This document shows, piece by piece, positions 1 to 64,000 of a DNA stretch of 64,000 nt (within the stretch, counting starts at the first letter, position 1; the number at the start of each line of letters is the position of its first letter). The stretch lies in contig JAHFCF010000004.1 in NCBI GenBank assembly GCA_023249645.1, positions 821 to 64,820 on the forward strand. The letters are read 5' to 3'. The DNA comes from Elusimicrobiota bacterium. Lineage in GTDB: Bacteria > Elusimicrobiota > Elusimicrobia > UBA1565 > UBA9628. Made by a program: the position numbers and the translations under genes. The notes under the pieces were generated by a model. That model was given only the letters and a program-made list of their open reading frames with translations, searched no databases and was not told the DNA's origin.

Positions 1-437
1 GCGTTGAGCACGACCTCGCGCAGGAAGCGCGCGAAGAGTAGCCCGCCGAAGAGGATCAGGAGCGCGCCGATGAGGATGGGCAAAAAAAGCGCGAAGCGCT
101 CCAGGAGCTCCGAGACGACGGTCAGATTGACCGCGTTGGCCGCCGAGACGATGAAGATGAAGAGGATGAACCAGTAGATGAGGAAGGAAAGGACATAGGA
201 GAGGGACTTGCCCATGCCCAGGCGCGCCAGGATCTCATTGATGCCGATCTTGCTGGTATAATCGTCGAGCTTGGCAGCCGTGAGGGCGCGGTCGCAGACC
301 GTGCGCAGGGCCCGCGCGATGAACATGCCCAGAAGCAGCAGAAGCAGGGCCGCCGCCATGCCGGGGATATGCGTGATAAGGCGATTATAGGCGTCGACGA
401 ATGGGTTTGTCATCGGGTCCAATGATGTGTTGTTCAT
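1..437 (-). CDS. Partial (N-terminal part) membrane protein, mechanosensitive-channel-like with 'conserved TM helix' type hydrophobic repeats; runs off the window edge
   Basis: Reverse-strand ATG at 435-437 gives MNNTSLDPMTNPFVDAYNRL.. followed by several hydrophobic helices; open to position 1. Not in ORF track because truncated. Confidence 0.4.
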   Translation of the reverse strand, partial: MNNTSLDPMTNPFVDAYNRLITHIPGMAAALLLLLLGMFIARALRTVCDRALTAAKLDDYTSKIGINEILARLGMGKSLSYVLSFLIYWFILFIFIVSAANAVNLTVVSELLERFALFLPILIGALLILFGGLLFARFLREVVLN

Positions 438-497
438 GGCGCTATTCTAGCACAAATGGGGTCAGGCCTTGAGTTTTGACTGAACGGCGGGATGGAT

Positions 498-986
498 CTA
501 CGAGGATTTCCAGGCGTGCTCTGAGACCACTTTTTCGAGTTGCTTCGTGGGCGTTGCCGCTGGTTTTTGTGAGGGTCCCTGATCGCCTTGGGTCGATGGC
601 GGGGCTAGATGGTTCGAACCTTTTGCCGTGCCTTGAGCGCCAGATCCTTGTGTCTGCTGGTGCTGGAGACCTTGGCTTCCTGCGATGATCACTGTAGCGG
701 CTTTATTGGCATCAGCATTGCTGATGGCGCTGGAGAGTGTTTTTGCACTTATGGCGGAGGTATCTTTTCTGTCCATGTTTTCAGGTGTGACTGCCGAGGC
801 ATCTGGTGAGGGAGCCAGTTGCTCGGCGGTCAGACGAGCGCATTTTTCAGCCGAGTCTGGGTTCTCTAACGCAAACAGGCATTGATCGAAGTCCTTGGAG
901 GGGGTGGGGATGGCTTGCGTCTGGAGTGGCCAGGCCAGCAGCAAGGCGGCGGTCAATCCGCTCAAAGGATAAGGATGAACTTTCAT
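498..986 (-). CDS. Hypothetical secreted low-complexity (Ala/Thr/Gln/Ser-rich) protein
   Basis: Internal Met of the 205-aa ORF (MKVHPYPLSGLTAALLLAWPLQTQA) is a clear signal peptide; rest is low complexity. Confidence 0.4.
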   Translation of the reverse strand: MKVHPYPLSGLTAALLLAWPLQTQAIPTPSKDFDQCLFALENPDSAEKCARLTAEQLAPSPDASAVTPENMDRKDTSAISAKTLSSAISNADANKAATVIIAGSQGLQHQQTQGSGAQGTAKGSNHLAPPSTQGDQGPSQKPAATPTKQLEKVVSEHAWKSS

Positions 987-1134
987 GGTTTTCTCGGTGC
1001 GCCATAGTGTAGACTGAAAACTCCATTTTCGCCATAGGTCTTTAGGCCTATACGCTCCTAGGTCCAAGGGCCTATTTTCCAAGTCGCCAAATTCTGTTGC
1101 GCCGTCCGTTTCCATATGCTACCATCACCGCCCG

Positions 1135-2604
1135 ATGATTCGATTCGGCACGGGCGGTTGGCGAAGCCTGCTTTCCGACGAGTTCACATTCCCCAACGTC
1201 CGGAAGGTGGCGCACGTCATCTCCGCTTTGGTCAAGGAACATCCCGACTACGGCGTCAACTCGCCGGACTACAAGGCTTTCCTGGGATCATCGAAGCCTG
1301 GCCCCGTCCCCCTGGTCGTCGTCGGTTATGACACGCGCTTCCTCTCCGATGAATGCGCCCGCGAACTCTGCGCCGTCTTCGCCTTGGACGGCGTCAAGAC
1401 CATCCTCTCATCGACGGACCTGCCCACTCCGGCCGTGGCGGCCGCCATCGTGGCCAAAAAAGCCATCGGCGGCCTCATGATCACGGGCTCTCAGAGTCCC
1501 GCCGCCTACAACGGCATCAAATGGATGCCCTTCTGGGGAGGGGCGGCCACGCCGGCCGTCACCGAGGACATCGAGCGCCGCGTGGAGCTTCTGGGCTCGC
1601 AGACGATCAAGACCATGTCCGTGGCCTTGCAGGAATCCTGGATCGAGACCACCGATCTGCGGCCCCTTTATTTCAGGCAACTTTCGTCTCTTTTGGATGT
1701 GAAGGCCATCCGCAAGGCAAGGCTCAAGGTCGCTGTCGATGTCATGCATGGCTCGGCCCGCCATTATCTGCGGCCCCTTCTGGAGAGCCTGGGCGTTGCG
1801 GTCGTCGCCCTGCATGAGAACCGCGACGTCCTCTTCGGCGGATGCGCGCCGGAGCCCTCGCCATCCTCTCTGACGGAGCTCTCTCAACTGGTAGTCAAGA
1901 AGAGACTGGCCTTGGGGCTGGCCTGCGACGGCGACGGCGACCGATTCGGCATCCTTGACGCGGGGGGGCGCTGGATCTCTCCCAATGAGGTTCTGGCCCT
2001 GGCATTGGATCACCTGGTGACCCATCGAGGCTTGACGGGCAAGGTGGCCCGCAACGTGATGACGTCCCATTTCGTGGATGCCGTGGCCAAATCCCACGGC
2101 CTGGAAGTGCGCGAAACGCCGGTCGGCTTCAAATTCATCGGAGACTTGATGCGCACCGGGCAGTTCCTTTTAGGTGGCGAAGAGTCCGCGGGGCTCGCGG
2201 TCCGCGGCCACGTTCCAGATAAGGACGGCGTCTTGGCCTGTCTCTTGATGCTGGAGCTGGTCGCTTGCGCCCGCCGACCCCTCACGGAGGTACGCAGCGC
2301 GCTTTTCAAGCGCGTTGGGGCCTTCCATTCCACCCGTCAGGACTTCGTCATGGCCAAGCCGCGAGAGATCCAGGAGCTCGACGAGAGGCTGCGCCTCAAG
2401 CCGCCCTTGGACTTAGCCGGCGGCTCGGTCTGGCGCATCGACCAGTCCGATGGGTTCAAGTTCATCTTCCGCGACGGCAGCTGGCTGGGGCTGCGTTCCT
2501 CCGGCACGGAGCAGGTGTTCCGCCTCTACGCCGAGGCGCATGACCCCAAGAGGCTCGCCGCCCTGGTCGCCGCTGGAAAACAGCTTCTGCAGGGGAGATT
2601 CTGA
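1135..2604 (+). CDS. Phosphoglucomutase/phosphomannomutase family (alpha-D-phosphohexomutase)
   Basis: N-terminal FGTGGWR, GYDTRF, DGDGDR metal-binding loop, GGEESAG; active-site serine loop reads TGSQSPAAYNG instead of canonical T-A-S-H-N-P. Confidence 0.85.
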   Translation: MIRFGTGGWRSLLSDEFTFPNVRKVAHVISALVKEHPDYGVNSPDYKAFLGSSKPGPVPLVVVGYDTRFLSDECARELCAVFALDGVKTILSSTDLPTPAVAAAIVAKKAIGGLMITGSQSPAAYNGIKWMPFWGGAATPAVTEDIERRVELLGSQTIKTMSVALQESWIETTDLRPLYFRQLSSLLDVKAIRKARLKVAVDVMHGSARHYLRPLLESLGVAVVALHENRDVLFGGCAPEPSPSSLTELSQLVVKKRLALGLACDGDGDRFGILDAGGRWISPNEVLALALDHLVTHRGLTGKVARNVMTSHFVDAVAKSHGLEVRETPVGFKFIGDLMRTGQFLLGGEESAGLAVRGHVPDKDGVLACLLMLELVACARRPLTEVRSALFKRVGAFHSTRQDFVMAKPREIQELDERLRLKPPLDLAGGSVWRIDQSDGFKFIFRDGSWLGLRSSGTEQVFRLYAEAHDPKRLAALVAAGKQLLQGRF

Positions 2605-3902
2605 TGGCTAAGATCGCTTCGATCCGCGCTTTGGAGATCCTGGATTCCCGCGGTTTTCCGACCGTGGAGACCGAGGTCCGCTTGGATGACGGGACCGCGG
2701 CCAGCGCGCTGGTGCCCAGCGGAGCGTCTACCGGCGAGCATGAGGCCGTGGAACTCAGAGACGGCGACAAGGCCCGGTTCAACGGCAAGGGTGTTTTGAA
2801 GGCCGTTTCTCATGTCGAAGGCCCCTTGCAGAAGCTCTTGAAGGGTACAGACCCTCGCGACCAGGCGGCGCTCGACAAGGCCTTGATCGCTGCGGACGGC
2901 ACCGCCAACAAGGGCAAGCTCGGCGCCAACGCGCTTTTGTCCGTCTCCATGGCCGCCTGCCGCGCCGCGGCGCTCTCGGCGAAGATGCCGCTCGTCAGCC
3001 ATCTGCGCAAGACTTTCGGTCTGCCTGAGGGGGAATGGCTCCTGCCGACGCCCATGCTCAATGTCATCAACGGCGGCAAGCACGCGGACAGCGGCTTGGA
3101 CGTGCAGGAATTCATGCTGGTTCCCGTGGGCTGCGGATCTTTCCATGAGGCCCTGCGCGCGGGAGCCGAGATCTATCAGGCTCTCAAGAAGATTTTAGTA
3201 GGAATGAAAATGACCGTCTCCGTCGGTGATGAGGGCGGCTTCGCTCCCCAGCTCAAGGACCATGCCTCGGCCTTGGATGTCCTGACCGACTCCATCGCCA
3301 AGGCCGGCTATGCCGGCAAGGTGCGTCTGGGACTCGATTCCGCGGCCAGCGAATTCTACAAAGACGGCGCCTATCGCTTCGAGGGAAAGCCGCGCACCGC
3401 GGCGGAGATGACGGAGATCTACGGCTCTTGGCAGAAGAAATACGGCATCATCTCTTACGAGGATCCCTTAGCCGAGGATGATTGGGACGGCTGGAAGCAC
3501 ATGACCGGCAAGCTCGGGACCGAGGTCCGCATCATCGGCGACGACCTCTTCGTGACCAACCCCGAACGCTTGAAGCGCGGCATCAAGGAGAAGACAGCCA
3601 ACTCCATCCTCATCAAGCTCAACCAGATCGGGACCGTGAGCGAGACCGTGGAGGCGATTAGGACCGCGCATGCGGCGGGCTACTCCACCGTCATCTCGCA
3701 CCGCTCCGGAGAGACCGAGGATGCCTTCATCGCGGATTTCGCCGTGGCCATGAATGCCGGAGCCATCAAGACCGGCGCGCCCTGCCGTTCGGAGAGGTTG
3801 GCCAAGTACAATCAGCTCCTGCGTCTAGAGCGCGACTTGGGCACGAAGGCCCGCTATGCCGGGGATGCGTGCTTCAAGCTGGCGTCTAAGACGGCGCGCT
3901 GA
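2604..3902 (+). CDS. eno: Enolase (phosphopyruvate hydratase)
   Basis: MAKIASIRALEILDSRGFPTVE..., SGASTGEHEA, full-length 432 aa with classic enolase motifs; start overlaps preceding stop (TGATG). Confidence 0.97.
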   Translation: MAKIASIRALEILDSRGFPTVETEVRLDDGTAASALVPSGASTGEHEAVELRDGDKARFNGKGVLKAVSHVEGPLQKLLKGTDPRDQAALDKALIAADGTANKGKLGANALLSVSMAACRAAALSAKMPLVSHLRKTFGLPEGEWLLPTPMLNVINGGKHADSGLDVQEFMLVPVGCGSFHEALRAGAEIYQALKKILVGMKMTVSVGDEGGFAPQLKDHASALDVLTDSIAKAGYAGKVRLGLDSAASEFYKDGAYRFEGKPRTAAEMTEIYGSWQKKYGIISYEDPLAEDDWDGWKHMTGKLGTEVRIIGDDLFVTNPERLKRGIKEKTANSILIKLNQIGTVSETVEAIRTAHAAGYSTVISHRSGETEDAFIADFAVAMNAGAIKTGAPCRSERLAKYNQLLRLERDLGTKARYAGDACFKLASKTAR

Positions 3903-3944
3903 GTCCGAGTTTTTGGCCGGCCCATGCTTCTCGTCTCATTGTGA

Positions 3945-3950
3945 TATAAT
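3945..3950 (+). promoter_or_regulatory. Candidate extended -10 (TGaTATAAT) promoter element upstream of ftsB
   Basis: tgaTATAAT at 3942-3950, ~20 nt upstream of ftsB start in an AT-rich 70-nt gap. Confidence 0.3.
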
Positions 3951-3971
3951 TTAATTTCTATTCTCTCTCCC

Positions 3972-4268
3972 ATGAACATCTCGTCTCAGGTCACCTGGCT
4001 GCGCGTCCGATGGATCAAGGTTTTGGCGACCATCGGCCTCCTCGCCGTCTTTTTCGGCGGACGCGGTTTCCGCAGCCTGACGGCCAATTGGCTCGAGCTG
4101 CGCCGGCTGCGCCGCGAGATCGCCCAGCTGGAAGCCGCCAACACGAAGGCCGAGGCGCGCTTGAAGGAGCTCAAGGGCAACGACACGGCCTTGGAGCGGG
4201 AAGTCCGCAAGGTCGGTTTCCTCAAATCCGGAGAGATCGAATACCGTTTTGAGCCTCCCAAGCATTGA
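3972..4268 (+). CDS. ftsB: Cell division protein FtsB/DivIC family (septum formation initiator)
   Basis: 98 aa, N-terminal TM helix followed by coiled-coil (LELRRLRREIAQLEAANTKAEARLKELK); position immediately after eno as in many proteobacteria. Confidence 0.8.
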   Translation: MNISSQVTWLRVRWIKVLATIGLLAVFFGGRGFRSLTANWLELRRLRREIAQLEAANTKAEARLKELKGNDTALEREVRKVGFLKSGEIEYRFEPPKH

Positions 4269-4861
4269 ACCCGCCCATGGCTGATATTTTTCTCAGACAA
4301 TTGGCCGTCGGGCCGATGCAGAATTTCTCCTATCTCGTCGGCGCGGCTGCCGGCCAGGAATGCGTGGTCGTGGATCCGGGATGGGACGCTGAAAAGATCC
4401 TCGCCTCCGCTCGCTCCGAGGGGCGCCGCATCGCGGCGATCCTGCTGACCCACGGGCATTTCGACCATCTCGGGGCTCTCAAGGAGCTCTCGCGCGCGGT
4501 TCCCGTTCCCGTGATCTCTTCTCAGGGCAAGGACCAGGATGCGGCCTTCGCCGGTCTGGAATTGCGGTTCCTGCATACCCCCGGGCATACCCCTGATTCC
4601 CAGTGCATCCTGGCCGCGGGCCAGCTCTTCACCGGGGACACCCTTTTCCTTGACTGCTGCGGCCGCACGGACCTGCCAGGATCGAGCCCCGCCCAGATGC
4701 ACCAGAGCCTGCGGCGTCTGGCGGAGTTGCCTGCGCCGACGATGATCTGGCCCGGCCATGATTACGGACCCAAGCCTTCCGCGACCTTGGGCGAAGTCCT
4801 CCAGTTCAACCCCTATCTGGCGGCCGCCACCCTGCAGGATTTCCTCAAACTGGAGGGATGA
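4265..4861 (+). CDS. MBL-fold metallo-hydrolase (glyoxalase II-like)
   Basis: THGHFDHLGAL, HTPGHTPDS, GDTLF, HDYG motifs; ATGA overlap with ftsB stop and with lgt start. Confidence 0.75.
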   Translation: MNPPMADIFLRQLAVGPMQNFSYLVGAAAGQECVVVDPGWDAEKILASARSEGRRIAAILLTHGHFDHLGALKELSRAVPVPVISSQGKDQDAAFAGLELRFLHTPGHTPDSQCILAAGQLFTGDTLFLDCCGRTDLPGSSPAQMHQSLRRLAELPAPTMIWPGHDYGPKPSATLGEVLQFNPYLAAATLQDFLKLEG

Positions 4862-5652
4862 TGCAGCCTGTCTTGTTTTCTTTTTTGGGCTGGCGCTTCT
4901 ACAGCTACGGCCTGCTGATCGCTGTGGGCGGTCTGGCTGCGTACCGGCTCTGGCATTCGCAGCGGCGCTCGATGGGCCTGCGCAGCGACGAAGATTTTTG
5001 GCTCCTGCTCAATTTCCTCTTTTTGGGCGGATTCATCGGCGGCCGGATCCTTTATCTCGTGGAATATGTTCCTTATAGATGGCCTGAGCTCAAGGCGGCG
5101 CTCTTCTCCTTCAACAGCGGCTTTTCCGTGCTGGGGGCTTTCGGCGGGGTCGTGGCCGCTGTCTGGGTATTCGCTTGCTGGCGCCGATGCGGATTCCTGA
5201 GCATGCTCGATCACGTGTGCCTGGGCGCCGCGCTGTGGCATGTCTTCGGCCGCCTGGGCTGTTTTGCCGCCGGCTGCTGCTATGGACGGCCAACAGTCCG
5301 TGCCTGGGGCGTGCGGTTCACGGATCCGTCGTCCATGGTTCCCGTCGGCCTGCGGGGCGTCGCTCTGCATCCGACCCAGCTTTATGAAGCTGCCGGCGAA
5401 CTGCTGATTTTCCTGTGCCTATGGTTAGCGGTGCGGCCGTGTCTGGAGCGAGGACAGATTAAGCCTGGTTTTTTGACCGGAGCTTATTTCCTGGCTTACA
5501 GCATCCTGCGCTTCTCCTTGGAGTTCTGGCGCGGCGACACGGCGCCGGGCCTCGTTGGTTTATCCGCTGGACAGATTCTATCCCTTGGACTCGGATTCGC
5601 GGGCCTTGGACTGATCCTATGGAGGCGTGAAGCGCCATGCATCCTGTCCTGA
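4858..5652 (+). CDS. lgt: Prolipoprotein diacylglyceryl transferase (Lgt), paralog 1
   Basis: Multi-TM protein with GGRILY, HPTQLYE, RFSLEFWRGD Lgt-family blocks; signature region reads GRLGCFAAGCCYGRPT. Confidence 0.85.
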   Translation: MMQPVLFSFLGWRFYSYGLLIAVGGLAAYRLWHSQRRSMGLRSDEDFWLLLNFLFLGGFIGGRILYLVEYVPYRWPELKAALFSFNSGFSVLGAFGGVVAAVWVFACWRRCGFLSMLDHVCLGAALWHVFGRLGCFAAGCCYGRPTVRAWGVRFTDPSSMVPVGLRGVALHPTQLYEAAGELLIFLCLWLAVRPCLERGQIKPGFLTGAYFLAYSILRFSLEFWRGDTAPGLVGLSAGQILSLGLGFAGLGLILWRREAPCILS

Positions 5653-6422
5653 TCCAATACGGAGTCTTCAAGCTCCCCACCTACGGGGTCTTCGTCGCCC
5701 TGGGCTATCTGGCGGGCATCCTGTGGCTGCAGAGCCGCCGGCAGGAGATGGGCCTCGATGAGACGAAGTTCTGGCGCCTCATCTATGTCCTCTTCTTCGG
5801 CGCCATCGCCGGGGGAAAGCTCATGTACTGGGCCGTCTCCTATCGCGAGATCGTTTCCGGCCGGCTTTCCCTGTTCGGCGATCTGCGCTATGGCTTCGTC
5901 TTCTTCGGCGGCGTTCTGGGCGCGGCGGCGCTGGCCTGGGTCGCGAAATGGTGGCTCGGCTTCGAGTTCCTCTCCCTGGCTGATTATTTCAGCGCGGTTC
6001 TGCCCTTGGGTCATGCGGTGGGACGCCTGGGTTGTTTGGCGGCCGGGTGTTGCTATGGCCGGCCGACGACCCTGCCTTGGGGCGTTGTTCTGGGCGGAGA
6101 TCCGGCGAGTTCCACGCCTCTCGAACTCTGGGGAGTGCCGCTGCATCCCACGCAGATCTATGAGTCGCTGGCCAATCTCCTCATCTGGCTCTTTTTAGCT
6201 TTTGCCCTCCTGCCGAAGGTCACAAGTCGCCGCCTGAGAGCAGGAACCGTTTTCTTCTCCTACGCGATCCTCTACGGCTCGGCGCGCTTTGTCATCGAGT
6301 TCTTCCGTTACGATGACCGCGGGGCGTCGCTCTACCCCTTTTCCATCTCGCAGTGGATTTCCCTGGCCGCCATCTTCCTGGCGGCCGGCTTGCTGATGAA
6401 GCGGGGAGTCAAGGCCCGATGA
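5637..6422 (+). CDS. lgt: Prolipoprotein diacylglyceryl transferase (Lgt), paralog 2 (tandem duplicate)
   Basis: Same architecture: GGKLMY, HPTQIYE, RFVIEFFRYDD; signature GRLGCLAAGCCYGRPT; overlaps paralog 1 by 16 nt. Confidence 0.85.
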   Translation: MHPVLIQYGVFKLPTYGVFVALGYLAGILWLQSRRQEMGLDETKFWRLIYVLFFGAIAGGKLMYWAVSYREIVSGRLSLFGDLRYGFVFFGGVLGAAALAWVAKWWLGFEFLSLADYFSAVLPLGHAVGRLGCLAAGCCYGRPTTLPWGVVLGGDPASSTPLELWGVPLHPTQIYESLANLLIWLFLAFALLPKVTSRRLRAGTVFFSYAILYGSARFVIEFFRYDDRGASLYPFSISQWISLAAIFLAAGLLMKRGVKAR

Positions 6423-7363
6423 ACACTCTCCGGGAGCGTTTTATCTGCGAGGAGCTGGGAACTCGTCTCGATAAATTCCTGGCCCTTCGCCTGCCGCGCT
6501 TGAGCCGCGGCCATGTCCAAAGGCTCATCGCCCAGGGGCTGGTGCGGGTGAACGGCCGGACGGCCGAGAGCGACAGGAAACTGGACGCCGGCGACGTGGT
6601 GGAGATGGATCAAAAGCCTGAGAGTTGGGAGGAGCCCTTCGGCTCCTTCGAGGATTGGGTCCTCCATGAAGACAAGCATCTGCTGGTTCTGAACAAGCCC
6701 GCGGGATTGCTCATGCATCCCTTGGGGACCAGCTGGCTCGCCGAGCCGGGGGCCGCCTCCTTCGAGAGGGAGCCGAACCTGGCCGGACTTCTTTTCAAGC
6801 ACCGGCCCCAGGTCGTGCAAACCGGCACGCCCCGTTGCGGCATCGTCCATCGTCTCGACCGCTTCACGAGCGGGGTCCTGCTCGTGGCCAAGACCCCGGC
6901 AGCCTCCGAGGACCTGGTCCGCCAGTTCAAGGACAGGAGCATCGCCAAGACCTATCGCGCCGTGGTCCGCGGCGCGTGGTCGGGCCGCCGCGCTTCGGTG
7001 GACGCGCCGATCGGGCGCAGGCCCGGCCATCGCCGCATCATTGCCACGCAGTTCGGCAAAAAGGCTTCCACCGGATTCACGCTTTTGGAGTCGTGCCCCG
7101 GCGGAGCCTTGGTCGAGGCAAAGCCTTTGACCGGCCGCACGCATCAGATCCGGGCGCACCTTCAGCTGTTGGGGCACCCGGTCATGGGGGATGAGGAATT
7201 CGATCGGAGCGGCGCGGGGAGTCTGGCCGCGCCGCGCCTGATGCTGCATGCCTATCGGATCGAATGCGCCCACCCGGTCTCTGGTCGACGGCTCTCCTTC
7301 CTCGCTCGCATCCCTCGCGACATGCGTGAGTTCTGGAGACTCTGCCGGGGGCAGGGGGCATGA
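6419..7363 (+). CDS. RluA-family 23S rRNA/tRNA pseudouridine synthase (RluD/RluC-like, S4 domain + catalytic domain)
   Basis: S4-like N-terminus (LDKFLALRL..RGHVQRLIAQGLVRVNG), catalytic HRLDRFTSGVLLVAKT motif; ATG at 6419 overlaps lgt2 stop (ATGA). Confidence 0.85.
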   Translation: MNTLRERFICEELGTRLDKFLALRLPRLSRGHVQRLIAQGLVRVNGRTAESDRKLDAGDVVEMDQKPESWEEPFGSFEDWVLHEDKHLLVLNKPAGLLMHPLGTSWLAEPGAASFEREPNLAGLLFKHRPQVVQTGTPRCGIVHRLDRFTSGVLLVAKTPAASEDLVRQFKDRSIAKTYRAVVRGAWSGRRASVDAPIGRRPGHRRIIATQFGKKASTGFTLLESCPGGALVEAKPLTGRTHQIRAHLQLLGHPVMGDEEFDRSGAGSLAAPRLMLHAYRIECAHPVSGRRLSFLARIPRDMREFWRLCRGQGA

Positions 7364-7381
7364 CGCGCGGCTCCGTGCAAG

Positions 7382-7395
7382 GATGATTTTTGTCA
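7382..7395. promoter_or_regulatory. ATGAT-N4-GTCAT inverted-repeat box upstream of Rieske/cyt b/multiheme operon
   Basis: ATGATttttGTCAT at 7382-7395 in AT-rich 115-nt intergenic gap; same box architecture recurs at 11641, 11663, 24934, 58689. Confidence 0.3.
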
Positions 7396-7479
7396 TTTTT
7401 CTTGAGCGCGATTATAACTATGATGCATCTTGAGGATATGGAACAATTTCCTTTATTCCCCGCCGGGAGGGCTTGAGTC

Positions 7480-7914
7480 GTGGAATCCATGACCCGCAAA
7501 AGATTCTTGAACCTGCTCCTGGGCGGCGGCGTGCTGGGCTGCCTCGGCTCGGTGATCTATCCCGTCCTGCGTTATCTGCTGCCGCCCGAACAGGTGGAGG
7601 CCGAGCCGGACACGCTGAAGGCCGGGACGATGAAGGATTTTCCCATCGGAGCCAGCAAGATCTTCAAGTTCGGCCGCCAACCCGTCATCGTGATCCGCGA
7701 CGTCAAGGGCGTCTTCCACGCCTTGACCGCGACGTGCACGCATCTCGACTGCATCGTACAATACAGCAAGGAAGCGGACCTGATCTGGTGCGCCTGCCAT
7801 AATGGGAAATACGATCTGAGCGGCAAGAACATCTCGGGTCCGCCGCCCCGGCCGCTGCAGGCGTTCACGGTGAGCGTCAAGGGCGAGGATGTCCTGGTGG
7901 TGAGGACGGCATGA
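7480..7914 (+). CDS. Rieske [2Fe-2S] subunit of a cytochrome bc/b6f-type complex
   Basis: CTHLDC...CACHNGKY Rieske boxes, N-terminal RKRFLN Tat-like signal; GGAGG RBS 9 nt upstream of GTG 7480. Confidence 0.9.
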   Translation: MESMTRKRFLNLLLGGGVLGCLGSVIYPVLRYLLPPEQVEAEPDTLKAGTMKDFPIGASKIFKFGRQPVIVIRDVKGVFHALTATCTHLDCIVQYSKEADLIWCACHNGKYDLSGKNISGPPPRPLQAFTVSVKGEDVLVVRTA

Positions 7915-8969
7915 ACGTTCTCAGCGGCCAGCTGCTGGATTGGGTCGATGAAAGGCTGCATGTGCGCCCGCTCATCGAGATGGCCCGGCATAAGGCCGTG
8001 CCGGTGCACCGGGGCAGCGTTTTCTATTACGCGGGCGGGGTCTGTCTCTTCCTTTTTATCCTGCAGGTGGCTTCGGGCATCCTCCTCTTGATGTACTATC
8101 GCGTGGGGGCCGACTCTTCCTATGAGAGCGTCCGGTACATCTCCGCGAAGGTGTCCTTCGGCTGGCTCATCCGTTCGGTCCACAGCTGGGGCGCCAACAT
8201 CATGATCTTCTTCGTGCTCACGCATATGTTCAGCGTCTTCCTGATGAAGGCCTTCCGCAATCCCCGGGAACTGACCTGGATGTCCGGCTGCGTCCTTTTG
8301 GGCCTGTCCATGGCTTTCGGATTCAGCGGGTATCTTCTGCCCTGGAACGAGCTGGCCTTCTTCGCCACGAAAGTGGGGACCGACATCATCGGCCAGGTCC
8401 CTCTCGTCGGCCATTGGATGCTCAAGATCGTCCGCGGCGGCGACGAGGTCACGGGGGCGACGCTTTCGCGATTCTTCGGCCTTCACGTGGCCGTGCTTCC
8501 GGCGCTGCTGTCTGTGACCATCGGGCTGCATCTGACTTTCGTGCAGATCCAGGGCATGGCCGAGGTGCGAGAGGCCAAGAAGACCATGCCTTTCTTCCCG
8601 AATTTCTTCCTGCGGGACGCCATGCTCTGGTTGGTGGTCTTGAACGCGGTCGCGATCCTGTCGGTCTTCTTCCCCTGGGAATTGGGCAAGAAGGCCGAGG
8701 CCTTGTCTTCGGCGCCGGCCGGCATCAAGCCTGAATGGTATTTCCTGTCGCAGTACCAGTTCCTCAAGCTCCTGCCGCCGCGCATCCTCCTGATCCCCGG
8801 CGAGCTCTGGGGGATCATGGTGCTCGGTACGACCGGAGGCCTTTTGTTCCTGACGCCCTTCTGGGAGAAAGCCTTGCCTGAAGAGAGGAAAGAGATCGTC
8901 GTCCGCCTGCTCGGTTGGGGAGGCCTGGCCGTGCTCCTGGCCATGACCCTGTGGGGGTACCTCTCATGA
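7911..8969 (+). CDS. Cytochrome b (fused cytochrome b6 / subunit IV type) of the bc complex
   Basis: 352 aa, multiple TM helices with conserved His pairs, PEWYF motif; ATGA overlap with Rieske gene. Confidence 0.9.
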   Translation: MNVLSGQLLDWVDERLHVRPLIEMARHKAVPVHRGSVFYYAGGVCLFLFILQVASGILLLMYYRVGADSSYESVRYISAKVSFGWLIRSVHSWGANIMIFFVLTHMFSVFLMKAFRNPRELTWMSGCVLLGLSMAFGFSGYLLPWNELAFFATKVGTDIIGQVPLVGHWMLKIVRGGDEVTGATLSRFFGLHVAVLPALLSVTIGLHLTFVQIQGMAEVREAKKTMPFFPNFFLRDAMLWLVVLNAVAILSVFFPWELGKKAEALSSAPAGIKPEWYFLSQYQFLKLLPPRILLIPGELWGIMVLGTTGGLLFLTPFWEKALPEERKEIVVRLLGWGGLAVLLAMTLWGYLS

Positions 8970-10201
8970 GGCGCGTGGCGATGACCGTCCTGCTCTCGAT
9001 GCTCACGGCGGGCCCGGCTGCGGCCGTCCAGAACCAATGCGCCGTCTGCCATGCGACTTTGGGCGAGAAGCATCAGGCCATCCTCAAAGCCTTCGACAAC
9101 GACATCCACCGGGAGCGGGGGCTGTCCTGCGATTCCTGCCACGGCGGCAACCCGGCTCTCGACGATGCGGCGGCGGCCATGAGTCCGGATGCGGGCTTTG
9201 TGGGCGCGCCCTCCAAGGCGGACATGCCCAAGTTCTGCGGAAAATGCCATTCCAATCCTGCTTACATGAAGAAGTTCAACCCCTCTCTCCCCGTCGACCA
9301 GGAGCTGACGTACTACACCAGCGTCCATGGACAGAGGCTCAAGGCCGGCGATGCCGCTGTGGCCGCCTGCGCGGACTGCCACATCGCGCACTCCATCAGG
9401 CCGGCCAAGGATCCCACATCCTCCGTCTATGTGAAGAACATCCCGCAGACCTGCGGCAAGTGTCACTCGAATGTCCAGCTGATGGCTCCCTACAAGATCC
9501 CCACCGATCAGCTCGCCCAGTACACCAGCAGCGTGCATGGCAAGGCTCTCTTTGAGAAAGGCGATACCGCCGCTCCGGTCTGCACCACCTGCCACGGCAA
9601 CCACGGAGCCGTCCCGCCGGGCGTCGAGAACATCGGCCAGGTCTGCGGCATGTGCCACGTGCACAACGCGGAGTTCTTCCAGTCCAGCCCCATGGCCAAG
9701 CCCTGGGCCAAACGCAAGTTCCACATGTGCGCCACCTGCCATCATGAGCACGACATCCAGCACCCGACCGCGCAGCTGCTTTCGCCGGACAACGGCATCT
9801 GCATGAAATGCCACAGTCCTTCATCCCCGCAGATCGCGGTCGCTTCCGCCATGCAGAAGAAGCTGGAGTCCATCGAGGACGCTTACCAGCGCGCCCAGAA
9901 GGACATTCTCGCGGCCGAGGAGAAGGGCATGGACATGGCCGAGGCTCGCGATCTTTGGGACGCCTCGCGCATGGCCATGTACCAGTCCAAGACGGCGATC
10001 CATCATTTCAGCGCGGCGAGTGTGGCCGAGGTGGCTGATCCGGGGATCCAGAACGCGGAGAAGGCCGATCAGGCGGCCAAGGATGCGGCGGCGGATTTCC
10101 AGAACCGCCGCATCGGTCTCGGGGTCGCCAGCCTGTTCATCACCTTCCTGGTGGTGGTCATCTACCTCAAGATCAAGGACTTCGAATCGTCCCAGGGCTG
10201 A
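8966..10201 (+). CDS. Nonaheme c-type cytochrome, C-terminally membrane anchored, third subunit of the Rieske/cyt b complex
   Basis: Signal peptide, 9 CxxCH motifs (CAVCH, CDSCH, CGKCH, CADCH, CGKCH, CTTCH, CGMCH, CATCH, CMKCH), C-terminal TM helix; ATGA overlap with cyt b. Confidence 0.85.
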   Translation: MRRVAMTVLLSMLTAGPAAAVQNQCAVCHATLGEKHQAILKAFDNDIHRERGLSCDSCHGGNPALDDAAAAMSPDAGFVGAPSKADMPKFCGKCHSNPAYMKKFNPSLPVDQELTYYTSVHGQRLKAGDAAVAACADCHIAHSIRPAKDPTSSVYVKNIPQTCGKCHSNVQLMAPYKIPTDQLAQYTSSVHGKALFEKGDTAAPVCTTCHGNHGAVPPGVENIGQVCGMCHVHNAEFFQSSPMAKPWAKRKFHMCATCHHEHDIQHPTAQLLSPDNGICMKCHSPSSPQIAVASAMQKKLESIEDAYQRAQKDILAAEEKGMDMAEARDLWDASRMAMYQSKTAIHHFSAASVAEVADPGIQNAEKADQAAKDAAADFQNRRIGLGVASLFITFLVVVIYLKIKDFESSQG

Positions 10202-10208
10202 TCGCTTC

Positions 10209-11630
10209 GTGAATCGGCACGAGAGGCTGGTCGTTCTCATCTGGGTCGCTGGCTCCTTGGCCGGATGCGCCGCCCCTTTGATGCAGGCGTCGACGAAGGG
10301 GGATGCCGAGGCCGCCAGGGCCTGGCTCGACAAGGGTGCGGACCCCGACGTGCGCGGAGGGTATCGCCATGGGGAGACCGCCCTCATGGCCGCCGCGGCG
10401 GGGGGGCATCTCCCCGTCGTCAAGCTTCTCGTGGAACGAGGAGCGAAGGTCAACGCCGCCGGCGATCGCGGAGAAACCGCTCTGATGCGGGCCGTGCATC
10501 ATGGATACCTGCCCATCGTCCAATACCTGATCGAGAAAGGCGCGGACGTCAATCACAAAGGGATACAGGGTACGACCGCCCTGCATTATGCGGCCTGGAG
10601 CAGCCGTGACGAGATCGTCCAATGCCTCTTGGACCATGGCGCTGACGTCAACGCCGCCGACGAGATGACGATCGGCCGTACGCCTCTGGGCCTGGCGGCC
10701 TATTTCGGCGATCAGGCCGTGGCGCAAGTTCTTCTGAGTCGCGGTGCGGATGCGCGCATCCTTGCGGCCAACGGCAAGCTGCCGGCGGAGCTCGCGACCC
10801 AGCGGGGCCATGGGGAGATCTCCCAAATGATCCGGCGCGCCATGGCCGGAGAATTACCCCAGGCGGCGGCATCGGCCCCGGCCTCCTTTTCCGATGAAGA
10901 CATGCCCCAATACCATCTCCGCCAGAAGCCGGACAATTACGCCGTTGTGGTGGGAGTCTCGAACTATGCGGGCCTGCCTCAGGCGCCTTTCGCGCGCCAC
11001 GATGCCCAAGCCGTGCGCGATCATCTCGCCGCCCTGGGCACCCCGCTCGACCACATCCTGTTTCTGACCGACAACGAGTCCACCCGGGCTGGTCTGGTCA
11101 AAACCCTGGAGGCGCGCCTTCCCCGTCTTGCTCAGGAACGCTCCACGGTTTTTTTCTATTTTTCAGGGCACGCGCTTCTCGAACCCAAGACCGGACGCAT
11201 CTTTTTGGCGCCCATGGATGGCGACGCCGAATTCCTTGAAGAGACGGCCTACCCGCTGGAGCGCCTCTCTCAGGATTTGGGAGGGCTCAAGGCGGCTCGC
11301 GTCCTGGCGATGTTGGAATGGGACTTCCCAGGAGTCCAGGAGCCGTCAGTCTCAACTCCAGCGCCCATGGGGAAAATCCTGGCATGGACATCTTCTCGTC
11401 CTGGGGAGTTTTCCGGTACGCTCCCGGAGCAGAGCCATGGGGCATTCACCTACTTCCTGCTGCGCGGTCTCAATGGCGCGGGCCAAGACGGCGCCGGCGC
11501 AATCACGGCCCGAGCCCTCTACGATTATGCATCGGCGCACGTGCAGGAGACAGCGCGCCGGCTCGGCCGCGAGCAGACTCCTCAATGGTCGGCCGTTTCC
11601 GCTGGAGCGGATTCTCTGAGATTCCGCTAG
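10209..11630 (+). CDS. Lipoprotein with ankyrin repeats fused to a caspase-like (peptidase C14) domain
   Basis: GTG start gives lipobox LAGC; >=5 ankyrin repeats (GETALMxAxxxGHLxxVxxLxxxGAxVN); C-terminal YAVVVGVSNY...FFYFSGHA caspase His-Gly block. Confidence 0.75.
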   Translation: MNRHERLVVLIWVAGSLAGCAAPLMQASTKGDAEAARAWLDKGADPDVRGGYRHGETALMAAAAGGHLPVVKLLVERGAKVNAAGDRGETALMRAVHHGYLPIVQYLIEKGADVNHKGIQGTTALHYAAWSSRDEIVQCLLDHGADVNAADEMTIGRTPLGLAAYFGDQAVAQVLLSRGADARILAANGKLPAELATQRGHGEISQMIRRAMAGELPQAAASAPASFSDEDMPQYHLRQKPDNYAVVVGVSNYAGLPQAPFARHDAQAVRDHLAALGTPLDHILFLTDNESTRAGLVKTLEARLPRLAQERSTVFFYFSGHALLEPKTGRIFLAPMDGDAEFLEETAYPLERLSQDLGGLKAARVLAMLEWDFPGVQEPSVSTPAPMGKILAWTSSRPGEFSGTLPEQSHGAFTYFLLRGLNGAGQDGAGAITARALYDYASAHVQETARRLGREQTPQWSAVSAGADSLRFR

Positions 11631-11640
11631 TTTTTTAAAC
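11607..11640 (+). terminator. Weak candidate intrinsic terminator after ankyrin-caspase gene
   Basis: agcgga-(11 nt)-tccgct stem followed by TAGTTTTTT. Confidence 0.25.
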
Positions 11641-11676
11641 ATGACAAATATCATCTTTAACCTTGATGTCTGTCAT
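11641..11676. promoter_or_regulatory. Two tandem ATGAY-N4-RTCAT boxes upstream of the Cyc2-like gene
   Basis: ATGACaaatATCAT (11641-11654) and TTGATgtctGTCAT (11663-11676), 70-100 nt upstream of start at 11743. Confidence 0.3.
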
Positions 11677-11742
11677 TCTCTTGAAAAATAGGAATTGTTA
11701 GATTCTTCAGCCGTTGAATTTTAAAAACAATCAGGGGGAAAC

Positions 11743-13092
11743 ATGCCAGAAGCACAAGGAACCGGGAGCAAAAAATTCGGAGTCGGCTTTATTCTCTTTT
11801 CGGTGCTTTTCACAGCCTGGCTTGTTCCGCCTCTGTATCGCGGGATCCAAGGGATCTGCCCCATGCGGCCGGGCCTTATTAAGGAAGCAGGGGCTGTCCC
11901 TGGCTTCGCCCGCAAATACGGCCTGAGCTGCTCACAGTGCCACACGGCCTGGCCCCTCCTCAATGATTACGGCCGGCAGTTCAAGCTCAACGGCTATGTG
12001 CGCGAACCGGGAAGCAAGGAAGGAGTTTTGGAAGGGTCGGGAGGGTATTGGACTGAGAAGATATTCCCCTGGGGCGTGGTGGCGCGTTCGCGGCCCTATG
12101 ACAAGAACACGACCGTCGACAGGGAGTTCCGCTTCCAACCTATCCAGGACGCGGACTTCTTCGTCGCTGGCGGGGACGCGGCCAAGCATATCTCCTGGTT
12201 CGGAGAGGTCGACGCCAACAACACGACCGACACGGCCTTCAGCGTGAACATGGCCGACATCCAAGCGGGCTACCATCCTAGCCAGTACCTCAACATCATC
12301 GCCGCCCGCCGCGGTTTCTTCGTCATGGATCCCTACCAGAACATCTCCAACTTCGGCAGCCCGACGATCACGGGACGCGCCATCGCCGGAGGCCAGACCG
12401 ACCAGGGCAACCTCTCGGGCAACGTGATGGACCAGACCACCCAGACCATGTTGGCTTTCGGTGAGGTGGACAAAGAGGGATTGGGAGCGCTCTACTACGC
12501 CGCGGGCATGTCGGCCGGAAACGCCAACGACACCGGCACGAGCGCCAAGGCCGGCAACCTGCGCCTGGCCTACGACACGCTCAAGGGCCTCGAGATCGGG
12601 GCCTTCGGCAGCTCGGGACGCGAATACAACGGGCTGGTGGATCAGAACGGCAACCAAGACCGGGTCAAGTTCACCAAATACGGGCTCGACTACACGCTCG
12701 AGGCCAAGGGCTTTGTCAGCCGCGGCGCCTGTCTCGTGTCCAACGAAAAGGACGAACAGTTGGCCAACTCAACGGTGGAGGTGGATGAGAACGGCAATCC
12801 CGTGATCAAGTCCACCACCAAGGCCGCCTATGCCGAACTTCTCTATGTCTATAAGAGGCAGGGCGACACGTTCCCGTTCCTCGTGCCCTTGGTGCGCGAG
12901 AACTGGTACACGACCTTCAACGGCAAGAGGAGCTTCAACTACGTCACGGCCCAGCTGGCCCATTACTTCGCTCCCAACATGAAGGGATTCGTGGAATGGT
13001 CCGGAGACACCAAGCAGGACTTGCAGGGCGTCAATAACGTGAGCTCTGCCAAGAGTTCGCGGTGGAGCCTGCAGTTCGAATTGGGCTTCTAG
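11743..13092 (+). CDS. Candidate Cyc2-like fused monoheme cytochrome c / outer-membrane beta-barrel porin
   Basis: Signal peptide, single CxxCH (CSQCH) within first ~70 aa, then ~380 aa of alternating amphipathic beta-strand-like sequence ending in ...LQFELGF (C-terminal Phe typical of OM barrels). Confidence 0.6.
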   Translation: MPEAQGTGSKKFGVGFILFSVLFTAWLVPPLYRGIQGICPMRPGLIKEAGAVPGFARKYGLSCSQCHTAWPLLNDYGRQFKLNGYVREPGSKEGVLEGSGGYWTEKIFPWGVVARSRPYDKNTTVDREFRFQPIQDADFFVAGGDAAKHISWFGEVDANNTTDTAFSVNMADIQAGYHPSQYLNIIAARRGFFVMDPYQNISNFGSPTITGRAIAGGQTDQGNLSGNVMDQTTQTMLAFGEVDKEGLGALYYAAGMSAGNANDTGTSAKAGNLRLAYDTLKGLEIGAFGSSGREYNGLVDQNGNQDRVKFTKYGLDYTLEAKGFVSRGACLVSNEKDEQLANSTVEVDENGNPVIKSTTKAAYAELLYVYKRQGDTFPFLVPLVRENWYTTFNGKRSFNYVTAQLAHYFAPNMKGFVEWSGDTKQDLQGVNNVSSAKSSRWSLQFELGF

Positions 13093-13111
13093 TCCGACAG
13101 GAGTTCTGTTC

Positions 13112-13639
13112 ATGAAAGGACGAGGCATCGCCGGAGGTCTGGCCATTGCGGCCGTGCTGTGGGGCGCGGGAGAGCTCCGGTCTCAGGATGAGGAGGTCAA
13201 GACATTCCCTTTCGACAAGGGTCCTGAGACCATCGACGTGTCGAGCTATCCCAAGGAACAGCAGGACAACTATCCGGTCTTCGCCGAGAAGTGCTCCAAA
13301 TGCCACACCCTGGCGCGGCCGATCAACTCGCCCTTCGCCCTGCCCGAGGAGTGGGATGCCTACGTCCACAAGATGCAGCACAAGAAGCGTTCAGGCGTGG
13401 ACGCTGACAGCGCCAAGACGATCATCGACTTCCTATCCTATGACTCCTCCGTGCGCAAGAAGGAGATCCTCGCCAAAAAGATCCAGGAGAAGAAGGACGG
13501 CAAGTACGACCTGCAGGCGGTGATGGACGCCGCCGAGAAGCAGGCCCAGACGGCGGCCCCGAAAGATGAATCGCAGCCCAAGGAAGCCGATAAATCTGCA
13601 GCGCCACAAAAGGCGGAGACTCCTAAAAAAGGCGACTGA
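13112..13639 (+). CDS. Periplasmic monoheme c-type cytochrome with Lys-rich C-terminal tail
   Basis: Signal peptide, single CSKCH motif, 175 aa; 20 nt downstream of Cyc2-like gene. Confidence 0.6.
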   Translation: MKGRGIAGGLAIAAVLWGAGELRSQDEEVKTFPFDKGPETIDVSSYPKEQQDNYPVFAEKCSKCHTLARPINSPFALPEEWDAYVHKMQHKKRSGVDADSAKTIIDFLSYDSSVRKKEILAKKIQEKKDGKYDLQAVMDAAEKQAQTAAPKDESQPKEADKSAAPQKAETPKKGD

Positions 13640-13758
13640 CTCTCATTTTTCATCTGACGACGCAAAAGTTTTTTCAAATAGAAGCTGTGCCTTGGAAAAA
13701 GTTCCCCATGGCGACTTGCGGAACGAAAAGTGCTTATTATTTCATCATTTCTTCGATG

Positions 13759-13782
13759 TTTACTTTCAGCGCTGAAAGTAAA
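13759..13782. promoter_or_regulatory. 24-bp perfect palindrome (TTTACTTTCAGC|GCTGAAAGTAAA) upstream of actA; candidate operator
   Basis: Perfect inverted repeat in the 236-nt AT-rich gap before ACIII operon, ~26 nt upstream of a TATAAT (13808-13813). Confidence 0.35.
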
Positions 13783-13875
13783 AACAAAAAAATCTTTCAA
13801 TTTTCAGTATAATTTCATCCCGAGGTCGCCATTTTTTTAGACAATCGGATTTTTAAGACCATTTCACTGGCAGCC

Positions 13876-14928
13876 GTGGTCTTTCTTCGGCTGACCACTC
13901 CGGCCTTGGCCGCGAAGGCTCCTTCCCAGATCCAAAAATCAGCCGCCCTTTTCATCATGAAATGCGCCAAGTGCCACACGATCGGCGCCGGCGACCGCGT
14001 GGGGCCGGATCTGAGGGGGGCCGCTGACAGGCATGAACGCGAGTGGCTCGTGAAATTCATCATGAGTCCGGGAGTCTTTCTGGCCTCTGACCCCGCGGCC
14101 CAGAAACTTCTGGAAAAATACAACGGCGTACGCATGGAGGAGACGCATCTGGCTCGCGCGGACGTGGAAGGCATCCTGGAATATCTCAAGGCCGCCAGCG
14201 CCGGCGGATTGTCCTCGCAGGCGCCTCTTGCCGTCGAGGAAGAGCCCATGCGTCTCAAAGTCCGAATGCCGGAGGAGGGTTTCTCCGTCTTCTGGCCGGG
14301 GCTGGCGTTCCTTTTCCTTCTTTTGGCAGCGGCGGCGGCGCTTTGGCAATTTAGAGGCCATCGGCCGGCGATAGCCCTCTTGTTCGTCTGCGCTGCACTC
14401 GCCTATTGGACCTTCGGCGGCCGGCGCTACTATCACCTTTTGGGGAATCAGCAGGGCTATGAGCCGGTCCAGCCCATCGCTTTCTCCCACGCGCGCCACG
14501 CCGGGAGCCTGGGCATCGCCTGCCTCTACTGCCATTATGCGGCGGAAAGAAGCGATGTGGCGGCCGTGCCTGCGGTCAACGTCTGCATGAATTGCCACGG
14601 CGCCGTGCGCAAGGCTTTCTCTGCCAAGACCCCTTCCCCCGAGATCGCCAAGCTGCTTGCCGTCTGGGAGAAGCATGAGGCCTCGATCCCCTGGGTCAGG
14701 GTGCATCAGCTGCCGGATTACGTCCATTTCACGCACAGGATCCACGTCAACAATAATATCCAGTGCCAGGAATGCCACGGCCCCGTGGAGACGATGGAGC
14801 GCGTCCGGCAGGCCAGCGCGCTCTCCATGGGCTGGTGCATCGCCTGCCATCGCCTCAAGACGGGCGACGCGCCGTCGCACTGGAAGCGCGCCAGCGGGCC
14901 GCTGGACTGTGCGGCCTGCCATTGGTGA
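13876..14928 (+). CDS. actA: Alternative complex III subunit ActA, hexaheme (extra N-terminal class I monoheme domain + pentaheme domain, two TM helices)
   Basis: CAKCH...GP.L class-I domain, two hydrophobic helices, then CLYCH, CMNCH, CQECH, CIACH, CAACHW; GTG start. Confidence 0.85.
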   Translation: MVFLRLTTPALAAKAPSQIQKSAALFIMKCAKCHTIGAGDRVGPDLRGAADRHEREWLVKFIMSPGVFLASDPAAQKLLEKYNGVRMEETHLARADVEGILEYLKAASAGGLSSQAPLAVEEEPMRLKVRMPEEGFSVFWPGLAFLFLLLAAAAALWQFRGHRPAIALLFVCAALAYWTFGGRRYYHLLGNQQGYEPVQPIAFSHARHAGSLGIACLYCHYAAERSDVAAVPAVNVCMNCHGAVRKAFSAKTPSPEIAKLLAVWEKHEASIPWVRVHQLPDYVHFTHRIHVNNNIQCQECHGPVETMERVRQASALSMGWCIACHRLKTGDAPSHWKRASGPLDCAACHW

Positions 14929-14936
14929 GAGAGAAC

Positions 14937-17813
14937 ATGCACGAGCCACCCCAGGACCCATTCAACGCCGGCGACAGCCTGACGCGGCGCGACTTCCTCA
15001 AGCTCCTCTCGACCAGCTTCGCGGCGCTCTCCCTGGTCGGCTGCAAACTGCGCCCGCCCAAGGAAAAGATCATCCCCTTCCTCCAACAGCCCGAGGAGTC
15101 GGTTCCCGGGCTGGCGTCCTGGTATGCCTCGACATGTTCCGGCTGCCCGGCCGCCTGCGGCGTGCTCGCCAAGAGCCGTGACGGCCGCCCCATCAAGCTG
15201 GAGGGAAATCCCGACCATCCTCTCTCTCGCGGCGGGCTCTGCGCGCGCGGCCAGGCCACGGTGCTCGACCTTTACGACTCCCAGAGGCTCCGGACGCCTT
15301 GGCAGGGCGCCTCTCCCATCTCCTGGGCCCAGGCGGATGCGGCCATCATCGCCAAGCTTAAGAAGTCCGACGCGATCCGGATCGTCAGCCGCACGGTCAG
15401 CAGCCCCTCGCTTCTGGCCGCCCTGGAAAAGTTCAAGCAGCGCTTTCCCGCCGCGCGACACATCGTCTACGAGCCCCTGTCGAGCTCGGCCATCGTGGAG
15501 GCCCACCACCGAACCCACGGCCAGGCCGTTCTGCCTCATTATCACTTCGACCGCGCGCGGGTGATCGTCAGCTTTGACGCGGATTTCCTGGGGACCTGGA
15601 TCTCCCCGGTCGAGTTCATCAAGGATTGGTCCGCCAACCGCCGCCTGGACAAGGAGCGCGGGCTCATGTCCTGGCACGCCCAATTCGAGCCCCGCCTCTC
15701 CTTGACCGGGACCAACGCGGATCTGCGCCGCCCGCTCAAGCCCTCCCAGGAATTCGCCACGTTGGCGGCCTTGGGCCGCATGGTCGCCCGTCGGGTGGGC
15801 TGGCAGGGCCCACTGCCCCCGGAGGAGGGGGCCCCCGGCGTGGCTGAGAGCCTCTTGGAGCACACCGCCGGCATGCTCACGGACGCCAAGCGGCGCAGCC
15901 TGGTCGTCAGCGGCTCCCAGGACCCTGACGCGCAGATGCTCGTCAATTGGATCAATGTCCTGCTGGACAATTACGGCTCCACCCTGGACATCGAGCGTCC
16001 CTCCCGGCAGAACCGCAGCGACGATGCGGCGATGGATCAGTTGATCGAAGAGATGAAGCGCGGCCAGGTCTCGGCCCTCCTGTGCCTGGACGCCAACCCC
16101 GCCTATGACCACCCGCGGGCCGCGGATTTTGTCCGCGCCATGGGCCGGGTGCAGCTTTCAATCGCCCTGGCCGACCGCAAAGACGAGACAGCCGCCCTCT
16201 GCGGTTTCCTCTGTCCGCTCTCCCACAGCCTGGAGTCTTGGGGCGATGCCGAGCCCGTGCCCGGCGTCCTGAGCCTGCAGCAGCCGCTGCTCTCCCCGAT
16301 CTTCGAGAGCCGCTCGGCTCTGGAGACCCTGCTGCGCTGGTCCGGCCAGAGCGTGAGCGCCTATGACTTCGTCAAGGAGCATTGGCGCCAGAACGTTTTT
16401 TCTCGCCGCAAAGGGAAGCAGGGCTTCACTTCTTTCTGGGATGAGGCCCTGCGGCGAGGGGCCGTCACGGTCGCGGCCGCTGCCTTGCCTGCCGGTCGAT
16501 TCGTCCCGGACGCGCTCTCCCGCCTGAAGCCTGCGCGACGTCCGGCCAAATCAGGCGACTTTGAGCTGGTGCCCTATGCCAGCACGGCCCTGGGAGATGG
16601 ACGCCAGGCCAACAATCCCTGGCTGCAGGAACTGCCGGATCCGATGTCCAGGGTCAGTTGGGGCAATTACGCCTCATTTTCCCCCGGCGACGCCCAAAGG
16701 CTTGGTCTGGAGGAGGGACGCGTGGTCCGGCTTTCGGTCCCCGGTCGGCAGGCGGAACTCCCCGTCCACATCCAGACGGGCCAGGCCGAAGGCGTGGTGG
16801 CAGCGGCCCTGGGCTATGGCCGCAAGAACGCGGGCCCCATCGCCGCCAACCATCCCATGGTCAAGATGCTGCCTTTGGAACGGGATCTTCTGGGTGGGGC
16901 CGACCTCTATGCCTGGCTCAAGACCCAGACCGTTTCCGTGACCGTGACTCCGGGACGCAGTCCCCTGGCCAAGGTCCAGATCTACGATTCCCTGACCGAT
17001 CCCCTGATGGGCCAGAAGCGTCCTTTTGTCCGCGAGACCACCCTGCAGGAGTACGTCCAGGACCCGCGCAGTGGCAATCCTGAAGTTCCTGAGGAGAAGG
17101 GTCTGTGGCCTCGCCATGAATACAAGGGACACAAATGGGGCATGGCCGTGGATCTCAATTCCTGCATGGGCTGCGGGGCCTGCGTCGTGGGCTGCCAGGC
17201 GGAGAACAACGTCCCGGTGGTCGGCAAGGCCGAGGTGCGCAAGAGCCGGGACATGGCGTGGATACGCATCGACCGCTACTATGAGGATGATCGGACGTCC
17301 TTCCAGCCCATCCTCTGCCAGCACTGCGACAACGCCCCCTGCGAGACCGTCTGCCCGGTCTTGGCCAGCGTCCACTCCACGGAGGGGCTCAGCATGCAGG
17401 TCTACAACCGCTGCGTGGGAACCCGCTACTGCAGCAACAACTGCCCCTACAAGGTGCGCCGCTTCAACTGGTTCGACTACGCGCACCAGGACCTGGTGCA
17501 GAACATGGCGCTCAACCCGGACGTCACGGTGCGATCGCGCGGCGTCATGGAGAAATGCTCCTTCTGCGTGCAGAGGATCTACTCGGCTAAATTCCAGGCC
17601 AAGCAGGAGGGGCGCCAGCTCAAGGACGGGGACGTCATCCCCGCCTGCGCCCAGAGCTGTCCGGCCGACGCCCTGGTCTTCGGGGATTTGAACGATCCCA
17701 ACAGCCGGGTCTCCCGCTTGGCGCGGGATTCGCGCAGCTATCGGGTGCTGGCCGAACTCGGCGTGGGACCGTCCATCTTCTACAGGACCAAGGTCCGTAA
17801 TCGGAGGGTCTAG
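14937..17813 (+). CDS. actB: Alternative complex III subunit ActB (molybdopterin-oxidoreductase-like domain fused to 4x[4Fe-4S] ferredoxin domain)
   Basis: Tat signal TRRDFLK, CSGCPAACG cluster, C-terminal CMGCGACVVGC / CQHCDNAPC / CSNNCPY ferredoxin motifs; ~958 aa. Confidence 0.9.
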   Translation: MHEPPQDPFNAGDSLTRRDFLKLLSTSFAALSLVGCKLRPPKEKIIPFLQQPEESVPGLASWYASTCSGCPAACGVLAKSRDGRPIKLEGNPDHPLSRGGLCARGQATVLDLYDSQRLRTPWQGASPISWAQADAAIIAKLKKSDAIRIVSRTVSSPSLLAALEKFKQRFPAARHIVYEPLSSSAIVEAHHRTHGQAVLPHYHFDRARVIVSFDADFLGTWISPVEFIKDWSANRRLDKERGLMSWHAQFEPRLSLTGTNADLRRPLKPSQEFATLAALGRMVARRVGWQGPLPPEEGAPGVAESLLEHTAGMLTDAKRRSLVVSGSQDPDAQMLVNWINVLLDNYGSTLDIERPSRQNRSDDAAMDQLIEEMKRGQVSALLCLDANPAYDHPRAADFVRAMGRVQLSIALADRKDETAALCGFLCPLSHSLESWGDAEPVPGVLSLQQPLLSPIFESRSALETLLRWSGQSVSAYDFVKEHWRQNVFSRRKGKQGFTSFWDEALRRGAVTVAAAALPAGRFVPDALSRLKPARRPAKSGDFELVPYASTALGDGRQANNPWLQELPDPMSRVSWGNYASFSPGDAQRLGLEEGRVVRLSVPGRQAELPVHIQTGQAEGVVAAALGYGRKNAGPIAANHPMVKMLPLERDLLGGADLYAWLKTQTVSVTVTPGRSPLAKVQIYDSLTDPLMGQKRPFVRETTLQEYVQDPRSGNPEVPEEKGLWPRHEYKGHKWGMAVDLNSCMGCGACVVGCQAENNVPVVGKAEVRKSRDMAWIRIDRYYEDDRTSFQPILCQHCDNAPCETVCPVLASVHSTEGLSMQVYNRCVGTRYCSNNCPYKVRRFNWFDYAHQDLVQNMALNPDVTVRSRGVMEKCSFCVQRIYSAKFQAKQEGRQLKDGDVIPACAQSCPADALVFGDLNDPNSRVSRLARDSRSYRVLAELGVGPSIFYRTKVRNRRV

Positions 17814-17819
17814 AGACCG

Positions 17820-19196
17820 ATGTCTGAAAAACATTTCTCAGTCCTGCGCGTGCCACTCGTCGACGGCGACAAGGATTGCCGGCAGGTCACCCGGGACATC
17901 TGCGCTCCCCTTCAAGTCGGCCCCACCCGCCTTTGGTACATCAGCTTCGCCGCCGCCGTGACGGCCTTGCTCATCGGCGTGACCGCGGTCACGGATCAGA
18001 TCTGGACCGGCATCGGGACCTGGGGCCTCAATAAGACGGTCGGCTGGTCCTGGGACATCACCAACTTCGTGTTCTGGGTCGGCATCGGCCATGCCGGCAC
18101 GCTCATCTCCGCCATCCTTTTCCTCTTCCGTCAGCACTGGCGCACCTCCATCAACCGTTCGGCCGAGGCCATGACCATCTTCGCCGTCATGTGCGCCGGA
18201 GTCTTCCCCGTCATCCACATGGGTCGGCCCTGGCTGGCCTATTGGGTCCTGCCCTATCCCAACCCCATGGGGCCTCTGTGGGTCAACTTCCGCTCCCCCT
18301 TGCTGTGGGATGTCTTCGCCATCAGCACCTATTTCACCATCTCGCTGACCTTTTGGTACGTGGGCCTTCTGCCGGACCTGGCCACCGCGGCCCGGGAGGT
18401 CGCCGAGCCTTGGCGGCGGCGCCTGTACAGCTGGCTGAGCCTCGGCTGGGACGGCTCCCAGAGGACCTGGTCCCACTACGAGAAGCTTTATCTGCTGCTG
18501 GCCGGACTGGCCACGCCGCTGGTCTTCTCCGTGCACACCATCGTCAGCTTCGACTTCGCCACCTCGATCGTCCCCGGCTGGCACACGACGATCTTCCCTC
18601 CCTACTTCGTCTGCGGCGCGATCTTCTCGGGCTTCGCGATGGTGCTCAGCCTCATGCTCATCGCGCGCCGGGTCATGAACTTCGAGGACTACATCACCCT
18701 GCGCCACATCGACGCGATGTGCAAGATCACGCTTCTCACCTCGCTCATCGTCGCTCTGGCTTACTCGACCGAGCTCTTCACCGCCTGGTACAGCGTCAAC
18801 CCTTACGAACGCTTCGCCTTCCTCAACCGCATCGAGGGCCCCTACCACTGGTTTTATCTGGTGATGATGACCTGCAACGTGGCCGTTCCCCAGGCCCTTT
18901 GGTCCAAGCGCGTGCGCACCACGCCCTGGGTGGTGTTTCTCATCTCGATCGCCATCAATATCGGCATGTGGCTGGAGCGCTTCGTGATCATCACGGTGTC
19001 CCTGCACCGGGATTTCCTGCCTTCCAGCTGGACGATGTACCATCCGACCTATATCGAGATCGCCACCTTCATCGGCAGCTTCGGACTCTTCTTCACCTGC
19101 TTCCTCCTTTTCTGCCGCCTGCTGCCGATGATCGCGATCAGCGAGATCAAGGGCGTGCTCCATCACGCGCGCCGCGCCCCGGGGGACGAGTCATGA
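17820..19196 (+). CDS. actC: Alternative complex III subunit ActC (NrfD/PsrC-family quinol-interacting membrane subunit)
   Basis: 458 aa polytopic membrane protein, NrfD-like; position after ActB. Confidence 0.9.
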
Positions 19197-19711
19197 ACCG
19201 CCTCTGGGTGGGGATCTTCGACTCGCACGAGCATCTGTTGCGCGCGACGCGCTTGGCCCGCCAGCGCGGCTTGACGATCCACGATACCTATGCGCCCTTC
19301 CCCATCCACGGCATGGATGAGGCCATGGGCCTGGAGCCGTCGCCCCTGGGATGGTTGTGCTTTCTCTTCGCCATGACAGGTCTGACCTTGGCGCTCTCAT
19401 TCCAATACTGGGTCTCGGTCTTCGACTGGCCCATGAACATCGGCGGAAAATCCTACAATGCCTCGCCCGCGCTGCTGCCCATCGCCTTCGAGTTCACCGT
19501 CCTGTGCGCCGGATTGGGCAGCGTGGCGGCCTTCCTGTTCCTGCGCCGGCTCTCCCCGGGCAAAAAGCCGGCCCTGGGCGGCTTGGGCGCTCTCGATGAC
19601 CGATTCCTGCTGGCCCTCCAGGCCGGGCCCGAGGCCTCCGCCGAAGAACTGCGCCGTTTCCTGCAGACGCAGGGGGCCTTGGATATTCACGAGGTGGCGC
19701 CAGACTCATGA
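19193..19711 (+). CDS. actD: Alternative complex III subunit ActD (DUF3341-type membrane subunit)
   Basis: [26 protein letters not shown]... with two TM helices; ATGA overlap with actC stop; only the in-frame 3' part of ORF 18191..19711 is real. Confidence 0.8.
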
Positions 19712-22056
19712 GGCGAAATCCCCTGCTGGCGGCAGGCCTTCTGCTCGCGGCGGCTGTCCTCACCTTCCTTCTGGCCGCCCGCCGCGACCTTAAGGAGCCG
19801 CACATCCACCTTTTCAGCGACATGATCACTTCTCCCGCCTACCACTCCCAAAGGCCCAATCCGGTTTTTCGCGACGGCCAGACCCAGCAGGCGCCGCCTC
19901 CCGGGACGATCCCCAGGGGATTTACGCCGTTTCATTACGGACCAGGCAGCGATGAGCGCGAGCGCGCCGGCAACGAGCTCAAGAACCCATTGGTGCCCAG
20001 CTATGAGGTCATGACTCGGGGCAAACATGTTTTTGAGAATTTCTGCGCCCATTGCCACGGACTCAAGGGGCGCGGCGATGGGCCCGTGGCCAGGGCTTTC
20101 CCTTCTTTTTCCTTTCCGGTCGCCAGCCAATCAGCCTACGCGCTCAAGGATGGGACTCTGTTCCACATCATCACCTGGGGCCGCAACCTCATGCCCTCGC
20201 ACTCTTCCCAGCTCTCCCAGGCGGATCGCTGGCAGCTCATCTATTATCTGCGCGACCTGCAGCGCCAGGAGATCGTGCGCCTGGGACCTCTGGCCGCCAT
20301 CCCCGAGGATCCGCGCCGGCGGGGCCTGGTCTCCAGGGATTACGGGCGCGAGCTCTTCGCCCAGAACTGCGCGGGCTGCCACGGGGAGGAGGGCCGCCAT
20401 CCCTTGCCGGGCATCCCCACCCTCCATGCTCCCAGCGTGCTGGCCATCGCCGAGGACAGCTATTATTGGGACATCATCAACCATGGGCGCCGCGGCACCC
20501 AGATGCAGGCTTGGAAGGATATCCTGACCGCCAGCCAGATCCAAAGCCTGATCGCCTATATCCGCTCATGGGCGACGCCGGTGACGGAACTCACCAAGAT
20601 CCTGGCTCAGCGCGGCGACTCCCAGCGCGGGCAGACGCTTTTTGCCCGGCAGTGCGCCGGCTGTCATGGAGCCGACGGCCGGGGAGGCATCGGGATCTCG
20701 CTCAAGGCCCCTTCGTTCATGGCGATCGTCTCGGATCAGTTCCTGCGCGACACCATCGCCATGGGCCGTGAGCACACGGCCATGCCCTCTTCCTATGATT
20801 TCAAGCCCGCGGATATCGCGGATATCATCGCGTACTTCCGCAGCTGGTCCGAGGCCGCTGCTGCCTATGTGGATGTGGCGCCCCTGATTTCGGCTGCTTC
20901 GGCATCGAACGGAGCCAAGCTCTTTCAGGCCCGATGCGCGGGCTGTCATGGAGCCAAGGGGGAAGGCGGGATCGGATCGCGGCTCAACAGCGACGGCTTT
21001 TTGGCCATGGCTGACAATAAATTCCTCTATCGCGTGATCGTGGAAGGCCGGCCCGGCACCGAGATGCCCGCCTGGCGCTTCCTCTCAGCCACCGAGCTCG
21101 CCGGGCTCATCGCCCAGATCCGCGCGTGGCAGAAGTCTCCCTCCGTGGTTTTGTCCACCGGGCCGGTCAAGGGCCGCTCTGAGTTCGGCGAAGTCCTCTA
21201 TCAGAAGGAATGCATCAAGTGCCACAGGGCCGGCGGGGCCGGCGATCTGGGAACGCAGATCGGCAATCCCGCCCTCCTGTCACAGGTCAGCGACCAGTTC
21301 CTTTGGCGGACGATCGCCTATGGCAAGAAGGGCACGGAGATGCAGGGCTTCCTCAAGAGGACGCGCAACCCGCTGCCCGAGGAGGATATCGGCCATCTCG
21401 TCGCCTATCTGCGGCAGATGCAAAAAAATCCGCCGCAGGAACTGCTCAAACGAACCTATTCCTGGGCCTCAGCAGCGGACGGAAAAAAAGTTTTCGAGGG
21501 TAAGGGCAAGTGCTTCAAGTGCCACGGGCTCCATGGGGAAGGCGGCAGCGGACCTTCCTTGGGAGGTCCCGGATTTCAGAGAGTGGCTTCAGCCGGCTTC
21601 ATCGCGGCCACGCTGGTGCTGGGCCGCGACAACACGGAAATGAAATCCTATGTCCGCGGCGGCGATGTCCAGCTCGGCGAGGAAGACATCGAGAACGTCT
21701 CGACCTATGTCCGCGGCTTCGAGAAGAATCCGCCTGCCGCGCCCCGGCAGGTGGACCGCTCCGAGATCCAGGTCAAGGCAGGACGCGCTCTCTTCCTGCA
21801 GAACTGCGCCAAGTGCCATGGCCGGCAGGGGCAGGGCTTGCACGGTAAGAAGGAGGGCGAGTTCGCGCCTTCCCTGAACAACGTGGATTTCCTCAGGGCG
21901 GCCGATGACAACTTCCTGCTGGCCACCATCGCCCTGGGCAGGCCCGGTACGCCCATGCCGTCCTTCGCCAAGGGCGACGTCGCAGTCCAACCGCTCCAGG
22001 CCGAGCAGATCCGCCAGGTGGTGGCGTTCATCCGGTCCTGGGAGAGGGGAAAGTGA
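19708..22056 (+). CDS. actE: ActE-like cytochrome c subunit extended by six additional class I monoheme cytochrome c domains (7 CxxCH total)
   Basis: N-terminal TM anchor and ActE-like region with CAHCHG, then CAGCHGEEG, CAGCHGADGRGG, CAGCHGAKGEGG, CIKCHRAGGAGD, CFKCHGLHGEGG, CAKCHGRQGQG each followed by G(T)xMP Met-ligand motif; ATGA overlap with actD. Confidence 0.85.
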   Translation: MRRNPLLAAGLLLAAAVLTFLLAARRDLKEPHIHLFSDMITSPAYHSQRPNPVFRDGQTQQAPPPGTIPRGFTPFHYGPGSDERERAGNELKNPLVPSYEVMTRGKHVFENFCAHCHGLKGRGDGPVARAFPSFSFPVASQSAYALKDGTLFHIITWGRNLMPSHSSQLSQADRWQLIYYLRDLQRQEIVRLGPLAAIPEDPRRRGLVSRDYGRELFAQNCAGCHGEEGRHPLPGIPTLHAPSVLAIAEDSYYWDIINHGRRGTQMQAWKDILTASQIQSLIAYIRSWATPVTELTKILAQRGDSQRGQTLFARQCAGCHGADGRGGIGISLKAPSFMAIVSDQFLRDTIAMGREHTAMPSSYDFKPADIADIIAYFRSWSEAAAAYVDVAPLISAASASNGAKLFQARCAGCHGAKGEGGIGSRLNSDGFLAMADNKFLYRVIVEGRPGTEMPAWRFLSATELAGLIAQIRAWQKSPSVVLSTGPVKGRSEFGEVLYQKECIKCHRAGGAGDLGTQIGNPALLSQVSDQFLWRTIAYGKKGTEMQGFLKRTRNPLPEEDIGHLVAYLRQMQKNPPQELLKRTYSWASAADGKKVFEGKGKCFKCHGLHGEGGSGPSLGGPGFQRVASAGFIAATLVLGRDNTEMKSYVRGGDVQLGEEDIENVSTYVRGFEKNPPAAPRQVDRSEIQVKAGRALFLQNCAKCHGRQGQGLHGKKEGEFAPSLNNVDFLRAADDNFLLATIALGRPGTPMPSFAKGDVAVQPLQAEQIRQVVAFIRSWERGK

Positions 22057-23216
22057 TGAGCGAGAGAGAGGGGATTTTTCGTCCGGATCAAAGGACCGTT
22101 CTGCGGCTCTGCATCGCAGCGGGCCTGGCGGCTTTTGCGGTCGGCCTGTGGAGGGCTCCCCACCGCGCCTGGGCCGGCCTGCTGCTCGGCAATTTTTATT
22201 TTCTGTCTTTGGCCCTGGCGGGAGCCGTCTTCCTGGCCGTGCAATATGCCGCCGGCGCCGGCTGGTTTGCCCTCTTGAAGCGCATCCCCGAGGCCATGAC
22301 CGCCTATCTGCCCGTCGGCGCAGGGCTGGTGGGCTTGCTGGGTCTCTGCGGGCTGCGGGATCTCTATGTTTGGGCCAACCCGGCCACGGCTTCCAATGAC
22401 CCGATCCTGCTGGCCAAGGCGGCGTTCCTCAATGTCCCCGGCTATCTCCTCACGGCCGCGGTCTGCCTGCTCCTCTGGCATTTCTTGATCCGAGGACTCG
22501 TGGCCAATTCCCAAGCCCAGGATGACAACGGCGATCTGGCTTATACGGCCAAGAACGCCCGGTTGTCCTGCATCTTTTTAGTCGTGTTCGCGCTGACTTT
22601 TTCCCTGGTGAGCATGCAATGGCTCATGTCCCTGGAGCCGCACTGGTACAGCACGATCTATCCCTGGTATCTGTTCGGGGGGATCTTCGTCAATGCCGTC
22701 GCCGTCATGACCCTGCTGCTCCTGCTTTTGCGCCATCGGGGGCTGCTGCCGGAGGTGCGCGCCGGGCACCTGCATGATCTCGGAGAATATCTCTTCGCGT
22801 TCAGCGCGTTGTGGGCTTATCTCTGGTTCTCGCAATACCTCCTGATCTGGTATTCCAACATCCCTGAAGAAACCGTTCACTATGCGGCACGCTTTGGTCC
22901 GGGTTGGAACATCCTCTTCTGGGCCAACCCCGTGGTCAACTTCATTGTTCCCTTCATCCTTCTGCTGGAGGAGAGGAGCAAGAAAGACGAGCGGAGGCTT
23001 TTGGCCGCGACGCTGGTTTTGATCGCAGGCCACTGGCTGGATCTCTACCTGCTTGTTTTTCCAGCGATCCTTCCCCGTCCGCTCCTGGGATTCATCGAAC
23101 TCGGGATGTTTTTGGGTTTGGCGGCCGCCTTTCTTTTGCGATTCGATCAGGCCTTTCGCCGAGCCCCGCCGATCCCGTCGCGGGATCCTTTTTTAGGCGA
23201 AAGCCTGCATCATTAG
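22056..23216 (+). CDS. actF: Alternative complex III subunit ActF (second NrfD-like membrane subunit)
   Basis: ~386 aa polytopic membrane protein; start ATG 22056 overlaps actE stop by 1 nt (or GTG 22053). Confidence 0.85.
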   Translation: MSEREGIFRPDQRTVLRLCIAAGLAAFAVGLWRAPHRAWAGLLLGNFYFLSLALAGAVFLAVQYAAGAGWFALLKRIPEAMTAYLPVGAGLVGLLGLCGLRDLYVWANPATASNDPILLAKAAFLNVPGYLLTAAVCLLLWHFLIRGLVANSQAQDDNGDLAYTAKNARLSCIFLVVFALTFSLVSMQWLMSLEPHWYSTIYPWYLFGGIFVNAVAVMTLLLLLLRHRGLLPEVRAGHLHDLGEYLFAFSALWAYLWFSQYLLIWYSNIPEETVHYAARFGPGWNILFWANPVVNFIVPFILLLEERSKKDERRLLAATLVLIAGHWLDLYLLVFPAILPRPLLGFIELGMFLGLAAAFLLRFDQAFRRAPPIPSRDPFLGESLHH

Positions 23217-24863
23217 TTAAGGCTTGAGCACCGCGCCGTCCGGGTGGCATTCCAGGCATTTGGCTCGGAAATCATGCTTGAGCGGCACGCGCTTGTGCGC
23301 GCCGATGTCGTGGCAGCTCACGCAGCCCATCATGTCGGTGTGGGCTTTATGCGGCATGGTCTTGCCGGCGAAGCGCACCGTTTCCGGAGGAACTTTCACC
23401 CCGATGCGGCCGTGGCATTGCAGGGCGCAATAGCTGCCGGAAAGCAGGGGCTCAGAGGAGATGTCGGGAAGATCGGCGTGGAGTTCTCTTCCCGCTTCGT
23501 CGAGGCTGCGGTCCAGAGTGCGCAACAGGACCGAGGCAAGGTAGATGTTGTGCGGGCCGTGGGCTGCTTGCAGGAAGGCGCGTAGACGCTCCGCCCGCTT
23601 CACGGCTGCTGCAGCCGCTGGCTGCGGGGTCTTCTCCAAGGCTGAGCGCGCGGCCGCGATCTTGTCGCCGGTCTTGGTCATGGCGGAATCGAGTTCCGCG
23701 CGCATCTCCTCCAGGATCCCCTGGAATTTGGCGCCGTGGCACTTGACGCAGGATTCGGGGGAAGGCTTCATAGTGTGGCCGCGAAAATCCGTGTCCGGTC
23801 CGGTCTCCGCCTGGTAGTGGCAGCCGTTGCAGTCCACATGGGCCAGATACATGGGGCTGGCCAGCTCCGGCAGGCCCACGGCCAGGTCCGGTCTCAACTT
23901 TCCGCAATAGAGCTGCAGCTGAGCCAAGTGCTTGTCCTCATGGCAGAGGCTGCAGTCGAAGACCAGGGTCGGCGGATGTCCGGCTGGAGCGGCGGCCGGC
24001 GCCGCGGCGGCGGCCGCGCCGGGCAGCTTGAGCGGCTGCTCTTGGGTCTGGAACCCATGCCGGATCTCTTCGTGGCAATGGAAGCAGGCGATGTTGTGCT
24101 TGGTGACGTGGTTTTCGTGGATGAATGGGATATCGCCGTAGCGGGCGAGATTCTCAGGCTGGTTGTGGCAGAGCAGGCAGCGTTCCTGCGGGGCTTTGCC
24201 CTTGCCCTGCACGGCTTCGAGATGGCAGTTCTGGCAGGAGACTCCCTGCCGGGTGACGAAGTCGCGGTGATTGTAGGTCATGTTGCCGAGCTGGAACGAT
24301 TTTTTCGGGAGATCGTGGCAGCCCAGGCAGCCCCCGATGGGCTTGAGTTCCTTGCCCTCTCCGCGCCCGCGGAAATGGCACAGGAAACAGGTATCATAGG
24401 TCACTTCGATATGCTTGCCGACCACGACTTGGGAATGGCAGGAGACGCATCGCAGCTGCCGGCCGCGGCGGGTTTCGGTGATGTGCGGCCGATGATCGAA
24501 GTGGATCCCGCTCTTGGTGAGCACCTTGCCTTGCAGCAGGCGCGTGGCGTGGCAGCCGGAGCGCAAACAGGAAGAGTCCTCGACCTCGGCAAAGGGCTTG
24601 GAGGAGTAGGTGCGGGTCACGTATTTGACTACCTGGGAGAGGGCCTGGAACTTCTTCCAGAGCAGGGTCCGGTGCGAGCTGGGGGGGTAATGACACTCCA
24701 CGCAGGCGATGTGATTGTGCTTGGAGGAGTGCCAGGCTTGGTAATAGGGCTCCATGATGTGACAGGAGCGGCAGAAGGAGGGGCTTGTGGAGTATTTGAC
24801 CAGACCGGCCATGATCAGAAGGACGGCCAGGCCCAGGCCGGCCAGCATCCGGATTGGTTTCAT
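23217..24863 (-). CDS. Membrane-anchored NapC/NirT/NrfH-family multiheme cytochrome c (13 CxxCH + 2 variant CX3-4CH motifs), ImcH-like
   Basis: N-terminal TM helix followed by FCRSCHIMEPYYQAWHSSKH...CVECH (NapC/NirT signature start), then CVSCH, CFLCH, CLGCH, CQNCH, CLLCH, CFHCH, CSLCH, CNGCH, CVKCH, CVSCH, CLECH plus CLRSGCH and CALQCH. Confidence 0.8.
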   Translation of the reverse strand: MKPIRMLAGLGLAVLLIMAGLVKYSTSPSFCRSCHIMEPYYQAWHSSKHNHIACVECHYPPSSHRTLLWKKFQALSQVVKYVTRTYSSKPFAEVEDSSCLRSGCHATRLLQGKVLTKSGIHFDHRPHITETRRGRQLRCVSCHSQVVVGKHIEVTYDTCFLCHFRGRGEGKELKPIGGCLGCHDLPKKSFQLGNMTYNHRDFVTRQGVSCQNCHLEAVQGKGKAPQERCLLCHNQPENLARYGDIPFIHENHVTKHNIACFHCHEEIRHGFQTQEQPLKLPGAAAAAAPAAAPAGHPPTLVFDCSLCHEDKHLAQLQLYCGKLRPDLAVGLPELASPMYLAHVDCNGCHYQAETGPDTDFRGHTMKPSPESCVKCHGAKFQGILEEMRAELDSAMTKTGDKIAAARSALEKTPQPAAAAAVKRAERLRAFLQAAHGPHNIYLASVLLRTLDRSLDEAGRELHADLPDISSEPLLSGSYCALQCHGRIGVKVPPETVRFAGKTMPHKAHTDMMGCVSCHDIGAHKRVPLKHDFRAKCLECHPDGAVLKP

Positions 24864-24933
24864 GATTTTTTGCCTTTGTAATTAGATAGCATATCGCGAG
24901 AGAAAACATGCATGACTTATGTTTTATATAAAT

Positions 24934-24947
24934 ATGACATTTGTCAT
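24934..24947. promoter_or_regulatory. Perfect ATGACatttGTCAT box in divergent region between the NapC-like cytochrome gene and gltA
   Basis: 14-bp box of ATGAY-N4-RTCAT type in 137-nt AT-rich divergent promoter region. Confidence 0.3.
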
Positions 24948-25000
24948 TTTTTTGGACAGGTGATTAGCAATATCATTGGAGAGCAGTCCCAGGAGGCATT

Positions 25001-26289
<1,289 letters not shown>

Positions 26290-26293
<4 letters not shown>

Positions 26294-28098
26294 TCAAGAA
26301 CTTGCAGCTGCAGAAGTGGGTCGAGGAGATGGCCGGGATGTGTCATCCGGACCGCGTGGTCTGGCTCGATGGTTCGTTGGCGGAGCGCCAGCGGCTCGAG
26401 GACGAGGCGGTCACCGGCGGAGATCTGGTGCGGCTCAATGCGCAGAAGCTCCCGGGTTGCTTCTTCCACCGCTCGCAGAGCAACGATGTGGCCCGCACAG
26501 AGCACCTGACCTTTATCTGCACGCGGAACAAGGACGATGCCGGCCCCACGAACAATTGGATGTCCCCGGCGGAAGGCTACCGCCGCGCCGCCGAGATCTT
26601 TAAGGATTCCATGAAGGGGCGCACGATGTACGTCATCCCGTTCTCCATGGGTCCGGTGGCCTCTCCGTTTTCGAAGATCGGCGTCCAGCTGACCGACAGC
26701 GTCTACGTGGCGCTCAACATGCGCATCATGACGCGGGTCGGCAGCGCGGTGCTCGAGAAGCTGGGCGCGGACGGGGCTTTCACCCGCTGCCTGCACGGCA
26801 AGGCGCAGCTCGATCCCGAAAAGCGGCTCATCCTGCATTTTCCCGAGGACAACGCGGTCTGGAGCGTGGGTTCAGGCTACGGGGGCAACGCGCTTTTGGG
26901 CAAGAAATGCCTCTCCCTGCGCATCGCCGGCTGGCTGGCGAGGCAGGAAGGCTGGCTGGCGGAGCACATGCTCATCACGGGCATCGAGCACAAGGACGGC
27001 CGCATCGAGTACGTGGCCGCGGCTTTCCCGAGCGCCTGCGGCAAGACCAACCTGGCCATGCTGATCCCTCCGGAGATCCTGAAGGCCAAGGGCGTGCGTT
27101 ACTGGACCGTGGGAGACGACATCGCGTGGCTCCGAGTCGGTCCGGACGGCCGCCTCTGGGCTGTCAATCCCGAAGCGGGATTCTTCGGCGTGGCTCCGGG
27201 GACGAACTCCAAGACCAATCAGAACGCGATCGCCACCATCCAGCGCAACACGATCTTCACCAATGTCCTCTTGGGCGACGACCTGACCGTCTGGTGGGAG
27301 GGAGGCGACGGCGCGCCGCCGGCGCATGGAACGGATTGGCAGGGCCGGCCCTGGCAGCCGGGCCGCAAGGATGAAAAAGGCGCCCCCATCCTCGGCGCTC
27401 ATCCCAACAGCCGCTTCACCGCCCCGGCCTCGCAATGCCCCTGCCTGTCTCCCCGGTGGGAGGACCCGCAGGGCGTGCCCATCTCCGCCATCGTCTTCGG
27501 CGGGCGCCGCGCGCGCGTGGCGCCGCTCGTCTATGAGGCCTTCGACTGGGCCCACGGGGTCTATGTCGGCGCCACCGTGGCCTCCGAGCGCACGGCCGCC
27601 CAGGTCGGTAAGCAGGGAGAGGTCCGGCGCGACCCCATGGCCATGCTGCCTTTCTGCGGCTACCACATAGCCGACTACTTCGCCCACTGGCTGGAGATGG
27701 GCAAAAAGATCCCGCATCCGCCCAAGATCTTCCATGTCAACTGGTTCAGGACGGGTGAAGACGGCCGCTTCCTGTGGCCCGGCTACGGCGAGAACGCCCG
27801 GGTCCTGGAATGGATCCTCGAGAGGTGTCGAGGCGAGGGCCAGGCCAAGAGCACGCCCATCGGGTATGTCCCGACTCCGGAGGCGCTGGACCTCGAGGGG
27901 CTCGATCTCTCAGCGTCCGCCCTGGAGGAATTGCTGGCGGTGCGTCCTCATGAGTGGGAGAAGGAAGCCGCGGATCATAAGACCTTCTTCGAATCGCTGG
28001 GCCCCAAGCTGCCTCTCGAGCTGAGAGGGCAGCAGGAAGCGTTGGTCGGGCGCCTGGGCGGTGTTGCCGGAGGGGGGACATGCAGACCGAGCCGCTGA
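26290..28098 (+). CDS. pckG: Phosphoenolpyruvate carboxykinase (GTP)
   Basis: ATG at 26290 (ATGA overlap with gltA stop); FPSACGKTNLAML kinase-1a motif, WMSPAEGY, ~602 aa. Confidence 0.93.
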
Positions 28099-28760
28099 TC
28101 GACGTCCACAACGCTTGCGACTGGATCCCTCCCCAGAACAAGGAACTCAAGGAGATGGCGGCGCTCCTCGAGGAGCGCCTCAAGCGCGACCCGAAGGATT
28201 TCTGGGCCTGGGACAACCTGGCCAACATGTGCTTCAGCGAGGGTTTCGTGCTCCACTCCATCGGGATCTACAAGAAGGCCTTGGAGATCCGGCCGGACCT
28301 CGCCGTGACCCATCTGCGCCTGGGCATCGCCTACTACCGGCTGGCCCGTTTGGAAGATGCCATCGCGGAGCTGGGCCAGGCTCTGAAATGCGATCCCAAG
28401 CTGGCCATGGCGCACTACTATCTGGGCTTCGCCCATTACCACAGCGGCAGCCCTGAAGAGTCGCTCAAGCACTTCCAGATGGTCCGCCAGATCAGCCCCG
28501 AGACCCGGATCGTGCATTACCATATGGCTGAGACCTACCTGCAGGAGGCTCGATTCCAAGAGGCGTTCGAGGTGCTCCAGGAGCTGGTCCGCTTCAGCCC
28601 CGGCTCCGCCACGGCTTGGTACAAGATGGGTCAGGCCCTCTTTGGGCTGCACGAGAACACGCAAGCGGTGAAGGCTTTCCGCAAGGCCTTGGACTGCAAC
28701 CCTTTGGACAAGCGTTCGGAGAACATGCTGGACTTGCTGACGAATGTCCCCGATGTCTGA
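28080..28760 (+). CDS. TPR repeat protein
   Basis: Repeated AxxYxxLGxAYxxxGxxxEA-like TPR units; 226 aa. Confidence 0.6.
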
Positions 28761-28794
28761 ATCCCCGACCCGCCGTCAGAGAGGAAAAACACCC

Positions 28795-30024
<1,230 letters not shown>

Positions 30025-30025
30025 T

Positions 30026-32719
30026 ATGGCCGGCGTTCTGAACAGCTTCCAGGCCCGAGGGACGCTCGCCTCCGGCCAGAAGACCTGGGAGATCTTCCGT
30101 CTCGAGGCCCTGGCGGGCCGCCACCCTATTGAGCGGCTGCCTTTCTGCCTGCGGGTCTTCCTGGAGAACCTTTTGCGGCACGAGGACGGCTCTCAGGTGA
30201 AAGAGGCGGACATTGCCGCCGTGGCCGACTGGTCGCGCACGCGCCGCGGCGGCACCGAGACCTCCTTCATGCCGGCGCGCGTCTTGATGCAGGATTTCAC
30301 CGGCGTTCCAGCCGTCGTCGACCTCGCCGCCCTACGCGACGCGGTGCGCCGCCTGGGAGGCGATCCCAAGCGCATCAACCCCCTCGTGCCTGTGGATCTC
30401 GTCATCGACCATTCGGTCCAGGTGGATCGGTTTGGAGATGCCCAAGCCTTTGCCTGCAACACCCGGCGCGAATACGAGCGCAATGGGGAGCGCTATGGCT
30501 TCCTCAAGTGGGGCCAGAAGGCCTTTGGGAATTTTTCCGTCGTGCCGCCGGAGAGCGGGATCGTGCACCAGGTCAACCTCGAGCACCTGGCGCGCGTGGT
30601 CTGGACCCGGGAGGTCGGTGGGCGGCGTCTGGCTTACCCGGACACGCTGGTGGGCACGGATTCCCATACCACGATGACCAACGGTCTGGGCGTTCTGAGC
30701 TGGGGGGTCGGAGGCATCGAGGCCGAGGCTGTCATGCTCGGTCAGCCCATCGCCATGCTCGTTCCCGAAGTCATCGGCGTCAGGCTGACCGGCCGCCTGG
30801 CCGAGGGAGTGACCGCGACCGATGTGGTCTTGACTGTGACGCAGATCTTGCGGCGAAAGGGTGTCGTGGAGAAGTTCGTGGAATTCTGCGGCCCCGGCGT
30901 CGGCACGCTCTCCCTGGCGGACCGCGCGACTCTGGCCAATATGGCGCCCGAGTACGGCGCCACGGTCGGATTCTTCCCCGTGGACTGCCAGACCCTGGAT
31001 TACCTGGCCATGACCGGCCGACAAGACGAGCTCATCCGCCTGGTCGAGGACTACAGCAAGGCCCAGGGTCTGTGGCGTTCCGATTCATCTCCGCAACCGG
31101 ATTTCACGGACGTCGTGGAGCTGGACCTGGACTCGATCCGTTCTTCCCTGGCCGGGCCCAGGCGTCCCTCCGAGCTCGTGGCCTTGGCCGAGTCGCGCAG
31201 CGCCTGGGAAGCGTCTTTGCCCAGCTTCTTGAAAGGTAATTCTGGAGCGGACCCGAAGGAGCGCGTTTCCATCGAGGTGGACGGCCGCCGCTGTGAAATC
31301 GGGCATGGGAGCGTGGTCATCGCGGCGATCACCTCCTGCACCAACACGTCCAACCCGGCGGCGATGATCGGGGCGGGGCTTCTCGCGAAGAAAGCCGTGG
31401 AGCGGGGGCTTGAGCGCGCGCCGTGGGTCAAGACCAGCTTGGCTCCCGGCTCCAAGGTGGCGATGGACTACTATCGGGAGGCCGGGCTGATCCATCCCCT
31501 GGAACGCTTGGGCTTCCATCTGGTGGGATTCGGCTGCACGACCTGCATCGGCAACTCAGGACCTTTGGCAGATCAGATCGTCGAGGCCGTCGTCCGCCGC
31601 AAATTGGTCGTGGCCGCCGTGCTCTCCGGCAACCGGAATTTCGAGGGGCGCATCCACCCTCACGTCAAGGCCAGCTACCTGGCTTCGCCCATGCTCGTGG
31701 TGGCCTATGCCCTGGCCGGCCGCATGGACTTAGACCTGGCCCAAGAACCCCTGGGGACCGCCCCGGATGGGCGTCTGGTCTTTCTGCGCGACATCTGGCC
31801 TTCCAACGAGGAGATCGCCAACGTTGTGAGCCGCTCTGTGAAAAAGGAGTTTTTCACGGCCCAGTACGCCTCTCTGGCCGAAGGCGACGAGCATTGGAAA
31901 TCCCTGCCAGCGGCCTCCGATGAGATCTATGCCTGGGATGCGGGTTCGACGTATGTCCGCCGGCCGCCTTATTTCGATGCTGGCGGTGGCTCGCCCCGGA
32001 CGCTGACGGATATCCGCGGCGCGCGGGCGCTGGCTTGGTTCGCCGATAGCGTCACCACCGACCATATCTCTCCCGCCGGCGATATCGCTCAGGGGTCGCC
32101 GGCAGGGCGCTATCTTCAGGAGCAGGGAGTATCCCCGAGGGATTTCAATTCCTATGGCGCGCGGCGGGGAAACCATGAGGTCATGATGCGCGGGACCTTC
32201 GCCAATATCCGCATCAAGAACCTCATGCTGCCCGGCGTGGAGGGAGGCGAGACTGTTCATCTGTCGGAAGGGACGCGGATGCCGATCTTCGACGCCGCCA
32301 TGCGCTATCAAACCGAGGGAATCGGGCTCGTCGTCCTCGCGGGTCGGGAGTACGGCTGCGGTTCTTCCAGGGATTGGGCGGCCAAGGGCCCGGCCCTTTT
32401 GGGCGTGCGCGCGGTGCTGGCCGTCAGTTTCGAGCGCATCCACCGCTCCAACCTCGTCGGGATGGGCATCCTGCCGCTGCAGTTCGCGCCGGGACAAGAC
32501 GCCGTCTCCTTGGGCCTGAGCGGCCGTGAACTCTTCGATATTGCCGGCAACGCCGCCGGTCTGACTCCCCGCCAGCGCGTGGAGGTCGTGGCGACGAAGC
32601 CTGACGGCACTTCAGCGCGCTTCGAGATGCTTGTCCGGGTCGATACGCCGGCTGAAATCCAGTATTACCGGCACGGAGGCATCCTGCCTTTCGTGCTCAG
32701 CCAGCTTCTGCGCCACTGA
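30026..32719 (+). CDS. acnA: Aconitate hydratase A
   Basis: 897 aa; VLMQDFTGVPAVVDLAA, TDSHTTM, SGNRNFEGR aconitase motifs. Confidence 0.95.
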   Translation: MAGVLNSFQARGTLASGQKTWEIFRLEALAGRHPIERLPFCLRVFLENLLRHEDGSQVKEADIAAVADWSRTRRGGTETSFMPARVLMQDFTGVPAVVDLAALRDAVRRLGGDPKRINPLVPVDLVIDHSVQVDRFGDAQAFACNTRREYERNGERYGFLKWGQKAFGNFSVVPPESGIVHQVNLEHLARVVWTREVGGRRLAYPDTLVGTDSHTTMTNGLGVLSWGVGGIEAEAVMLGQPIAMLVPEVIGVRLTGRLAEGVTATDVVLTVTQILRRKGVVEKFVEFCGPGVGTLSLADRATLANMAPEYGATVGFFPVDCQTLDYLAMTGRQDELIRLVEDYSKAQGLWRSDSSPQPDFTDVVELDLDSIRSSLAGPRRPSELVALAESRSAWEASLPSFLKGNSGADPKERVSIEVDGRRCEIGHGSVVIAAITSCTNTSNPAAMIGAGLLAKKAVERGLERAPWVKTSLAPGSKVAMDYYREAGLIHPLERLGFHLVGFGCTTCIGNSGPLADQIVEAVVRRKLVVAAVLSGNRNFEGRIHPHVKASYLASPMLVVAYALAGRMDLDLAQEPLGTAPDGRLVFLRDIWPSNEEIANVVSRSVKKEFFTAQYASLAEGDEHWKSLPAASDEIYAWDAGSTYVRRPPYFDAGGGSPRTLTDIRGARALAWFADSVTTDHISPAGDIAQGSPAGRYLQEQGVSPRDFNSYGARRGNHEVMMRGTFANIRIKNLMLPGVEGGETVHLSEGTRMPIFDAAMRYQTEGIGLVVLAGREYGCGSSRDWAAKGPALLGVRAVLAVSFERIHRSNLVGMGILPLQFAPGQDAVSLGLSGRELFDIAGNAAGLTPRQRVEVVATKPDGTSARFEMLVRVDTPAEIQYYRHGGILPFVLSQLLRH

Positions 32720-32748
32720 ACGCCACTCCCGAGTTCCGCAAGTGGATG

Positions 32749-32790
32749 GACTGTGTCCGGACATAGTCGCAACTCTTCGCGCGAAGAGTT
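32749..32790. repeat. Two adjacent GC-rich hairpins (20-bp near-palindrome + 20-bp perfect palindrome) between convergent acnA and cNMP-binding gene; candidate bidirectional terminator/REP-like element
   Basis: GACTgTGTCCGGACAtAGTC (32749-32768, 1 mismatch) and AACTCTTCGCGCGAAGAGTT (32771-32790, perfect). Confidence 0.35.
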
Positions 32791-32894
32791 CGTGGATAAC
32801 TTCTCGTTGGGAGCGATTCTGTCTTGAATAGGAAAGGGGGACGCGCGGCTTTCACTATCAGCTGGAGGTGAAACCGGGCGGCGTAGAACGGTGG

Positions 32895-33356
32895 TCAGAC
32901 TTTCCCGCAGATCCCCAGCAGTTGGAGCAGGGTCTCCTCGAGGCGCTGGGACATGATCAAAGAGAAGCGCTTGTGGAACTCATAGCCGAGAGTAGGATCC
33001 TTCTCGAACTTGCCGCGCAGGCATTTTCCGTCGAAGGAGAGGGCCAAGACCGTGTCCATGGCGCGCGCGGCCATGTGCCAGCGGTAGGGGGGGATGATCC
33101 AGGACCAGCCCAGGATCTCATTGACCCCCAGCGTCTGCACGATGACGTCGCGCGCCGCTGTCGGGATCTCCACGGCGACTTGTCCCTGCCGGATGAGATA
33201 GAAGCGGTCCGCGTTCTCGCCTTCCCGGAAAAGGAACTGGCCCGCGGAGAAGCGCGCGTTGGCCGCGCAGCCTGCCAAGAGCTCGAGGTAGGGTTCCTGG
33301 AGGCCCTTGAAGAAAGCCTGATTTTCAAGAACGCTCTTGAGGCTCTTCTTTTCCAA
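32895..33356 (-). CDS. Cyclic nucleotide-binding domain protein (no DNA-binding domain)
   Basis: 153 aa with cNMP-binding fold features (FLFREGENADRFYLIRQGQV), lacks C-terminal HTH. Confidence 0.7.
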   Translation of the reverse strand: MEKKSLKSVLENQAFFKGLQEPYLELLAGCAANARFSAGQFLFREGENADRFYLIRQGQVAVEIPTAARDVIVQTLGVNEILGWSWIIPPYRWHMAARAMDTVLALSFDGKCLRGKFEKDPTLGYEFHKRFSLIMSQRLEETLLQLLGICGKV

Positions 33357-33360
33357 GACG

Positions 33361-33744
33361 CTATTTCGCCGCGGCTACCTTTTTGTGGCAGTTCATGCAC
33401 TTGCTCACCGCGAAGATCTTCTTGTCTTTATCGATAGGCGAGGTCTTCACTCCATCGTGACAGAAGGCACAGAGCTTGCCGTCTTTCATGTCCTTCATCT
33501 TGAAACCGGCTTCACTGCGCTTCTGCGCAAAAAGAGGCTCCTTGCCTTCGTGGCATGCCGGGCAGCCTGATCGGTCGCCGTGGCTTTTATGTTGAAAAGT
33601 GACTGGCGCCATCTTGCCGACCTTGTCGAACACGATCTCTACCGGCGCCTTGGCCTTATCATCTGCGGCCAGGATCGGCTTCCCCACGAGGCAGCTTGCA
33701 GCCACCAAGACGACCATCACCAGATAAGAAGACATTCTTCGCAT
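33361..33744 (-). CDS. Periplasmic triheme cytochrome c7/c3-family (PpcA-like)
   Basis: Signal peptide then ~85-aa mature domain with CPACH, CAFCH, CMNCH and Lys-rich spacing typical of cytochrome c7. Confidence 0.8.
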   Translation of the reverse strand: MRRMSSYLVMVVLVAASCLVGKPILAADDKAKAPVEIVFDKVGKMAPVTFQHKSHGDRSGCPACHEGKEPLFAQKRSEAGFKMKDMKDGKLCAFCHDGVKTSPIDKDKKIFAVSKCMNCHKKVAAAK

Positions 33745-33767
33745 ACGAAGCCCTCCCTTACAGTAAT

Positions 33768-34850
33768 TTATACGCCGCACGGTGCAGCCACACGGGGTGC
33801 CGGCTCGCGGGACAGGATCTCGCAGAACTCGCCGGTCAGCGTTTCGGTGATCGCTTCCGCGGCCTGGATCTCTCCCTTGCGCTTGGCGAGGGTCTCGGCG
33901 ATGACGGCCTCAAGATGGTCGATGTTGTAGAGATGCACGCCTGGGATCTGCGCCGCTTCCGGGTCCACATTGCGGGGAACGCCCAGATCGATGACCAAGA
34001 GCGGTCGGCCCTGGCGGGTCTTGACCAGACCGGCGAGGCGTTCCTTGGTGACGAGATAGTGCGGGCAAGAGGTGGAGGCGATGATGACGTCCATCTCGCC
34101 GATGGCCGCCATGCCTTCCTCGAGACTGACGGCCTGCGCGCCGTATTGAGCGGCCAGGATCTGGCCCCTGCCGGAGTCGCGGTTGGCGATGGTAAGTCGC
34201 GTGCCCTTGCGCTCCAAGAGATGTTGGGCCGCGGTCTCCGCCATCTTGCCGGCGCCTACCAGAAGGATGCGGTGCTGGGTCGTGTCCGATGACAGGATCT
34301 TCTCGGCCATGGCCACGGCCGCGCCTCCGCAGCTGCAGATGCCTTGGGCGATTCCTGTCTGCGAGCGGACGTTCTTGCCCGCGGCGAAGGCGGCCTGGAA
34401 GAGCTTGTTGAGAAGCTTGTCCGTGTGGCGCGCTTGATGAGCCTGCTGGTAGGCGGTCTTTGTCTGCCCCAGGATCTGATGCTCTCCGACCACGATGGAA
34501 TCGAGTCCGGAAGACACCCGGAAGAGGTGCTGGACAGCAACCCGGCCGCGCCGGCTGAAGATGTGTCCAGCGCTTTCGGGACAGCGCTGGATGAAGAAGG
34601 CGCGCAGGAGGCTCTCGGCGACGTTGGCGTCTTTGGCGCTGGCGTAGCACTCCAGGCGGTTGCAGGTGGAGACTATGACCAAGCCGGCTAAGGAGCCTGC
34701 TTGGCGTAGCTGCTGGAGGACGGAGGGTAGCTGCTCTGGGGAAATGGAGAGGCGCTCTCGGACTTCCACCTTCGCCTCGCGGTGGCTCAGACCCACCAGG
34801 ACCAGATCGGACCAGGCGCTCAGCGGGCCCGACACGGATTCGGAGGCCAT
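33768..34850 (-). CDS. hemA: Glutamyl-tRNA reductase
   Basis: LVGLSHREAKVEVRERL, STCNRLECY active-site Cys, Rossmann GAGKMAE; 360 aa. Confidence 0.93.
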   Translation of the reverse strand: MASESVSGPLSAWSDLVLVGLSHREAKVEVRERLSISPEQLPSVLQQLRQAGSLAGLVIVSTCNRLECYASAKDANVAESLLRAFFIQRCPESAGHIFSRRGRVAVQHLFRVSSGLDSIVVGEHQILGQTKTAYQQAHQARHTDKLLNKLFQAAFAAGKNVRSQTGIAQGICSCGGAAVAMAEKILSSDTTQHRILLVGAGKMAETAAQHLLERKGTRLTIANRDSGRGQILAAQYGAQAVSLEEGMAAIGEMDVIIASTSCPHYLVTKERLAGLVKTRQGRPLLVIDLGVPRNVDPEAAQIPGVHLYNIDHLEAVIAETLAKRKGEIQAAEAITETLTGEFCEILSREPAPRVAAPCGV

Positions 34851-34871
34851 AAAAGGATTATACCATTTCCC

Positions 34872-36806
34872 TCAGAATTTGACATTGACGCCGGCATTGA
34901 CGACGCTGGCCCGGCCGCTGTTGCTCGAGTCGAACTTGTCGACCCAGTTGTCGATGCGGTAGCCGGCTCGTGCCGAGAGATGTTTGTACTTGGGCGGGGT
35001 GTACTCGACGGTCACGCTGCCGCGCGCGATGCGGATGTCGCGGGGCGTGTAGTCGCCGACGGCGCCCACGGTCGAAGCCCAGTGCATCGGCGTCTCTTCC
35101 TTTGACCAAGTATAGGAGCCGTTGCCCAGGACCACGAAGCCCATGGGGAGATTGATACGGCCATGTCCTCCGACCACGGTGTTTTTTTGGCGGTTGGACA
35201 TACCTCCCTCATGCCAGGCAATAGGGCTGGTCTGGGCCGCGACCAGGGTCGCTGCCGCGTTCCCAATGAAGCCGTTGGTGAAATAGCGGATGGTTTCATA
35301 AGAGGTGTCGGCTCCCACGCAGACCTTGTTGGTGGCCGCCCAATTCAAGCTGGCCCTGTAATCGTTGCGGCTCTCGGCATGGTTCCAGGGCATCTGGCTG
35401 CCCGTCCCGTCCATGTATTCCGTCGCGAGCACCATATCCACGCGCTGGGGGAGTGGCACCGTGATGGTCAGGCTGGCATCATTCTGCCGGTTGTTTTGAT
35501 TGCCGAAAGACGAATGGTTGGCTTGAAGGCGTTTGTAATCGGCATCAGCCTCGATCCCGAAGGGAAGCTCGGCTTTCGCGCCCACTCTGAAATTATGCCG
35601 CACATCGCTGTGGGCGGTCTGAGTGTTCTGTCCATTGGGCAGGACCAGGGTGCCGTCAGAGTAATACCCCACGGTTCCTTCGTTATAATCCCCATGGTCA
35701 CGGCGGTTGTCTATCTCTATCTTATAGGCCGCCGTCAGACGGACTGCTTCCACGGGTCTGTAGTTGGCGTTAAAGTCGCCCTTGAGGTTCGTCTTGTCCA
35801 TCTGGCTGCCATTGCCCTTGTTGCCGATAGGGCTGACGTAGCCGCTGTTCTCCTCGACTTGATAGGCGTTCAGATAGAGCTTCCCGGAGAGAGAAAGGTT
35901 CTGGCGGGCTTTGTAGGCCGCGTTGAGGGCTCCGACGATGGTGTTCCTCTTGTACCCGTTGCTCAGGTTTTCCCGCTGGCGGCCTGTCAAGGCCCCGGTC
36001 AGGCCCAGGTCCTTGCCCATATCCTGGCGGAATTTCAGTTCCGCGCCGGTCATCTGCTGCGCCCCAAAAATGGGTTTGAGCGTACTGTTGATGGCGTGGG
36101 TGTCTTTGGAAGTGTTGGAGTCATCTTTGAATTCGCTGTGCACGATGTCGAGGCTCACGGCGCCGTATTCATTGATGTTGGTCCCCAGGCCGATGATTAC
36201 GTCTCTCTTTGTATTGTTGACGTTGGCGGAGCCGAGCGTCGCGGTGCCTGAGGCGGTGCCCGGAGCCCTGGCCGCCATCGATCCGAATTTTTCCACGGTC
36301 CAGAACTCGGCGGATAACCACTGGGCTGCGTTCTCGGGATTGAGGAGGATCAGGTCGATGTCTGATTCCGTGCGCCGGACGACAAACTCCGTCGTGGTCG
36401 CGATATCCACGGTGGTGAAGTGGGTGGTCGGCTGCCAGGCTCCTTTGAGGATGATCCCGGTCCGGGCGTAGTCCTGGCGGTGGTGCATCGTGTCCACTTT
36501 CGCGCTGATCCTCAGGTTGTCTTGGTAGTCAGCGTTTAAAACACCGTTTTCTTCCGTGCTTCCGATATCCTTAAGCGAGAAATCAAAGAGTCCCTGCTTG
36601 CCCTGATTGGCGAGCTTGACGTCGCCGTGCATGTCTCGATAGAGCTTTCCGTCATATTCCTGGACACGGCCCCGGCTCTGTTCGAAGTCCAGATGAACAA
36701 AGCGCATGGCCACGGCATTGTCCGTGGCGGCAGCCGCATCTTCCTCGGCGCGTGCGGACCAGGCGCCGGCGCCCATCAGCAGGCCGATCAATAGGAATCG
36801 TGTCAT
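34872..36806 (-). CDS. Large outer-membrane beta-barrel protein, candidate MtrB/MtoB/PioB-type porin partner of the upstream decaheme cytochrome
   Basis: Signal peptide (MTRFLLIGLLMGAGAWSARA), ~640 aa of Gly/Asn/Tyr-rich alternating sequence, C-terminal ...VNVKF; immediately downstream of decaheme gene on the same strand. Confidence 0.5.
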   Translation of the reverse strand: MTRFLLIGLLMGAGAWSARAEEDAAAATDNAVAMRFVHLDFEQSRGRVQEYDGKLYRDMHGDVKLANQGKQGLFDFSLKDIGSTEENGVLNADYQDNLRISAKVDTMHHRQDYARTGIILKGAWQPTTHFTTVDIATTTEFVVRRTESDIDLILLNPENAAQWLSAEFWTVEKFGSMAARAPGTASGTATLGSANVNNTKRDVIIGLGTNINEYGAVSLDIVHSEFKDDSNTSKDTHAINSTLKPIFGAQQMTGAELKFRQDMGKDLGLTGALTGRQRENLSNGYKRNTIVGALNAAYKARQNLSLSGKLYLNAYQVEENSGYVSPIGNKGNGSQMDKTNLKGDFNANYRPVEAVRLTAAYKIEIDNRRDHGDYNEGTVGYYSDGTLVLPNGQNTQTAHSDVRHNFRVGAKAELPFGIEADADYKRLQANHSSFGNQNNRQNDASLTITVPLPQRVDMVLATEYMDGTGSQMPWNHAESRNDYRASLNWAATNKVCVGADTSYETIRYFTNGFIGNAAATLVAAQTSPIAWHEGGMSNRQKNTVVGGHGRINLPMGFVVLGNGSYTWSKEETPMHWASTVGAVGDYTPRDIRIARGSVTVEYTPPKYKHLSARAGYRIDNWVDKFDSSNSGRASVVNAGVNVKF

Positions 36807-36828
36807 GGCATTATCCTCGCTGTGTCCT

Positions 36829-37695
36829 TTAGTTTTTAAACGTCGACGACCTGTCAGAGCCATGGATCTCGAAATGGCAGTCCGTGCAGCGGACCTTCCC
36901 CGTGACGCGCGCCATGCTCGTCTGCGAATGTTCCTTCAGGTGGCAGCCCAAGCACAAGGCCGGCATGGCCTGCTTGAGGAGCCGGTCGTTGACCGAGCCA
37001 TGGACGGCATGGCAGTTGGTGCAACTGTCAGAAACCGGCGCATGCTCGAAAGCGAACGGGCCGACCTTCTCTGAATGGCACTTGGCGCAGAGCTCTATCA
37101 AGGAGTCGGCCTTGAGGTTGCCCTCGACGCCGCCGTGCGGGTTGTGGCAGGAGGTGCAGGTCATCTTCCCTTCCAAAACGGGATGGTGGGAGGGCAGGTT
37201 CATGTCGGTCTTCTGCCGGGTGTGGCACTTGAGGCAGGTCTCGGTCTCGCCTTTGACGAGCGAATAGCGGCCCTCGCCGTTGTGCACGCTGTGACACTTC
37301 AGGCAGTTGACGCCGTTCTGGTTGTGGGCGCCTGTCTTCCACATCATGAGGGCCTTGGTCTCTTTGTGGCAGTCGAGGCAGAACTCGGCGCCCTCCGAGG
37401 TCGTGAGCTTGTTGGGATTGCGGATCGTGGCGTAGCCGGGATTATCCTTGTCTCCGGCCGCGGCCGCGTGCAGAGAGCCCGCGCCGTGGCAGGATTCGCA
37501 TCCGTCCTTGAGCTTCTTGGCGGAGAGGGACTTGCGACCGTGGAAAGTCTTGGCGAAGTTTTCCGCGACTTCGCTGTGGCAGTTGGCGCAGACCTCCGCG
37601 CCCACCTTGGCGGCGGTTTCCGCGGCACGCGGCTGTCGCGCGATGAGGAGCGCGCAGGCCGCGGCGAGGATGAACGAAATTGTTGGAGTCCGCAT
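36829..37695 (-). CDS. Periplasmic decaheme c-type cytochrome, MtrA/MtoA/PioA-like
   Basis: Signal peptide + 10 CxxCH in ~290 aa (CANCH, CESCH, CLDCH, CLKCH, CLKCH, CTSCH, CAKCH, CTNCH, CLGCH, CTDCH). Confidence 0.8.
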   Translation of the reverse strand: MRTPTISFILAAACALLIARQPRAAETAAKVGAEVCANCHSEVAENFAKTFHGRKSLSAKKLKDGCESCHGAGSLHAAAAGDKDNPGYATIRNPNKLTTSEGAEFCLDCHKETKALMMWKTGAHNQNGVNCLKCHSVHNGEGRYSLVKGETETCLKCHTRQKTDMNLPSHHPVLEGKMTCTSCHNPHGGVEGNLKADSLIELCAKCHSEKVGPFAFEHAPVSDSCTNCHAVHGSVNDRLLKQAMPALCLGCHLKEHSQTSMARVTGKVRCTDCHFEIHGSDRSSTFKN

Positions 37696-37808
37696 TTTTG
37701 ATGTCCTCCGTAATTTATGATGAAACATTAAGATTAGTATGACAAAAAGGTCATTTTTTCACAATGACGGACATTATGGAAAAAGGATGACGTTCGCCGG
37801 TTAAATCA

Positions 37809-38564
37809 TCAAGGAACGACTTGATTTTCCGCAAGGACGAAATTGGCGATCCCATCCTGCAGATCGTGAGGACAAGTCGCTTGGCGCAGATGGGGTTCGT
37901 CCAGAAGACGTCCCTGGGAGCCCTCGATCTCGATGAAGCCTTTGTCTCGGAACTCGGCCAGGGCGCGGCTCACACCCTCCGGAGTCGTCCCCACGATCTG
38001 GGCCAGTTCCGTGCGCGTCTCCTTGAGGATGAATTTTTTGCCGCCGAGAGCCTGGCTGGCCCGGAGCAGGATCGCCGCCAGGCGCGCGTTGACCGAGCAG
38101 ACCGTGAGGCAGTGCATCTGCTCCTCGGCGCGTCCGAGTTCCCGCGCAAATCTCTGGAGAAGGAGCCGCAGCATCTCTTGGTCCTGCCCGAAGATGGTCC
38201 AAAAATGATTTTTTTCCAGGAAGCAGATGGTGGAGTCTTCCATCGCCTGCCCCGTGCAGGCATAGAGCCTGTCGGCGAAGAATGAGCGGTCTCCGAGAAG
38301 ATTCGGGGCGTCCACGATGCGCACGATCTGGCTGCGTCCGCTCGGGCTTTCCTTGAAGAGCTTGATGCGGCCACGGCAGATGAAATACACCCCTGTCGGC
38401 CGGTTGCCCTGGTAGAAGAGGATATTGCCCTTGCGGTAGGTGTTGGCCGTCATGAACTGCTGACCGCGCTTCCAGGCTTGCGCGGACACATGCTCAAAGA
38501 ATGGAAGACGACGGATGGGGCAGGAACGCCCCAGGTGGCTGCAGCAGTCTTTTTTATCCGGCAT
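37809..38564 (-). CDS. Crp/Fnr-family transcriptional regulator with N-terminal Cys cluster (Fnr-like)
   Basis: N-terminal DCCSHLGRSCP, cNMP-binding-like core, C-terminal HTH (TRTELAQIVGTTPEGVSRAL). Confidence 0.8.
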   Translation of the reverse strand: MPDKKDCCSHLGRSCPIRRLPFFEHVSAQAWKRGQQFMTANTYRKGNILFYQGNRPTGVYFICRGRIKLFKESPSGRSQIVRIVDAPNLLGDRSFFADRLYACTGQAMEDSTICFLEKNHFWTIFGQDQEMLRLLLQRFARELGRAEEQMHCLTVCSVNARLAAILLRASQALGGKKFILKETRTELAQIVGTTPEGVSRALAEFRDKGFIEIEGSQGRLLDEPHLRQATCPHDLQDGIANFVLAENQVVP

Positions 38565-39324
38565 AGGAGTGCAGGCCGCTCATGAGGTAGTTGACGCCGA
38601 AATAGGTGAAGAGGACGAAGGCGAAGCCGGCGACGGAGAACCAAGCCATGCTCCGGCCCTGCCAGCGGTGGGTGCGGCGCAGGTGGATGGCCGCGGTGTA
38701 GACGATCCAGGTGATGAGCGACCAAGTCTCCTTGGGGTCCCAGGACCAATAGGAGCCCCAGGCCTCGTTGGCCCAGACCGCTCCCAGGATGATGCCCGCG
38801 GTCAGCAGAAGATAGCCCAGCCCCATGGCCCGCTCGTTGAAGCGGTCCAGGGCTTGGTCCGTGTCGGTCGTGAGGTAAACGGCGGAGGCCAAAAAGGACA
38901 AGGCCAGGGCGGCGTAGGCCAGCATGATGACGCTCACGTGCAGGAGCAGCCAGTTGGAGCGCAGGGCCGGCACCAGCGGCGCGACCGTCGAATCCAGCAA
39001 GGCGCACAGTCCAAGCAAGGCCAGGCTCAGAGCGCTGATCGCCGGTCCCAGCCAGTCTCCGGGGGCCAGGCGATGGAAGCAGAAGGCCAGAGCCGTGATG
39101 CCCCACGACATGCTGACCAGCGACTCGAATTGATTCGCCAAAGGAACGTGGCCTGAAGCGCGCCAGCGATACATAAGGAAGAGTGTCTGCAGCAGCCAGG
39201 CCGCCGCCAGAGCCGCGTGGCCTGTCCGCCGCAAGCCGGGCTTCGCGAACATATAACCCGCCGCATAGAGGATCAGAGCCGCTAGGTAGAAGGCGAAGGA
39301 GAGATTGAGGAAGGTCGCGTTCAT
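38554..39324 (-). CDS. ccsA: Cytochrome c-type biogenesis protein CcsA (system II heme handling)
   Basis: WGSYWSWDPKETW WWD-domain motif, polytopic; internal Met MNATFLN chosen as start; ATGA overlap with ccsB stop. Confidence 0.9.
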   Translation of the reverse strand: MNATFLNLSFAFYLAALILYAAGYMFAKPGLRRTGHAALAAAWLLQTLFLMYRWRASGHVPLANQFESLVSMSWGITALAFCFHRLAPGDWLGPAISALSLALLGLCALLDSTVAPLVPALRSNWLLLHVSVIMLAYAALALSFLASAVYLTTDTDQALDRFNERAMGLGYLLLTAGIILGAVWANEAWGSYWSWDPKETWSLITWIVYTAAIHLRRTHRWQGRSMAWFSVAGFAFVLFTYFGVNYLMSGLHSYAG

Positions 39325-40352
39325 TTTTTCCTCCGGAGGAATGTCCACGTCAGTCCGACGGTGAGGAGAAGAAATCCGGCATAGACCAGCGGCACGCCAG
39401 GGTCCCGGCTGACCAGGAGGCTGGAATACTGGGGATTCTCGGGATCGTAGCCGGCTTGATAAAGGGTGTAGCCTCCCCAGCGCAGGGGCTGGTTGACCTC
39501 GATGGCGCGCCGCACGGCGACCCATCCGCCCTGGATGATGGCGACCTGGCTGTGGAACTGCTTGATCTTCCCGAAGGCGGGTTCGTAGGAGACTTGATAG
39601 CGGCTCTTGGCTTCTCCGTGGAAGTCAGGGAATCGGGCGAAGGCCCAGTGTTTTTCAGAGCCTTCACGGTCCGTGATCTCCAGGTGCAGGGCGGGATTCT
39701 GGGGCGCTGAGGAGCGCGTGGCCGGACCCTGGTTGTCGATGATGAAATCAGGGAAGTACTCTAAGACTTTGATCTGGATGGCTCCGGCGCGCAGCAGCGC
39801 CGTGGCGCCCGGCTGGACGTCGAACTTCTCGCTCCAACCCTCACGGCGGCTGGTCACGGTGAGGCTGTGCAGGCCGGAGTCATAGTACTCGATGCCGAAG
39901 TCCTCGAGCTTGACGGAGAAAGGCAGCCGGAAGCCCTGGGGGCCCTCGGTCATGTTCTTGCTTTCGCCCACGCTCAGGGGGAGGCTCCCGTGCAGGCCCA
40001 GGATCGCGCTGAGCATCCCTCCGATGAGGATCGTCAAGACCGCCAGGTGGGTCAAGAGCACGTCGAGGCGCAATCGCACACCGCGCGTAAGGAGAACGCC
40101 GTCGCGCGGTGCCTGGCCCTTTCCATACAGCCAGGCATGGATCTGGCGCTGCCAGGTGCAGAGGGTCAGGTTGATCCCCAAGAGGCCCAGGAGAGCCGTG
40201 AAGAGGAGGGAATGGTAGATGTCTATTTTGGGGAGCAGGGTCCCTGCCACGCAGAGGAGGAGCAAGGCGAGCAGGAGTCCATAAAGGAAGGGGGGTGAAG
40301 CCAGAAAGTCCAAGGCTTTGGAGACAGTGCCTTCCTTATTGTGATGGGTCAT
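39321..40352 (-). CDS. ccsB: Cytochrome c biogenesis protein CcsB/ResB (system II)
   Basis: 343 aa, N-terminal TM helices, large periplasmic domain, C-terminal TM; partnered with ccsA. Confidence 0.85.
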   Translation of the reverse strand: MTHHNKEGTVSKALDFLASPPFLYGLLLALLLLCVAGTLLPKIDIYHSLLFTALLGLLGINLTLCTWQRQIHAWLYGKGQAPRDGVLLTRGVRLRLDVLLTHLAVLTILIGGMLSAILGLHGSLPLSVGESKNMTEGPQGFRLPFSVKLEDFGIEYYDSGLHSLTVTSRREGWSEKFDVQPGATALLRAGAIQIKVLEYFPDFIIDNQGPATRSSAPQNPALHLEITDREGSEKHWAFARFPDFHGEAKSRYQVSYEPAFGKIKQFHSQVAIIQGGWVAVRRAIEVNQPLRWGGYTLYQAGYDPENPQYSSLLVSRDPGVPLVYAGFLLLTVGLTWTFLRRKK

Positions 40353-42195
40353 GTCGTTTCTGGTGTTCTAGCCGGGTCTTGCCGGTTATCCAGGCCCAGC
40401 TCATGGGGTAGACTTCGGGGTCGAAGATGGTCCAGTAGAGGTGCCAGACCAGGATGGCCAGGCAGGCGAGGACAGCTTCCATGAAGTGGATCAGCAGGCA
40501 TAGATCGATGAACCATTTGGACAGGAACCTCAGCGACAGCTCACGCCACCAGGCCACGCCGCCGGTGACAATCATGATGCCGCTGCCCCACATCAGGGCC
40601 CAGTATTCGGCCTTCTCGATGTAGTTGAAGCGGTCGAATTTTGGCGGGCCGCCGCGATGTAAGAGATTGTACCGCTGCAGTTGCAGAAAGTCCAGGAAGT
40701 CGCGCCAGCGCGGAGAGAGGGCCTTGAGCTCTCGGCGTCCTTCCGGGGTGGCCGTGAGCCAGTAGAGGTGATAGGCGCCCAACGTGAGGAAGATCACGGC
40801 GAAGAGGCGGTGCAGGAAGGCGCGCTGAGCCGCGCCCGCGGCGCCATGGAAGACAGCCTGAGCCCAGAAGGCTTCTGGGTATGTATGGCAGAATCCCGTG
40901 TAGGCCAGTCCGATGAACGAGACGAGAAGGATGAGATGCTGTATCCGCTCATTGCGGCTCATCCGCAGTTCCTTGGGATCGTGCGCGTGATCGGGGCCGA
41001 GGAGGAGTTTGCGCTTGTGGTCCAGAAAATTATGGAGGAGCATGCCGCCGATGGTCGCCAGGATGAGCCAGATGTAGATCTTGCGGACGGTCTGAAGCAC
41101 CGTCTCGCGGATGTCGCGCGAGGTCGTGGAGAAGGTCATGTGGACCTTCCCCAGATGGACCAGCTCTCCGGCGCGGCTGTGGCAGGCGCCGCAGGTTTTC
41201 TGGAGGTTCGCGGGATTGACCGATGAATCGGGGTCCGAGGAGGGCAGGATGTCATGATAGCGGTGGCAGGAGGCGCAGTTGGCTGAGGCCAGGTTGCCGG
41301 CCACGAAGGCTACTCCGTGGTAGCTGTCCAGGTAGGTCCGGGCGGGGTCGAGGGGCATGCCAAATTTGGCGATGAGCAGTTCCGAGCCGTGGCAGGCGCT
41401 GCAGGTCTTGACGATGGAGCCGGTGTAGACCATGGAACCGGGCTCCTTGTGGGCCGTGATGTTGTGCTCTCCGTGGCAATTCGTGCAGACCGGCGCGTCC
41501 TTGACCCCGGATGCGGACTTCACCCCGTGGATGGAGCGTGAATAAGCAGCCAGAGCTTTCGGGTGGCAGCGGCCGCAGGTTTGGGGGATGTTGAACTTGT
41601 AGGCGCGGCTTCGGGAGTTGTTGGAGAAGTTGAGATCATGCGCGCCGTGGCAGTCGATGCAGACCGCGGCCTTGGAATCTTGGTGTTCCAGCATGGCTTT
41701 CCCATGCACGCTCGCCGTGTAGGTGGAGAAAGGCTCTAGGCCGAACTTCCCTTTGAAGTCGAGCTTCTGGTGACAGCGGTTGCAGGTCATCGGGATGCGG
41801 GAGCGGGAGACCGGAGAGGATGGACCGGAGGTGCGGCTCATTTCATGAGGCGGGCCATGACAGGCGGCGCAGAGGGCGGCGCCCTTGTGGGTTTTTGCTA
41901 AGAGCTTGCCGTGGTCCGAGGAGTGGAGGACTTGCGATATTTTTTGGTGGCAGGCCTCGCAGGAGACCGGCGGTGCCTTGGGATCGTGGGGGACTTCCTC
42001 CTTGCCGGCGTGGCAGGAACTGCAGCCCAGGTCCTTGTGCACTGACTTTTGGAAGCGGGCCGCGTGTATCTGGGGCGCGCCGCTGGCGCGATCGGCATGG
42101 CAGGCCAGGCAGGACGCGTCATCTCCGGCCCATGCCGTGGTCGCGGCCCAGAGCATCCAGGCCACGGCGGAGCAGAACCGCGCCGGGGTCCTCAT
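40336..42195 (-). CDS. Fusion of an 11-heme periplasmic cytochrome c domain with a C-terminal HydC/FdnI-like di-heme cytochrome b membrane domain (CbcL-like quinol oxidoreductase)
   Basis: Signal peptide (MRTPARFCSAVAWMLWAATTAWA), 11 CxxCH, then 4-5 TM helices with conserved His (Ni/Fe-hydrogenase b-type cytochrome subunit-like); ATGA overlap with upstream regulator gene. Confidence 0.8.
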   Translation of the reverse strand: MRTPARFCSAVAWMLWAATTAWAGDDASCLACHADRASGAPQIHAARFQKSVHKDLGCSSCHAGKEEVPHDPKAPPVSCEACHQKISQVLHSSDHGKLLAKTHKGAALCAACHGPPHEMSRTSGPSSPVSRSRIPMTCNRCHQKLDFKGKFGLEPFSTYTASVHGKAMLEHQDSKAAVCIDCHGAHDLNFSNNSRSRAYKFNIPQTCGRCHPKALAAYSRSIHGVKSASGVKDAPVCTNCHGEHNITAHKEPGSMVYTGSIVKTCSACHGSELLIAKFGMPLDPARTYLDSYHGVAFVAGNLASANCASCHRYHDILPSSDPDSSVNPANLQKTCGACHSRAGELVHLGKVHMTFSTTSRDIRETVLQTVRKIYIWLILATIGGMLLHNFLDHKRKLLLGPDHAHDPKELRMSRNERIQHLILLVSFIGLAYTGFCHTYPEAFWAQAVFHGAAGAAQRAFLHRLFAVIFLTLGAYHLYWLTATPEGRRELKALSPRWRDFLDFLQLQRYNLLHRGGPPKFDRFNYIEKAEYWALMWGSGIMIVTGGVAWWRELSLRFLSKWFIDLCLLIHFMEAVLACLAILVWHLYWTIFDPEVYPMSWAWITGKTRLEHQKRHDPSQ

Positions 42196-42944
42196 TGGGG
42201 AGACTGTTCGAGGGAGATGTTTTCGAGGGCGGTCCGGTTGCGGACTTCGATGGCCTTTCCCGTGAGACGGATGAGGCCCCGGTTCTGGAAAGAGGAGAGG
42301 GTGCGGATCACGGTCTCCGGAGAGAGTCCGAGATTCTCCGCGATGTCCCGACGGCTGTAATGGAAATGGCCATGGCAAGGCAGGGCGGCCGCCGGCGCGG
42401 GCGGGGTGCGCAGCGAGATGAGGAAGTTCGCCAACCGGGCTTCGGCCGAGCGAAAGGCGAAACTAAAGACCCGGTCCATGCTCTGGCACATGTAGCGGCT
42501 GACCCGGCGCAGGAGCCGTTTGGGAAGCTCCGGCTCATGGGAGGCTAGGTAGTCCACGAGTTCGCGCGGCAGGAAGCAGACCACGGATTCGCGCATGGTT
42601 TCCGCCGAGGCGCAATAGGACTGTATGCCCAGGAAAGGAGCCTCGCCCACCAGGTCGCCGCAGGAGTGATACATGAGCGTCAGTTCGCGTCCGCGCTGGT
42701 CGGATTTGGTGATCTTGACGTCGCCGACGCAGAGGATGAAGATGCCTTGGGGCGTCTCGCCCTCCTGAAAGATGAACTGATGGGTCTTGTAGCGTCGCAT
42801 TTGGCGTTGGGTCCGGAAGTGTTTCATGGATTCGGGCGACAGAAAGTTGAAGAAGCAGCGCTTGCGGCAGTCGCAGTCGCGGCAATGCTCGGCCGGCTGG
42901 AAGGGACAGGACAGGGGAGATGTGGGGGTTCTTTTGTATCCCAT
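42192..42944 (-). CDS. Crp/Fnr-family transcriptional regulator with N-terminal Cys cluster (Fnr-like), paralog 2
   Basis: N-terminal CPFQPAEHCRDCDCRKRC, cNMP-binding-like core, C-terminal HTH (SRRDIAENLGLSPETVIRTL); stop overlaps start of CbcL-like gene. Confidence 0.8.
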   Translation of the reverse strand: MGYKRTPTSPLSCPFQPAEHCRDCDCRKRCFFNFLSPESMKHFRTQRQMRRYKTHQFIFQEGETPQGIFILCVGDVKITKSDQRGRELTLMYHSCGDLVGEAPFLGIQSYCASAETMRESVVCFLPRELVDYLASHEPELPKRLLRRVSRYMCQSMDRVFSFAFRSAEARLANFLISLRTPPAPAAALPCHGHFHYSRRDIAENLGLSPETVIRTLSSFQNRGLIRLTGKAIEVRNRTALENISLEQSPQ

Positions 42945-42969
42945 GCGGTCGCAATGATCCTTAATCAGA

Positions 42970-43842
42970 TTACAATATTTTTATGAGGTGGCGCAGGAAG
43001 GCGTTCGTGGCTTTGTCGTTGCGGTGCGCCTTGCGCACCAGGACTCCCAGGGGCCGGGACAGCTTCTGGTCGGCGAAGCGGCGCAGGCAGAGGCGATGGT
43101 CGTCGGCCACGGTCGGTTCAGGGACGATGGAGACGCCCATGCCGCTGGAGACCGCGCTTTTGATGGTCTCGATGTTGTCGAGCTCCAGGCGGAGCTTGGG
43201 GTGCGCGCCTTTTTTGCGAAGGATCCGGTCGATGGCCTTGCGCGTGGGCGTGCCGCGGTCGAAGGCGATGAAGTCGACTCCCGAGAGATCGCTCAGATTC
43301 AGCTCCGCCCGGCGGGCCAGGGGATGGCTGCGGGGCAGGATGAGGACGAGCTCTTCATCGCCGAGGGAGATGATCTCCAGATTCCGGCGCTTGACGGGAT
43401 AGGCCATGATGCTCAGGTCGCAGTGTCCGCGCAGGATGTCGTCGCAGATGCGGCTGGCCTTCTGGTAGTCGACCTCCACCTTGACCTCGGGATGGCTCTT
43501 GAGGAAATCCCGCAGGTAGCGCTGCAGGACATAGGGGCCCACGCTGTAGATGGCCGCGATGCGCAGCTTCTGCGCGGAGTCGGGCGCGATGGATCGCATG
43601 CGGGCGGTCATCTTCTCGTAGTCGGCCACCAGGCGTTTGGCCGTGCGGAAGAAGATCTTTCCGGCGGGGGTGAGCTTCAGATGCCGGCTGGTCCGGTCCA
43701 GGAGCGGACGGCCGAGGGACCTCTCGAGGTTCTTGAGCTGCTGGCTGACCGCGGACTGGGTGAGATAATTGAGCTGCGCCGCTTTGGAGAATGTCCCGGT
43801 CTCGATGAGATCACGGAAGATGCGCAGGCTTTCCAGATGCAT
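42970..43842 (-). CDS. LysR-family transcriptional regulator
   Basis: N-terminal HTH (LRIFRDLIETGTFSKAAQLNYLTQSAVSQQLKNLE) + substrate-binding domain; divergent from hdrC. Confidence 0.85.
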   Translation of the reverse strand: MHLESLRIFRDLIETGTFSKAAQLNYLTQSAVSQQLKNLERSLGRPLLDRTSRHLKLTPAGKIFFRTAKRLVADYEKMTARMRSIAPDSAQKLRIAAIYSVGPYVLQRYLRDFLKSHPEVKVEVDYQKASRICDDILRGHCDLSIMAYPVKRRNLEIISLGDEELVLILPRSHPLARRAELNLSDLSGVDFIAFDRGTPTRKAIDRILRKKGAHPKLRLELDNIETIKSAVSSGMGVSIVPEPTVADDHRLCLRRFADQKLSRPLGVLVRKAHRNDKATNAFLRHLIKIL

Positions 43843-43956
43843 GCAGGACAGTATACTAAAACTATTAGAAAGCCTTATAGAGGCATAAGGAGAAATCGTT
43901 AACGGCCGCAGGTGAGCGCATGATATGATGGACGCGACGCTGAGGAGGATCCTTCC

Positions 43957-44550
43957 ATGGCCCTGGAACAGACGATCAAATACGAGGCGGAGCGCGACAG
44001 GGATTTCGCCCGATGGGTGATGGACCAGAGCGGCGGAGACAACCTGCGGCACTGCATCCAGTGCGGGATCTGCAGCGCCACCTGTCCGTTATCCTTGTAT
44101 ATGGACTACACCCCGCGCCGTCTCATCAACCTGGCTCGGGAGGGCTTCAAGCAGGAGGTCTTAAGCTCGTTTACGATCTGGCTGTGCGCCAGCTGCTATG
44201 CCTGCCGGGTGGAGTGCCCCAAGAAGATCCAGGTGACGGACATCATGTACGCCTTGAAGCGCCGGGCCATCCAGGATGGCGTCTATCCGCGGCGCTTCCC
44301 CATCCCGGTGCTGGCGCGCGAGTTCGGGCGCATGATCTTCCTCTTCGGCCGCGTGAGCGAGACCCTGCTCGTCATCGACCTCTTCTTGCGCACCAGCTGG
44401 TTCAAGTTCCTGAGCATGACCGGCCTGGGCATGGACCTGCTGCGGACCGGCCGCATGTCGTTCCTTCCGGAGCGCATCCAGCGCCGCGCCGAGCTGCGCC
44501 AGGTCCTCGATGCTCTGGATGCCGAGGAGAAGAAGGAGGCGTCCCGATGA
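43957..44550 (+). CDS. hdrC: Heterodisulfide reductase subunit C-like (2x[4Fe-4S])
   Basis: CIQCGICSATCP and CASCYACRVECP ferredoxin motifs, 197 aa. Confidence 0.85.
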   Translation: MALEQTIKYEAERDRDFARWVMDQSGGDNLRHCIQCGICSATCPLSLYMDYTPRRLINLAREGFKQEVLSSFTIWLCASCYACRVECPKKIQVTDIMYALKRRAIQDGVYPRRFPIPVLAREFGRMIFLFGRVSETLLVIDLFLRTSWFKFLSMTGLGMDLLRTGRMSFLPERIQRRAELRQVLDALDAEEKKEASR

Positions 44551-45407
44551 GATATCTCTATTTTCCGGGCTGTTCTTTGAAGGGCACGGGCAGAGCCTAT
44601 GAAGAATCCCTGCTGGCGGTGTTCGGGGCCTTGGGCGTCGAACTCCAGGAGATCGACGATTGGAACTGCTGCGGCGCCACGGCCTACATGTCCGTGGACG
44701 AGACCAAGTCTTATGCCCTGGCCGGCCGCAACCTGGCATTGGCCGAGCGCGAGGACCTCGATGTGATCGCGCCTTGCAGCGCCTGCTACCTGGTCCTCAA
44801 TAAGACCCAGAAAGGACTCGCCGAGCACCCCGAGCTTCATCGCAAGGTGGTCAAGGCTCTGAAAGCCGGCGGGTTGGACTACAAGGGAACGGTCAGGGTC
44901 CGGCATCCTCTCGATGTTCTGGTCAATGACGTGGGCTTGGACAAGATCGCCGCGCTGATCAAGAACCCGATGAAGGGACATCGGTTCGCGACCTATTACG
45001 GCTGCCAGATCGTGCGGCCCTATGCGACTTTCGACGATCAGGACGATCCCATGACCATGGAGAAACTTCTCAAGGCTGCGGGCGCCGAATGCGTGAGTTA
45101 TCCCTTGAAGACCCGCTGCTGCGGCGGCAGCCTCACGGGGACGCTCCCCGAAGTGGGGCTGCGGCTGGCCTACATCCTCATTAAGGAAGCCAAGAAGCGC
45201 GGAGCCGAGGCGATCGTCACGGTCTGTCCGCTCTGCCAGTTCAATCTGGACGGCACCCAGGGACAGATCGCCAAGAAGTATGAGCGGGTCGATCTGCCCA
45301 TCGTCTATTTCACCCAGATCCTGGGGTTGGCTATGGGGATCTCCGCTTCAGAGCTGGGTCTCACGCGCGGGATCATCCCCGCCCAAGCCGTCCTGGCCGG
45401 GAGGTAA
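44547..45407 (+). CDS. hdrB: Heterodisulfide reductase subunit B-like (CCG domains)
   Basis: MRYLYFPGCSL..., two Cys-rich CCG-type domains (CCG, CPLCQFN); ATGA overlap with hdrC. Confidence 0.85.
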   Translation: MRYLYFPGCSLKGTGRAYEESLLAVFGALGVELQEIDDWNCCGATAYMSVDETKSYALAGRNLALAEREDLDVIAPCSACYLVLNKTQKGLAEHPELHRKVVKALKAGGLDYKGTVRVRHPLDVLVNDVGLDKIAALIKNPMKGHRFATYYGCQIVRPYATFDDQDDPMTMEKLLKAAGAECVSYPLKTRCCGGSLTGTLPEVGLRLAYILIKEAKKRGAEAIVTVCPLCQFNLDGTQGQIAKKYERVDLPIVYFTQILGLAMGISASELGLTRGIIPAQAVLAGR

Positions 45408-45410
45408 GCC

Positions 45411-47408
45411 ATGGAACATCCCCAAGAGAAGAACGGTCGGCCCCGCATCGGTTTCTACATCTGCCATTGCGGCTCCAACATCGCCAGCATGATCGACGTG
45501 GCTGAGGTCCAGCAATACATCGCCGCGCTCCCTGGCGTGAAAGTATCGCGCGATTACAAATATATGTGCTCGGATCCGGGCCAGGAGATGATCGCCCAGG
45601 ACATCCGCGAGCACAAGCTCGAACGCCTTGTCGTGGCCGCCTGCTCGCCGAACCTGCATGAGGAGACCTTCCGCAAGGCCGCGGTCAAGGGCGGTCTCAA
45701 TGCTTTCTATTTCCAGATGGTCAACATCCGCGAGCACGCCGCCTGGGTACACACGGATAGGAGATCCGCGACGGAAAAAACCAAGGATCTGGCCCGCGCC
45801 GCGGTCTATCGGGTGCACTTTCACAAGGCGCTCGAAAAGCGGCAGGTTCCGGTCAGCCCTGAGGTGCTTGTGGTGGGGGGAGGGATCGCCGGCATCCACG
45901 CGGCCCTGACCCTGGCCAACGCGGGCAAGAAGGTGACCTTGGTCGAGCGCGAGGCCACCATCGGCGGACACATGGCGATGTTCGACAAGACCTTCCCGAC
46001 TTTGGACTGCGCGGCCTGCATCCTCACGCCTAAGATGTCGGCGGTCAAGTCGCATCCAAACATCACGCTCTGGACCTATTCCGAGGTGGTCCAGGTGGAA
46101 GGATATGTCGGCAACTACAAGGTCACGGTCAAGCGAAAGCCGCGCTATATCAAGGAAGACCTCTGCGTCGGATGCATGGAGTGCATCGACGCCTGCGTGT
46201 TCAAGGAACCGAAGTTCTCCGACAAGTTCAACCAGGGCCTGGGCAAGCGCAAGCCCATCTACATCGACTTCCCACAGGCCACTCCCAAGGTCGTGCTGAT
46301 CGATCCGCAGACCTGCATCCAGTTCAAGACCGGCAAGTGCAAGAAGACCTGTGTTGAGTCATGCGACCGCGAGGCCATCGACTTTGCTCAGAAGGAGGAG
46401 ATGCGGGAGCTCCAGGTCGGCGCCATCGTGCTGGCCACGGGCTTTAAGACTTTCGACGCCAAGCGCGAGCCGCATTACGGCTACGGCCGCTACCCCGGCG
46501 TCTTCACGGCGCTCGAGATCGAGCGGCTGGTCAACGCCTCGGGCCCTACGGCCGGTGAGGTTGTTGGCAGAGATGGGAAGCACCCTCGGGCCGTGGGGAT
46601 CATCCACTGCGTGGGCTCGCGCGACGAGAAGACGAACAAGTGGTGCTCGCGGGTCTGCTGCATGTACTCCTTGAAGCTCGCGCACCTCATCCAGGAGCAT
46701 TCCGGCGCCGAGGTCTACAACTTCTACATCGACATGCGCGCGCCAGGCAAGGCTTATGAGGAATTCTACGACAAGCTCCTTGCCGAGGGCGTCCATTTCG
46801 TGCGCGGCCGCGTGGCCGAGGTCACGGACTGGGCCATGACTCCTGAAGAGGAGGGCCGACTCGTCCTGCGCGTGGAAGACACCTTGGCCGGCTTCGTGCG
46901 CCGCATCCCGGTCGACATGGTGGTCCTCTCCACGGGCCTCGAGCCCCAGGCGGACGCCCAGGCGGTCCGCCGTTGCTTCAACATCGGCTGCGGCAGCGAG
47001 GGCTTCTTTCAGGAGCGTCATCCCAAGCTCGCCCCGGTCAATACCTTCACGGACGGCATCTTCATCGCGGGCGCTTGCCAGGCGCCCAAGGACATCCCGG
47101 ACACCGTGGCCCAGGCCGGGGCCGCGGCGGCCGAGGCTCTGGTCCTCATCGATTCAGGCCATGTGGAGCTCGAGCCCAACACCTCGTACGTGGTGGAGGA
47201 GGAGTGCAGCGGCTGCAAATCCTGCGTGCCGCTGTGTCCCTACACCGCCATCTCCTTCGATGGGGAGAAGAAGAAGGCCATGATCAACGAGGTGCTCTGC
47301 AAGGGCTGCGGGGTCTGTGTCGCGGCCTGCCCGTCAGGCTCGATCAGGCAGAATCTGTTCGATGACGATGAGATCTTCAGCGAGATCGAGGGGGTCATGG
47401 CGAAATGA
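45411..47408 (+). CDS. hdrA: Heterodisulfide reductase subunit A (FAD, multiple FeS)
   Basis: 665 aa, VVGGGIAGIHAAL FAD motif, multiple CxxCxxCxxxCP clusters, N-terminal CHCGSN. Confidence 0.9.
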   Translation: MEHPQEKNGRPRIGFYICHCGSNIASMIDVAEVQQYIAALPGVKVSRDYKYMCSDPGQEMIAQDIREHKLERLVVAACSPNLHEETFRKAAVKGGLNAFYFQMVNIREHAAWVHTDRRSATEKTKDLARAAVYRVHFHKALEKRQVPVSPEVLVVGGGIAGIHAALTLANAGKKVTLVEREATIGGHMAMFDKTFPTLDCAACILTPKMSAVKSHPNITLWTYSEVVQVEGYVGNYKVTVKRKPRYIKEDLCVGCMECIDACVFKEPKFSDKFNQGLGKRKPIYIDFPQATPKVVLIDPQTCIQFKTGKCKKTCVESCDREAIDFAQKEEMRELQVGAIVLATGFKTFDAKREPHYGYGRYPGVFTALEIERLVNASGPTAGEVVGRDGKHPRAVGIIHCVGSRDEKTNKWCSRVCCMYSLKLAHLIQEHSGAEVYNFYIDMRAPGKAYEEFYDKLLAEGVHFVRGRVAEVTDWAMTPEEEGRLVLRVEDTLAGFVRRIPVDMVVLSTGLEPQADAQAVRRCFNIGCGSEGFFQERHPKLAPVNTFTDGIFIAGACQAPKDIPDTVAQAGAAAAEALVLIDSGHVELEPNTSYVVEEECSGCKSCVPLCPYTAISFDGEKKKAMINEVLCKGCGVCVAACPSGSIRQNLFDDDEIFSEIEGVMAK

Positions 47409-47920
47409 ATAAGAATTCAGAGTCCGTGCCTTCCGGGAAAGGAGAAAGTCTTCCCTCCAGGCACGGCGGGCCCATGCCCGCCGAGCCTAAGATCGTGGCG
47501 TTCTTCTGCAACTGGTGCACGTACACGGCCGCGGACCTGGCCGGCGTCTCGCGCCTGAAATACGCCCCCAATGTCCGCGTGATCAGGGTCATGTGCTCGG
47601 GCCGGGTGGACCCTCAGTTCGTCTTGGACGCCTTTGCGCGCGGGGCTGACGGGGTCCTGCTGGGCGGCTGCCATCCCGGCGACTGCCACTATGCGGAGGG
47701 CAACTACAAGACCCTTCGCCGTATGCGCATGTTGGCCCGCATGCTCAAGGACATGGGCATCCATGACGGCCGCTTCCGCCTGGAGTGGATCTCCGGAGCT
47801 GAGGGCGACAAGGTCAAGGCCGTGGTCAATGACATGACGGCCAAGGTGCGCGCCCTGGGTCCATTGAACATGCCCGATAGATTCAAGGAATGGGACAAGG
47901 AGATGGTCCATGCCCGATAA
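47405..47920 (+). CDS. mvhD: Methyl-viologen-reducing hydrogenase delta subunit (MvhD)
   Basis: IVAFFCNWCTYTAADLAG...MCSGRVDP...GGCHPGDCHY MvhD-family Cys pattern. Confidence 0.85.
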   Translation: MNKNSESVPSGKGESLPSRHGGPMPAEPKIVAFFCNWCTYTAADLAGVSRLKYAPNVRVIRVMCSGRVDPQFVLDAFARGADGVLLGGCHPGDCHYAEGNYKTLRRMRMLARMLKDMGIHDGRFRLEWISGAEGDKVKAVVNDMTAKVRALGPLNMPDRFKEWDKEMVHAR

Positions 47921-48875
47921 ACCCAAGGTCGCTTTTTACTGGTGCGCGTCCTGCGGAGGCTGCGAGGAGGCGGTCGTGGACCTGGCCGAGGACATCCTCA
48001 AGGTCGTGGAGGCCGTGGACATCGTTCTCTGGCCCGTGGCCATGGACTTCAAGAAGACCGACGTGGAAGCCCGGTCGGACAAATCCATCGTGGCCGCCTT
48101 CATCAACGGTGCGATCCGCACCTCCGAGCAGGAGGAGTGGGTGCGCCTTCTGCGCCGCAAGTCCCAGGTCGTGGTCTCTTTCGGCGCCTGCGCCAACTCC
48201 GGCGGCATCCCGGCTTTGGCCAATCAGTTCAAGAAGGAGGATATCCTCAAGTTCGTTTATGAAGATGCCCCTGGCATCGATAATCCCAAGAAAACCAGAC
48301 CGCAGCTTGAGAGCCAGGATGAGGGCCGCACCCTGACCCTGCCTGAGTTGCGCGCCATGGTCCGTTCTTTGGACCAGGTCATCGACGTGGACTATTACCT
48401 GCCCGGCTGTCCGCCGACCCCGAAGATCATCATGGCCGCGGTCGGAGCTTTGCTCTCCGGCAAGCTTCCCACCCGCGGGGCGGTACTTTCGCCGGATGTG
48501 GCGCTCTGCGAGGAGTGCCCCCGCAAGGATTCTAAGCCGGCCGACCTGGCTTTGACCGAGTTCAAACGGCCGCATCAGGTCCAGATCGATCCTGAAAAGT
48601 GCCTCTTGGCTCAGGGCCTAATCTGCATGGGCCCGGCGACCCGCGGCGGCTGCGAGGCGCTCTGCCCCGCGGGAAACATGGCCTGCACCGGCTGCTTCGG
48701 ACCGACCTCTCGGGTCAAGGACCAGGGGGCCAAGTTCGTCTCCTCGGTCTTCTCCAACATCGTGTCCAAAGAAGAAAAGGAGATCGACTCGGTCTTGGAC
48801 GGCATCCCGGACCCCATCGGGACCTTCTACCGTTACGGCCTCTCCAAGTGCCTCTTGCGGCGCAAGCTGAATTAG
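47910..48875 (+). CDS. mvhG: [NiFe] hydrogenase small subunit (MvhG-like)
   Basis: WCASCGGCEE proximal-cluster motif, GACANSGG, multiple distal FeS Cys. Confidence 0.8.
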   Translation: MPDKPKVAFYWCASCGGCEEAVVDLAEDILKVVEAVDIVLWPVAMDFKKTDVEARSDKSIVAAFINGAIRTSEQEEWVRLLRRKSQVVVSFGACANSGGIPALANQFKKEDILKFVYEDAPGIDNPKKTRPQLESQDEGRTLTLPELRAMVRSLDQVIDVDYYLPGCPPTPKIIMAAVGALLSGKLPTRGAVLSPDVALCEECPRKDSKPADLALTEFKRPHQVQIDPEKCLLAQGLICMGPATRGGCEALCPAGNMACTGCFGPTSRVKDQGAKFVSSVFSNIVSKEEKEIDSVLDGIPDPIGTFYRYGLSKCLLRRKLN

Positions 48876-48884
48876 GAGCCCATC

Positions 48885-50408
48885 ATGGAAAAAACAGCTC
48901 AAAAAGTCTGGGACCAGGCGCAAGGCCAGGCCAATGCGGATTATATGCGCCGCCGACGGGTCTCGATCGACCCCATCACCCGACTCGAAGGCCATGGGAA
49001 GATCGAGATCTTCCTGAACGACCAGGGCAATGTGGACCGGGCCTACCTCCAGATCCCGGAACTGCGGGGCTTCGAGGTGTTCAGCCAGGGCCGTCCGTCC
49101 GAGGACATGCCGCAGATCACTTCACGGATCTGCGGGGTCTGTCCCACGGCGCACCACATGGCCGCTGCCAAGGCTTTGGACGATCTCTACCAGGTGGAGT
49201 GCCACCCCGTCGGGCGCATGATCCGCGAGTTGGTCTACAACACCTTCATGCTCGAGGACCATGCCCTGCACGTGTACATCCTGGGAGGGCCGGATTTTAT
49301 TGTGGGCCCGGACGCGCCCAAGGAACTGCGCAATGTGGTGGGCGTCATCGGCAAGGTGGGCCTTGAAGTGGGCAAGAAGGTCATCTCCACGCGCCGGCGC
49401 CTGCGCAGCATCATCAACTACGCGGGCGGCAAGGTGATCCATCCGGTCCTGGGCCTGCCGGGCGGCGTGGCCAAGGGAATCTCTCCGGACCAGATCAAGG
49501 AATTCCAGGAGATCGCCAGGGACGGGCTGGAATTCGCCAAGTTCACGCTGCAGGTCTTCAAAGACATCGTCCTAAAGAACGATTCCTACGTGAAGCTCAT
49601 CACCTCAGATGCCTTCACCCACAAGACCTACTACATGGGTCTGGTGGATAAGAACAACAAGGTGAACTTCTATGACGGGGATGTGCGGGTCGTGACTCCC
49701 GAGGGCAAGGAGTATGCCCGATTCCCGATCCGGAAGTATCTGGAGCACATCTCAGAGCATGTGGAGCCTTGGAGCTACATCAAGTTCCCGTTCCTCAAAC
49801 AGGTGGGCTGGAAGGGTTTTGTGGAGGGGGGGACGAGCGGGGTCTATGCCGTGGCACCCATGGCCCGCTTGAACGCGGCCGAAGGCATGGCGACGCCTGA
49901 GGCCCAGAAGGCTTATGAAGAATATTTCAAGGTCCTGGGCGGAAAACCCGTCCATCACACATTGGCCAATCATTATGCCCGCGTGGTGGAGATGATCCAG
50001 GCGGCGGAGCGGATCGTCGAGCTGGTCCATGACCCGAAGATCACCTCGAAGGAATTCCGCACCATCCCGACCAAGACCCCGACCAAGGGTTTCGGCGCCG
50101 TGGAAGCGCCGAGGGGGACCTTGATCCATCATTACGAAACTGATGAGAAGGGTCTCATCCGCAAGGCGAACCTGATCGTGGCGACTTTGAACAACTCGGC
50201 CCGCATCGCCATGAGTGTGGACAAGGCGGCCAAGGGTTTGATCAAGGGCGGCCAAGTGAACGATGGATTGCTCAATCAAGTCGAGATGGCCTTTCGGGCT
50301 TATGATCCGTGCTTCGGCTGCGCCACGCACACGCTGCCGGGCGAGATGCCCTTGGTGGTGACCTTGCGCGATCTCCAAGGCGGGGTCATCCGGGAGATAC
50401 GCCGATAA
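48885..50408 (+). CDS. mvhA: [NiFe] hydrogenase large subunit (MvhA-like)
   Basis: RICGVCPTAH N-terminal and DPCFGCATH C-terminal Ni-binding motifs. Confidence 0.9.
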   Translation: MEKTAQKVWDQAQGQANADYMRRRRVSIDPITRLEGHGKIEIFLNDQGNVDRAYLQIPELRGFEVFSQGRPSEDMPQITSRICGVCPTAHHMAAAKALDDLYQVECHPVGRMIRELVYNTFMLEDHALHVYILGGPDFIVGPDAPKELRNVVGVIGKVGLEVGKKVISTRRRLRSIINYAGGKVIHPVLGLPGGVAKGISPDQIKEFQEIARDGLEFAKFTLQVFKDIVLKNDSYVKLITSDAFTHKTYYMGLVDKNNKVNFYDGDVRVVTPEGKEYARFPIRKYLEHISEHVEPWSYIKFPFLKQVGWKGFVEGGTSGVYAVAPMARLNAAEGMATPEAQKAYEEYFKVLGGKPVHHTLANHYARVVEMIQAAERIVELVHDPKITSKEFRTIPTKTPTKGFGAVEAPRGTLIHHYETDEKGLIRKANLIVATLNNSARIAMSVDKAAKGLIKGGQVNDGLLNQVEMAFRAYDPCFGCATHTLPGEMPLVVTLRDLQGGVIREIRR

Positions 50409-50884
50409 AATCCCGCACGGTCGTTCTGGCGTTGGGCAACGAGATCTTGGGCGATGATGCCGTGGGTTTCCATGCGGCCCGTCGGCTGCGCTCTGAGTTC
50501 GGCCCCGAGGTCGAGGTCGTTGAATCCGGCGAATCCGGCCTGGCTCTGCTCGACCATCTGGAAGGCTGCGAGAGGGCCGTCATCCTGGACGCTGTGGCTA
50601 CGGGAAAGTGTCCTGCAGGGACGATCCTCTCTTGGGATCGCGAGGATTTCAGGCGCTGCGTGGCTCCCAATCAGCATGCGGCCGGCCTGCCGCATATTCT
50701 AGAATTAGCTGAGCAGCTGGGCATGGGATTTCCTCGCCAGCTTCGGGTGGTGGCCATGGAGGTCCAGGATCCGACGATCTTCAGGGAGAGTCTGACTCCG
50801 GAGGCTCAAAAGGCCCTCCCGGATCTCGTGGCCGAGGCCCGACGCATCCTGGCTGCGTGGGGGCATTCGCCATGCACGAACTAG
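50405..50884 (+). CDS. Hydrogenase maturation endopeptidase (HycI/HybD/FrhD family); start codon unclear
   Basis: VVLALGNEILGDDAVG...LLDHLEGCERAVILDAV protease-family blocks; no canonical ATG/GTG near motif, start may be TTG ~50432 or upstream overlapping mvhA. Confidence 0.6.
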   Translation: MKSRTVVLALGNEILGDDAVGFHAARRLRSEFGPEVEVVESGESGLALLDHLEGCERAVILDAVATGKCPAGTILSWDREDFRRCVAPNQHAAGLPHILELAEQLGMGFPRQLRVVAMEVQDPTIFRESLTPEAQKALPDLVAEARRILAAWGHSPCTN

Positions 50885-51279
50885 GGATCATCAAGCAGAT
50901 CGTCTCTACGGTCTGCGACCAGCTTTCCGAGCAGAAGATCAAGTCTCGCGGCGCGGTCAAAAAGATCAGCTTCAAGATCGGCGCGCTGGAGCTTCACGGC
51001 CAGGAATCCTTCCGCCAGATGTTCGGCGTCGAGTCCCAAGGCACGCCTTTGGAGGGCGCATATCTGGTTTTGACTGTCGTGCCGGCCGCGATCAAGTGTT
51101 CGTGCGGTCACGAAGGTCCGGCTGGGGGCGTGGATCATCATTCGGACATGCCCATCGCCGAGTGTCCTTCCTGCGACAAGGTCTGCCGCGTGGAGGGGGG
51201 GCGCGGCGTGGAAGCAATCGATCTGGAAGTGGAAGAGCCGGCTGTGAAGAAGCCCCGCCGAACCGCCAAGAAGTCTTGA
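50872..51279 (+). CDS. hypA: Hydrogenase nickel insertion protein HypA
   Basis: MHELGI start, CSCGHEG...CPSCDKVC zinc-finger pairs. Confidence 0.8.
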   Translation: MHELGIIKQIVSTVCDQLSEQKIKSRGAVKKISFKIGALELHGQESFRQMFGVESQGTPLEGAYLVLTVVPAAIKCSCGHEGPAGGVDHHSDMPIAECPSCDKVCRVEGGRGVEAIDLEVEEPAVKKPRRTAKKS

Positions 51280-51292
51280 ATTGTTTCTTTGC

Positions 51293-51838
51293 TTATCCTT
51301 GTCCAGTTTCATCTGGTACCCTGAAGCCTATTTGCTTGGGTGGATCTTCAGGTTGGGTTAGGATTTCTCGGATGGTATCGAAGAGGGACTGTATCTGTTC
51401 GTCATGGCCGGTTACTTGGTGCTCAATTTTCTCGAGTTTTGCGAGCGCCAGAGCTAGATCTTTATGGGTGTTTACCAGCTGGCGCAGACGGTTGAACACG
51501 CGGACGATCTGAATGCTGGCCGTAACGGCGACCGGGCTATTAAGAACGAAGGCCGCGGCAACAGCGCCGTGCTCGGTGAAGGCATAAGGCAATTTTCTGT
51601 ACCCGCCATGTCGTGCACTTGATGTCGCAAATTGCGACATCAAGTTCTTGAACTCTGCCCGGTTCAGTTGAAACATGAAATCATCCGGGAACCTGGATTT
51701 ATTGCGTTTGATTTGTTCGTTGAGGCGAGCGGTTGAAACGCCATAGAGATCGGCGAGGTCCCGATCCAACATGACTTTTTGTCCTCGGATGATGGAGATG
51801 CGGCGCTCTATGAAGTCGATTTTAATGAGTTCTTTCAT
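51293..51838 (-). CDS. ORF6N-domain (KilA-N-like) DNA-binding protein; low-GC, likely horizontally acquired
   Basis: IRGQKVMLDRDLADLYGVSTARLNEQIKRNKSRFPDDFMFQLNRAEF...KLPYAFTEHG is the typical ORF6N block; GC of the gene (~50%) clearly below flanks. Confidence 0.75.
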   Translation of the reverse strand: MKELIKIDFIERRISIIRGQKVMLDRDLADLYGVSTARLNEQIKRNKSRFPDDFMFQLNRAEFKNLMSQFATSSARHGGYRKLPYAFTEHGAVAAAFVLNSPVAVTASIQIVRVFNRLRQLVNTHKDLALALAKLEKIEHQVTGHDEQIQSLFDTIREILTQPEDPPKQIGFRVPDETGQG

Positions 51839-51893
51839 TTGAATCCCCCTGACTATATACGATTGACCCCCTCATTTAGTTCCCGCATGATGC

Positions 51894-51928
51894 GGAATTG
51901 GAGGTCATAAATTATGACCTCCAATTCC
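51894..51928. repeat. 35-nt perfect hairpin (16-bp stem, 3-nt loop) immediately upstream of the ORF6N gene
   Basis: GGAATTGGAGGTCATA-aat-TATGACCTCCAATTCC. Confidence 0.5.
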
Positions 51929-51974
51929 CTGTGTGATGGTGGGATGCTATCGCGTTTTGCGATACCAGGGCCTA

Positions 51975-52910
51975 TTAAAATTTAAGATTAGGCCGGAAGA
52001 TGAGCTGGCCGCTGGAAGGGATGCGGTAGGTTTCCAGGTTGCCTGAATACTTGTCCCTGCTGTTCCAAAGATAACCGAAGCCCACGCTCAGGATGGCCTT
52101 GTGCCAGGTCAGAGGCCAGTTTTTCTCCATGAGGAAGGTGTGGCCCACGGCGTGGAGGTCGTGTTGGTCGAGGTCGATGCGGTATTCGAAGGCGCTTGAA
52201 AGCAGCCATGACCAGCGCGTGCTCTTGAAGTCGGTCCGATCGCGGCGCAAGCCGATGTAATAGGTGTCGAGGATGTTGCTGTTGTCGTGGAGCTTGGCCC
52301 CGAAGCGGTAGCTCCATTTCAGGCGGCGGTTTTTCGTTTCCTGATCGCCCTTGATCTTGGCCTCAACCTCGATCCAGTGGTCCGGGATGAGGCGATTGGA
52401 GAGGATGTGGTAGTCCCCGCAGCTGGCCAGATACCCCACATAGCCGCGCTCGCGGTGCCCCCGGACTTTGCGGCCCTCGGAATAGTCGATCACCTTGCCG
52501 AAGAACGCGGTGAAAGCCCACGGCTCTTCGAAGCCGGCGGTCAGGGCCTCGACGATATTCGCGCTGGGGGAGGTCTGGGCGTGGTCATAGAAGGAGGGTT
52601 CATTCTGGCGGATGAGGACCCCTGCCAATGGCATGGGGTTGACGCTGGCCTCCAGCACCATGAAGCGCGGGACCAGGGCGTGGGCGAGCATGTCGCGGTA
52701 GGTGTTGAGCTCGGGTTTTTCCACGTCGTTCTCATCGGCTCCAGCCACGAAGGGCACAGTCAAGGACAGCGGGGTGTAGTAGGGGTCGAGCTCCAGATCG
52801 AGGCTCGTCTTCCCCAACGCGCGGGCATCGCTGGCAGTCAGGAGTAGGGCCGCGGCCCAAAGCAAGTTTCGGCGCACAGGGTGAGGACTATCCTGTGACT
52901 CGGATGTCAC
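51975..52910 (-). CDS. Hypothetical outer-membrane/secreted protein (C-terminal Phe)
   Basis: Signal-like N-terminus (LLWAAALLLTASDARA), Tyr/Trp-rich, ends ...FRPNLKF. Confidence 0.45.
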   Translation of the reverse strand: MTSESQDSPHPVRRNLLWAAALLLTASDARALGKTSLDLELDPYYTPLSLTVPFVAGADENDVEKPELNTYRDMLAHALVPRFMVLEASVNPMPLAGVLIRQNEPSFYDHAQTSPSANIVEALTAGFEEPWAFTAFFGKVIDYSEGRKVRGHRERGYVGYLASCGDYHILSNRLIPDHWIEVEAKIKGDQETKNRRLKWSYRFGAKLHDNSNILDTYYIGLRRDRTDFKSTRWSWLLSSAFEYRIDLDQHDLHAVGHTFLMEKNWPLTWHKAILSVGFGYLWNSRDKYSGNLETYRIPSSGQLIFRPNLKF

Positions 52911-52925
52911 GAGGGCTAGGTCCTA

Positions 52926-53903
52926 CTAGTACTTGCCGTTATAGCCAAACCCCACGGTCATGCCCGTGATTATCTTGGCATTATGGTCGGCATTCATGCT
53001 GTTGCTGGGGGCGGGCCCTAGGACCTTCCCAGAGCTGTAATAGGTGGCGATGACAACCGCCCTTGCCAACGGTAGGACGTTGACGGATATTGCTCCTTGT
53101 CCGGAAATCGCTTGATTTCCGTAGACAACAATGCGGCCGTTCACTGTCGTGCTGAATCGTTTGTTCGGTTCACCGAACCGGCCCAGCACCTCGATCCCGA
53201 CGGCCGGTGTTGTCGCTGAAGTGGAGTGTGTTTGGAGGCTGGGGCCGTACGACTCCCATCGGCAGTATTGGCCGCCGGTCACCTGGGTACATATCCAGTT
53301 TCTCCCTCCAGAAGAGTAAGAACAATTCCCATCAACGCCGACATCGCAGCCTTTTTGAAGGTGGGTGATGCCGGCACCGCCGATGGCCTCCACATAAACG
53401 AGATTTTTATCTGTCTCATCGCCTAGCTGCTTGCCTGCGGCCAAGCCCAGCAGAACGCCAGTGAAGCCCTTTTCTCCCTGTCCTTTCAATAAGTCCAAGT
53501 TGTTCTGGCCTGAGCCGGTCTTCATGGAGTCAATGGCCGCCTTGAGCGCGACGTAGCCGCGGTTATGACCGCGTCCGGCTAAGCCGAATTCCGCATCCGC
53601 CGAGTACGTCTGGCCAACACCTCCCGCTGCGCCTACGAACCTGCCGCCAACGCCTCCGACGAATGTGGCGAAGTCGTCCCAACTTCCCTTAAAATGCCCC
53701 TCAACCATCCCGCCCGCTTGAGGCGAAGCGCTGCCGTCTTGGGTTCCCGCGGTGGGTTTTACGGGGACATTCCACCCAGCGATAGACCCGCCCTGAAGGT
53801 CAAGGAGCACACCATCACCCTCAAAGGCCCAGGTGCCGCTTGAGAAAATAGCTGCCGACAGCATCAGCGCGCCGACAGAAAAAATCAATCTATTCTGTTT
53901 CAT
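52926..53903 (-). CDS. Hypothetical Gly-rich secreted/outer-membrane protein
   Basis: Signal peptide (MKQNRLIFSVGALMLSAAIFSSGTWA), Gly-rich repeats, ends ...GYNGKY. Confidence 0.4.
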   Translation of the reverse strand: MKQNRLIFSVGALMLSAAIFSSGTWAFEGDGVLLDLQGGSIAGWNVPVKPTAGTQDGSASPQAGGMVEGHFKGSWDDFATFVGGVGGRFVGAAGGVGQTYSADAEFGLAGRGHNRGYVALKAAIDSMKTGSGQNNLDLLKGQGEKGFTGVLLGLAAGKQLGDETDKNLVYVEAIGGAGITHLQKGCDVGVDGNCSYSSGGRNWICTQVTGGQYCRWESYGPSLQTHSTSATTPAVGIEVLGRFGEPNKRFSTTVNGRIVVYGNQAISGQGAISVNVLPLARAVVIATYYSSGKVLGPAPSNSMNADHNAKIITGMTVGFGYNGKY

Positions 53904-54060
53904 CCGAGTCGATCTCCTTGTTCGTGGGATGCTTCCCACCTTGCCTACAGGATTCTAGCAGAGCCGCGCTCGGCCGATATGGGTCTTTAGGGCAGAAAAA
54001 TAGAAGTCTTTAGACCCACTCCGCGTGGGACTTTCGACCTATGCTGTTTTTTGAGGGGGG

Positions 54061-54546
54061 TTATCCAGCGACCCGGATGCTGGTGATCTCGTCGTTCTGG
54101 CGGATCGCGTCCACGACGTCTTGGCCGGAGGTCACCTGGCCGAAGACCGTATGCACGCCGTCCAAATGCGGCGTGGGCACATGCGTGATGAAGAACTGCG
54201 AGCCGTTGGAGCAATGGCCGGAGAGTTTTTCACCCGAGGCCCGGTCGTGCTCGCAGCTCCCCGCGTGCGCCATGGACAAAGCGCCCTTCGTGTGTTTCAA
54301 GCCCGGCCGGATCTCGCAGTCCGTGGCATAGCCCGGACCGCCCGTGCCCACGCGCGGCCCGCCCGCGCGGCTCAAGGGGTCGCCGCCCTGGATCATGAAA
54401 TCCTCGATCACCCGATGCCACTTCTGGCCGTCGTAGAACTTCTTATTGGCCAGCTTCTCGAAATTTTCGATGGTCTTGGGGCATTCCTTGTCGAAGAGCT
54501 TGATCACGATGTTGCCGCGGCTGGTGACGATGGTCGCTATTTTCAT
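54061..54546 (-). CDS. ppiB: Peptidyl-prolyl cis-trans isomerase, cyclophilin type
   Basis: [30 protein letters not shown] cyclophilin motifs. Confidence 0.9.
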
Positions 54547-54578
54547 GAGATGAGCGTAGCAAATTATGGTCTTTTGAA

Positions 54579-55049
54579 TTAAGGGAGTTTTCGGAAGTAT
54601 GTCTTCACGACTTGTGGAGATTCAGCGCAGACCCATGCGGAAAAGCCTTTTTTGACCGCCAAGTCCACCAGGGGGGCCGGAGGGAACGGGGTCGTCACTT
54701 CAAGCAGCATGCCGGATGGAAGTGCCTCCATTTCCAAAAGCACGGCATCCATGGGCCGCTCTCCTTTCTCAATCAGGGGTCGAGCGTCGAACCTCCGTGC
54801 GATTCTGGCCCTATCGAGCCAGGCCGGAGGGTTCGCTGCGCCGCCAGCCTCAGCCACGTCCGCGTCCGGCAGACCCGTGGCCCGGCGTAGTGTGTTGATG
54901 AGATGCGCCAGCCCGATTCCTCCCGCATCGGCCACTTGGCGCAGGGTGGCCACTTTCGCGATGGTTTTACGAAGGATGGGGTTGCGAAGTTTCTGGAAAT
55001 GCGGGGAAAGTGCCATGAGCGTTTCCTCAAGCTCTGGATAGGCCTCCAA
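54579..55049 (-). CDS. Hypothetical protein (DUF1858/DUF2249-like two-domain protein)
   Basis: 156 aa, no catalytic motifs recognised; sits between ppiB and the DUF438-like gene. Confidence 0.4.
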
Positions 55050-55099
55050 AAGCTCGGCCAGCCGCGTCTCCGGGGTGATGGATATGGGAGGCTGCGCGC

Positions 55100-56344
55100 T
55101 CAGGGATTCTTCCTCCCGTAGCTGAGCAGGCGCTGCTCGCCTTCAAGTCGGCGCAGAGCCGTTATATCCCGAGTGACCTCCAGCACGCCTAGGTAGCCCC
55201 CGTCTTTGCCGCGCACCGCCAAATACTCGATGTGAATGAATTTTCCTTTGAAATTGATCCAAAACGAGGCGCGAGATTCGCGTCCAGCCTTGAAGTCGTC
55301 CAGTATTTTCTCGACGACGTGGACGGAGGCGGGCGGATGGCAGTTTTGGACCTGGCGCCCCAGAATGGCTTCGTTGCGGTCGAATATCCTATCCGCGCCC
55401 TGAGTAAAGTAGCGCACGGTGTCGTCTTTGTCCACAAAGGTCAGATCGAATGGGAGTGTGTGGAGGATGGCGGTGAGCTCTTCGAGCGAGAGGCTGCCGC
55501 TGGGCATAAGCAGCGCGCCGGTTGGCGCGGCCATCTTTTTTGGACCAGCTGCCGGACCGCGGACCGCGGACCCCGGTTCGGGAGGGATCAAGCAATAGCC
55601 GACCTCCGGGCTTTGGCGGTCGACCTCTGCCCACTCCATTTCAGTGAGGCTGTCGAGGCTCATGGGGAACAGGATGTTCTCTTCTTTATAGATCATTTCC
55701 TCGACAGCGGCCAAGGCCGGCTCGACGGCGAGCTTGGCCGCGGCTTGGAAGCCGCCGCTATCCGAGTCCGCCGCGGCCGCGAGGGCTTCGCGGGCTGCCC
55801 GGAGAAGGGCGCGAGCCTCATCGTGCTTGCCCCACATCACCTTCGAGGGACCTTGGATGCCGTGCCTCTCCAAGAAGGGAAAAAGAAGATACTCTTTGCG
55901 CCGATAATGTTTGTCCACCTCCGCCACTGCGTCCAGGCGGGCTTTAAGAGCTGAGGCGAAGTCCCTTGCCGCAGCCGTCTCAGGCTGCGAGGCGAGGGCC
56001 GCAAGCAGGCTCTTGGCCGCGGAGGTTTCCCGCTCGATAGCCCGGTTCTCGGAGAGGAAAACGGAGACCGGGTGCCCCGGGGGAGGCTGCGGAGCCGGGC
56101 TCTTCTTGACCAGGCCTTTGAGCGCCTGGCTATGCACGTCGCAGAGCTTCTGGATCTCGGTGACGGGCATGCCATCGGCCAGCAGTTCCTGCTCCACCTG
56201 CACCACGAGCTCGTAAGGCACCTCGCCCAACAGGCGCGCGAGTTGGACGCGCACTGCCTCGGGGGCCTCGCCTTTGTGGAGCTGGAGGATCATGTGCTTG
56301 AGCAAAACTCGTTTCCTTCGTGCGTCATCTGTGAGCTCGCTCAT
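55100..56344 (-). CDS. DUF438 / hemerythrin-like / PAS-like domain protein (nitrosative-stress associated)
   Basis: Domain-like blocks only; immediately downstream of qNOR on same strand. Confidence 0.45.
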   Translation of the reverse strand: MSELTDDARRKRVLLKHMILQLHKGEAPEAVRVQLARLLGEVPYELVVQVEQELLADGMPVTEIQKLCDVHSQALKGLVKKSPAPQPPPGHPVSVFLSENRAIERETSAAKSLLAALASQPETAAARDFASALKARLDAVAEVDKHYRRKEYLLFPFLERHGIQGPSKVMWGKHDEARALLRAAREALAAAADSDSGGFQAAAKLAVEPALAAVEEMIYKEENILFPMSLDSLTEMEWAEVDRQSPEVGYCLIPPEPGSAVRGPAAGPKKMAAPTGALLMPSGSLSLEELTAILHTLPFDLTFVDKDDTVRYFTQGADRIFDRNEAILGRQVQNCHPPASVHVVEKILDDFKAGRESRASFWINFKGKFIHIEYLAVRGKDGGYLGVLEVTRDITALRRLEGEQRLLSYGRKNP

Positions 56345-56381
56345 GACACCCTCCGACGCTGCGCGTGCTGCTGTAGCTTCC

Positions 56382-58661
56382 TTAGAGTTTGATGCCCAGT
56401 CGGTCCCAGACCGACTCCCCATCCTGAATGGCAGCGGCCTTGAGGTGCGGGTAGGTCGTGAACAGGAAGTATGCCAGGGGCAGGACTCCCAGAACGATGA
56501 TGATGGTATCCGGTATGATGCGCAGGTTGCCTAGCAGCTGAACCCCGCCGCGTTCGAAGAAGGAAGCATCCCGCGCGGCCCAGAGGCCCTGCGTGTAGCT
56601 TGTCCAGGCCTGTGCGATGCCCACTGGGAAGAGTGTTCCCAGTGCCATGGCCATGAGCCCGCCGTTCATCCCCCAGAAGGAGACCTTCAGGAGCTTGTCG
56701 TTCCAGACCGAGTCCTTGACCATGCCGCGCCAGGAGAACAGCAGCAGCCCGATGGAGAGCTGGCCGTAGACCCCGAAGAGAGCGGTATGCGCGTGGTTCA
56801 TGGTCAGGTAGGTGCCGTGCTCGAAGTAGTTGACGATGGGCAGGTTGATGAGGAACCCGAACACTCCGGCGCCCAGGAAGTTCCAGAAGGACGACGCCAC
56901 CAGGAAGTACATGGGCCAGCGGTAGGGGAAGCTCTCCCCGTGCCTGCGGACCGCGCGGAACTCCATCATGCCCCTCACGACCAGGCCGAAGAGAGGCACC
57001 GGCTCCAAAGATGAGAACACCGAGCCCAGGGCCAGCCACAAGGATGGGCCGCCGTACCAGTAATAATGGTGCGCGGTGCCCAGGATGCCGGTGAGGAACA
57101 CCAGGGCGGCGGTGAAGTACCCGACCATCAGGGCGGAGCGGGCTGAGGCCAACCCCATGCTCACCAAGAGCAGCGAGATGACGCCCACCCCGAAGAACTC
57201 GAATATGCTCTCCACCCAGATGTGCACCACGAACCAACGCCAATAGTCGGCGATGCTGAGGTGGGTTCCCTTGCCGTAGAAAAGCCCGAACCCGAAGAAG
57301 GCCACCACCAGAACGGCGCTGAACACGTAAAAGCCGACCAGGGAGCTGTATTCGCTGTTCTCGCGGTTGATCACATGCCGGCCCACGGCCCGGTACACGA
57401 TGAGCAGCCAGGCGATGAGGCCGCCGAAGAGCAGGATCTGCCAGACCCGGCCCAGTTCCAAGTATTCCCAGCCTTGATGCCCGAACCAGAACCAGAGGTT
57501 CCCGAGCAGGCCCTTGATGCCCAAGAGCTCTCCGGTCAGGCTGCCCACGGCGACCAGGACCACGGCGGCGAAGAGGCCGTGGACGAGCAGGCGCTGGTTC
57601 TTCGGTTCGCGGCCGCCAACGATGGGAGCTAGGTAGATGGCTGAGGCGATCCAGGTCGTGGCGATCCAAAAGATAGCCAGCTGCAAGTGCCAGGATTTGG
57701 CCACGCTATAGGGGATGAGCTTGCCGACGACCGGCAGATAGAACGTTCCTGGATGCACGGTGTAGTGGGCCAAGAGTCCGCCGAAGGTGGTCTGCAGAAG
57801 CAGCAACGAGATGACCACCAAAAAGAACTTGGCCGCCGCCACCTGACTGCCGGTCAGAGGCGTGCGGATGAGTTTCTCAGCCAGGGCTGGCCCCGCGGGA
57901 TCGCCGTACCAGATGTGGTAGTGGTGGATGAAAAAGATGAATAGGCCAAGGACCAGGAACAAGGACAATATGCCGCCCAGGCTCCAGAGGTAGACCTCCG
58001 CGGTGGGCACGTTGCCCGCAGCGCGGTCGGCCGGCCAATTGTTCGTGTAGGAGTAATCCTTGCCAGGGCGGTTGGTGGAAGCGGCCCAGGCGGTCCAAAA
58101 GAAGAAGCGGCCAAGCTGCAGGCGCTCCTCCGCTGTGGGCACGGCGCCAGGCAGGATGCCGTAGCGCTGAGCGCCGTTGGCGAAGGTATCCTCCCAGTGG
58201 CTGCATACGTCCGTCAAAGCAGCGTTCTGCTCCGCGGACAAGGCGAGGGTGTCCTTGTCGGCGTCATAGCGGTTCTCTCGGATGATGCGCCGCGTCTTCA
58301 TGTCCACCGCGTCGCGCTGGTCCTCGGCGAGCTCCGCGTAGGACTTCGCGTAGGTCTGCGTCGCGACCTGTCCCCGGACCGATTCGACGATGATGTGCAA
58401 GGTTGCGGCGGAGAACTCCGGTCCGCGCTGTGAGCCGTGTCCCCAGACGCTGCCGTGGTCCATCAGGCCGTAGCGCTGGAATACGCCCTGGCCGACCATG
58501 ATGTCAGCTTTGGCGAACAGGGCTTGCCCCGAAGCGGCAAGCACCTGGCCCGGATACGGCGGCACTCGGTTCGCCATATGCGCGCCGCCCGCCAGCAGTC
58601 CTCCCAAAGCGATGAAGAAACTCAATATTGCCGCCCGCCTCAGATTTTTGACTGTCATCAC
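56382..58661 (-). CDS. norZ: Quinol-dependent nitric oxide reductase large subunit (qNOR, NorZ)
   Basis: 759 aa: N-terminal periplasmic extension + 12-14 TM heme-copper-oxidase-like core with conserved His (HHYHIWYG, HHYYWYG). Confidence 0.9.
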   Translation of the reverse strand: MMTVKNLRRAAILSFFIALGGLLAGGAHMANRVPPYPGQVLAASGQALFAKADIMVGQGVFQRYGLMDHGSVWGHGSQRGPEFSAATLHIIVESVRGQVATQTYAKSYAELAEDQRDAVDMKTRRIIRENRYDADKDTLALSAEQNAALTDVCSHWEDTFANGAQRYGILPGAVPTAEERLQLGRFFFWTAWAASTNRPGKDYSYTNNWPADRAAGNVPTAEVYLWSLGGILSLFLVLGLFIFFIHHYHIWYGDPAGPALAEKLIRTPLTGSQVAAAKFFLVVISLLLLQTTFGGLLAHYTVHPGTFYLPVVGKLIPYSVAKSWHLQLAIFWIATTWIASAIYLAPIVGGREPKNQRLLVHGLFAAVVLVAVGSLTGELLGIKGLLGNLWFWFGHQGWEYLELGRVWQILLFGGLIAWLLIVYRAVGRHVINRENSEYSSLVGFYVFSAVLVVAFFGFGLFYGKGTHLSIADYWRWFVVHIWVESIFEFFGVGVISLLLVSMGLASARSALMVGYFTAALVFLTGILGTAHHYYWYGGPSLWLALGSVFSSLEPVPLFGLVVRGMMEFRAVRRHGESFPYRWPMYFLVASSFWNFLGAGVFGFLINLPIVNYFEHGTYLTMNHAHTALFGVYGQLSIGLLLFSWRGMVKDSVWNDKLLKVSFWGMNGGLMAMALGTLFPVGIAQAWTSYTQGLWAARDASFFERGGVQLLGNLRIIPDTIIIVLGVLPLAYFLFTTYPHLKAAAIQDGESVWDRLGIKL

Positions 58662-58693
58662 GTATCCCCCTTTCAGATATTCAAGAGCATGAC

Positions 58694-58710
58694 TGCTATC
58701 AATGATAGCA
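58694..58710. promoter_or_regulatory. 17-bp palindrome TGCTATCAaTGATAGCA in divergent norZ / rrf2-hcp promoter region; candidate Rrf2 (NsrR-like) operator
   Basis: Perfect 8-bp arms; overlaps an ATGACtgctATCAA box (58689-58702); TATAAT at 58723-58728. Confidence 0.4.
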
Positions 58711-58731
58711 TAATAGTACTATAATACCACA

Positions 58732-59124
58732 ATGAAGATCTTGAATATGTCGCAGGGAGCCGTACTCGGCCTTCACGCGGTCATGTGCCTCTCCAAAAGC
58801 GACGGCCAGCCCGTCACCACGCAGGAGGCGGCCGAGCTGCTGAAAGTCTCTCCGGCGCACCTGTCCAAGATATTCCAGCGTCTGGGCAAGGCCGGCCTGG
58901 TAAAAGCCTTGCGGGGTCCGAGCGGGGGTTATCTGCTGCAGAAGGCGCCTTCTGCCATCCGTCTTCGAGACGTGTTCGAGGCCCTTGAAGGCCCTTTCCC
59001 CATGAACCGTTGTCTGTTGTCTCGGCCGCGCTGCGCTTGGGACAAGTGCATGCTGGGGACCATGCTCCAGGACGTCCATCAGATCGTGGCTCGCCAGTTC
59101 GAAAAAAGATTATCTGATCTTTAA
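58732..59124 (+). CDS. Rrf2-family transcriptional regulator (NsrR/IscR-like, three-Cys cluster ligands)
   Basis: N-terminal wHTH (VTTQEAAELLKVSPAHLSKIFQRL), C-terminal CLLSRPRCAWDKC. Confidence 0.85.
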   Translation: MKILNMSQGAVLGLHAVMCLSKSDGQPVTTQEAAELLKVSPAHLSKIFQRLGKAGLVKALRGPSGGYLLQKAPSAIRLRDVFEALEGPFPMNRCLLSRPRCAWDKCMLGTMLQDVHQIVARQFEKRLSDL

Positions 59125-59140
59125 AGGGTATAATATGTAA

Positions 59141-60799
59141 ATGTTCTGTTATCAATGCGAGCAGACGGCCAAGGGAACGGGATGCACGGTGGCGGGGGTG
59201 TGCGGAAAGGACGCCACGACGGCCAGTCTGCAGGATCTGACGGTCTATGCCACGAAGGGCCTTGCCATGGTCGCGCATCGGGCGCGCCGGCTCGGGGTCA
59301 AGGATGCGGAGATCGACCGCTTCGTCCTTGAGGCTCTCTTCACCACAGTGACCAATGTCAATTTCGACCCAGAGCGGGTGCGCGGTTTCATCCTGCGCGC
59401 GGTCAGCCTGCGCGAGAAGGCCAAGGCCCTTTATAAGGCAGCCTGCGGCCGCCAGGGGGAGACCCCTGAGGAGTTCTCCGGGCCGGCGGTCTTCACCCCA
59501 GCCGCGGATGTGTCAGGGATGGTCAATCAGGCCGTTCGCATCGGCATCCTGAAAAGGAAGGAAGCCAGCGGTGAGGACGTCACCGGTCTGGAGGAGCTCT
59601 TGACCTACGGCTTGAAGGGCATGGCGGCTTACGCGGACCATGCCTTGATCCTCGGCCAGCAATCCGAGGAGGTCTTCGCTTTCTTCCATAAGGCTCTGGA
59701 CTATCTGGCGCAGTCCAACAAGACCGCCGGCGATCTGCTGGCCTGGTGTCTGCGCTGCGGGGAGATAAATCTCAAGGTCATGGAGCTTCTCGATCGGGCC
59801 AACACCGGCGCCTATGGCCAACCAGTTCCGACGACGGTGCGCGTCGAGCCCATCCAGGGCAAGGCCATCGTGGTTTCGGGGCATGATCTGAAGGACTTGG
59901 AACAGCTTCTCAAGCAGACTGAGGGCAAAGGCATCAATGTCTATACCCACGGTGAGATGCTGCCGGCCCACGCCTATCCGGGCCTCAAAAAATACAAGCA
60001 TCTCGTGGGCAACTACGGCGGGGCTTGGCAGGACCAGAAAAGGGAGTTTGCCGCCTTTCCCGGCGCCGTGCTCATGACCACCAACTGCATCCAGAAGCCT
60101 GAGGAGTCTTATAAAGGAAGGATATTCACGAGCGGTCTGGTGGCTTGGCCGGGCGTCACTCATATTAAGGAAGGGGACTTCTCGACCGTGATCCAGGCGG
60201 CCTTGGCGGCCACGGGGTTCACGACGGATGGGCCGGACAAGACCATCCTGGTCGGTTTCGGGCACAACGCGGTCTTGGGCGTGGCGCCTCAGGTGATCGA
60301 GGCGGTCCAGGCCGGCAAGATCCGCCGCTTCTATCTCATCGGAGGCTGCGATGGGGCCAAGAGCGGCCGCAACTACTACACGGACTTCGCCCGGGCCGTG
60401 CCCAAGGACTGCGTGATCCTGACCTTGGCTTGCGGCAAGTACCGGTTCAACAAGCTCGACTTCGGAGATATCGGGGGTATCCCGAGGCTCTTGGATTGCG
60501 GCCAATGCAACGACGCCTACTCGGCGATCAAGATCGCCGTAGCCTTGGCCGGGGCCTTTAAGTGCGGAGTCAATGACCTGCCCTTGTCCATGATCCTCTC
60601 CTGGTACGAGCAAAAAGCCGTGGTCATCCTCCTGACCCTGCTCTCCTTAGGCATCAAGAATATCCGCCTGGGGCCGAGCCTGCCGGCCTTTGTGACGCCC
60701 AGCGTGCTCAAGATCCTGGTGGAGAAATTCGCCATCAAGCCCGTCTCGACTGCGGCCCAAGACCTCGAGGCGACGCTGGCGATGTCTGTTCAGGCTTAA
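59141..60799 (+). CDS. hcp: Hybrid cluster protein / hydroxylamine reductase
   Basis: MFCYQCEQTAKGTGCTVAGVCGK N-terminal cubane Cys motif, 552 aa. Confidence 0.95.
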   Translation: MFCYQCEQTAKGTGCTVAGVCGKDATTASLQDLTVYATKGLAMVAHRARRLGVKDAEIDRFVLEALFTTVTNVNFDPERVRGFILRAVSLREKAKALYKAACGRQGETPEEFSGPAVFTPAADVSGMVNQAVRIGILKRKEASGEDVTGLEELLTYGLKGMAAYADHALILGQQSEEVFAFFHKALDYLAQSNKTAGDLLAWCLRCGEINLKVMELLDRANTGAYGQPVPTTVRVEPIQGKAIVVSGHDLKDLEQLLKQTEGKGINVYTHGEMLPAHAYPGLKKYKHLVGNYGGAWQDQKREFAAFPGAVLMTTNCIQKPEESYKGRIFTSGLVAWPGVTHIKEGDFSTVIQAALAATGFTTDGPDKTILVGFGHNAVLGVAPQVIEAVQAGKIRRFYLIGGCDGAKSGRNYYTDFARAVPKDCVILTLACGKYRFNKLDFGDIGGIPRLLDCGQCNDAYSAIKIAVALAGAFKCGVNDLPLSMILSWYEQKAVVILLTLLSLGIKNIRLGPSLPAFVTPSVLKILVEKFAIKPVSTAAQDLEATLAMSVQA

Positions 60800-60812
60800 G
60801 TAGAATACACCC

Positions 60813-60998
60813 ATGAAACTCTCCATAAAAGTCGCGGCAGCGTTCCTGTCGGTGGTTTCTCTGGCGCATCTGCTCAGGCTGGTGATGCGATGGCCCATCA
60901 CGATCAACGGCCTGGAGGTCCCTCTGTGGCTGAGCGCTCCGGCCTTCCTGGTGACCGGGGCTCTGGCCCTTTGGCTCTGGCAGGACCATAAGGTCTGA
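60813..60998 (+). CDS. Small hypothetical 2-TM membrane protein
   Basis: 61 aa, two hydrophobic helices; weak. Confidence 0.25.
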   Translation: MKLSIKVAAAFLSVVSLAHLLRLVMRWPITINGLEVPLWLSAPAFLVTGALALWLWQDHKV

Positions 60999-61029
60999 GT
61001 CTTTTGTCGGGTTCCTGGGCAAACAGACC

Positions 61030-62088
61030 ATGTCCATCGGATATTTTTCTTTGGCAGCACTGGCCGTTGTCATGGGGTTGGTGCTTTTCCTACCGTTCTC
61101 CGTCAAAAAGGTGGAGGAGGAACTGGAAGCCTTCCTCTTCGTTGTGGGAGCGCTGGCAGTCACGGTCTCGGGTCGTTGGAGTTTGCAGCTGGTCCGGGAA
61201 TCTGTCATCGAACCGATCAAAATCGCATCCGCCGTCCTGATCGGAGGAGTTTTATTTCGTATGGCTCGCTCCCGCATCCATCGGGCGGTCCTGTCGATCG
61301 AGCGATCCTTGGGCTTGCCCTTGGCCATGGCCGCCATTATTCTCATCCTGGGATTAAGCTCAAGCTTCATTACTGCCATCATTGCCGCGCTCATCCTGGC
61401 CGAGGTCGTGACTGCCTTGAAGCTCGAGCGCCGCTATGAGCTGCGCTTCGTTGTCTGCGCCTGCTATGCCATCGGACTGGGTGCAGCCTTGACTCCTCTG
61501 GGCGAGCCACTCTCCACCATCGTGGCGTCTAAACTCCAAGGCCCGCCGCACTATGCTGATTTTTTCTATTTGGCCCGGCTCCTGGCTTGGTGGATCGTGC
61601 CAGGCATCGCGCTTGTCGCCGGGATCGGCGCCTGGAAGGTCGGCAGGCCTGTCCAGAGCCGGGAGACGCTTCGGGAAGACAAGAGGGAAGACTTTCAGGA
61701 TATCGTCCTCCGAGCCGGGAAGGTCTACCTTTTTGTCATGTCCCTGGTGTTTCTGGGAGCTGGTCTGGCTCCTCTGGCGGAGCAGGCCACGGCCCTGGCC
61801 CCTGACTGGGCTCTATTCTGGCTCAACTCCCTCTCCGCGGTCCTAGATAATGCCACTCTAGCCGCGGCCGAGGTGGTTCCTTCTATGAGTGGTACGAAGA
61901 TAACCTATGCGCTCCTGGGTTTGCTGATCTCAGGCGGCATGCTCATCCCGGGAAACATCCCCAACATCATCAGTGCAACCAAACTCGACATCCGCAGCCG
62001 GGAATGGGCTGTGGTGGCGATCCCGTTGGGTTTGGTGATGATGGCAGGCTGTTTCGTCTCGCTGCTCTGCCTGCACGCTACTTTTTGA
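61030..62088 (+). CDS. Polytopic membrane protein (DUF1646-like putative transporter)
   Basis: 352 aa, ~10 TM helices. Confidence 0.5.
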   Translation: MSIGYFSLAALAVVMGLVLFLPFSVKKVEEELEAFLFVVGALAVTVSGRWSLQLVRESVIEPIKIASAVLIGGVLFRMARSRIHRAVLSIERSLGLPLAMAAIILILGLSSSFITAIIAALILAEVVTALKLERRYELRFVVCACYAIGLGAALTPLGEPLSTIVASKLQGPPHYADFFYLARLLAWWIVPGIALVAGIGAWKVGRPVQSRETLREDKREDFQDIVLRAGKVYLFVMSLVFLGAGLAPLAEQATALAPDWALFWLNSLSAVLDNATLAAAEVVPSMSGTKITYALLGLLISGGMLIPGNIPNIISATKLDIRSREWAVVAIPLGLVMMAGCFVSLLCLHATF

Positions 62089-63727
62089 GTTCCAGCGCAG
62101 CTTGGCGTTTCGTCCAGTCATAAAGGCGGCGCACCTCTTCTGTCCGTTCGCCGCTCTGCAGGGCTCGCTCGTAATAAGTTAAGGCTTCCCTATATTTCTT
62201 CTGCTGCGACAGCGCCACGCCCATGTTCGCGTTGGCTTCCACGTCGTTGGGAGCGATTCGAAGCCCGCGTCGGAGCCAGTCTTCGGCGGAGGCGAGGCGG
62301 CCTTGTTCGATCTCGATCTGGCCGATGGCGCTGTAGGACTTCGGCTGGCTCGGATCGATGCGCACGGCCTCGAGGAAATGCTCCAGAGCCTCGCCGTGGC
62401 GTTTTTGCTTCTCCAAGACGGTCGCCAGATTGAACTGGGCCACGGCATTGGGCGGCGTGACCGCGATGGCTCGCTGCCAAACGGTCTCATCATTTTCCCA
62501 GGTGCCGGTCTGGATGAAAGTCATCATGCCCAAAATGCCTAACAGAGAGATCGCCAGCGGCTTGAGCAGGAGGGGGGAGGCCAGCTTGCGGATCTCCCAG
62601 GCGAGGGCGATGAAGACGCCGATGAGCGGGATGTAGGTGTATCGGTCCGCCATGGCGTGTCCGCCCACCTGGATGAGGCCGGCCATGGGTAGGAGCGTGA
62701 TGATGTACCACAGCCACCCGAAAAGAAGATGGGGTCGTGCCTTGGAATTTTTTATGGCGATGAAAGTCAGGCCGAGCAGTAAGATTGCAGCGGCTGTAGC
62801 TTCCCAATGCGGCAAAGAGGCCCCTGGATGGGGATAGAACACGGCCAGCCCCACGGGCCAGAGCATCTTGCCCAGGTAGGAGACATAGGCCACGAGAGCG
62901 TTGGATAGCCGAACGCTGAAAGAAAGATTCTGCAGTTGAGAGATGGCCCCGACGGAGCCCTGGGCCCATAGGGTCGCGAGCCCCAGGGCGAGGGACATTC
63001 CGAAGAGAGGGATCTTTTCGCAGAGCAATCTTCCAGCTCCGAGCGAGCGGCGGTCGAGCGGCCAATAATCGAGCAGGAGCAAGGCGATGGGAAGCGTCAC
63101 GGCCACTGGTTTTGACATGAGGCTCAATCCAAAGGCTGCGGCGACGGCAAGATAATTTTTCATGTTCGGCGTGCGCGCATAGCGGACATAGGCCAGTAGG
63201 CTCAAGAGCCAGAAGAAGGCGCATAAAACATCCTTGCGCGAGCTGATCCAGGCGACGGACTCGACGTGCAGGGGGTGAATGGCGAAGAGCCCGGCGACGA
63301 AAGCCGCGCATCCTCTCGCGCCTGTCAGCCTTTGAAGGAGGATGAAAAGAAGGAGGGTGTTGGCGACATGAAAGAGGACGTTGGTCAGGTGATAGCCGCA
63401 TGGGTTGGAGGCGCTCAGGTCATGGTCGAGCATGAGCGAGAGCATGGTCAAAGGGTGCCAGTTGCCTGCCGCGGTCCCAGTGAAGGCCCAGCGCGCGCTC
63501 TCGCTGGTGAGGCCCGCCGCCACGTCAGGGTTCTGCGTCACGTAGGGCTCATCGTCCATGGCGATGAAGCCGAGGCTTGGCGCGCGGCTGTAGGCGGCGA
63601 AAGTCGCCAGCGCTAAGGCCGCGCAGAGCATCAGGGTGGAAGAAAACGAGGATTTCCCGGGAGGATGGATGTCTTTGCGAACGGTTTTCATCTCGGCGAT
63701 ATCATACCAGGCTTGGAGGGGAATCAC
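62078..63727 (-). CDS. Membrane protein with C-terminal TPR repeats (PMT/TMTC-like glycosyltransferase family 39-like)
   Basis: ~11 TM helices N-terminally, 3-4 TPR units C-terminally (AIGQIEIEQGRLASAEDWLRRGLRIAPND...). Confidence 0.55.
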   Translation of the reverse strand: MIPLQAWYDIAEMKTVRKDIHPPGKSSFSSTLMLCAALALATFAAYSRAPSLGFIAMDDEPYVTQNPDVAAGLTSESARWAFTGTAAGNWHPLTMLSLMLDHDLSASNPCGYHLTNVLFHVANTLLLFILLQRLTGARGCAAFVAGLFAIHPLHVESVAWISSRKDVLCAFFWLLSLLAYVRYARTPNMKNYLAVAAAFGLSLMSKPVAVTLPIALLLLDYWPLDRRSLGAGRLLCEKIPLFGMSLALGLATLWAQGSVGAISQLQNLSFSVRLSNALVAYVSYLGKMLWPVGLAVFYPHPGASLPHWEATAAAILLLGLTFIAIKNSKARPHLLFGWLWYIITLLPMAGLIQVGGHAMADRYTYIPLIGVFIALAWEIRKLASPLLLKPLAISLLGILGMMTFIQTGTWENDETVWQRAIAVTPPNAVAQFNLATVLEKQKRHGEALEHFLEAVRIDPSQPKSYSAIGQIEIEQGRLASAEDWLRRGLRIAPNDVEANANMGVALSQQKKYREALTYYERALQSGERTEEVRRLYDWTKRQAALELKK

Positions 63728-63775
63728 AATTTCCTGAAAAATGGTATAATGGTTTCAGAGAAGTCGGAGGATCCC

Positions 63776-63946
63776 ATGGCATACAAGATCAGTGAAAAAT
63801 GCAACGCCTGCGGCACCTGCTTTGATACCTGCCCTTCCGAGGCTATTGTGAAGGGCGATCCGCGCTATCAGATCGACGCCGAGAAGTGCATCGACTGCGC
63901 GGCTTGCGAGTCGGCCTGCCCCGAAAGCGCCATCGCTGCCGCCTGA
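63776..63946 (+). CDS. 2x[4Fe-4S] ferredoxin
   Basis: CNACGTCFDTCP and CIDCAACESACP motifs in 56 aa from MAYKISEK. Confidence 0.8.
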   Translation: MAYKISEKCNACGTCFDTCPSEAIVKGDPRYQIDAEKCIDCAACESACPESAIAAA

Positions 63947-64000
63947 GCCTAGCAGATCCTCGGCAGGGCCTCGCCGCTGGGCGCGTCGAGGATGCGTTCC

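Follow-up and report, generated by a model that had tools for sequence, protein, structure and literature searches.

The question raised by this locus is whether its closely packed cytochrome genes make up one electron-transfer route across the cell envelope and, if so, in which direction it runs. The window (the whole 64-kb stretch analysed) comes from an Elusimicrobiota MAG. A sequence-only reading had listed a bc-type complex, a Cyc2-like fused cytochrome-porin, an alternative complex III (ACIII) and a NapC-type multiheme cytochrome; every gene it named lies where it was placed, and Pfam, NCBIfam and PDB matches bear out the family calls (Table 1). We suggest that an uncultured, diderm member of the Elusimicrobiota has here a respiratory gene island made up of four transcription units: Rieske–cytochrome b–nonaheme cytochrome c–ankyrin/pseudo-caspase lipoprotein (unit 1), the cyc2-like gene with a 175-aa monoheme cytochrome c (unit 2), actABCDEF (unit 3) and the divergent pair of a 13-heme NrfH-type cytochrome and gltA (unit 4). 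We put the probability of this reading, taken jointly with the regulation and the electron path proposed below, at about 0.55. Around the cluster the window is rich in energy metabolism (TCA genes, hydrogenase and cytochrome c biogenesis genes).

Table 1. Features of the window discussed in the text
Feature	Position	Strand	Basis or remark
FNR-type box 1, ATGATTTTTGTCAT	7383-7396		exact pattern match; upstream of Rieske/cytochrome b operon
Rieske [2Fe-2S] subunit, Tat-like N-terminus	7489-7914	+	Pfam Rieske 49.4 bits (cut-off 20.3); CTHLDC and CACH motifs
Cytochrome b	7911-8969	+	Pfam Cytochrome_B 157 bits, Cytochrom_B_C 31.7 bits
Nonaheme c-type cytochrome	8966-10201	+	9 CXXCH; C-terminal TM anchor aa 383-401; Pfam multiheme families
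Lipoprotein, ankyrin repeats and degenerate caspase (C14) domain	10209-11630	+	Pfam Ank, Peptidase_C14; lipobox LAGC
Tandem FNR-type boxes, ATGACAAATATCAT (11641-11654) and TTGATGTCTGTCAT (11663-11676)	11641-11676		22 bp apart; upstream of cyc2
Cyc2-like fused monoheme cytochrome-porin, 449 aa	11743-13092	+	Cyc2 consensus motifs, AF2 fold, homology
Periplasmic monoheme cytochrome c, 175 aa	13112-13639	+	one CXXCH
Perfect 24-bp palindrome, TTTACTTTCAGC/GCTGAAAGTAAA	13759-13782		94 bp upstream of actA
actABCDEF	13876-23216	+	PDB chain and Pfam matches
ActA, hexaheme: N-terminal class I domain, 2 TM helices, pentaheme domain	13876-14928	+	6btm_A 1.2e-48, 6f0k_A
ActB, molybdopterin-like and 4Fe-4S	14937-17813	+	6btm_B 1.2e-180, 6lod_B, 6f0k_B
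ActC, NrfD-like quinone-interacting membrane subunit	17820-19196	+	Pfam NrfD 85 bits
ActD	19193-19711	+	Pfam ActD 167.8 bits
ActE variant, 782 aa	19708-22056	+	7 CXXCH; N-terminal 200 aa against 6btm_E 1.9e-25, 6f0k_E
ActF	22053-23216	+	6btm_F 2.2e-66, 6f0k_F 2.3e-54
NapC/NirT/NrfH-type membrane-anchored cytochrome, 13 CXXCH	23217-24863	-	Pfam Cytochrom_NNT 31.8 bits
FNR-type box 3, ATGACATTTGTCAT (24934-24947), and weak second site (24912-24925)	24912-24947		between 13-heme gene and gltA
gltA	25001-26293		divergent from 13-heme gene
MtrB/PioB-like porin	34872-36863	-	MtrB_PioB match, weak
DmsE/MtrA-family decaheme	36829-37728	-	TIGR03508 233 bits (cut-off 192)
FNR-like regulator	37809-38564	-	Pfam cNMP_binding and HTH_Crp_2; E--SR recognition helix; N-terminal Cys7/8/15
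CbcL/MtoC/MtrH-type fusion	40336-42378	-	11 CXXCH and C-terminal diheme-b-like membrane domain; Pfam Ni_hydr_CYTB 49.2 bits, multiheme families
Second FNR-like regulator	42192-42944	-	NCBIfam Fnr 88.8 bits (under cut-off), residues 18-244 to profile 17-243
qNOR	56382-58661	-	Pfam NorB_cytochrome_c-like 191 bits, COX1 186 bits

Judged by its sequence and predicted fold, the Cyc2-like protein agrees with all the published sequence and fold criteria for Cyc2. Its sequence (AVPGFARKY-GLS-CSQCH-TAW-PLL) fits the consensus, and both the AXPXFAR[Q/K][T/Y] motif, described as unique to Cyc2, and the PXL element are found with the published spacing (PMC8406198). The AF2 model (pLDDT 82.9) has 16 long strands, and Foldseek matches it to 16-strand porins, OprO (4rjw) among them. 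The homolog in MAG 13 (locus L012), 45% identical, has been named Cyc2 and placed in a Cyc2 tree (PMC8357290). Gene neighbourhood marks the 175-aa monoheme cytochrome c as a conserved cyc2 partner, a homolog lying no more than 1.5 kb from cyc2 in 17 of 24 related loci; a PDB search gave no significant relative for it, and it has no detectable similarity to characterised carriers.

From their matches the act genes, apart from the seven-heme ActE, are those of a genuine ACIII. ActA–F stand in the same order as in Flavobacterium johnsoniae (6BTM) and Rhodothermus marinus (6F0K), with E-values of 1e-25 to 1e-180, and ActA shares its N-terminal class I domain with the F. johnsoniae protein, where it aligns to residues 46-144 of 6btm_A. 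ActC is 77-82% identical to its orthologs in L022, L023 and L081. ActE, in contrast, has seven class I heme domains (an N-terminal TM anchor, the canonical ActE domain at aa 30-188 and, after it, another six cytochrome c domains of class I), whereas the F. johnsoniae and R. marinus subunits have 162-209 aa and one heme; MAGs of Elusimicrobia and Planctomycetes have a conserved family of such proteins, ~780 aa long. A further difference from those two systems is that no oxidase genes follow the act operon here.

The cytochrome b of unit 1 is a fusion of a b6-like N-terminal part and a subunit-IV-like C-terminal part (217 bits against NCBIfam cytochrome b6, under the family cut-off), and the nonaheme cytochrome c stands in for cytochrome c1/f in the bc-type complex. 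The ankyrin/caspase lipoprotein, whose His/Cys dyad is not conserved in the five orthologs compared, had been described as interrupting the cytochrome modules. Its gene starts 7 bp past the nonaheme gene and is thus the last of the bc-type operon; since it also recurs beside cyc2 in relatives (4 of 24 loci: L081, L004, L021 and L022), it is not an interruption.

Comparison of the 24 loci, with ActB homologs counted up to 10 kb from cyc2, places an ACIII or ACIII-like complex there in nine, in at least four arrangements: downstream on the same strand (L007, L023, L081), upstream (L022), on the opposite strand (L010) and as a split-ActB ACIII-like form (L005, L008, L011, L021). Rieske/cytochrome b genes adjoin cyc2 in one or two loci (L022, L025), as a paralog different from that of the window; the 13-heme gene does so in none, and the full four-module order is reproduced in none. 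The conserved Elusimicrobia core is a Cyc2-type cytochrome-porin with a small monoheme cytochrome, frequently next to an ACIII or ACIII-like complex. What had been called a supercluster therefore holds for cyc2, the monoheme cytochrome and ACIII, and for shared regulation, but not for the rare bc-type operon or the 13-heme gene.

The upstream box reported for three of the units is real. Its pattern, ATGAYNNNNRTCAT (ATGAY-N4-RTCAT), has exactly three matches in the 64 kb (7383, 11641 and 24934), all intergenic and ahead of units 1, 2 and 4. Shuffling the whole window gives an expectation of 0.19 (0 of 100 shuffles reach three) and shuffling the AT-rich intergenic DNA alone gives 0.019 (0 of 5000), a 15- to 150-fold over-representation that is not due to chance. 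Two of the three strict boxes have a weaker second box 22 bp away (at 11663 and 24912). Between the centre of box 1 and a TATGAT hexamer (7419-7424) there are 29.5 nt, a spacing from which we infer class II activator geometry, and the cyc2-proximal box has its centre at the same distance from TAGATT (11699). These results bear on the view that independent respiratory operons became chance neighbours in one genome. The four-module order indeed recurs in no related locus, and L081, the closest long relative, has unrelated genes in place of the 13-heme gene and the bc-type operon. However, sub-clusters recur in relatives, three units carry the common box, and L022 unites ACIII, two cyc2 paralogs, an FNR-like gene, Rieske/cytochrome b and the ankyrin-caspase gene in another order. 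We regard accidental contiguity as very improbable for the locus, and for the cyc2–monoheme–ACIII core it is largely refuted.

The box is a predicted FNR-type operator. It is a 14-bp palindrome with the TGA-N6-TCA core and spacing of the E. coli site (TTGAT-N4-ATCAA), from which it differs in its outer base (A...T, not T...A), and the exact E. coli consensus stands beside cyc2 in L024. A CRP/FNR gene is found immediately upstream of cyc2 in L010, L013-L017, L021, L022, L024, L026 and L027; spacers between the two genes in relatives contain the FNR-type boxes TTGATAAAAATCAA, TTGACAAAAATCAA, TTGACTTTTATCAA and ATGACCYAGGTCAT. Many relatives have TTGAY-N4-ATCAA boxes directly upstream of cyc2, and in L082 ATGATCTATATCAT lies exactly 29.5 nt from a TATAAT, while the strict box is not found in L081, L022, L023 or L084. 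Both regulators of the window have FNR-like cysteines. The first (37809-38564), which matches NCBIfam Fnr, FtrB and FixK under their cut-offs, has orthologs (34-53% identity) directly upstream of cyc2 in L010, L024, L026, L027, L021 and L022, and its product is the best candidate for the box-binding factor. In the second, Cys21/24/30/123 correspond to the cluster ligands Cys20/23/29/122 of E. coli FNR. Further FNR-type boxes (58649 and 58689; together with qNOR they span 56382-58702) lie in the region common to qNOR and the divergent rrf2-hcp genes. As is known for classical FNR/NNR regulons, hcp and genes of NO reduction would be among the predicted targets. ATGAC-N6-GTCAT (37739-37754) is upstream of the Mtr-like pair. 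We suggest that units 1, 2 and 4, and probably qNOR/hcp, belong to the regulon of an FNR-family sensor, possibly one of these two, which would act at TGAY-N4-RTCA boxes whose centres are ~41.5 bp ahead of the transcription start, and turn the units on at low O2 or in the presence of NO. The palindrome ahead of actA, as first described, is real, perfect and single-copy in the window; it has no T-run after it and is probably the operator of a dimeric regulator. The regions ahead of actA in L007, L022, L023 and L081 lack it, and, as ACIII has this different, non-conserved element, co-regulation of ACIII with the other units may not hold.

Common FNR control with gltA, qNOR and hcp could also account for the adjacency in an ordinary branched micro-oxic or denitrifying chain, in which ACIII and the bc-type complex would be quinol:cytochrome c oxidoreductases feeding oxidases and the Cyc2-like protein would have another role, for example as a redox porin. 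The box ahead of gltA and qNOR/rrf2-hcp points to a global rather than pathway-specific regulator, and the surrounding energy metabolism genes agree with such a chain. Characterised ACIIIs are all forward quinol oxidases (PMC4643136), and function is unverified for most of the widespread Cyc2 homologs, only three of which, one per cluster, have been characterised (PMC8406198). A global regulon alone, however, does not predict that the cyc2–monoheme–ACIII(-like) linkage should survive several rearrangements in Elusimicrobia, and the Cyc2-specific motif and fold are fully conserved; we consider an ordinary chain possible but rather doubtful. NOR had been proposed as an electron sink, and qNOR is indeed encoded in the window, where it is the sole terminal reductase; its electron donor is quinol. 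No cytochrome c oxidase is encoded within the 64 kb.

The 13-heme protein (more than 1000 homologs, across phyla) resembles NrfH/NapC/NirT/CymA in its single N-terminal TM helix, its CXXCHXM first heme motif (CRSCHIM) and its similarity over residues 8-73 to NrfH (2j7a_C), its sole PDB relative. Like them, it is presumed to exchange electrons with quinones of the membrane pool. It differs in having 13-15 heme motifs (one CX3CH and one CX4CH are additional to the CXXCH) against four. It had been called ImcH-like. ImcH, a family reported only in reducers and not in Elusimicrobia, has three TM helices, a membrane-adjacent CX3CH and 6-10 hemes, and the 13-heme protein, with one helix, an NrfH-type first motif and 13 CXXCH, departs from three of the four defining features (PMC6295460). 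A CbcL-like gene, said to adjoin the cluster, does exist, but its only copy in the window lies beyond the interval given for the cluster.

These genes raise the possibility of outward or bidirectional electron transfer, in which quinol electrons would pass through the 13-heme protein, the CbcL-like protein, ACIII or the bc-type complex to periplasmic cytochromes and through Cyc2-like and MtrAB-like conduits to Fe(III) or Mn(IV) under anoxia, and inward with an Fe(II) donor. The decaheme and its porin, the CbcL/MtoC-type fusion and the 13-heme cytochrome are all in the window, in L083 one operon contains both the 13-heme ortholog and a CbcL-like gene, and anaerobic induction is compatible with FNR-type control. 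However, we know of no Cyc2 for which outward transfer has been demonstrated, and a surface cytochrome of the MtrC/OmcA type was not seen in the window. None of the related loci links the 13-heme gene to cyc2, and the homology to reducer-only ImcH breaks down as described. Modules of the CymA, CbcL/MtoC and Mtr/Mto types are found in oxidisers of Fe(II) as well as in reducers of Fe(III) (PMC6295460), so their presence is uninformative on direction. The earlier claim of bidirectionality is conjecture, and we think outward or bidirectional flow improbable.

We therefore return to inward flow in the four-unit island. By homology, the Cyc2-like protein would work at the outer membrane, where it would oxidise Fe(II), extracellular or dissolved, or a different donor outside the cell. 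The 175-aa cytochrome c would receive the electrons and deliver them to ACIII on its periplasmic face, which is rich in hemes (ActA with six, ActE with seven). There they could be joined by quinol electrons and leave for a terminal cytochrome c oxidase whose genes lie outside the window. Alternatively, ACIII, the bc-type complex or both could run in reverse and reduce quinone. We consider the shared oxidase exit likelier than an obligatory uphill route because MAG 13, a related Elusimicrobiota MAG, is reported to be without carbon fixation genes (PMC8357290).

As proposed from the sequence, the parts list agrees with the neutrophilic Fe(II)-oxidation chain modelled as Cyc2–Cyc1–ACIII/bc1 (PMC4643136, PMC8788666); ACIII is strongly Fe(II)-induced in Sideroxydans (PMC8788666). 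The fused cytochrome-porin with its Cyc2-specific motif, small periplasmic cytochrome c, ACIII and Rieske/cytochrome b are shared with Zetaproteobacteria and Gallionellaceae (PMC4643136, PMC7029218, PMC8788666). Unlike in that model, the phylum has no cultured iron oxidiser, cyc2, the periplasmic cytochrome gene and ACIII are physically clustered in Elusimicrobia, the periplasmic partner is a monoheme protein unlike characterised carriers, ActE has seven hemes, the bc-type complex has a nonaheme subunit, and no autotrophy genes were seen within the window. The rus operon of Acidithiobacillus ferrooxidans (cyc2-cyc1-cox-rus) likewise has cyc2 immediately followed by a periplasmic cytochrome gene, and the petI bc1 operon places a bc-type complex in the iron-respiratory gene set. 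An uphill bc1 is cited in PMC8788666. Here, in contrast, no rusticyanin or aa3 oxidase is in the cluster, ACIII holds the place beside cyc2, and the organism belongs to an unrelated lineage that is probably not acidophilic.

To call the combination not well described was an overstatement, as Cyc2 (PMC8357290), ACIII (bioRxiv 10.1101/765248) and CbcL/MtoC homologs (PMC6295460) have each been reported in Elusimicrobia, and the parts are all of known kinds. The cyc2, periplasmic cytochrome, ACIII and bc-type genes are apparently under one oxygen-sensor (FNR-type) control, although ACIII may not be co-regulated. The cluster is a variant of the known Cyc2/ACIII iron-oxidation scheme, with a seven-heme form of ActE that is unusual for ACIII, and its cyc2–ACIII linkage supports the long-suspected connection between Cyc2 and ACIII.

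The G+C content of the window is about 62%, and many of its open reading frames are spurious for this reason; genes were called by filtering frames on third-position G+C, counting CXXCH motifs, and then scanning with Pfam and NCBIfam. This procedure recovered every gene named in the sequence-only reading (see table). By their spacing, the genes of the 17-kb cytochrome region form four units: the first four genes, from Rieske protein to lipoprotein, overlap or have 7 bp between them, a 19-bp gap separates cyc2 from the monoheme gene, the act genes have gaps of 0-8 bp, and the spacers between units (112, 236, and 137 bp) are AT-rich. A scan of 7200-25100 for sigma-70 promoters and terminators gave the same counts as shuffled sequence, so the operon boundaries are drawn from gene spacing only; an Rfam scan of the whole window returned no match. 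A terminator-like hairpin (GATCCCG...CGGGATC with a T-run, 23171-23217) falls within the final 45 nt of actF, whose stop codon abuts that of the convergent 13-heme gene with zero bases between them.

Features of the cytochrome region and its surroundings in the window
Feature	Coordinates	Strand	Remarks
Rieske protein	7489-7914		
Cytochrome b	7911-8969		
Nonaheme c-type cytochrome	8966-10201		C-terminal membrane anchor
Lipoprotein	10209-11630		Ankyrin repeats and caspase-like domain
Cyc2-like protein	11743-13092		449 aa, one CXXCH, no Pfam match
Monoheme cytochrome	13112-13639		175 aa
actA-F	13876-23216		
13-heme protein	23217-24863	Opposite to actF	548 aa, 13 CXXCH, NapC/NirT N-terminus
gltA	Starts 25001		
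TCA cycle and gluconeogenesis genes	25001-32719		gltA, GTP-PEPCK, TPR protein, icd, aconitase; directly after the cytochrome cluster
Second electron-transfer cluster	34872-42944	Minus	MtrB/PioB-like porin (weak), MtrA-like decaheme, CbcL/MtoC-type 11-heme/cytochrome b fusion
Remainder of second cluster	34872-42944	Minus	ccsA/ccsB (system II cytochrome c biogenesis), two FNR-like regulators
Hydrogenase genes	45411-51279		HdrA-like flavoprotein, MvhD, NiFe hydrogenase small and large subunits, hypA; looks like a cytoplasmic Mvh/Hdr-type hydrogenase, adjoining the cytochrome clusters
NO-related genes	55100-60799		DUF438-hemerythrin-PAS protein, quinol-dependent NO reductase (qNOR, 56382-58661), divergent rrf2-hcp

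The features that identify Cyc2 proteins are an N-terminal signal peptide, a single CXXCH with PXL four residues after it, at least 365 aa of sequence, and an OprO/OprP-like barrel of 16 strands; the sequence AXPXFAR[Q/K][T/Y] just upstream of the CXXCH is reported to be unique to them (PMC8406198). The 449-aa protein, which is of sufficient length, has KK followed by a hydrophobic segment (residues 13-31) at its N-terminus. Its single CXXCH at residue 63 is invariant in 36 homologs, and the Cyc2-specific motif is present as A51-V-P-G-F-A-R-K-Y59, followed by GLS and C63SQCH, with P53, R57, and Y59 invariant in 24 family members. The PXL motif is found in CSQCH-TAW-P71-L-L73, where P71 and L73 are invariant in the family. 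In an AF2 model built with 36 homologs (pLDDT 82.9), residues 110-448 contain 16 long strands, and Foldseek matches the model to 16-strand porins, including OprO (4rjw), with E values of about 1e-10 to 1e-8. The homolog from MAG 13 (locus L012), which is 45% identical, has been placed in a Cyc2 tree, and Elusimicrobia have been proposed as iron oxidisers (PMC8357290). Because of the motifs, the predicted fold, and the position of the MAG 13 homolog, we regard membership of the Cyc2 family as well supported, with Fe(II) oxidase activity as a prediction. After the hydrophobic N-terminus and before the Cyc2 motif, residues 26-43 (window 11743-11890) hold an extra conserved segment, W..PP......CP.RP, in which Cys39 is nearly invariant in the Elusimicrobia Cyc2 family and AF2 confidence is low.

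Named homologs of the Cyc2-like protein, the 13-heme protein, and ActE come overwhelmingly from Elusimicrobia/Elusimicrobiota MAGs, and the relatives found in a genome collection, searched with an alignment of 24 closer Cyc2-like sequences, are Elusimicrobia MAGs of groundwater, soil, and acid mine drainage. Metagenome contigs of 117-162 kb encode an identical protein. Window proteins were compared against 24 loci in which a relative of the Cyc2-like gene is present at full length. Contig edges truncate several of the other loci, and with this limit a monoheme homolog lies within 1.5 kb of cyc2 in 17 of the 24, an ActB homolog within 10 kb in nine, the ankyrin/caspase lipoprotein in four, a long (heptaheme) ActE in three, and a cytochrome b in one (and in the partial locus L025); the 13-heme gene is a neighbour of cyc2 in none. 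ACIII is downstream of cyc2 on the same strand in L007, L023, and L081, upstream in L022, and on the opposite strand in L010. A further four loci (L005, L008, L011, and L021) have an ACIII-like cluster in which two genes encode ActB, and which also includes a second monoheme gene and two NrfD-like subunits; the split ActB recalls the ACIII-like clusters of proteobacterial iron oxidisers (PMC4643136). In these four (L005, 13387-20029), the cluster follows the cyc2-monoheme pair and ActA is short. The closest long relative, L081, has the order ankyrin/caspase-cyc2-monoheme-(two small genes)-actABCDE(7 heme)F and no bc-type operon; its 13-heme ortholog is about 8 kb past actF, in the same operon as a CbcL-like gene. 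At L022, two cyc2 paralogs are accompanied by ACIII, an FNR-like gene, the ankyrin/caspase gene, and a different Rieske/cytochrome b set. The conserved core thus consists of cyc2 and a monoheme cytochrome; ACIII or an ACIII-like cluster often accompanies them, the lipoprotein sometimes, and the full 17-kb order is specific to the window genome. Of the respiratory supercluster proposed by the sequence-only reading, the cyc2-monoheme pair and its frequent association with ACIII survive comparison; the complete order and the linkage of the 13-heme gene do not. That the modules are adjacent by accident is very improbable overall, and for the cyc2-monoheme-ACIII core largely excluded.

The act genes are six co-linear genes for ActA-F, each homologous to a subunit of the solved ACIII structures. 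ActA, ActB, the first 200 aa of ActE, and ActF match the corresponding chains of 6BTM, 6F0K, and 6LOD (1e-25 to 1e-180; for 6btm, 1.2e-48, 1.2e-180, 1.9e-25 for the ActE domain, and 2.2e-66), ActC belongs to Pfam NrfD, and ActD to Pfam ActD (167.8 bits). At its N-terminus ActA carries an additional class I heme domain, and it also has two TM helices; the domain is not new, since ActA of Flavobacterium johnsoniae has it as well. ActE is not the monoheme subunit: it has 782 aa and 7 CXXCH, and only residues 30-188, between an N-terminal anchor and six more class I domains, correspond to canonical ActE. We have therefore classed the complex as an ACIII variant. Dozens of proteins from Elusimicrobia and Planctomycetes MAGs share the length of about 780 aa. 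Planctomycetes clusters with a subunit labelled 'ccoP' have been described as matching no previously described complex (PMC10732223), and they seem to be the same ACIII-variant clusters with the long ActE. The 175-aa monoheme cytochrome was considered as a relative of ActE and rejected, as its BLASTP similarity covers the heme motif only; it has no relative in the PDB. At 13855-13880, no canonical start codon lies at a sufficient distance upstream to give actA the complete signal peptide of its orthologs (after TAA at 13855-57 the frame reads ACC ATT TCA CTG GCA GCC GTG), which leaves an ATT or CTG start, a very short signal peptide, or an assembly error. The 24-bp palindrome attributed to the act operon by the sequence-only reading is indeed perfect, at 13759-13782, and unique in the window; none was found upstream of actA in L007, L022, L023, or L081. 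It was also considered as an intrinsic terminator for the cyc2-monoheme unit and rejected, since it lacks a loop and neither strand shows a T-run.

The regulatory box that the first unit, cyc2, and the divergent 13-heme/gltA region had been said to share, ATGAYNNNNRTCAT, occurs three times in the window (7383, 11641, and 24934), where shuffling predicts 0.19 occurrences. As AT-rich intergenic DNA could inflate this count, the 7.7 kb of intergenic DNA was shuffled separately; the expectation is then 0.019, 0 of 5000 shuffles reach three, and the claim is borne out on either measure. Weaker second sites at 11663 and 24912 lie exactly 22 bp from two of the three boxes, and gltA and the 13-heme gene have one FNR-type box in common. 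A TGA-N6-TCA core is the signature of the CRP/FNR family, and compared with TTGAT-N4-ATCAA the window box agrees in its core, TGAY-N4-RTCA, and in spacing, with the outer base A/T swapped. We also considered a Fur box, which is built of GATAAT repeats; judged by eye, the ATGAC/GTCAT half-sites and the GC-containing spacer of L013-L017 do not fit such repeats, and the core fits the CRP/FNR pattern.

Boxes of this kind recur at other cyc2 loci. In L013-L017 the same box lies, as ATGACCYAGGTCAT, between a CRP/FNR gene and the cyc2 operon, and in L082 ATGATCTATATCAT precedes a cytochrome c-cyc2 operon by 73 bp, its centre exactly 29.5 nt from a TATAAT. The window box at 7383 and the proximal site at 11663 are likewise 29.5 nt from TATGAT and TAGATT hexamers, respectively, a spacing from which we infer class II activator geometry. 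Orthologs of the regulator encoded at 37809-38564 (tblastn, 34-53% identity), which keeps the E--SR recognition motif, are immediately upstream of cyc2 in L010, L024, L026, L027, L021, and L022; the regulator-cyc2 spacers of this set contain TTGATAAAAATCAA (the E. coli FNR consensus), TTGACAAAAATCAA, TTGACTTTTATCAA, and CTGACTTTTATCAA, and the canonical TTGAT-N4-ATCAA form adjoins cyc2 in L024, L010, and L027. When the regulator encoded at 42192-42944 is aligned with Fnr, Cys21, Cys24, Cys30, and Cys123 coincide with the cluster-ligand positions of E. coli FNR. The strict box was not found in L081, L022, L023, or L084. We conclude that the box is a predicted FNR-type operator and that cyc2 of Elusimicrobia is typically under predicted CRP/FNR-family control. 

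Elsewhere in the window, box-like sites occur between qNOR and rrf2-hcp, with FNR-type boxes at 58649 and 58689 in the region common to the two divergent units. Box half-sites with an N6 spacer (ATGACAAAAAGGTCAT, 37739-37754) lie beside an FNR-like gene, just upstream of the operon for the MtrA/DmsE-family decaheme and the MtrB/PioB-like porin. In the Elusimicrobia clade of L013-L017 (about 8200-14900), the CRP/FNR gene and box are followed by genes for a 149-aa protein, a CBS-pair protein, cyc2, and the monoheme c, after which come three radical-SAM/SPASM-like genes; their position suggests a maturation function tied to cyc2.

The first unit encodes, in overlapping genes, the Rieske protein and cytochrome b expected of a bc1/b6f complex (Pfam Rieske, 49.4 bits; Cytochrome_B, 157.3 bits). 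The third redox subunit is not a cytochrome c1 or f; in its place is the anchored nonaheme c, and we therefore describe a bc-type complex with a multiheme subunit, a kind known from other non-proteobacterial lineages. The lipoprotein of the same unit recurs beside cyc2 in L081 (8305-9747), L004 (12038-13390), L021 (3737-5188), and L022 (18079-19281). An active protease was rejected because the catalytic His/Cys dyad of the caspase domain is not conserved: the window protein has the His with Asp replacing the Cys, and the others have the Cys without the His. To judge from these sequences, the lipoprotein is probably a non-catalytic scaffold.

The 13-heme protein had been called ImcH-like. ImcH has three N-terminal TM helices (one in rare homologs), a CX3CH by the membrane, and 6-10 hemes (PMC6295460; bioRxiv 10.1101/2023.05.03.539133), and a survey found its homologs absent from Elusimicrobia (PMC6295460). 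By a crude hydropathy scan the window protein has one hydrophobic segment, residues 1-25; the first heme motif after it is CRSCHIM, the NrfH-type CXXCHXM, and besides 13 CXXCH there are one CX4CH and a sole CX3CH, at residue 479. The ImcH assignment thus fails in helix number, in first motif, and in heme count. The single N-terminal helix, the CXXCHXM first heme, and the similarity to Pfam Cytochrom_NNT (31.8 bits, cut-off 24.1) are those of NapC/NirT/NrfH proteins; the only PDB relative is NrfH (2j7a_C, 1.3e-07, residues 8-73), and the NCBIfam NrfH score of 67.5 bits is under the cut-off of 134. On these features we classify it as a NapC/NirT/NrfH-type protein, not ImcH, and call it an extended variant because that family is tetraheme. 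It belongs to a large family, with about 50-75% identity to the query, in several phyla.

The CbcL-like gene that had been described as next to the iron-oxidation chain is outside the 17-kb interval; only one is present, at 40336-42378. Its product joins 11 CXXCH to a Pfam Ni_hydr_CYTB domain (49.2 bits, cut-off 30.1; residues 473-654), as in CbcL/MtoC/MtrH proteins, which combine an N-terminal multiheme part (3-23 CXXCH) with a C-terminal HydC/FdnI-like diheme b membrane domain. A crude scan puts the number of its TM helices at between 3 and 6. The decaheme of this second cluster belongs to the DmsE/MtrA family, above the NCBIfam cut-off, and its porin partner is weakly MtrB/PioB-like. In the related locus L083 (4086-7722), the 13-heme ortholog overlaps the end of a CbcL-like gene, multiheme with cytochrome b, which suggests that the two proteins work together. 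Outward or bidirectional extracellular electron transfer, the latter advanced by the sequence-only reading, might be read from such genes. CymA- and CbcL/MtoC-type proteins are found in Fe(II) oxidisers and Fe(III) reducers alike (PMC6295460), and their presence therefore says nothing on direction; the cluster gives bidirectional transfer no support, and we consider either form distinctly unlikely.

Of the readings considered, a low-O2 respiratory module under FNR control has the best support, with its substrate, its regulator, and the direction of electron flow all inferred. In this scheme Fe(II) outside the cell would give up electrons to the Cyc2-like protein, the 175-aa cytochrome would receive them next, and ACIII would accept them at its heme-rich periplasmic face. 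Their destination could then be an oxidase or, with flow reversed, the quinone pool. This route from Cyc2 through a cytochrome to ACIII agrees with a published model (PMC4643136) and with the induction of ACIII by Fe(II) in Sideroxydans (PMC8788666). That the genes are instead an ordinary respiratory island, in which the Cyc2-like protein has another role, is unlikely, and is the rival to which we give most weight. A bolder version of the iron-oxidation module can be put forward, in which the ACIII of these Elusimicrobia, and of the Planctomycetes with an ActE of about 780 aa, would be the inner-membrane terminus of a dedicated trans-envelope assembly switched by an FNR-type O2 sensor; the seven-heme chain of ActE would be a periplasm-spanning wire, contacting Cyc2 directly together with the 175-aa cytochrome and the ankyrin/pseudo-caspase scaffold. 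If true, a Cyc2-ACIII 'respirasome' would take the place of diffusible carriers; we offer this as speculation and consider it improbable.

Much of the inventory is already known: Cyc2 in Elusimicrobia (PMC8357290), ACIII in Elusimicrobia lineage IV (bioRxiv 10.1101/765248), and CbcL/MtoC homologs in Elusimicrobia (PMC6295460). The cluster does not show a new kind of system. In the literature searched, we did not find described the conserved cyc2-monoheme-ACIII linkage, FNR-type control of cyc2, a heptaheme ActE as a recognised ACIII subunit, or the recurrent ankyrin/pseudo-caspase lipoprotein.

The part that ACIII plays in neutrophilic iron oxidisers has been termed 'highly speculative' (PMC4643136), and the case for it has so far been mainly co-occurrence and a single transcriptome (PMC8788666). 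In Elusimicrobiota, a phylum with no relation to the proteobacterial iron oxidisers, cyc2 and the gene for a small periplasmic cytochrome stay adjacent to those for ACIII or an ACIII-like complex despite several rearrangements, and FNR-type regulator genes and boxes lie directly before cyc2. The linkage in Elusimicrobia is independent genomic-context evidence for a functional link between Cyc2 and ACIII. It also supplies concrete objects to test: a defined operator, two candidate regulators, a conserved monoheme partner, the heptaheme ActE, and the conserved lipoprotein. The case for groundwater and soil Elusimicrobiota in iron cycling, which previously depended on the presence of one gene (PMC8357290), is stronger as a result.

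Follow-up and report, generated by a model that had tools for sequence, protein, structure and literature searches.

Five boxes of the form WTGAY-N4-RTCAW were found in the window (the whole 64-kb stretch of DNA that was analyzed), all of them in AT-rich intergenic DNA. It is likely that these boxes are conserved operators of a dimeric regulator of the CRP/FNR family, with the FNR-type protein Crp2 being the most probable binder. Through them, genes for cytochromes, electron transfer and citrate synthase are probably turned on in an uncultured groundwater bacterium. Such a regulon would be of a common type, only its operator sequence being unusual. From sequence comparison we infer the identity of the binding protein, its signal (O2) and its action as an activator rather than a repressor.

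In dinucleotide shuffles of the whole window 0.19 matches to ATGAYN4RTCAT and 0.55 matches to WTGAYN4RTCAW were expected, compared to three and five matches that were observed. Shuffling of the intergenic DNA alone gave an expectation of 0.047 for the latter motif, with none of 20000 shuffles reaching five, which agrees with the AT-rich intergenic siting described in the first-pass annotation. The strict boxes are not equally frequent in coding DNA, as all five lie within ~3.9 kb of intergenic DNA and none within ~60 kb of coding DNA. For the TGAY-Nx-RTCA core a spacer of four nucleotides yielded 12 matches in the window, spacers of two, three and five to eight nucleotides one to three. A weight matrix that was built only on sites from related genomes and used to scan the 64 kb placed boxes 4, 2 and 1 at the top three positions, box 3 fifth and box 5 seventh. 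The likeness of the half-sites to the FNR box with position changes, which had been pointed out before, is evident: the TGA-N6-TCA core is retained and the outermost T is replaced by A (A-type boxes, as opposed to T-type boxes). A full T-type box is absent from the window.

Six related MAG loci, which are syntenic and labeled 'Elusimicrobia' (L162, L163, L165, L167, L169 and L170), have kept the boxes while their flanking intergenic sequences diverged. N4 boxes precede the Crp2 orthologues as well as the decaheme orthologues in all six, and are also found upstream of CbcL-like/ccsA, NapC-like and gltA genes. When palindromes were counted only in the intergenic DNA of the relatives, ATGAC-N4-GTCAT and CATGA-N6-TCATG came out on top, and position 1 of the half-site was A in 44 of 50 half-sites (88%) in these genomes with a GC-content of 67-70%. 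The 226 kb of DNA from this lineage contain 25 A-type boxes, compared to 15 in 2139 kb from other phyla (0.7 per 100 kb). Neither TTGAT-N4-ATCAA nor TTGAYN4RTCAA occurs in the 226 kb, and spacings other than N4 stay at background level there. A Bacteroidota locus (L045) encodes a Crp/Fnr protein with an ETVIR helix and contains ATGAC-N4-GTCAT twice; both boxes have a -10-like hexamer at +29.5, and one of them precedes a Rieske/cytochrome b operon. This locus would represent an independent lineage in favor of the proposed operators.

Box 1 (ATGATTTTTGTCAT), an A-type N4 box with the third best matrix score of the window (18.1), is located at 7383-7396 and not, as first annotated, at 7382-7395; the coordinates of the other boxes were exact and all six annotated sequences, including the 6-nt-spacer sequence, were found. 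It lies upstream of an operon on the forward strand (7480-11630) encoding a Rieske protein, cytochrome b, a 9-haem cytochrome c and an ankyrin/caspase protein (Pfam, CXXCH count). The predicted -10 hexamer TATGAT (7419-7424, forward strand) is placed at +29.5 from the box center and would fit a class II geometry. Locus L003 carries ATGACATTTGTCAT upstream of its Rieske gene. The promoter of the Cyc2-like gene (11743-13092, forward strand; 449 aa, one CXXCH at residue 63, no Pfam match) contains the distal A-type box 2 (ATGACAAATATCAT, 11641-11654; about -63.5, score 19.0, -10 at +51.5) and, 22 bp from it, the proximal T/A hybrid box 3 (TTGATGTCTGTCAT, 11663-11676; about -41.5), followed by the predicted -10 TAGATT (11699-11704, forward strand). 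Orthologous Cyc2-like promoters of L173 and L175, whose genes are 41-44% identical and come after Crp1 orthologues, also have a hybrid box in the proximal position, with identical spacing. Box 4 (ATGACATTTGTCAT, 24934-24947) is a perfect palindrome with the best score of the window (19.1) between the divergent genes for a NapC/NirT-like 13-haem cytochrome (23217-24863, reverse strand) and citrate synthase (gltA; 25001-26293, forward strand; Pfam, gene calls), the latter leading a gltA-pckG-TPR-icd-acn cluster. The predicted gltA -10 TATCAT (24971-24976, forward strand) lies at +30.5 from the center of box 4, and the boxes of the L162 gltA and the L163 and L165 NapC-like promoters are found at +30.5/+31.5 from a predicted -10. 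An extra ATGAC half-site (24912-24916), weak with a score of 7.9, is located 22 bp upstream of box 4 relative to gltA. The boxes had been described as preceding respiratory operons; this applies to the cytochrome genes, but the predicted regulon also includes gltA, a gene of the TCA cycle.

Upstream of the genes for a decahaem cytochrome (with ATG 37695 as the revised start) and an MtrB/PioB-like porin (34872-37695, reverse strand) an N4 box with one mismatch, ATGACGGACATTAT (37764-37777; score 13.6), was found, which is absent from the first-pass annotation and constitutes the distal box of this promoter. The predicted -10 TAAATT (37712-37717, reverse strand) lies at +53.5 from it, as in the orthologous promoters of L162, L163, L165, L167 and L170, and is uncertain because hardly any leader would remain between it and the GGAGGA Shine-Dalgarno sequence at 37704-37709. 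The 6-nt-spacer variant of this region, ATGACAAAAAGGTCAT, had been given with the correct sequence and position (37739-37754), but it occupies the weak proximal position of a tandem pair, 24 bp downstream of the distal N4 box, where the orthologues have a degenerate proximal box. It is the sole case of ATGAY-N6-RTCAT in the 226 kb of lineage DNA. This element is a poor fit to the Crp2 operator model.

With all promoter positions being based on predicted -10 hexamers, two preferred distances from the box center to a TAnnnT hexamer emerge: +29.5 to +31.5, seen in 8 promoters, and +51.5 to +53.5. Promoters of the second class, when aligned on the -10, have a weaker box 22 bp downstream. This predicted geometry matches the classic FNR activator positions at about -41.5 and -63.5. 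Crp2 probably holds an O2-labile [4Fe-4S] cluster on Cys21, Cys24, Cys30 and Cys123, which at low O2 would remain intact and allow the Crp2 dimer to bind the boxes, recognizing the TGA-N6-TCA core of the family with A in place of T at the outermost half-site position. Bound Crp2 would then activate transcription from about -41.5, many promoters presumably having a strong upstream site (~-63.5) and, 22-24 bp downstream of it, a weaker proximal one. Predicted targets in the window are the bc-complex operon, the Cyc2-like gene, the gltA cluster and the decahaem/porin genes, possibly also the divergent NapC-like cytochrome. The box in front of the regulator's own gene in the relatives suggests autoregulation.

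It appears quite unlikely that the boxes are instead repressor operators, by which the same FNR-like protein or another dimeric regulator would shut respiratory genes off. FNR both represses and activates, and some boxes are found where a repressor might be expected: the Rieske box of L002 and L003 is centered 27.5 bp before the ATG, which looks like a repressor or roadblock position, a second box in L003 (5-nt spacer) overlaps the start codon, and the norZ start codon in the window (ATG 58658) is covered by the hybrid box TTGACTGTCATCAC (58648-58661). However, ~21 promoters have -10-like hexamers at +30 or +52 from the box center and no sigma-70 -35 element, and such fixed distances are the signature of activator-dependent class II/tandem promoters, whereas a repressor site needs no fixed upstream distance. 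That the boxes are chance palindromes or TTGACA-like -35 core promoter elements in AT-rich spacers has virtually no probability left. Although ATGACA and TTGTCA resemble the -35 consensus and the promoter scan assigned a -35 to TTGTCA within the N6 box, the distance of 23 nt between the right half of the box and the -10 is larger than a -35 element would allow; moreover, the N4 spacing is exclusive and the motif is kept in GC-rich relatives with unrelated flanks. This reading is refuted by the intergenic shuffles, the density and spacing in the lineage, the relatives' palindrome census and the A bias at position 1.

Crp2 (42192-42944, reverse strand), the proposed box-binding activator, consists of a cNMP-like sensor followed by a Crp HTH, and its best solved relative is FNR from A. 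fischeri (E=3e-22). Its cysteines 21, 24, 30 and 123 align with Cys20/23/29/122 of FNR, the ligands of the [4Fe-4S] cluster (PMC4672761). The conservation of these four cysteines in Crp2 favors O2 over NO as the signal, which narrows the earlier proposal of redox or NO sensing. The recognition helix SPETVIR reads E--IR compared to E--SR in FNR, and 15 family members and all tandem paralogues have GLSPETVIR without any change. Against the NCBIfam FNR model Crp2 scores 88.8 bits, well short of the cut-off (228). Two tandem Crp2-family paralogues are found in the relatives, along with a separate Crp1 family. The window's own crp2 has no box upstream; it begins 25 bp after lysR. The second regulator, Crp1 (37809-38564, reverse strand), belongs to a Crp/Fnr family other than that of Crp2 and has the helix TPEGVSR (E--SR). 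The first-pass annotation correctly recognized two Crp/Fnr genes with distinct Cys clusters (D-C-C-x6-C in Crp1, C-x7-C-x2-C-x-C-x3-C in Crp2), with the caveat that the source assembly starts Crp1 at Met38 and leaves the Cys-rich N-terminus out; Crp1 homologues keep a C-x6-C-P motif there.

The boxes had been assigned to both encoded regulators, of which Crp2 remains the likely binder. An involvement of Crp1, binding the boxes alone or together with Crp2 and using conserved cysteines of its own to sense redox state or NO, seems unlikely. Its gene is directly upstream of the decaheme intergenic region, it combines an FNR-like helix with several conserved cysteines, T-type half-sites occur in boxes 3 and 5 and in the norZ box, and the Cyc2-like orthologues of L173 and L175 sit behind Crp1 orthologues. 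Yet three of the four Crp1-orthologue loci have a canonical TTGAYN4ATCAA box and none has an A-type box, while the six relatives with A-type boxes lack a Crp1 gene within 10 kb and their Crp2 genes are always preceded by a box; the lack of a full T-type box in the window also speaks against Crp1. Overall, Crp2-family loci contain 24 A-type and no T-type boxes, Crp1-only loci no A-type and three T-type boxes, each at the Crp1 gene, and Crp1 probably recognizes T-type boxes. A degenerate T-type box, TTGATTTTCCGCAA (37821-37834), weak and aligned by eye, is located within the crp1 3' end, where Crp1 orthologues carry TTGAYN4ATCAA. As the E--(I/V)R helix is common in distant FNR-like proteins, the A at position 1 may not be due to the Ile alone, and the genome beyond the window may encode other Crp/Fnr paralogues.

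For box 5 (ATGACTGCTATCAA, 58689-58702; score 13.9), an A/T hybrid in the norZ/rrf2-hcp divergent region, membership in the regulon is uncertain: sequence and coordinates were annotated correctly and it matches WTGAY-N4-RTCAW, but the case is ambiguous. Chances are about even that it stands outside the regulon, its ATGAC half-site being fortuitous and the adjacent Rrf2 protein (NsrR-like) controlling norZ/rrf2-hcp via the perfect 17-bp palindrome TGCTATCAATGATAGCA (58694-58710). This palindrome, which like the hybrid box at the norZ start codon is missing from the first-pass annotation, spans the right half of box 5 together with the -35/spacer region that goes with the TATAAT of rrf2 (58720-58725). 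It is well established that Rrf2/NsrR proteins regulate hcp and genes for NO reductase (PMC1274295). In addition, a -10 was not found at +30 or +52 from box 5, and the Rrf2-hcp locus L177, 62% identical and the only orthologue available, has no N4 box. On the other hand, box 5 ranks seventh in the 64 kb with the relatives-only matrix, L177 lacks norZ and hence is not a strict orthologue, and the 8-mer CAATGATA is the sole element common to both rrf2 promoters. As TGCTATCAATGATAGCA is one of 11 perfect 8-(0/1)-8 palindromes in the window, its candidacy as an Rrf2 operator is suggestive only.

Among known systems, FNR from E. coli and Aliivibrio fischeri (TTGAT-N4-ATCAA) is most readily compared with Crp2. 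Both share the domain order and all four cluster ligands (PMC4672761), a 5-N4-5 palindromic operator with a TGA-N6-TCA core, (predicted) sites near -41.5 with upstream tandem sites, and respiratory targets. Unlike FNR, the operator in the lineage of the window has A instead of T at position 1 and mostly C at position 5, and Crp2, from an uncultured 'Elusimicrobia' lineage, differs in its helix, its low identity and the additional conserved Cys13 and Cys26. HcpR from delta-proteobacteria and cyanobacteria, with the operator wyTTGACnnnnGTCAArw (Rodionov et al. 2005, PMC1274295), has the same inner half-site (TGAC...GTCA), an FNR-like palindrome upstream of hcp, norB and redox genes, and a helix substitution that accompanies the operator change. 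However, HcpR lacks the FNR cysteine motif, responds to NO/nitrosative stress and keeps T at position 1 of its box, whereas here clean A-type boxes are found at cytochrome and gltA promoters and the hcp/norZ region has hybrid boxes only.

Helix residues and operator bases are known to co-vary in the CRP/FNR family, as in CRP and Desulfovibrio HcpR (TGTGA-N6-TCACA), HcpR2 (GTAAC-N4-GTTAC) and NssR (TTAAC-N4-GTTAA) (PMC1274295). The present case fits these single-base operator changes tied to recognition-helix residues, although A at the outermost position is not seen in any of these variants. A full-text literature search, which was not exhaustive, for ATGAC/GTCAT in connection with FNR did not find the motif described. 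Several Crp/Fnr paralogues per genome likewise divide respiratory regulation in Pseudomonas putida, Herbaspirillum seropedicae and Dinoroseobacter shibae; the paralogues there are reported to share mostly TTGAT-type boxes, whereas here the two families appear to be split by operator, A-type versus T-type.

The inverted-repeat boxes upstream of respiratory genes in the window had been interpreted in the first-pass annotation as the regulon of Fnr-like regulators, and this interpretation was supported and sharpened by the present analysis. Also the gene picture on which it was based was borne out by Pfam and NCBIfam scans, which place the Rieske, cytochrome b and multihaem protein genes at 7480-10201, the gene of a Cyc2-like protein bearing a single CXXCH at 11743-13092, a NapC/NirT-like 13-haem cytochrome (23217-24863) divergent from gltA (25001-26293), a decahaem cytochrome with an MtrB/PioB-like porin at 34872-37695 and a qNor (56382-58661) divergent from rrf2-hcp. 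Further genes encode an ACIII-like operon, a CbcL-like cytochrome with ResB and CcsA, Hdr/Mvh-type hydrogenase subunits and the two Crp/Fnr regulators Crp1 (37809-38564, minus strand) and Crp2 (42192-42944, minus strand). The window has a GC content of 61.7% with short, AT-rich intergenic regions and belongs to a metagenome contig of 117 kb, ENA ERZ27279563 k141_1956455; among sequenced genomes its closest relatives are MAGs from groundwater that carry the label 'Elusimicrobia'. Further features of its genes were noted: the bc-complex operon ends with a gene (10020-11630) that fuses ankyrin repeats to a caspase (Peptidase_C14) domain, which makes it an odd companion for a respiratory operon; two lgt genes (prolipoprotein diacylglyceryl transferase) form a tandem pair with a 16-bp overlap (4858-6422); and a 153-aa protein encoded last in the decahaem-porin-hemA-c7 string (32895-33356) consists of a cNMP-binding domain alone, without a DNA-binding domain.

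All six box sequences described previously are present in the window, with box 1 (bc operon) being located at 7383-7396, one base away from the position initially assigned. Boxes 2 and 3 precede the Cyc2-like gene (11641-11654 and 11663-11676), box 4 lies between the NapC-like gene and gltA (24934-24947) and box 5 between norZ and rrf2-hcp (58689-58702). Boxes of the form ATGAY-N4-RTCAT are here called A-type, those of the canonical FNR form TTGAY-N4-RTCAA T-type, and those with one half-site of each hybrid. The pattern WTGAYN4RTCAW was observed five times in the whole window (0.55 expected), each time in intergenic DNA; shuffling restricted to the intergenic sequences predicts 0.047 matches, and a count of five was not attained in any of 20000 such shuffles. 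The TGAY-Nx-RTCA core shows specificity for the N4 spacing (12 matches in the window, compared with one to three at other spacings), and a matrix built from relatives' sites only returned boxes 4, 2 and 1 as the top three sites of the window.

Other palindromes were also found in the intergenic DNA of the window. Ahead of the ACIII-like operon lies the sole large AT-rich intergenic region in which the N4 box is absent. It contains a perfect 24-bp palindrome, TTTACTTTCAGCGCTGAAAGTAAA (13759-13782), which may be a candidate operator of another regulator. A CTTAT-N6-ATAAG inverted repeat (43874-43889) between the divergent lysR (start revised to 43842) and hdr/mvh hydrogenase genes looks like a LysR-type T-N11-A site. 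An everted palindrome, GGTCATAAATTATGACC (51903-51919), beside an ORF6N-domain gene has the half-sites in reversed order (GTCAT...ATGAC) and probably has nothing to do with the N4 boxes.

Phylogenetic footprinting had been proposed as a check of the regulon, and boxes conserved upstream of orthologous genes were indeed found in related loci. The 33 proteins of the Crp2 family all stem from MAGs labelled 'Elusimicrobia' or from metagenomes that bear no label; six of them, on long contigs, were examined as loci. In these GC-rich loci (66-70% GC) synteny is kept: the NapC-like gene or gltA is divergent from one or two Crp2-family genes, followed by genes for the CbcL-like protein, ResB and CcsA, an intergenic region, and then the decahaem gene, porin and hemA. 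N4 boxes are present in the intergenic regions before the Crp2 orthologues (6/6) and the decahaem genes (6/6) and also before the CbcL-like/ccsA, NapC-like and gltA genes; at these and at the Rieske promoters the motif is kept while the flanks have diverged. A scan of species genomes for cytochrome b yielded three relatives with 68-72% identity. One of them (L003) carries ATGACATTTGTCAT, the same sequence as box 4, directly upstream of its Rieske gene, a second (L002) carries CTGACGCCGGTCAT at the same distance, and in the third (L004) the box copy has decayed. A scan of JGI metagenomes for gltA returned only loci of at most 69% identity from other phyla, which had no upstream boxes.

When all perfect 5-N-5 palindromes were counted in the intergenic DNA of the relatives alone, ATGAC-N4-GTCAT and its one-base-shifted form CATGA-N6-TCATG came out on top. 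Position 1 of the half-site is an A in 44 of 50 half-sites, a count which is unbiased as the sites were ascertained only via the TGAY-N4-RTCA core. In 226 kb of lineage DNA, 25 copies of ATGAYN4RTCAT were counted, compared with 15 in loci of other phyla totalling 2.1 Mb; its N3, N5 and N6 versions are at background level, and no canonical TTGAYN4RTCAA was found in the same 226 kb. Two further repeats were observed in the relatives. In L003 a further box, ATGACAAAGAGTCAT (9567-9581), whose spacer is 5 nt long, lies over the Rieske start codon, 22 bp past the N4 box. Conserved TTGAC-N7/8-TTGAC direct repeats lie between ccsA and the decahaem boxes, directly behind the stop codon of ccsA, in three syntenic loci (L162, 17473-17503; L163, 18153-18175; L165, 16481-16503); the window has no equivalent, because crp1 is inserted there instead.

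Crp2, the proposed binder of the boxes, combines an N-terminal cNMP-binding-like beta-roll with a C-terminal Crp-type helix-turn-helix (PF00027, E=6.8e-18; PF13545, E=1.3e-15; PF00325, E=7.8e-7) and thus belongs to the CRP/FNR superfamily. Its best solved relative is FNR of A. fischeri (E=3e-22). In a phmmer alignment with this protein (5cvr/8qto), Cys21, Cys24, Cys30 and Cys123 of Crp2 align with Cys20, Cys23, Cys29 and Cys122, the residues with cluster ligand roles in FNR (PMC4672761), and these cysteines are invariant or nearly so among 15 orthologues. The score against NCBIfam NF008365 is 88.8 bits, below the cut-off of 228. The recognition helix reads E210-T-V-I213-R214 and not E--SR as in FNR (Glu209, Ser212 and Arg213 in E. 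coli), where older literature has Ser212 reading the first T of the half-site. GLSPETVIR is invariant in the Crp2 family and in the relatives' tandem paralogues, at a place where FNR has ETISR. Likewise, the operator consensus is ATGAC-N4-RTCAT instead of TTGAT-N4-ATCAA. As domains and cysteines agree with FNR but helix motif, operator and curated threshold do not, Crp2 is better termed FNR-like than FNR.

Co-variation between residues of the helix and bases of the operator is documented for the CRP/FNR family, with TGTGA-N6-TCACA, TTGAC-N4-GTCAA, GTAAC-N4-GTTAC and TTAAC-N4-GTTAA being known operators (PMC1274295). No description of an ATGAC-N4-GTCAT operator was found in a non-exhaustive literature search. 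The idea that Ile213 alone is the clade-specific cause of the A at position 1 is weakened by a search of a library of 1.8 billion proteins, in which E--(I/V)R helices proved common in distant relatives, the cluster representatives closest to Crp2. The assignment of Ile to A is therefore a correlation rather than a demonstrated contact. The pairing recurs in an unrelated Bacteroidota MAG (L045), in which a Crp/Fnr gene with an ETVIR helix (19151-19873, minus strand) lies beside ATGACTTTTGTCAT and the Rieske/cytochrome b operon is preceded by ATGACTAATGTCAT. These ATGAC-N4-GTCAT boxes (9396-9409 and 19100-19113) each have a -10-like hexamer at +29.5. The locus lends independent support to the Ile/A pairing, and with this recurrence the A-type box is perhaps widespread outside the lineage; ATGAC-N4-GTCAT may form an operator class, common but so far undescribed, that serves the many E--(I/V)R proteins of FNR-like type found in the environment.

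For the promoter geometry, 33 box/gene pairs were oriented and all TAnnnT hexamers between box and start codon were recorded. The hexamers form two sharp classes, at +29.5 to +31.5 (8 promoters) and at +51.5 to +53.5 from the box centre, and about 21 promoters have a predicted -10-like hexamer at one of these distances. Aligned by hexamer, the +51.5 to +53.5 class exhibits a weaker box, ATGcC-N4-GTCAT or ATGGC-N4-GCCAT, 22 bp downstream of the strong one. If the hexamer is taken as -12 to -7, the sites would lie at about -41.5/-42.5 and -63.5/-64.5. In class II activation by FNR and CRP a site is centred near -41.5 from the transcription start, and further sites may be present upstream, near -61 to -64; the layout so predicted would be that of class II and tandem activation. 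We infer that the boxes would serve in activation. In the window, the predicted -10 elements are TATGAT at +29.5 from box 1, TAGATT at +29.5 from box 3, with box 2 being 22 bp upstream of the latter, and TATCAT at +30.5 from box 4 in the direction of gltA. An N4 box that had been missed before, ATGACGGACATTAT (37764-37777), is present in the decahaem region, with TAAATT at +53.5. The variant with a 6-nt spacer reported there is found 24 bp downstream of this box, at the very position of the degenerate proximal box of the orthologues, and is thus more plausibly a proximal site that is weak or has decayed than a separate operator class. The Rieske boxes of L002 and L003 deviate from the activation model, as they are centred 27.5 bp before the ATG, and may be repressive. 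In Crp2 orthologues a -10-like hexamer is found only 9-10 nt before the ATG (L162, 9926-10003; L165, 9927-10003; L163, 10757-10834), which, together with the rrf2 TATAAT of the window 6 nt before its ATG (58720-58734), suggests leaderless transcripts.

Other readings of the boxes were considered and rejected. As -35 hexamers they would be separated from the -10 by a spacer of 23 nt, and sigma-70 scans of four intergenic regions returned no convincing promoter. A sigma-54 promoter might be seen in TGGACA-N5-TTAGCA downstream of box 4, but its GG and GC are one base too far from each other, and inspection by eye revealed nothing similar at the other boxes. As for an RNA element, an Rfam scan of the window gave no match.

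In the norZ/rrf2-hcp region only hybrid boxes occur. Box 5, ATGACTGCTATCAA, is an A/T hybrid without a hexamer at +30 or +52, and the start codon of norZ lies within another hybrid box. Box 5 overlaps a perfect 17-bp palindrome (58694-58710) that covers the -35/spacer region of the TATAAT (58720-58725) six bases before the rrf2 ATG; since the window contains 11 perfect palindromes of that size, this one alone proves little. The only close Rrf2-hcp orthologue found (L177, a 1.5 kb contig without norZ) has an ordinary TTGACA-17-TATAGT promoter and lacks the N4 box. Systems of the HcpR/DNR/NnrR type are recognised by an FNR-like box that precedes hcp and nor genes and by a cognate Cys-less regulator nearby; Crp1 has many conserved cysteines. 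Box 5 might belong to the Crp2 regulon, to Crp1 or to Rrf2 control.

Crp1 shares only 24% identity with Crp2 and keeps the E--SR helix. Its 23 orthologues carry the same lineage label, and four of their loci were examined. The A-type box is absent from all four, and three contain T-type boxes (TTGACAAGAATCAA, TTGATAAAAATCAA and TTGACAAAAATCAA) of the form TTGAYN4ATCAA inside the 3' end of the Crp1 gene (L173, 8798-8811; L175, 8773-8786; L172, 8692-8705). Overall, Crp2-family loci have 24 A-type and no T-type boxes, and Crp1-only loci no A-type and three T-type boxes. In L172 the Crp1 orthologue precedes an rrf2 gene, with the T-type box in between. In L173 and L175 the T-type boxes are followed by the orthologue of the Cyc2-like gene of the window, with 41-44% identity across the full length, and the tandem spacing of this promoter is 22 bp, as for boxes 2 and 3. 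The distal box is TTGAYN4ATCAA in the two genomes where it lies beside Crp1, whereas it is ATGACAAATATCAT in the window; with the orthologous gene and the identical 22-bp layout, this box has changed its type between genomes. A tentative explanation, which we consider rather doubtful, is that the two co-resident FNR-family lineages maintain orthogonal regulons distinguished by one outermost base (A/T), read by Ile or Ser at the Ser212 position, and that promoters are handed over by a switch of this base. If so, the hybrid boxes (box 3, box 5 and norZ) would integrate both signals.

As predicted here, an O2-sensing FNR-type factor would co-ordinate the bc complex, the Cyc2-like outer-membrane cytochrome and the porin-decahaem module, with the NapC/CbcL-like quinol dehydrogenases and the entry to the TCA cycle as further targets. 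This provides a concrete regulatory map for an uncultured groundwater lineage, in which extracellular electron transfer genes of organisms that cannot yet be grown would be tied to oxygen status. It also offers a clean natural case of CRP/FNR proteins re-tuning their operator specificity, which could help to predict the regulons of the many E--(I/V)R proteins of FNR-like type in the environment and to build orthogonal FNR-type switches. We regard the finding as real. The boxes share the TGA-N6-TCA core and the N4 spacing with the FNR box, and the regulon would work like that of FNR; while this type of regulon is well known, the operator is a new variant, and the lineage in which it occurs has been little studied.

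Follow-up and report, generated by a model that had tools for sequence, protein, structure and literature searches.

A Rieske/cytochrome b operon with a nonaheme cytochrome c gene in the c1/f position in an Elusimicrobiota bacterium

The DNA analysed here, a 64,000-nt stretch of an Elusimicrobiota genome that we call the window, carries at 7480-10201 on its forward strand three genes, for a Rieske protein, a cytochrome b and a multiheme cytochrome, as read from the list of open reading frames and directly from the gene junctions. Their arrangement raises the question of whether a nine-heme cytochrome c can stand where complexes of the complex III superfamily have monoheme cytochrome c1 or f and, if so, where the electrons of such a complex would go. 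From the layout of the genes, their motifs for binding cofactors, the signals of membrane topology and the conservation of the operon observed here, we consider it probable that the three proteins form one membrane complex of this superfamily, a Q-cycle menaquinol oxidase with the nonaheme cytochrome in place of c1/f. An earlier note on this DNA had described a Rieske protein, a fused b6/subunit-IV cytochrome b and a C-terminally anchored nine-heme cytochrome encoded in the c1/f gene position, with ATGA coupling across all three genes. The open reading frames, Pfam matches and motif count bear out the first part of this description, the gene order the second, and the junctions the third.

Table 1. 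Coordinates of the operon, its flanking features and other electron-transfer genes in the window.
Feature	Position	Strand	Size, basis or remark
Promoter-like site TTGTCA - 17 nt - TATAAC	7390..7418	+	consensus match only
Rieske [2Fe-2S] subunit	7480-7914	+	144 aa; Pfam Rieske, TM_PetC
Cytochrome b, fused b6-like/subunit-IV-like	7911-8969	+	352 aa; Pfam Cytochrome_B + Cytochrom_B_C
Nonaheme cytochrome c	8966-10201	+	411 aa; motif count, hydropathy
Lipoprotein with ankyrin repeats and caspase (Peptidase_C14) domain	10209..11630	+	Pfam, LAGC lipobox
Cyc2-type fused cytochrome-porin	11743-13092	+	449 aa; motif, porin model
Monoheme cytochrome c, 175 aa	13112-13639		
NapC/NirT-type protein	23217-24863		
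MtrAB-like pair	34872-37728		25 kb from operon
CbcL-like multiheme-c/cytochrome-b561 fusion	40336-42378		

The Rieske gene starts with GTG, with GGGAGGG 9 nt upstream and a second ATG at 7489. The junctions that follow, GGCATGAAC between the Rieske and cytochrome b genes and CTCATGAGG between the cytochrome b and multiheme genes, are each an ATGA overlap of start and stop codons, a translational coupling that speaks for a single complex; the second overlap presupposes the ATG at 8966 as the multiheme start. Public gene calls place this start at ATG 8981, giving a protein of 406 aa; the 4-nt overlap at the multiheme start also occurs in three relatives (L003, L004 and L007). Upstream of the Rieske gene, a 116-nt AT-rich gap contains the putative promoter TTGTCA/TATAAC, which our promoter scan missed because it demands that the sixth base of the -10 hexamer be T. 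Inside the operon, the terminator and promoter scan yielded nothing exceeding shuffle expectation. The ankyrin/caspase lipoprotein gene (Pfam Ank, 1.6e-35; Peptidase_C14, 1.6e-7) starts 7 nt past the multiheme stop codon; the scan found no terminator-like site between the two, and this gene is possibly co-transcribed as a fourth one. It was not found after the multiheme gene in relatives L003-L007, and its product is therefore probably not a conserved subunit. Taken by itself, this operon of the window is intact and, as a respiratory operon, ordinary.

The Rieske protein matches Pfam Rieske (4e-13) and the TM_PetC anchor (7.5e-8), and its N-terminus bears a Tat-like motif, TRKRFL, with RK and not RR, followed by the transmembrane anchor. 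Its cluster boxes, CTHLDC and CACHNGKY (C86-T-H88-L-D-C91 and C102-A-C104-H105 in the numbering of the 144-aa protein), are invariant among 14 orthologues, and the family signature reads CTHLxC…WCACHNGxY. Membrane anchorage, CxH…CxxH ligands and two disulfide cysteines are thus all present, as in the bc superfamily. The best NCBIfam match is b6f PetC, under the curated cut-off, while the best PDB matches are the b6f-type Rieske 8hn2_A (3e-20), which we take to come from a green sulfur bacterium, and then the Kuenenia Rieske 9rk4 (3e-17). A Gly occupies the Ser position and the Tyr is kept, a combination that, according to a published rule, goes with a low-to-mid potential; the sequence accordingly predicts a Rieske potential suited to menaquinol.

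The cytochrome b is a single open reading frame with Pfam matches to Cytochrome_B (5e-46) and Cytochrom_B_C (2e-7, residues 267-321). Against the PDB, residues 7-217 match cytochrome b6 (3e-53) and residues 227-298 match subunit IV (8e-4), and bc1 cytochromes b score below b6. Two pairs of ligands for hemes bL and bH, His 91/105 and 192/207, align with those of b6 on helices B and D, and the Qo motif PEWY (KPEWYFL) lies inside the Cytochrom_B_C match. Five clear hydrophobic segments were computed and two more likely ones were seen by eye, giving about seven helices.

Several of these features recall the b6f complex: the best match of the N-terminal 215 residues is cytochrome b6, the helix-D histidines 192 and 207 have the b6-type spacing of 15 positions, PEWY and about seven helices are present, the Rieske anchor is PetC-like, and the c-type protein combines a periplasmic N-terminal domain with a C-terminal helix. 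The differences are equally distinct. In b6f, b6 and subunit IV are encoded by split genes, whereas here they are fused in 352 aa; a Tyr replaces the heme ci Cys (Tyr40 aligns with Cys35 of spinach b6, 'fyYagg' vs 'fyClgg'); an unrelated nine-heme protein takes the place of cytochrome f; and small subunits are not evident in the window's operon. The bc1 type fits no better, since it has an eight-helix cytochrome b of ~380-450 aa with helix-D histidines 14 apart and a monoheme c1, whereas the present protein has 352 aa, ~7 segments and a spacing of 15, and c1 is absent. Judged by its sequence, the cytochrome b is of the fused, b6-like PEWY type that is also found in Acidobacteriota and Methylomirabilota, resembling in this the Chlorobi-NC10-Acidobacteria clade of Kao & Hunte (2014, PMC4122944), a likeness of features rather than of placement in a tree. 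It is 51-58% identical to the cytochromes b of Chloracidobacterium and Methylomirabilota MAGs, in which orthologous operons occur (L022, L037 and L061). Rieske box II differs, being CACHNG here vs CPCHGA/S in the green sulfur bacterial and Chlorobi-NC10-Acidobacteria proteins.

The third protein contains exactly nine CxxCH motifs (residues 25, 55, 91, 135, 163, 206, 227, 255 and 279), and every one of its 18 Cys lies within such a motif. An N-terminal signal peptide, MRRVAMTVLLSMLTAGPAAA/VQ, precedes the motifs, which are arranged in repeated two-heme modules and followed by a three-helix stalk (288-382) and a single hydrophobic C-terminal transmembrane helix (383-401). An internal duplication (42% identity, E 7e-15) was detected, and the single-chain AlphaFold2 model (pLDDT 93.5) has helices at 288-319, 325-347 and 350-410. 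The pattern is not due to chance, as none of the nine motifs varies across an alignment of 79 sequences; exactly nine are kept in 81/84 orthologues, and the C-terminal helix in 82/84. Seven non-motif His are also invariant and Met72 and Met101 invariant or nearly so in the orthologue alignment, and together these residues could give each of the nine hemes a sixth ligand, which is more in keeping with electron transfer along a chain than with catalysis. The only Pfam matches are to multiheme families (Paired_CXXCH, cytochrome c7 and c3). Members of the DmsE/MtrA decaheme family are soluble in the periplasm, carry ten hemes and exceed an NCBIfam cut-off of 192 bits; membership was rejected here, as the match reaches 45 bits, the hemes number nine and the C-terminus is anchored in the membrane. 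A PDB sequence search returned nothing under E 0.018, so that no solved structure was matched, and the fold matches of the model are weak, the best being hydroxylamine oxidoreductase (HAO) 4n4m (Foldseek E 0.0097, TM 0.27).

These fold matches bear on whether the nonaheme protein is itself an enzyme akin to NrfA or HAO, which would make the operon a quinol-dependent reductase of nitrogen or sulfur oxyanions. HAO and NrfA are the sole PDB folds matched with high Foldseek probability, some 490-aa relatives are named 'ammonia-forming cytochrome c nitrite reductase subunit c552' by NCBI and have a weak precomputed PF02335 match, qNOR and a hybrid-cluster protein are encoded in the window, and in one of the anammox Rieske/cytochrome b complexes the HAO-like subunit has been proposed to work in this way. 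Such enzymes have their own fold and a catalytic heme marked by CxxCK or by being open or cross-linked. However, the TM-scores are just 0.20-0.27 with rmsd of 7-19 Å, NrfA appears only at E 0.25 in the PDB sequence search (Phmmer), CxxCK is absent, all nine motifs being CxxCH, and the conserved His and Met suffice for a sixth ligand on each heme. The repeated two-heme modules likewise resemble those of electron-transfer cytochromes, and the weak NCBIfam match is to decahemes of the DmsE/MtrA type. We therefore rejected membership of the NrfA/HAO type and regard a catalytic role as highly improbable.

Conservation of the gene order was examined as a test set beforehand by the earlier note, namely whether the multiheme gene stays next to Rieske/cytochrome b in relatives. 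It does so in every one of the ~75 loci with enough flanking sequence, which span Elusimicrobiota, Acidobacteriota, Gemmatimonadota, Ignavibacteria/Bacteroidota, Calditrichota, Zixibacteria, Marinimicrobia and Methylomirabilota. The search returned matches in at least 587 species-level genomes, including Acidobacteriota, Gemmatimonadota, Ignavibacteria, Calditrichota and Elusimicrobiota; among the best 80 of these, cytochrome b is adjacent in 73, while 7 break off at a contig end or close to one. The three-gene adjacency was also present in 4/4 context look-ups. Identities for Rieske, cytochrome b and multiheme protein fall from 75/78/64% in L003 to ~50/52/41% in Acidobacteriota, a parallel divergence across loci that fits inheritance as a unit.

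This linkage also weighs on the possibility that the multiheme cytochrome is a separate anchored periplasmic protein, encoded in one operon with a Rieske/cytochrome b complex of two subunits but no part of it. To our knowledge, a two-subunit complex of this sort, lacking c1, occurs in green sulfur bacteria, in an operon lacking a cytochrome c gene, and the closest solved Rieske, 8hn2_A, points in that direction, as do a 2-kb gap between cytochrome b and the multiheme gene in L047 and a permuted gene order in five loci. The window differs from the green sulfur bacterial arrangement in that its operon encodes the nonaheme protein. Outside those exceptions the adjacency is universal over at least eight phyla, with multiheme starts typically <=25 nt from the cytochrome b stop; the topology, with an N-terminal periplasmic domain and a single C-terminal helix, is the same as in cytochromes c1 and f; and among the related loci no second cytochrome c gene recurs consistently in the operon. 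We thus consider a separate protein quite unlikely, and a nonaheme subunit in the role of c1/f the better account of the operon.

Multiheme c subunits in Rieske/cytochrome b complexes have precedents, in the anammox complexes (PMC12954380) and in a statement of PMC5317091 that cites Dibrova 2013; the Dibrova et al. 2017 paper does not mention multiheme subunits. The Kuenenia complexes Kuste4569-4574 and Kustd1480-1485 (PMC12954380), compared here by their published description, likewise combine a b6-like cytochrome b with an anchored hexa-/octaheme cytochrome c in the place of cytochrome f, and the Kuenenia Rieske is, as noted, the second-best PDB match (3e-17). Unlike the window, they have split b6 and subunit IV, a five-helix subunit IV, heme cN and an NAD(P) oxidoreductase module, and one of them has an HAO-like subunit. 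In Zixibacteria RBG-1, a cluster of PetAB, multiheme cytochromes and MtrAB was described by Castelle et al. (2013, PMC3903129), who did not present the nonaheme protein as a c1/f-equivalent subunit. That cluster (L017) is a direct orthologue with the same gene order (Rieske 52%, cytochrome b 52%, nonaheme 43% identity), differing in that the MtrAB-like pair of the window lies 25 kb away and not adjacent. As the anammox complexes are known and the RBG-1 cluster was noted in 2013, this kind of complex is already recognised, and that of the window is an uncharacterised member conserved across many bacterial phyla. The earlier note had called the type one of metal-respiring and anammox/Nitrospira-like organisms. 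The anammox complexes and RBG-1 agree with this, but the present family is atypical of Geobacter and Nitrospira: the best 80 of at least 587 matches come from Acidobacteriota, the FCB group, Gemmatimonadota, Elusimicrobiota and others.

How the proteins assemble, which quinone they use, at what redox potentials and in which direction electrons flow, and to which partners, we infer in a scheme that couples quinol oxidation to a periplasmic wire, as the earlier note had suggested. Menaquinol would be oxidised at the Qo site, and the first electron would pass to the Rieske cluster, from whose mobile head it would reach the membrane-proximal heme of the nonaheme subunit and then travel along the nine-heme chain to periplasmic acceptors. 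Small class I cytochromes c that supply terminal oxidases or NO reductase are candidate acceptors; for many relatives, MtrA-like decaheme/porin conduits are candidates as well. The other electron would cross the membrane by way of hemes bL and bH and arrive at a Qi site lacking heme ci, and the result would be a proton-motive Q cycle. Among the carrier genes neighbouring the module across loci are decaheme MtrA-like proteins (39 loci), monoheme class I cytochromes c (27), 8-9-heme proteins (20), a 751-aa outer-membrane barrel (17) and NapC/NirT-like proteins (16), and MtrAB-like porin-cytochrome conduits adjoin the module in about a fifth of loci.

A broader reading, which we put forward tentatively and think rather doubtful, is a "complex III for multiheme networks", that is, an energy-conserving Q-cycle gateway in the inner membrane that would join the menaquinone pool to porin-cytochrome conduits of the outer membrane, in either direction, across many phyla (Acidobacteriota, the FCB group, Gemmatimonadota, Zixibacteria and Elusimicrobiota). 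If true, the complex would serve extracellular metal reduction or oxidation and would fill the role of CymA/CbcL/ImcH in model metal reducers, adding proton-motive coupling. Those systems, including the Cbc-type CbcL of Geobacter, similarly connect quinones with multiheme chains in the periplasm, but they contain neither a Rieske protein nor a bc-type cytochrome b, and no Q cycle is possible. If the nonaheme protein is indeed the equivalent of c1/f, a large part of the soil and sediment bacteria would have a complex III ending in a nine-heme chain and not in a single heme. This bears on how abundant, mostly uncultured groups link their quinone pool to oxidases, nitrogen-oxide reductases and outer-membrane conduits, on the possible coupling of extracellular electron transfer to a Q cycle, and on the idea, which PMC5317091 credits to Dibrova et al. 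2013, of multiheme cytochromes as early acceptors of Rieske/cytochrome b complexes.

The direction of flow is brought into question by the Cyc2-family gene, which is found 1.5 kb downstream of the operon and on its strand. Cyc2 proteins are defined by a length of >=365 aa, a single CxxCH after AxPxFAR[Q/K][T/Y] and before PxL, and a 16-strand porin (PMC8406198), and this protein conforms with AVPGFARKY-GLS-CSQCH-TAW-PLL and 16 strands; it is a putative iron oxidase. The AlphaFold2 model (pLDDT 86.5) matches general porins in Foldseek (E 5e-11). The same complex could then work mainly in reverse, with extracellular Fe(II) oxidised by the Cyc2-type protein, the 175-aa cytochrome c encoded after it as carrier, and electrons passing through the nonaheme protein and Rieske/cytochrome b uphill to quinone, for NAD(P)H. 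Rieske/cytochrome b complexes are reversible in principle, and the bc1 complex of acidophilic iron oxidisers has a proposed uphill role, in which proton-motive force is spent to reduce quinone. Castelle et al. interpreted the MtrAB-containing cluster of Zixibacteria, which is orthologous, as one for iron oxidation (PMC3903129).

The related loci speak against this reversal. No full-length match to the Cyc2-like protein or the 175-aa cytochrome was found beside the orthologous operons in 86 loci, the one trace being a 37-residue fragment in L058, and elsewhere in Elusimicrobia the Cyc2-like gene accompanies alternative complex III and not the Rieske/cytochrome b/multiheme genes (L090 and L091) or, in L089, a cytochrome c only. 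A conserved link of Cyc2 to the Rieske/cytochrome b/nonaheme complex was accordingly rejected. In addition, among the best 80 of at least 587 genome matches the family is common in Terriglobia and Acidobacteriaceae, groups in which most of the cultured bacteria live as aerobic heterotrophs. We therefore consider a mainly reverse function unlikely and favour menaquinol oxidation as the forward role of the complex.

Two further observations count against the proposed complex. Its Rieske Tat motif has RK in place of RR, and a full alternative complex III is also encoded in the window, so that the Rieske/cytochrome b complex is not the sole quinol:cytochrome c route of the organism. Separately from these two complexes, the window also codes for qNOR and the hybrid-cluster protein.

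ORF calling in the window located three closely packed genes on the + strand (7480-10201), detailed in the table below. Together with their Pfam matches, these ORFs bear out the description in the earlier note of a Rieske protein, a fused b6/subunit-IV-type cytochrome b and a 9-CxxCH cytochrome with a C-terminal transmembrane anchor, down to the exact number of heme motifs. The ATGA coupling proposed for all three genes also holds, with the caveat that it depends on the choice of multiheme start codon: by direct reading the junctions are GGCATGAAC and CTCATGAGG, an ATGA overlap at both, and public gene calls place the multiheme ATG 15 nt further in than 8966. The 4-nt overlap between the cytochrome b and multiheme genes is likewise seen in relatives. 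Metagenomic contigs in ENA and Logan match the window at 100% identity. GC content is even along the window (~0.57-0.66), and the closest named relatives of all three operon proteins, and of one neighbouring gene, are Elusimicrobia MAGs.

Coordinates and main properties of the operon and of other genes in the window
Feature	Position	Strand	Properties
Tandem Lgt paralogues, overlapping	4858-6422	+	Prolipoprotein diacylglyceryl transferase, 264 and 261 aa; full-length Pfam matches
Rieske protein	7480 (GTG start)	+	144 aa; GGGAGGG 9 nt 5' of start; Pfam Rieske (4e-13) and PetC transmembrane anchor
Cytochrome b	7911-8969	+	352 aa; Pfam N-terminal b/b6 family (5e-46), C-terminal petD-like family (2e-7)
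Multiheme cytochrome c	8966-10201	+	411 aa; nine CxxCH, signal peptide, hydrophobic helix 383-401
Ankyrin-caspase lipoprotein	10209-11630	+	LAGC lipobox, at least four ankyrin repeats, Peptidase_C14; start 7 nt past nonaheme stop
Cyc2-family fused monoheme cytochrome-porin	11743-13092	+	449 aa; AVPGFARKY…CSQCH…PLL; C-terminal Phe
Small cytochrome c and complete alternative complex III	13112-23216	+	One co-directional block with Cyc2-like gene
NapC/NirT-family multiheme cytochrome	23217-24863	-	548 aa; convergent with end of alternative complex III block
Putative MtrAB-like pair	34872-37728	-	663-aa weak MtrB/PioB porin match, overlapping 299-aa multiheme cytochrome (three Paired_CXXCH)
CbcL-like quinol oxidase and system II biogenesis genes	38554-42378	-	680-aa multiheme c/cytochrome b561-type fusion; ResB, CcsA alongside
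Further redox genes	44013-50408 (+) and 55100-60799		CCG-domain protein, FAD/4Fe-4S oxidoreductase; NiFe hydrogenase small and large subunits; DUF438/hemerythrin/PAS sensor; quinol-type NO reductase (NorB with cytochrome c-like domain), hybrid-cluster protein

The Rieske-cytochrome b-multiheme order was found in all four context look-ups (an Elusimicrobia MAG, a Chlamydiota-labelled MAG, a Bacteroidota MAG and one further contig). A genome scan using one genome per species yielded at least 587 confirmed relatives, and the best 80 of these were used for locus analysis. These 80 include Acidobacteriota (Blastocatellia, Pyrinomonadaceae, Chloracidobacterium, Terriglobia), Gemmatimonadota, Calditrichota, Zixibacteria RBG-1, KSB1, Ignavibacteria/Melioribacter, Marinimicrobia, Methylomirabilota and Elusimicrobiota. 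Among them, the Rieske and cytochrome b genes adjoin the multiheme gene in every locus with enough flank, and the order is Rieske-b-multiheme save for five Gemmatimonadota/Methylomirabilota loci (multiheme-Rieske-b) and one locus with a 2-kb gap. Nine motifs are present in 81 of 84 orthologues, and the C-terminal helix in 82. The multiheme gene is thus indeed kept beside Rieske/cytochrome b in these relatives, and the loss of adjacency that the earlier note had named as grounds against its proposal was not observed. We consider it likely that the three proteins form a single complex in which the nonaheme protein serves as c subunit; that the cytochrome merely shares the operon without being a subunit is possible, but quite improbable.

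All 18 cysteines of the cytochrome fall within its CxxCH motifs, and an alignment of 79 homologues showed these nine motifs to be invariant along with seven more histidines (H48, H121, H142, H191, H213, H262, H346). Several methionines, M72 and M101 among them, are invariant or near-invariant, and the conserved His and Met residues would be enough to provide a sixth ligand for every heme. The protein is built of repeated two-heme modules (residues 85-160 versus 157-232, 42% identity, E 7e-15); a variant of ~490 aa with one extra module, and thus 11 hemes, occurs in Bacteroidota-labelled MAGs and metagenome contigs (loci L004, L005, L007, L008). In the confident AlphaFold2 model of the 411-aa protein (pLDDT 93.5), the chain finishes with three long helices, of which the third continues directly into the membrane helix. 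Since the invariant His346 lies in the second, one or more hemes would be expected to pack against this modelled stalk near the membrane. Phmmer found no PDB sequence match below E 0.018, the NCBIfam match to DmsE/MtrA is sub-threshold, and Foldseek gave no close fold match, yielding HAO and NrfA alone (TM 0.20-0.27); a catalytic NrfA/HAO-like role is highly unlikely.

The Rieske boxes CTHLDC and CACHNGKY supply the four cluster ligands and two disulfide cysteines, and the signature CTHLxC[IT]VQY…WCACHNGxY is invariant in an alignment of 14 orthologues from at least six phyla. Compared with the canonical CPCHGS-x-Y, Gly replaces Ser whereas Tyr is retained; under the published Ser/Tyr rule, as set out in PMC4122944, the cluster would have a low-to-mid potential that fits menaquinol. 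Among solved structures, the closest relatives are the b6f-type Rieske 8hn2_A (3e-20) and Kuenenia Rieske proteins (9rk4, 3e-17). The Tat motif at 7489-7506 carries RK (TRKRFL), a variant also seen in related locus L009, while most orthologues in the alignment have the twin-arginine RR.

Residues 7-217 of cytochrome b align to cytochrome b6 (3e-53), with any bc1 cytochrome b scoring worse, and residues 227-298 align to b6f subunit IV. His 91/105 and 192/207 act as heme ligands, with b6-type spacing in the second pair; the Qo motif is PEWY, and about seven helices are indicated (five clear hydropathy segments and two further likely ones). In contrast to b6f, the heme ci-binding cysteine is a tyrosine. 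Judged from its sequence, this cytochrome b is of neither the standard b6f nor the standard bc1 type; by form it would belong to the fused b6-like group that Kao & Hunte termed 'Chlorobi/NC10/Acidobacteria' (PMC4122944). Chloracidobacterium and Methylomirabilota MAGs are among the sources of orthologous operons. Most economically, the complex would oxidise menaquinol in a Q cycle, with a high-potential branch running from the Rieske cluster through the nine-heme chain to periplasmic carriers. Reverse operation for metal oxidation, which does not exclude the forward direction, is possible though rather unlikely.

Multiheme c subunits are documented in Rieske/cytochrome b complexes of anammox bacteria (PMC12954380), and PMC5317091 credits Dibrova et al. 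(2013) with proposing such subunits for early anaerobic bc complexes. Attention was drawn to the orthologous cluster of Zixibacteria in 2013 (PMC3903129), and NCBI names relatives 'cytochrome bc complex cytochrome b subunit' and 'cytochrome c3 family protein'. Our full-text literature search found no paper that assigns the nonaheme family a subunit role or that characterises its biochemistry. Given these precedents, names and search results, the nonaheme complex is uncharacterised, yet belongs to an already known kind of Rieske/cytochrome b complex; real and widespread, it is of moderate interest and would not surprise a specialist.

Clustering of flanking ORFs in related loci, with Pfam checks, revealed recurrent neighbours: a decaheme MtrA-like protein (39 loci), a monoheme class I cytochrome c (27), 8-9-heme proteins (20), a 751-aa heme-free putative outer-membrane barrel with no Pfam match (17), NapC/NirT-like proteins resembling the one in the window (16) and NrfC/NrfD-like pairs (12-13). 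In Acidobacteriota (L013-L015, L019-L022, L033 and others), the operon lies within a recurrent super-operon ordered as Crp-like regulator, decaheme, the 751-aa putative barrel, Rieske, cytochrome b, nonaheme, two 8-9-heme proteins, tetraheme and monoheme c. Another recurrent arrangement places a small multiheme protein with NrfC-like and NrfD-like genes immediately upstream.

The genes downstream in the window differ from these partners, comprising in order the ankyrin-caspase lipoprotein, the Cyc2-type protein, a monoheme cytochrome c and an alternative complex III that is complete (ActA to ActD, a 782-aa protein consisting of seven class I cytochrome c domains, and one of 387 aa without Pfam match). 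The Cyc2-type protein carries the motif defined in PMC8406198, and its AlphaFold2 model is a 16-strand barrel matching general porins in Foldseek. Its family has ~115 members, largely 'hypothetical', the named ones all from Elusimicrobia MAGs but one; Cyc2 was reported earlier in an Elusimicrobia MAG (PMC8357290). Cyc2 with alternative complex III, the 782-aa protein included, recurs in two other Elusimicrobia contigs (L090, L091), which suggests a conserved iron-oxidation module. Since Cyc2 there accompanies alternative complex III instead of the operon, it is not regarded here as a partner of the nonaheme complex. Elsewhere in the window, the putative MtrAB-like pair may form a porin-cytochrome conduit. 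The ankyrin-caspase gene is not conserved after the nonaheme gene in relatives; in L091, an ankyrin protein adjoins a different Rieske/cytochrome b operon.
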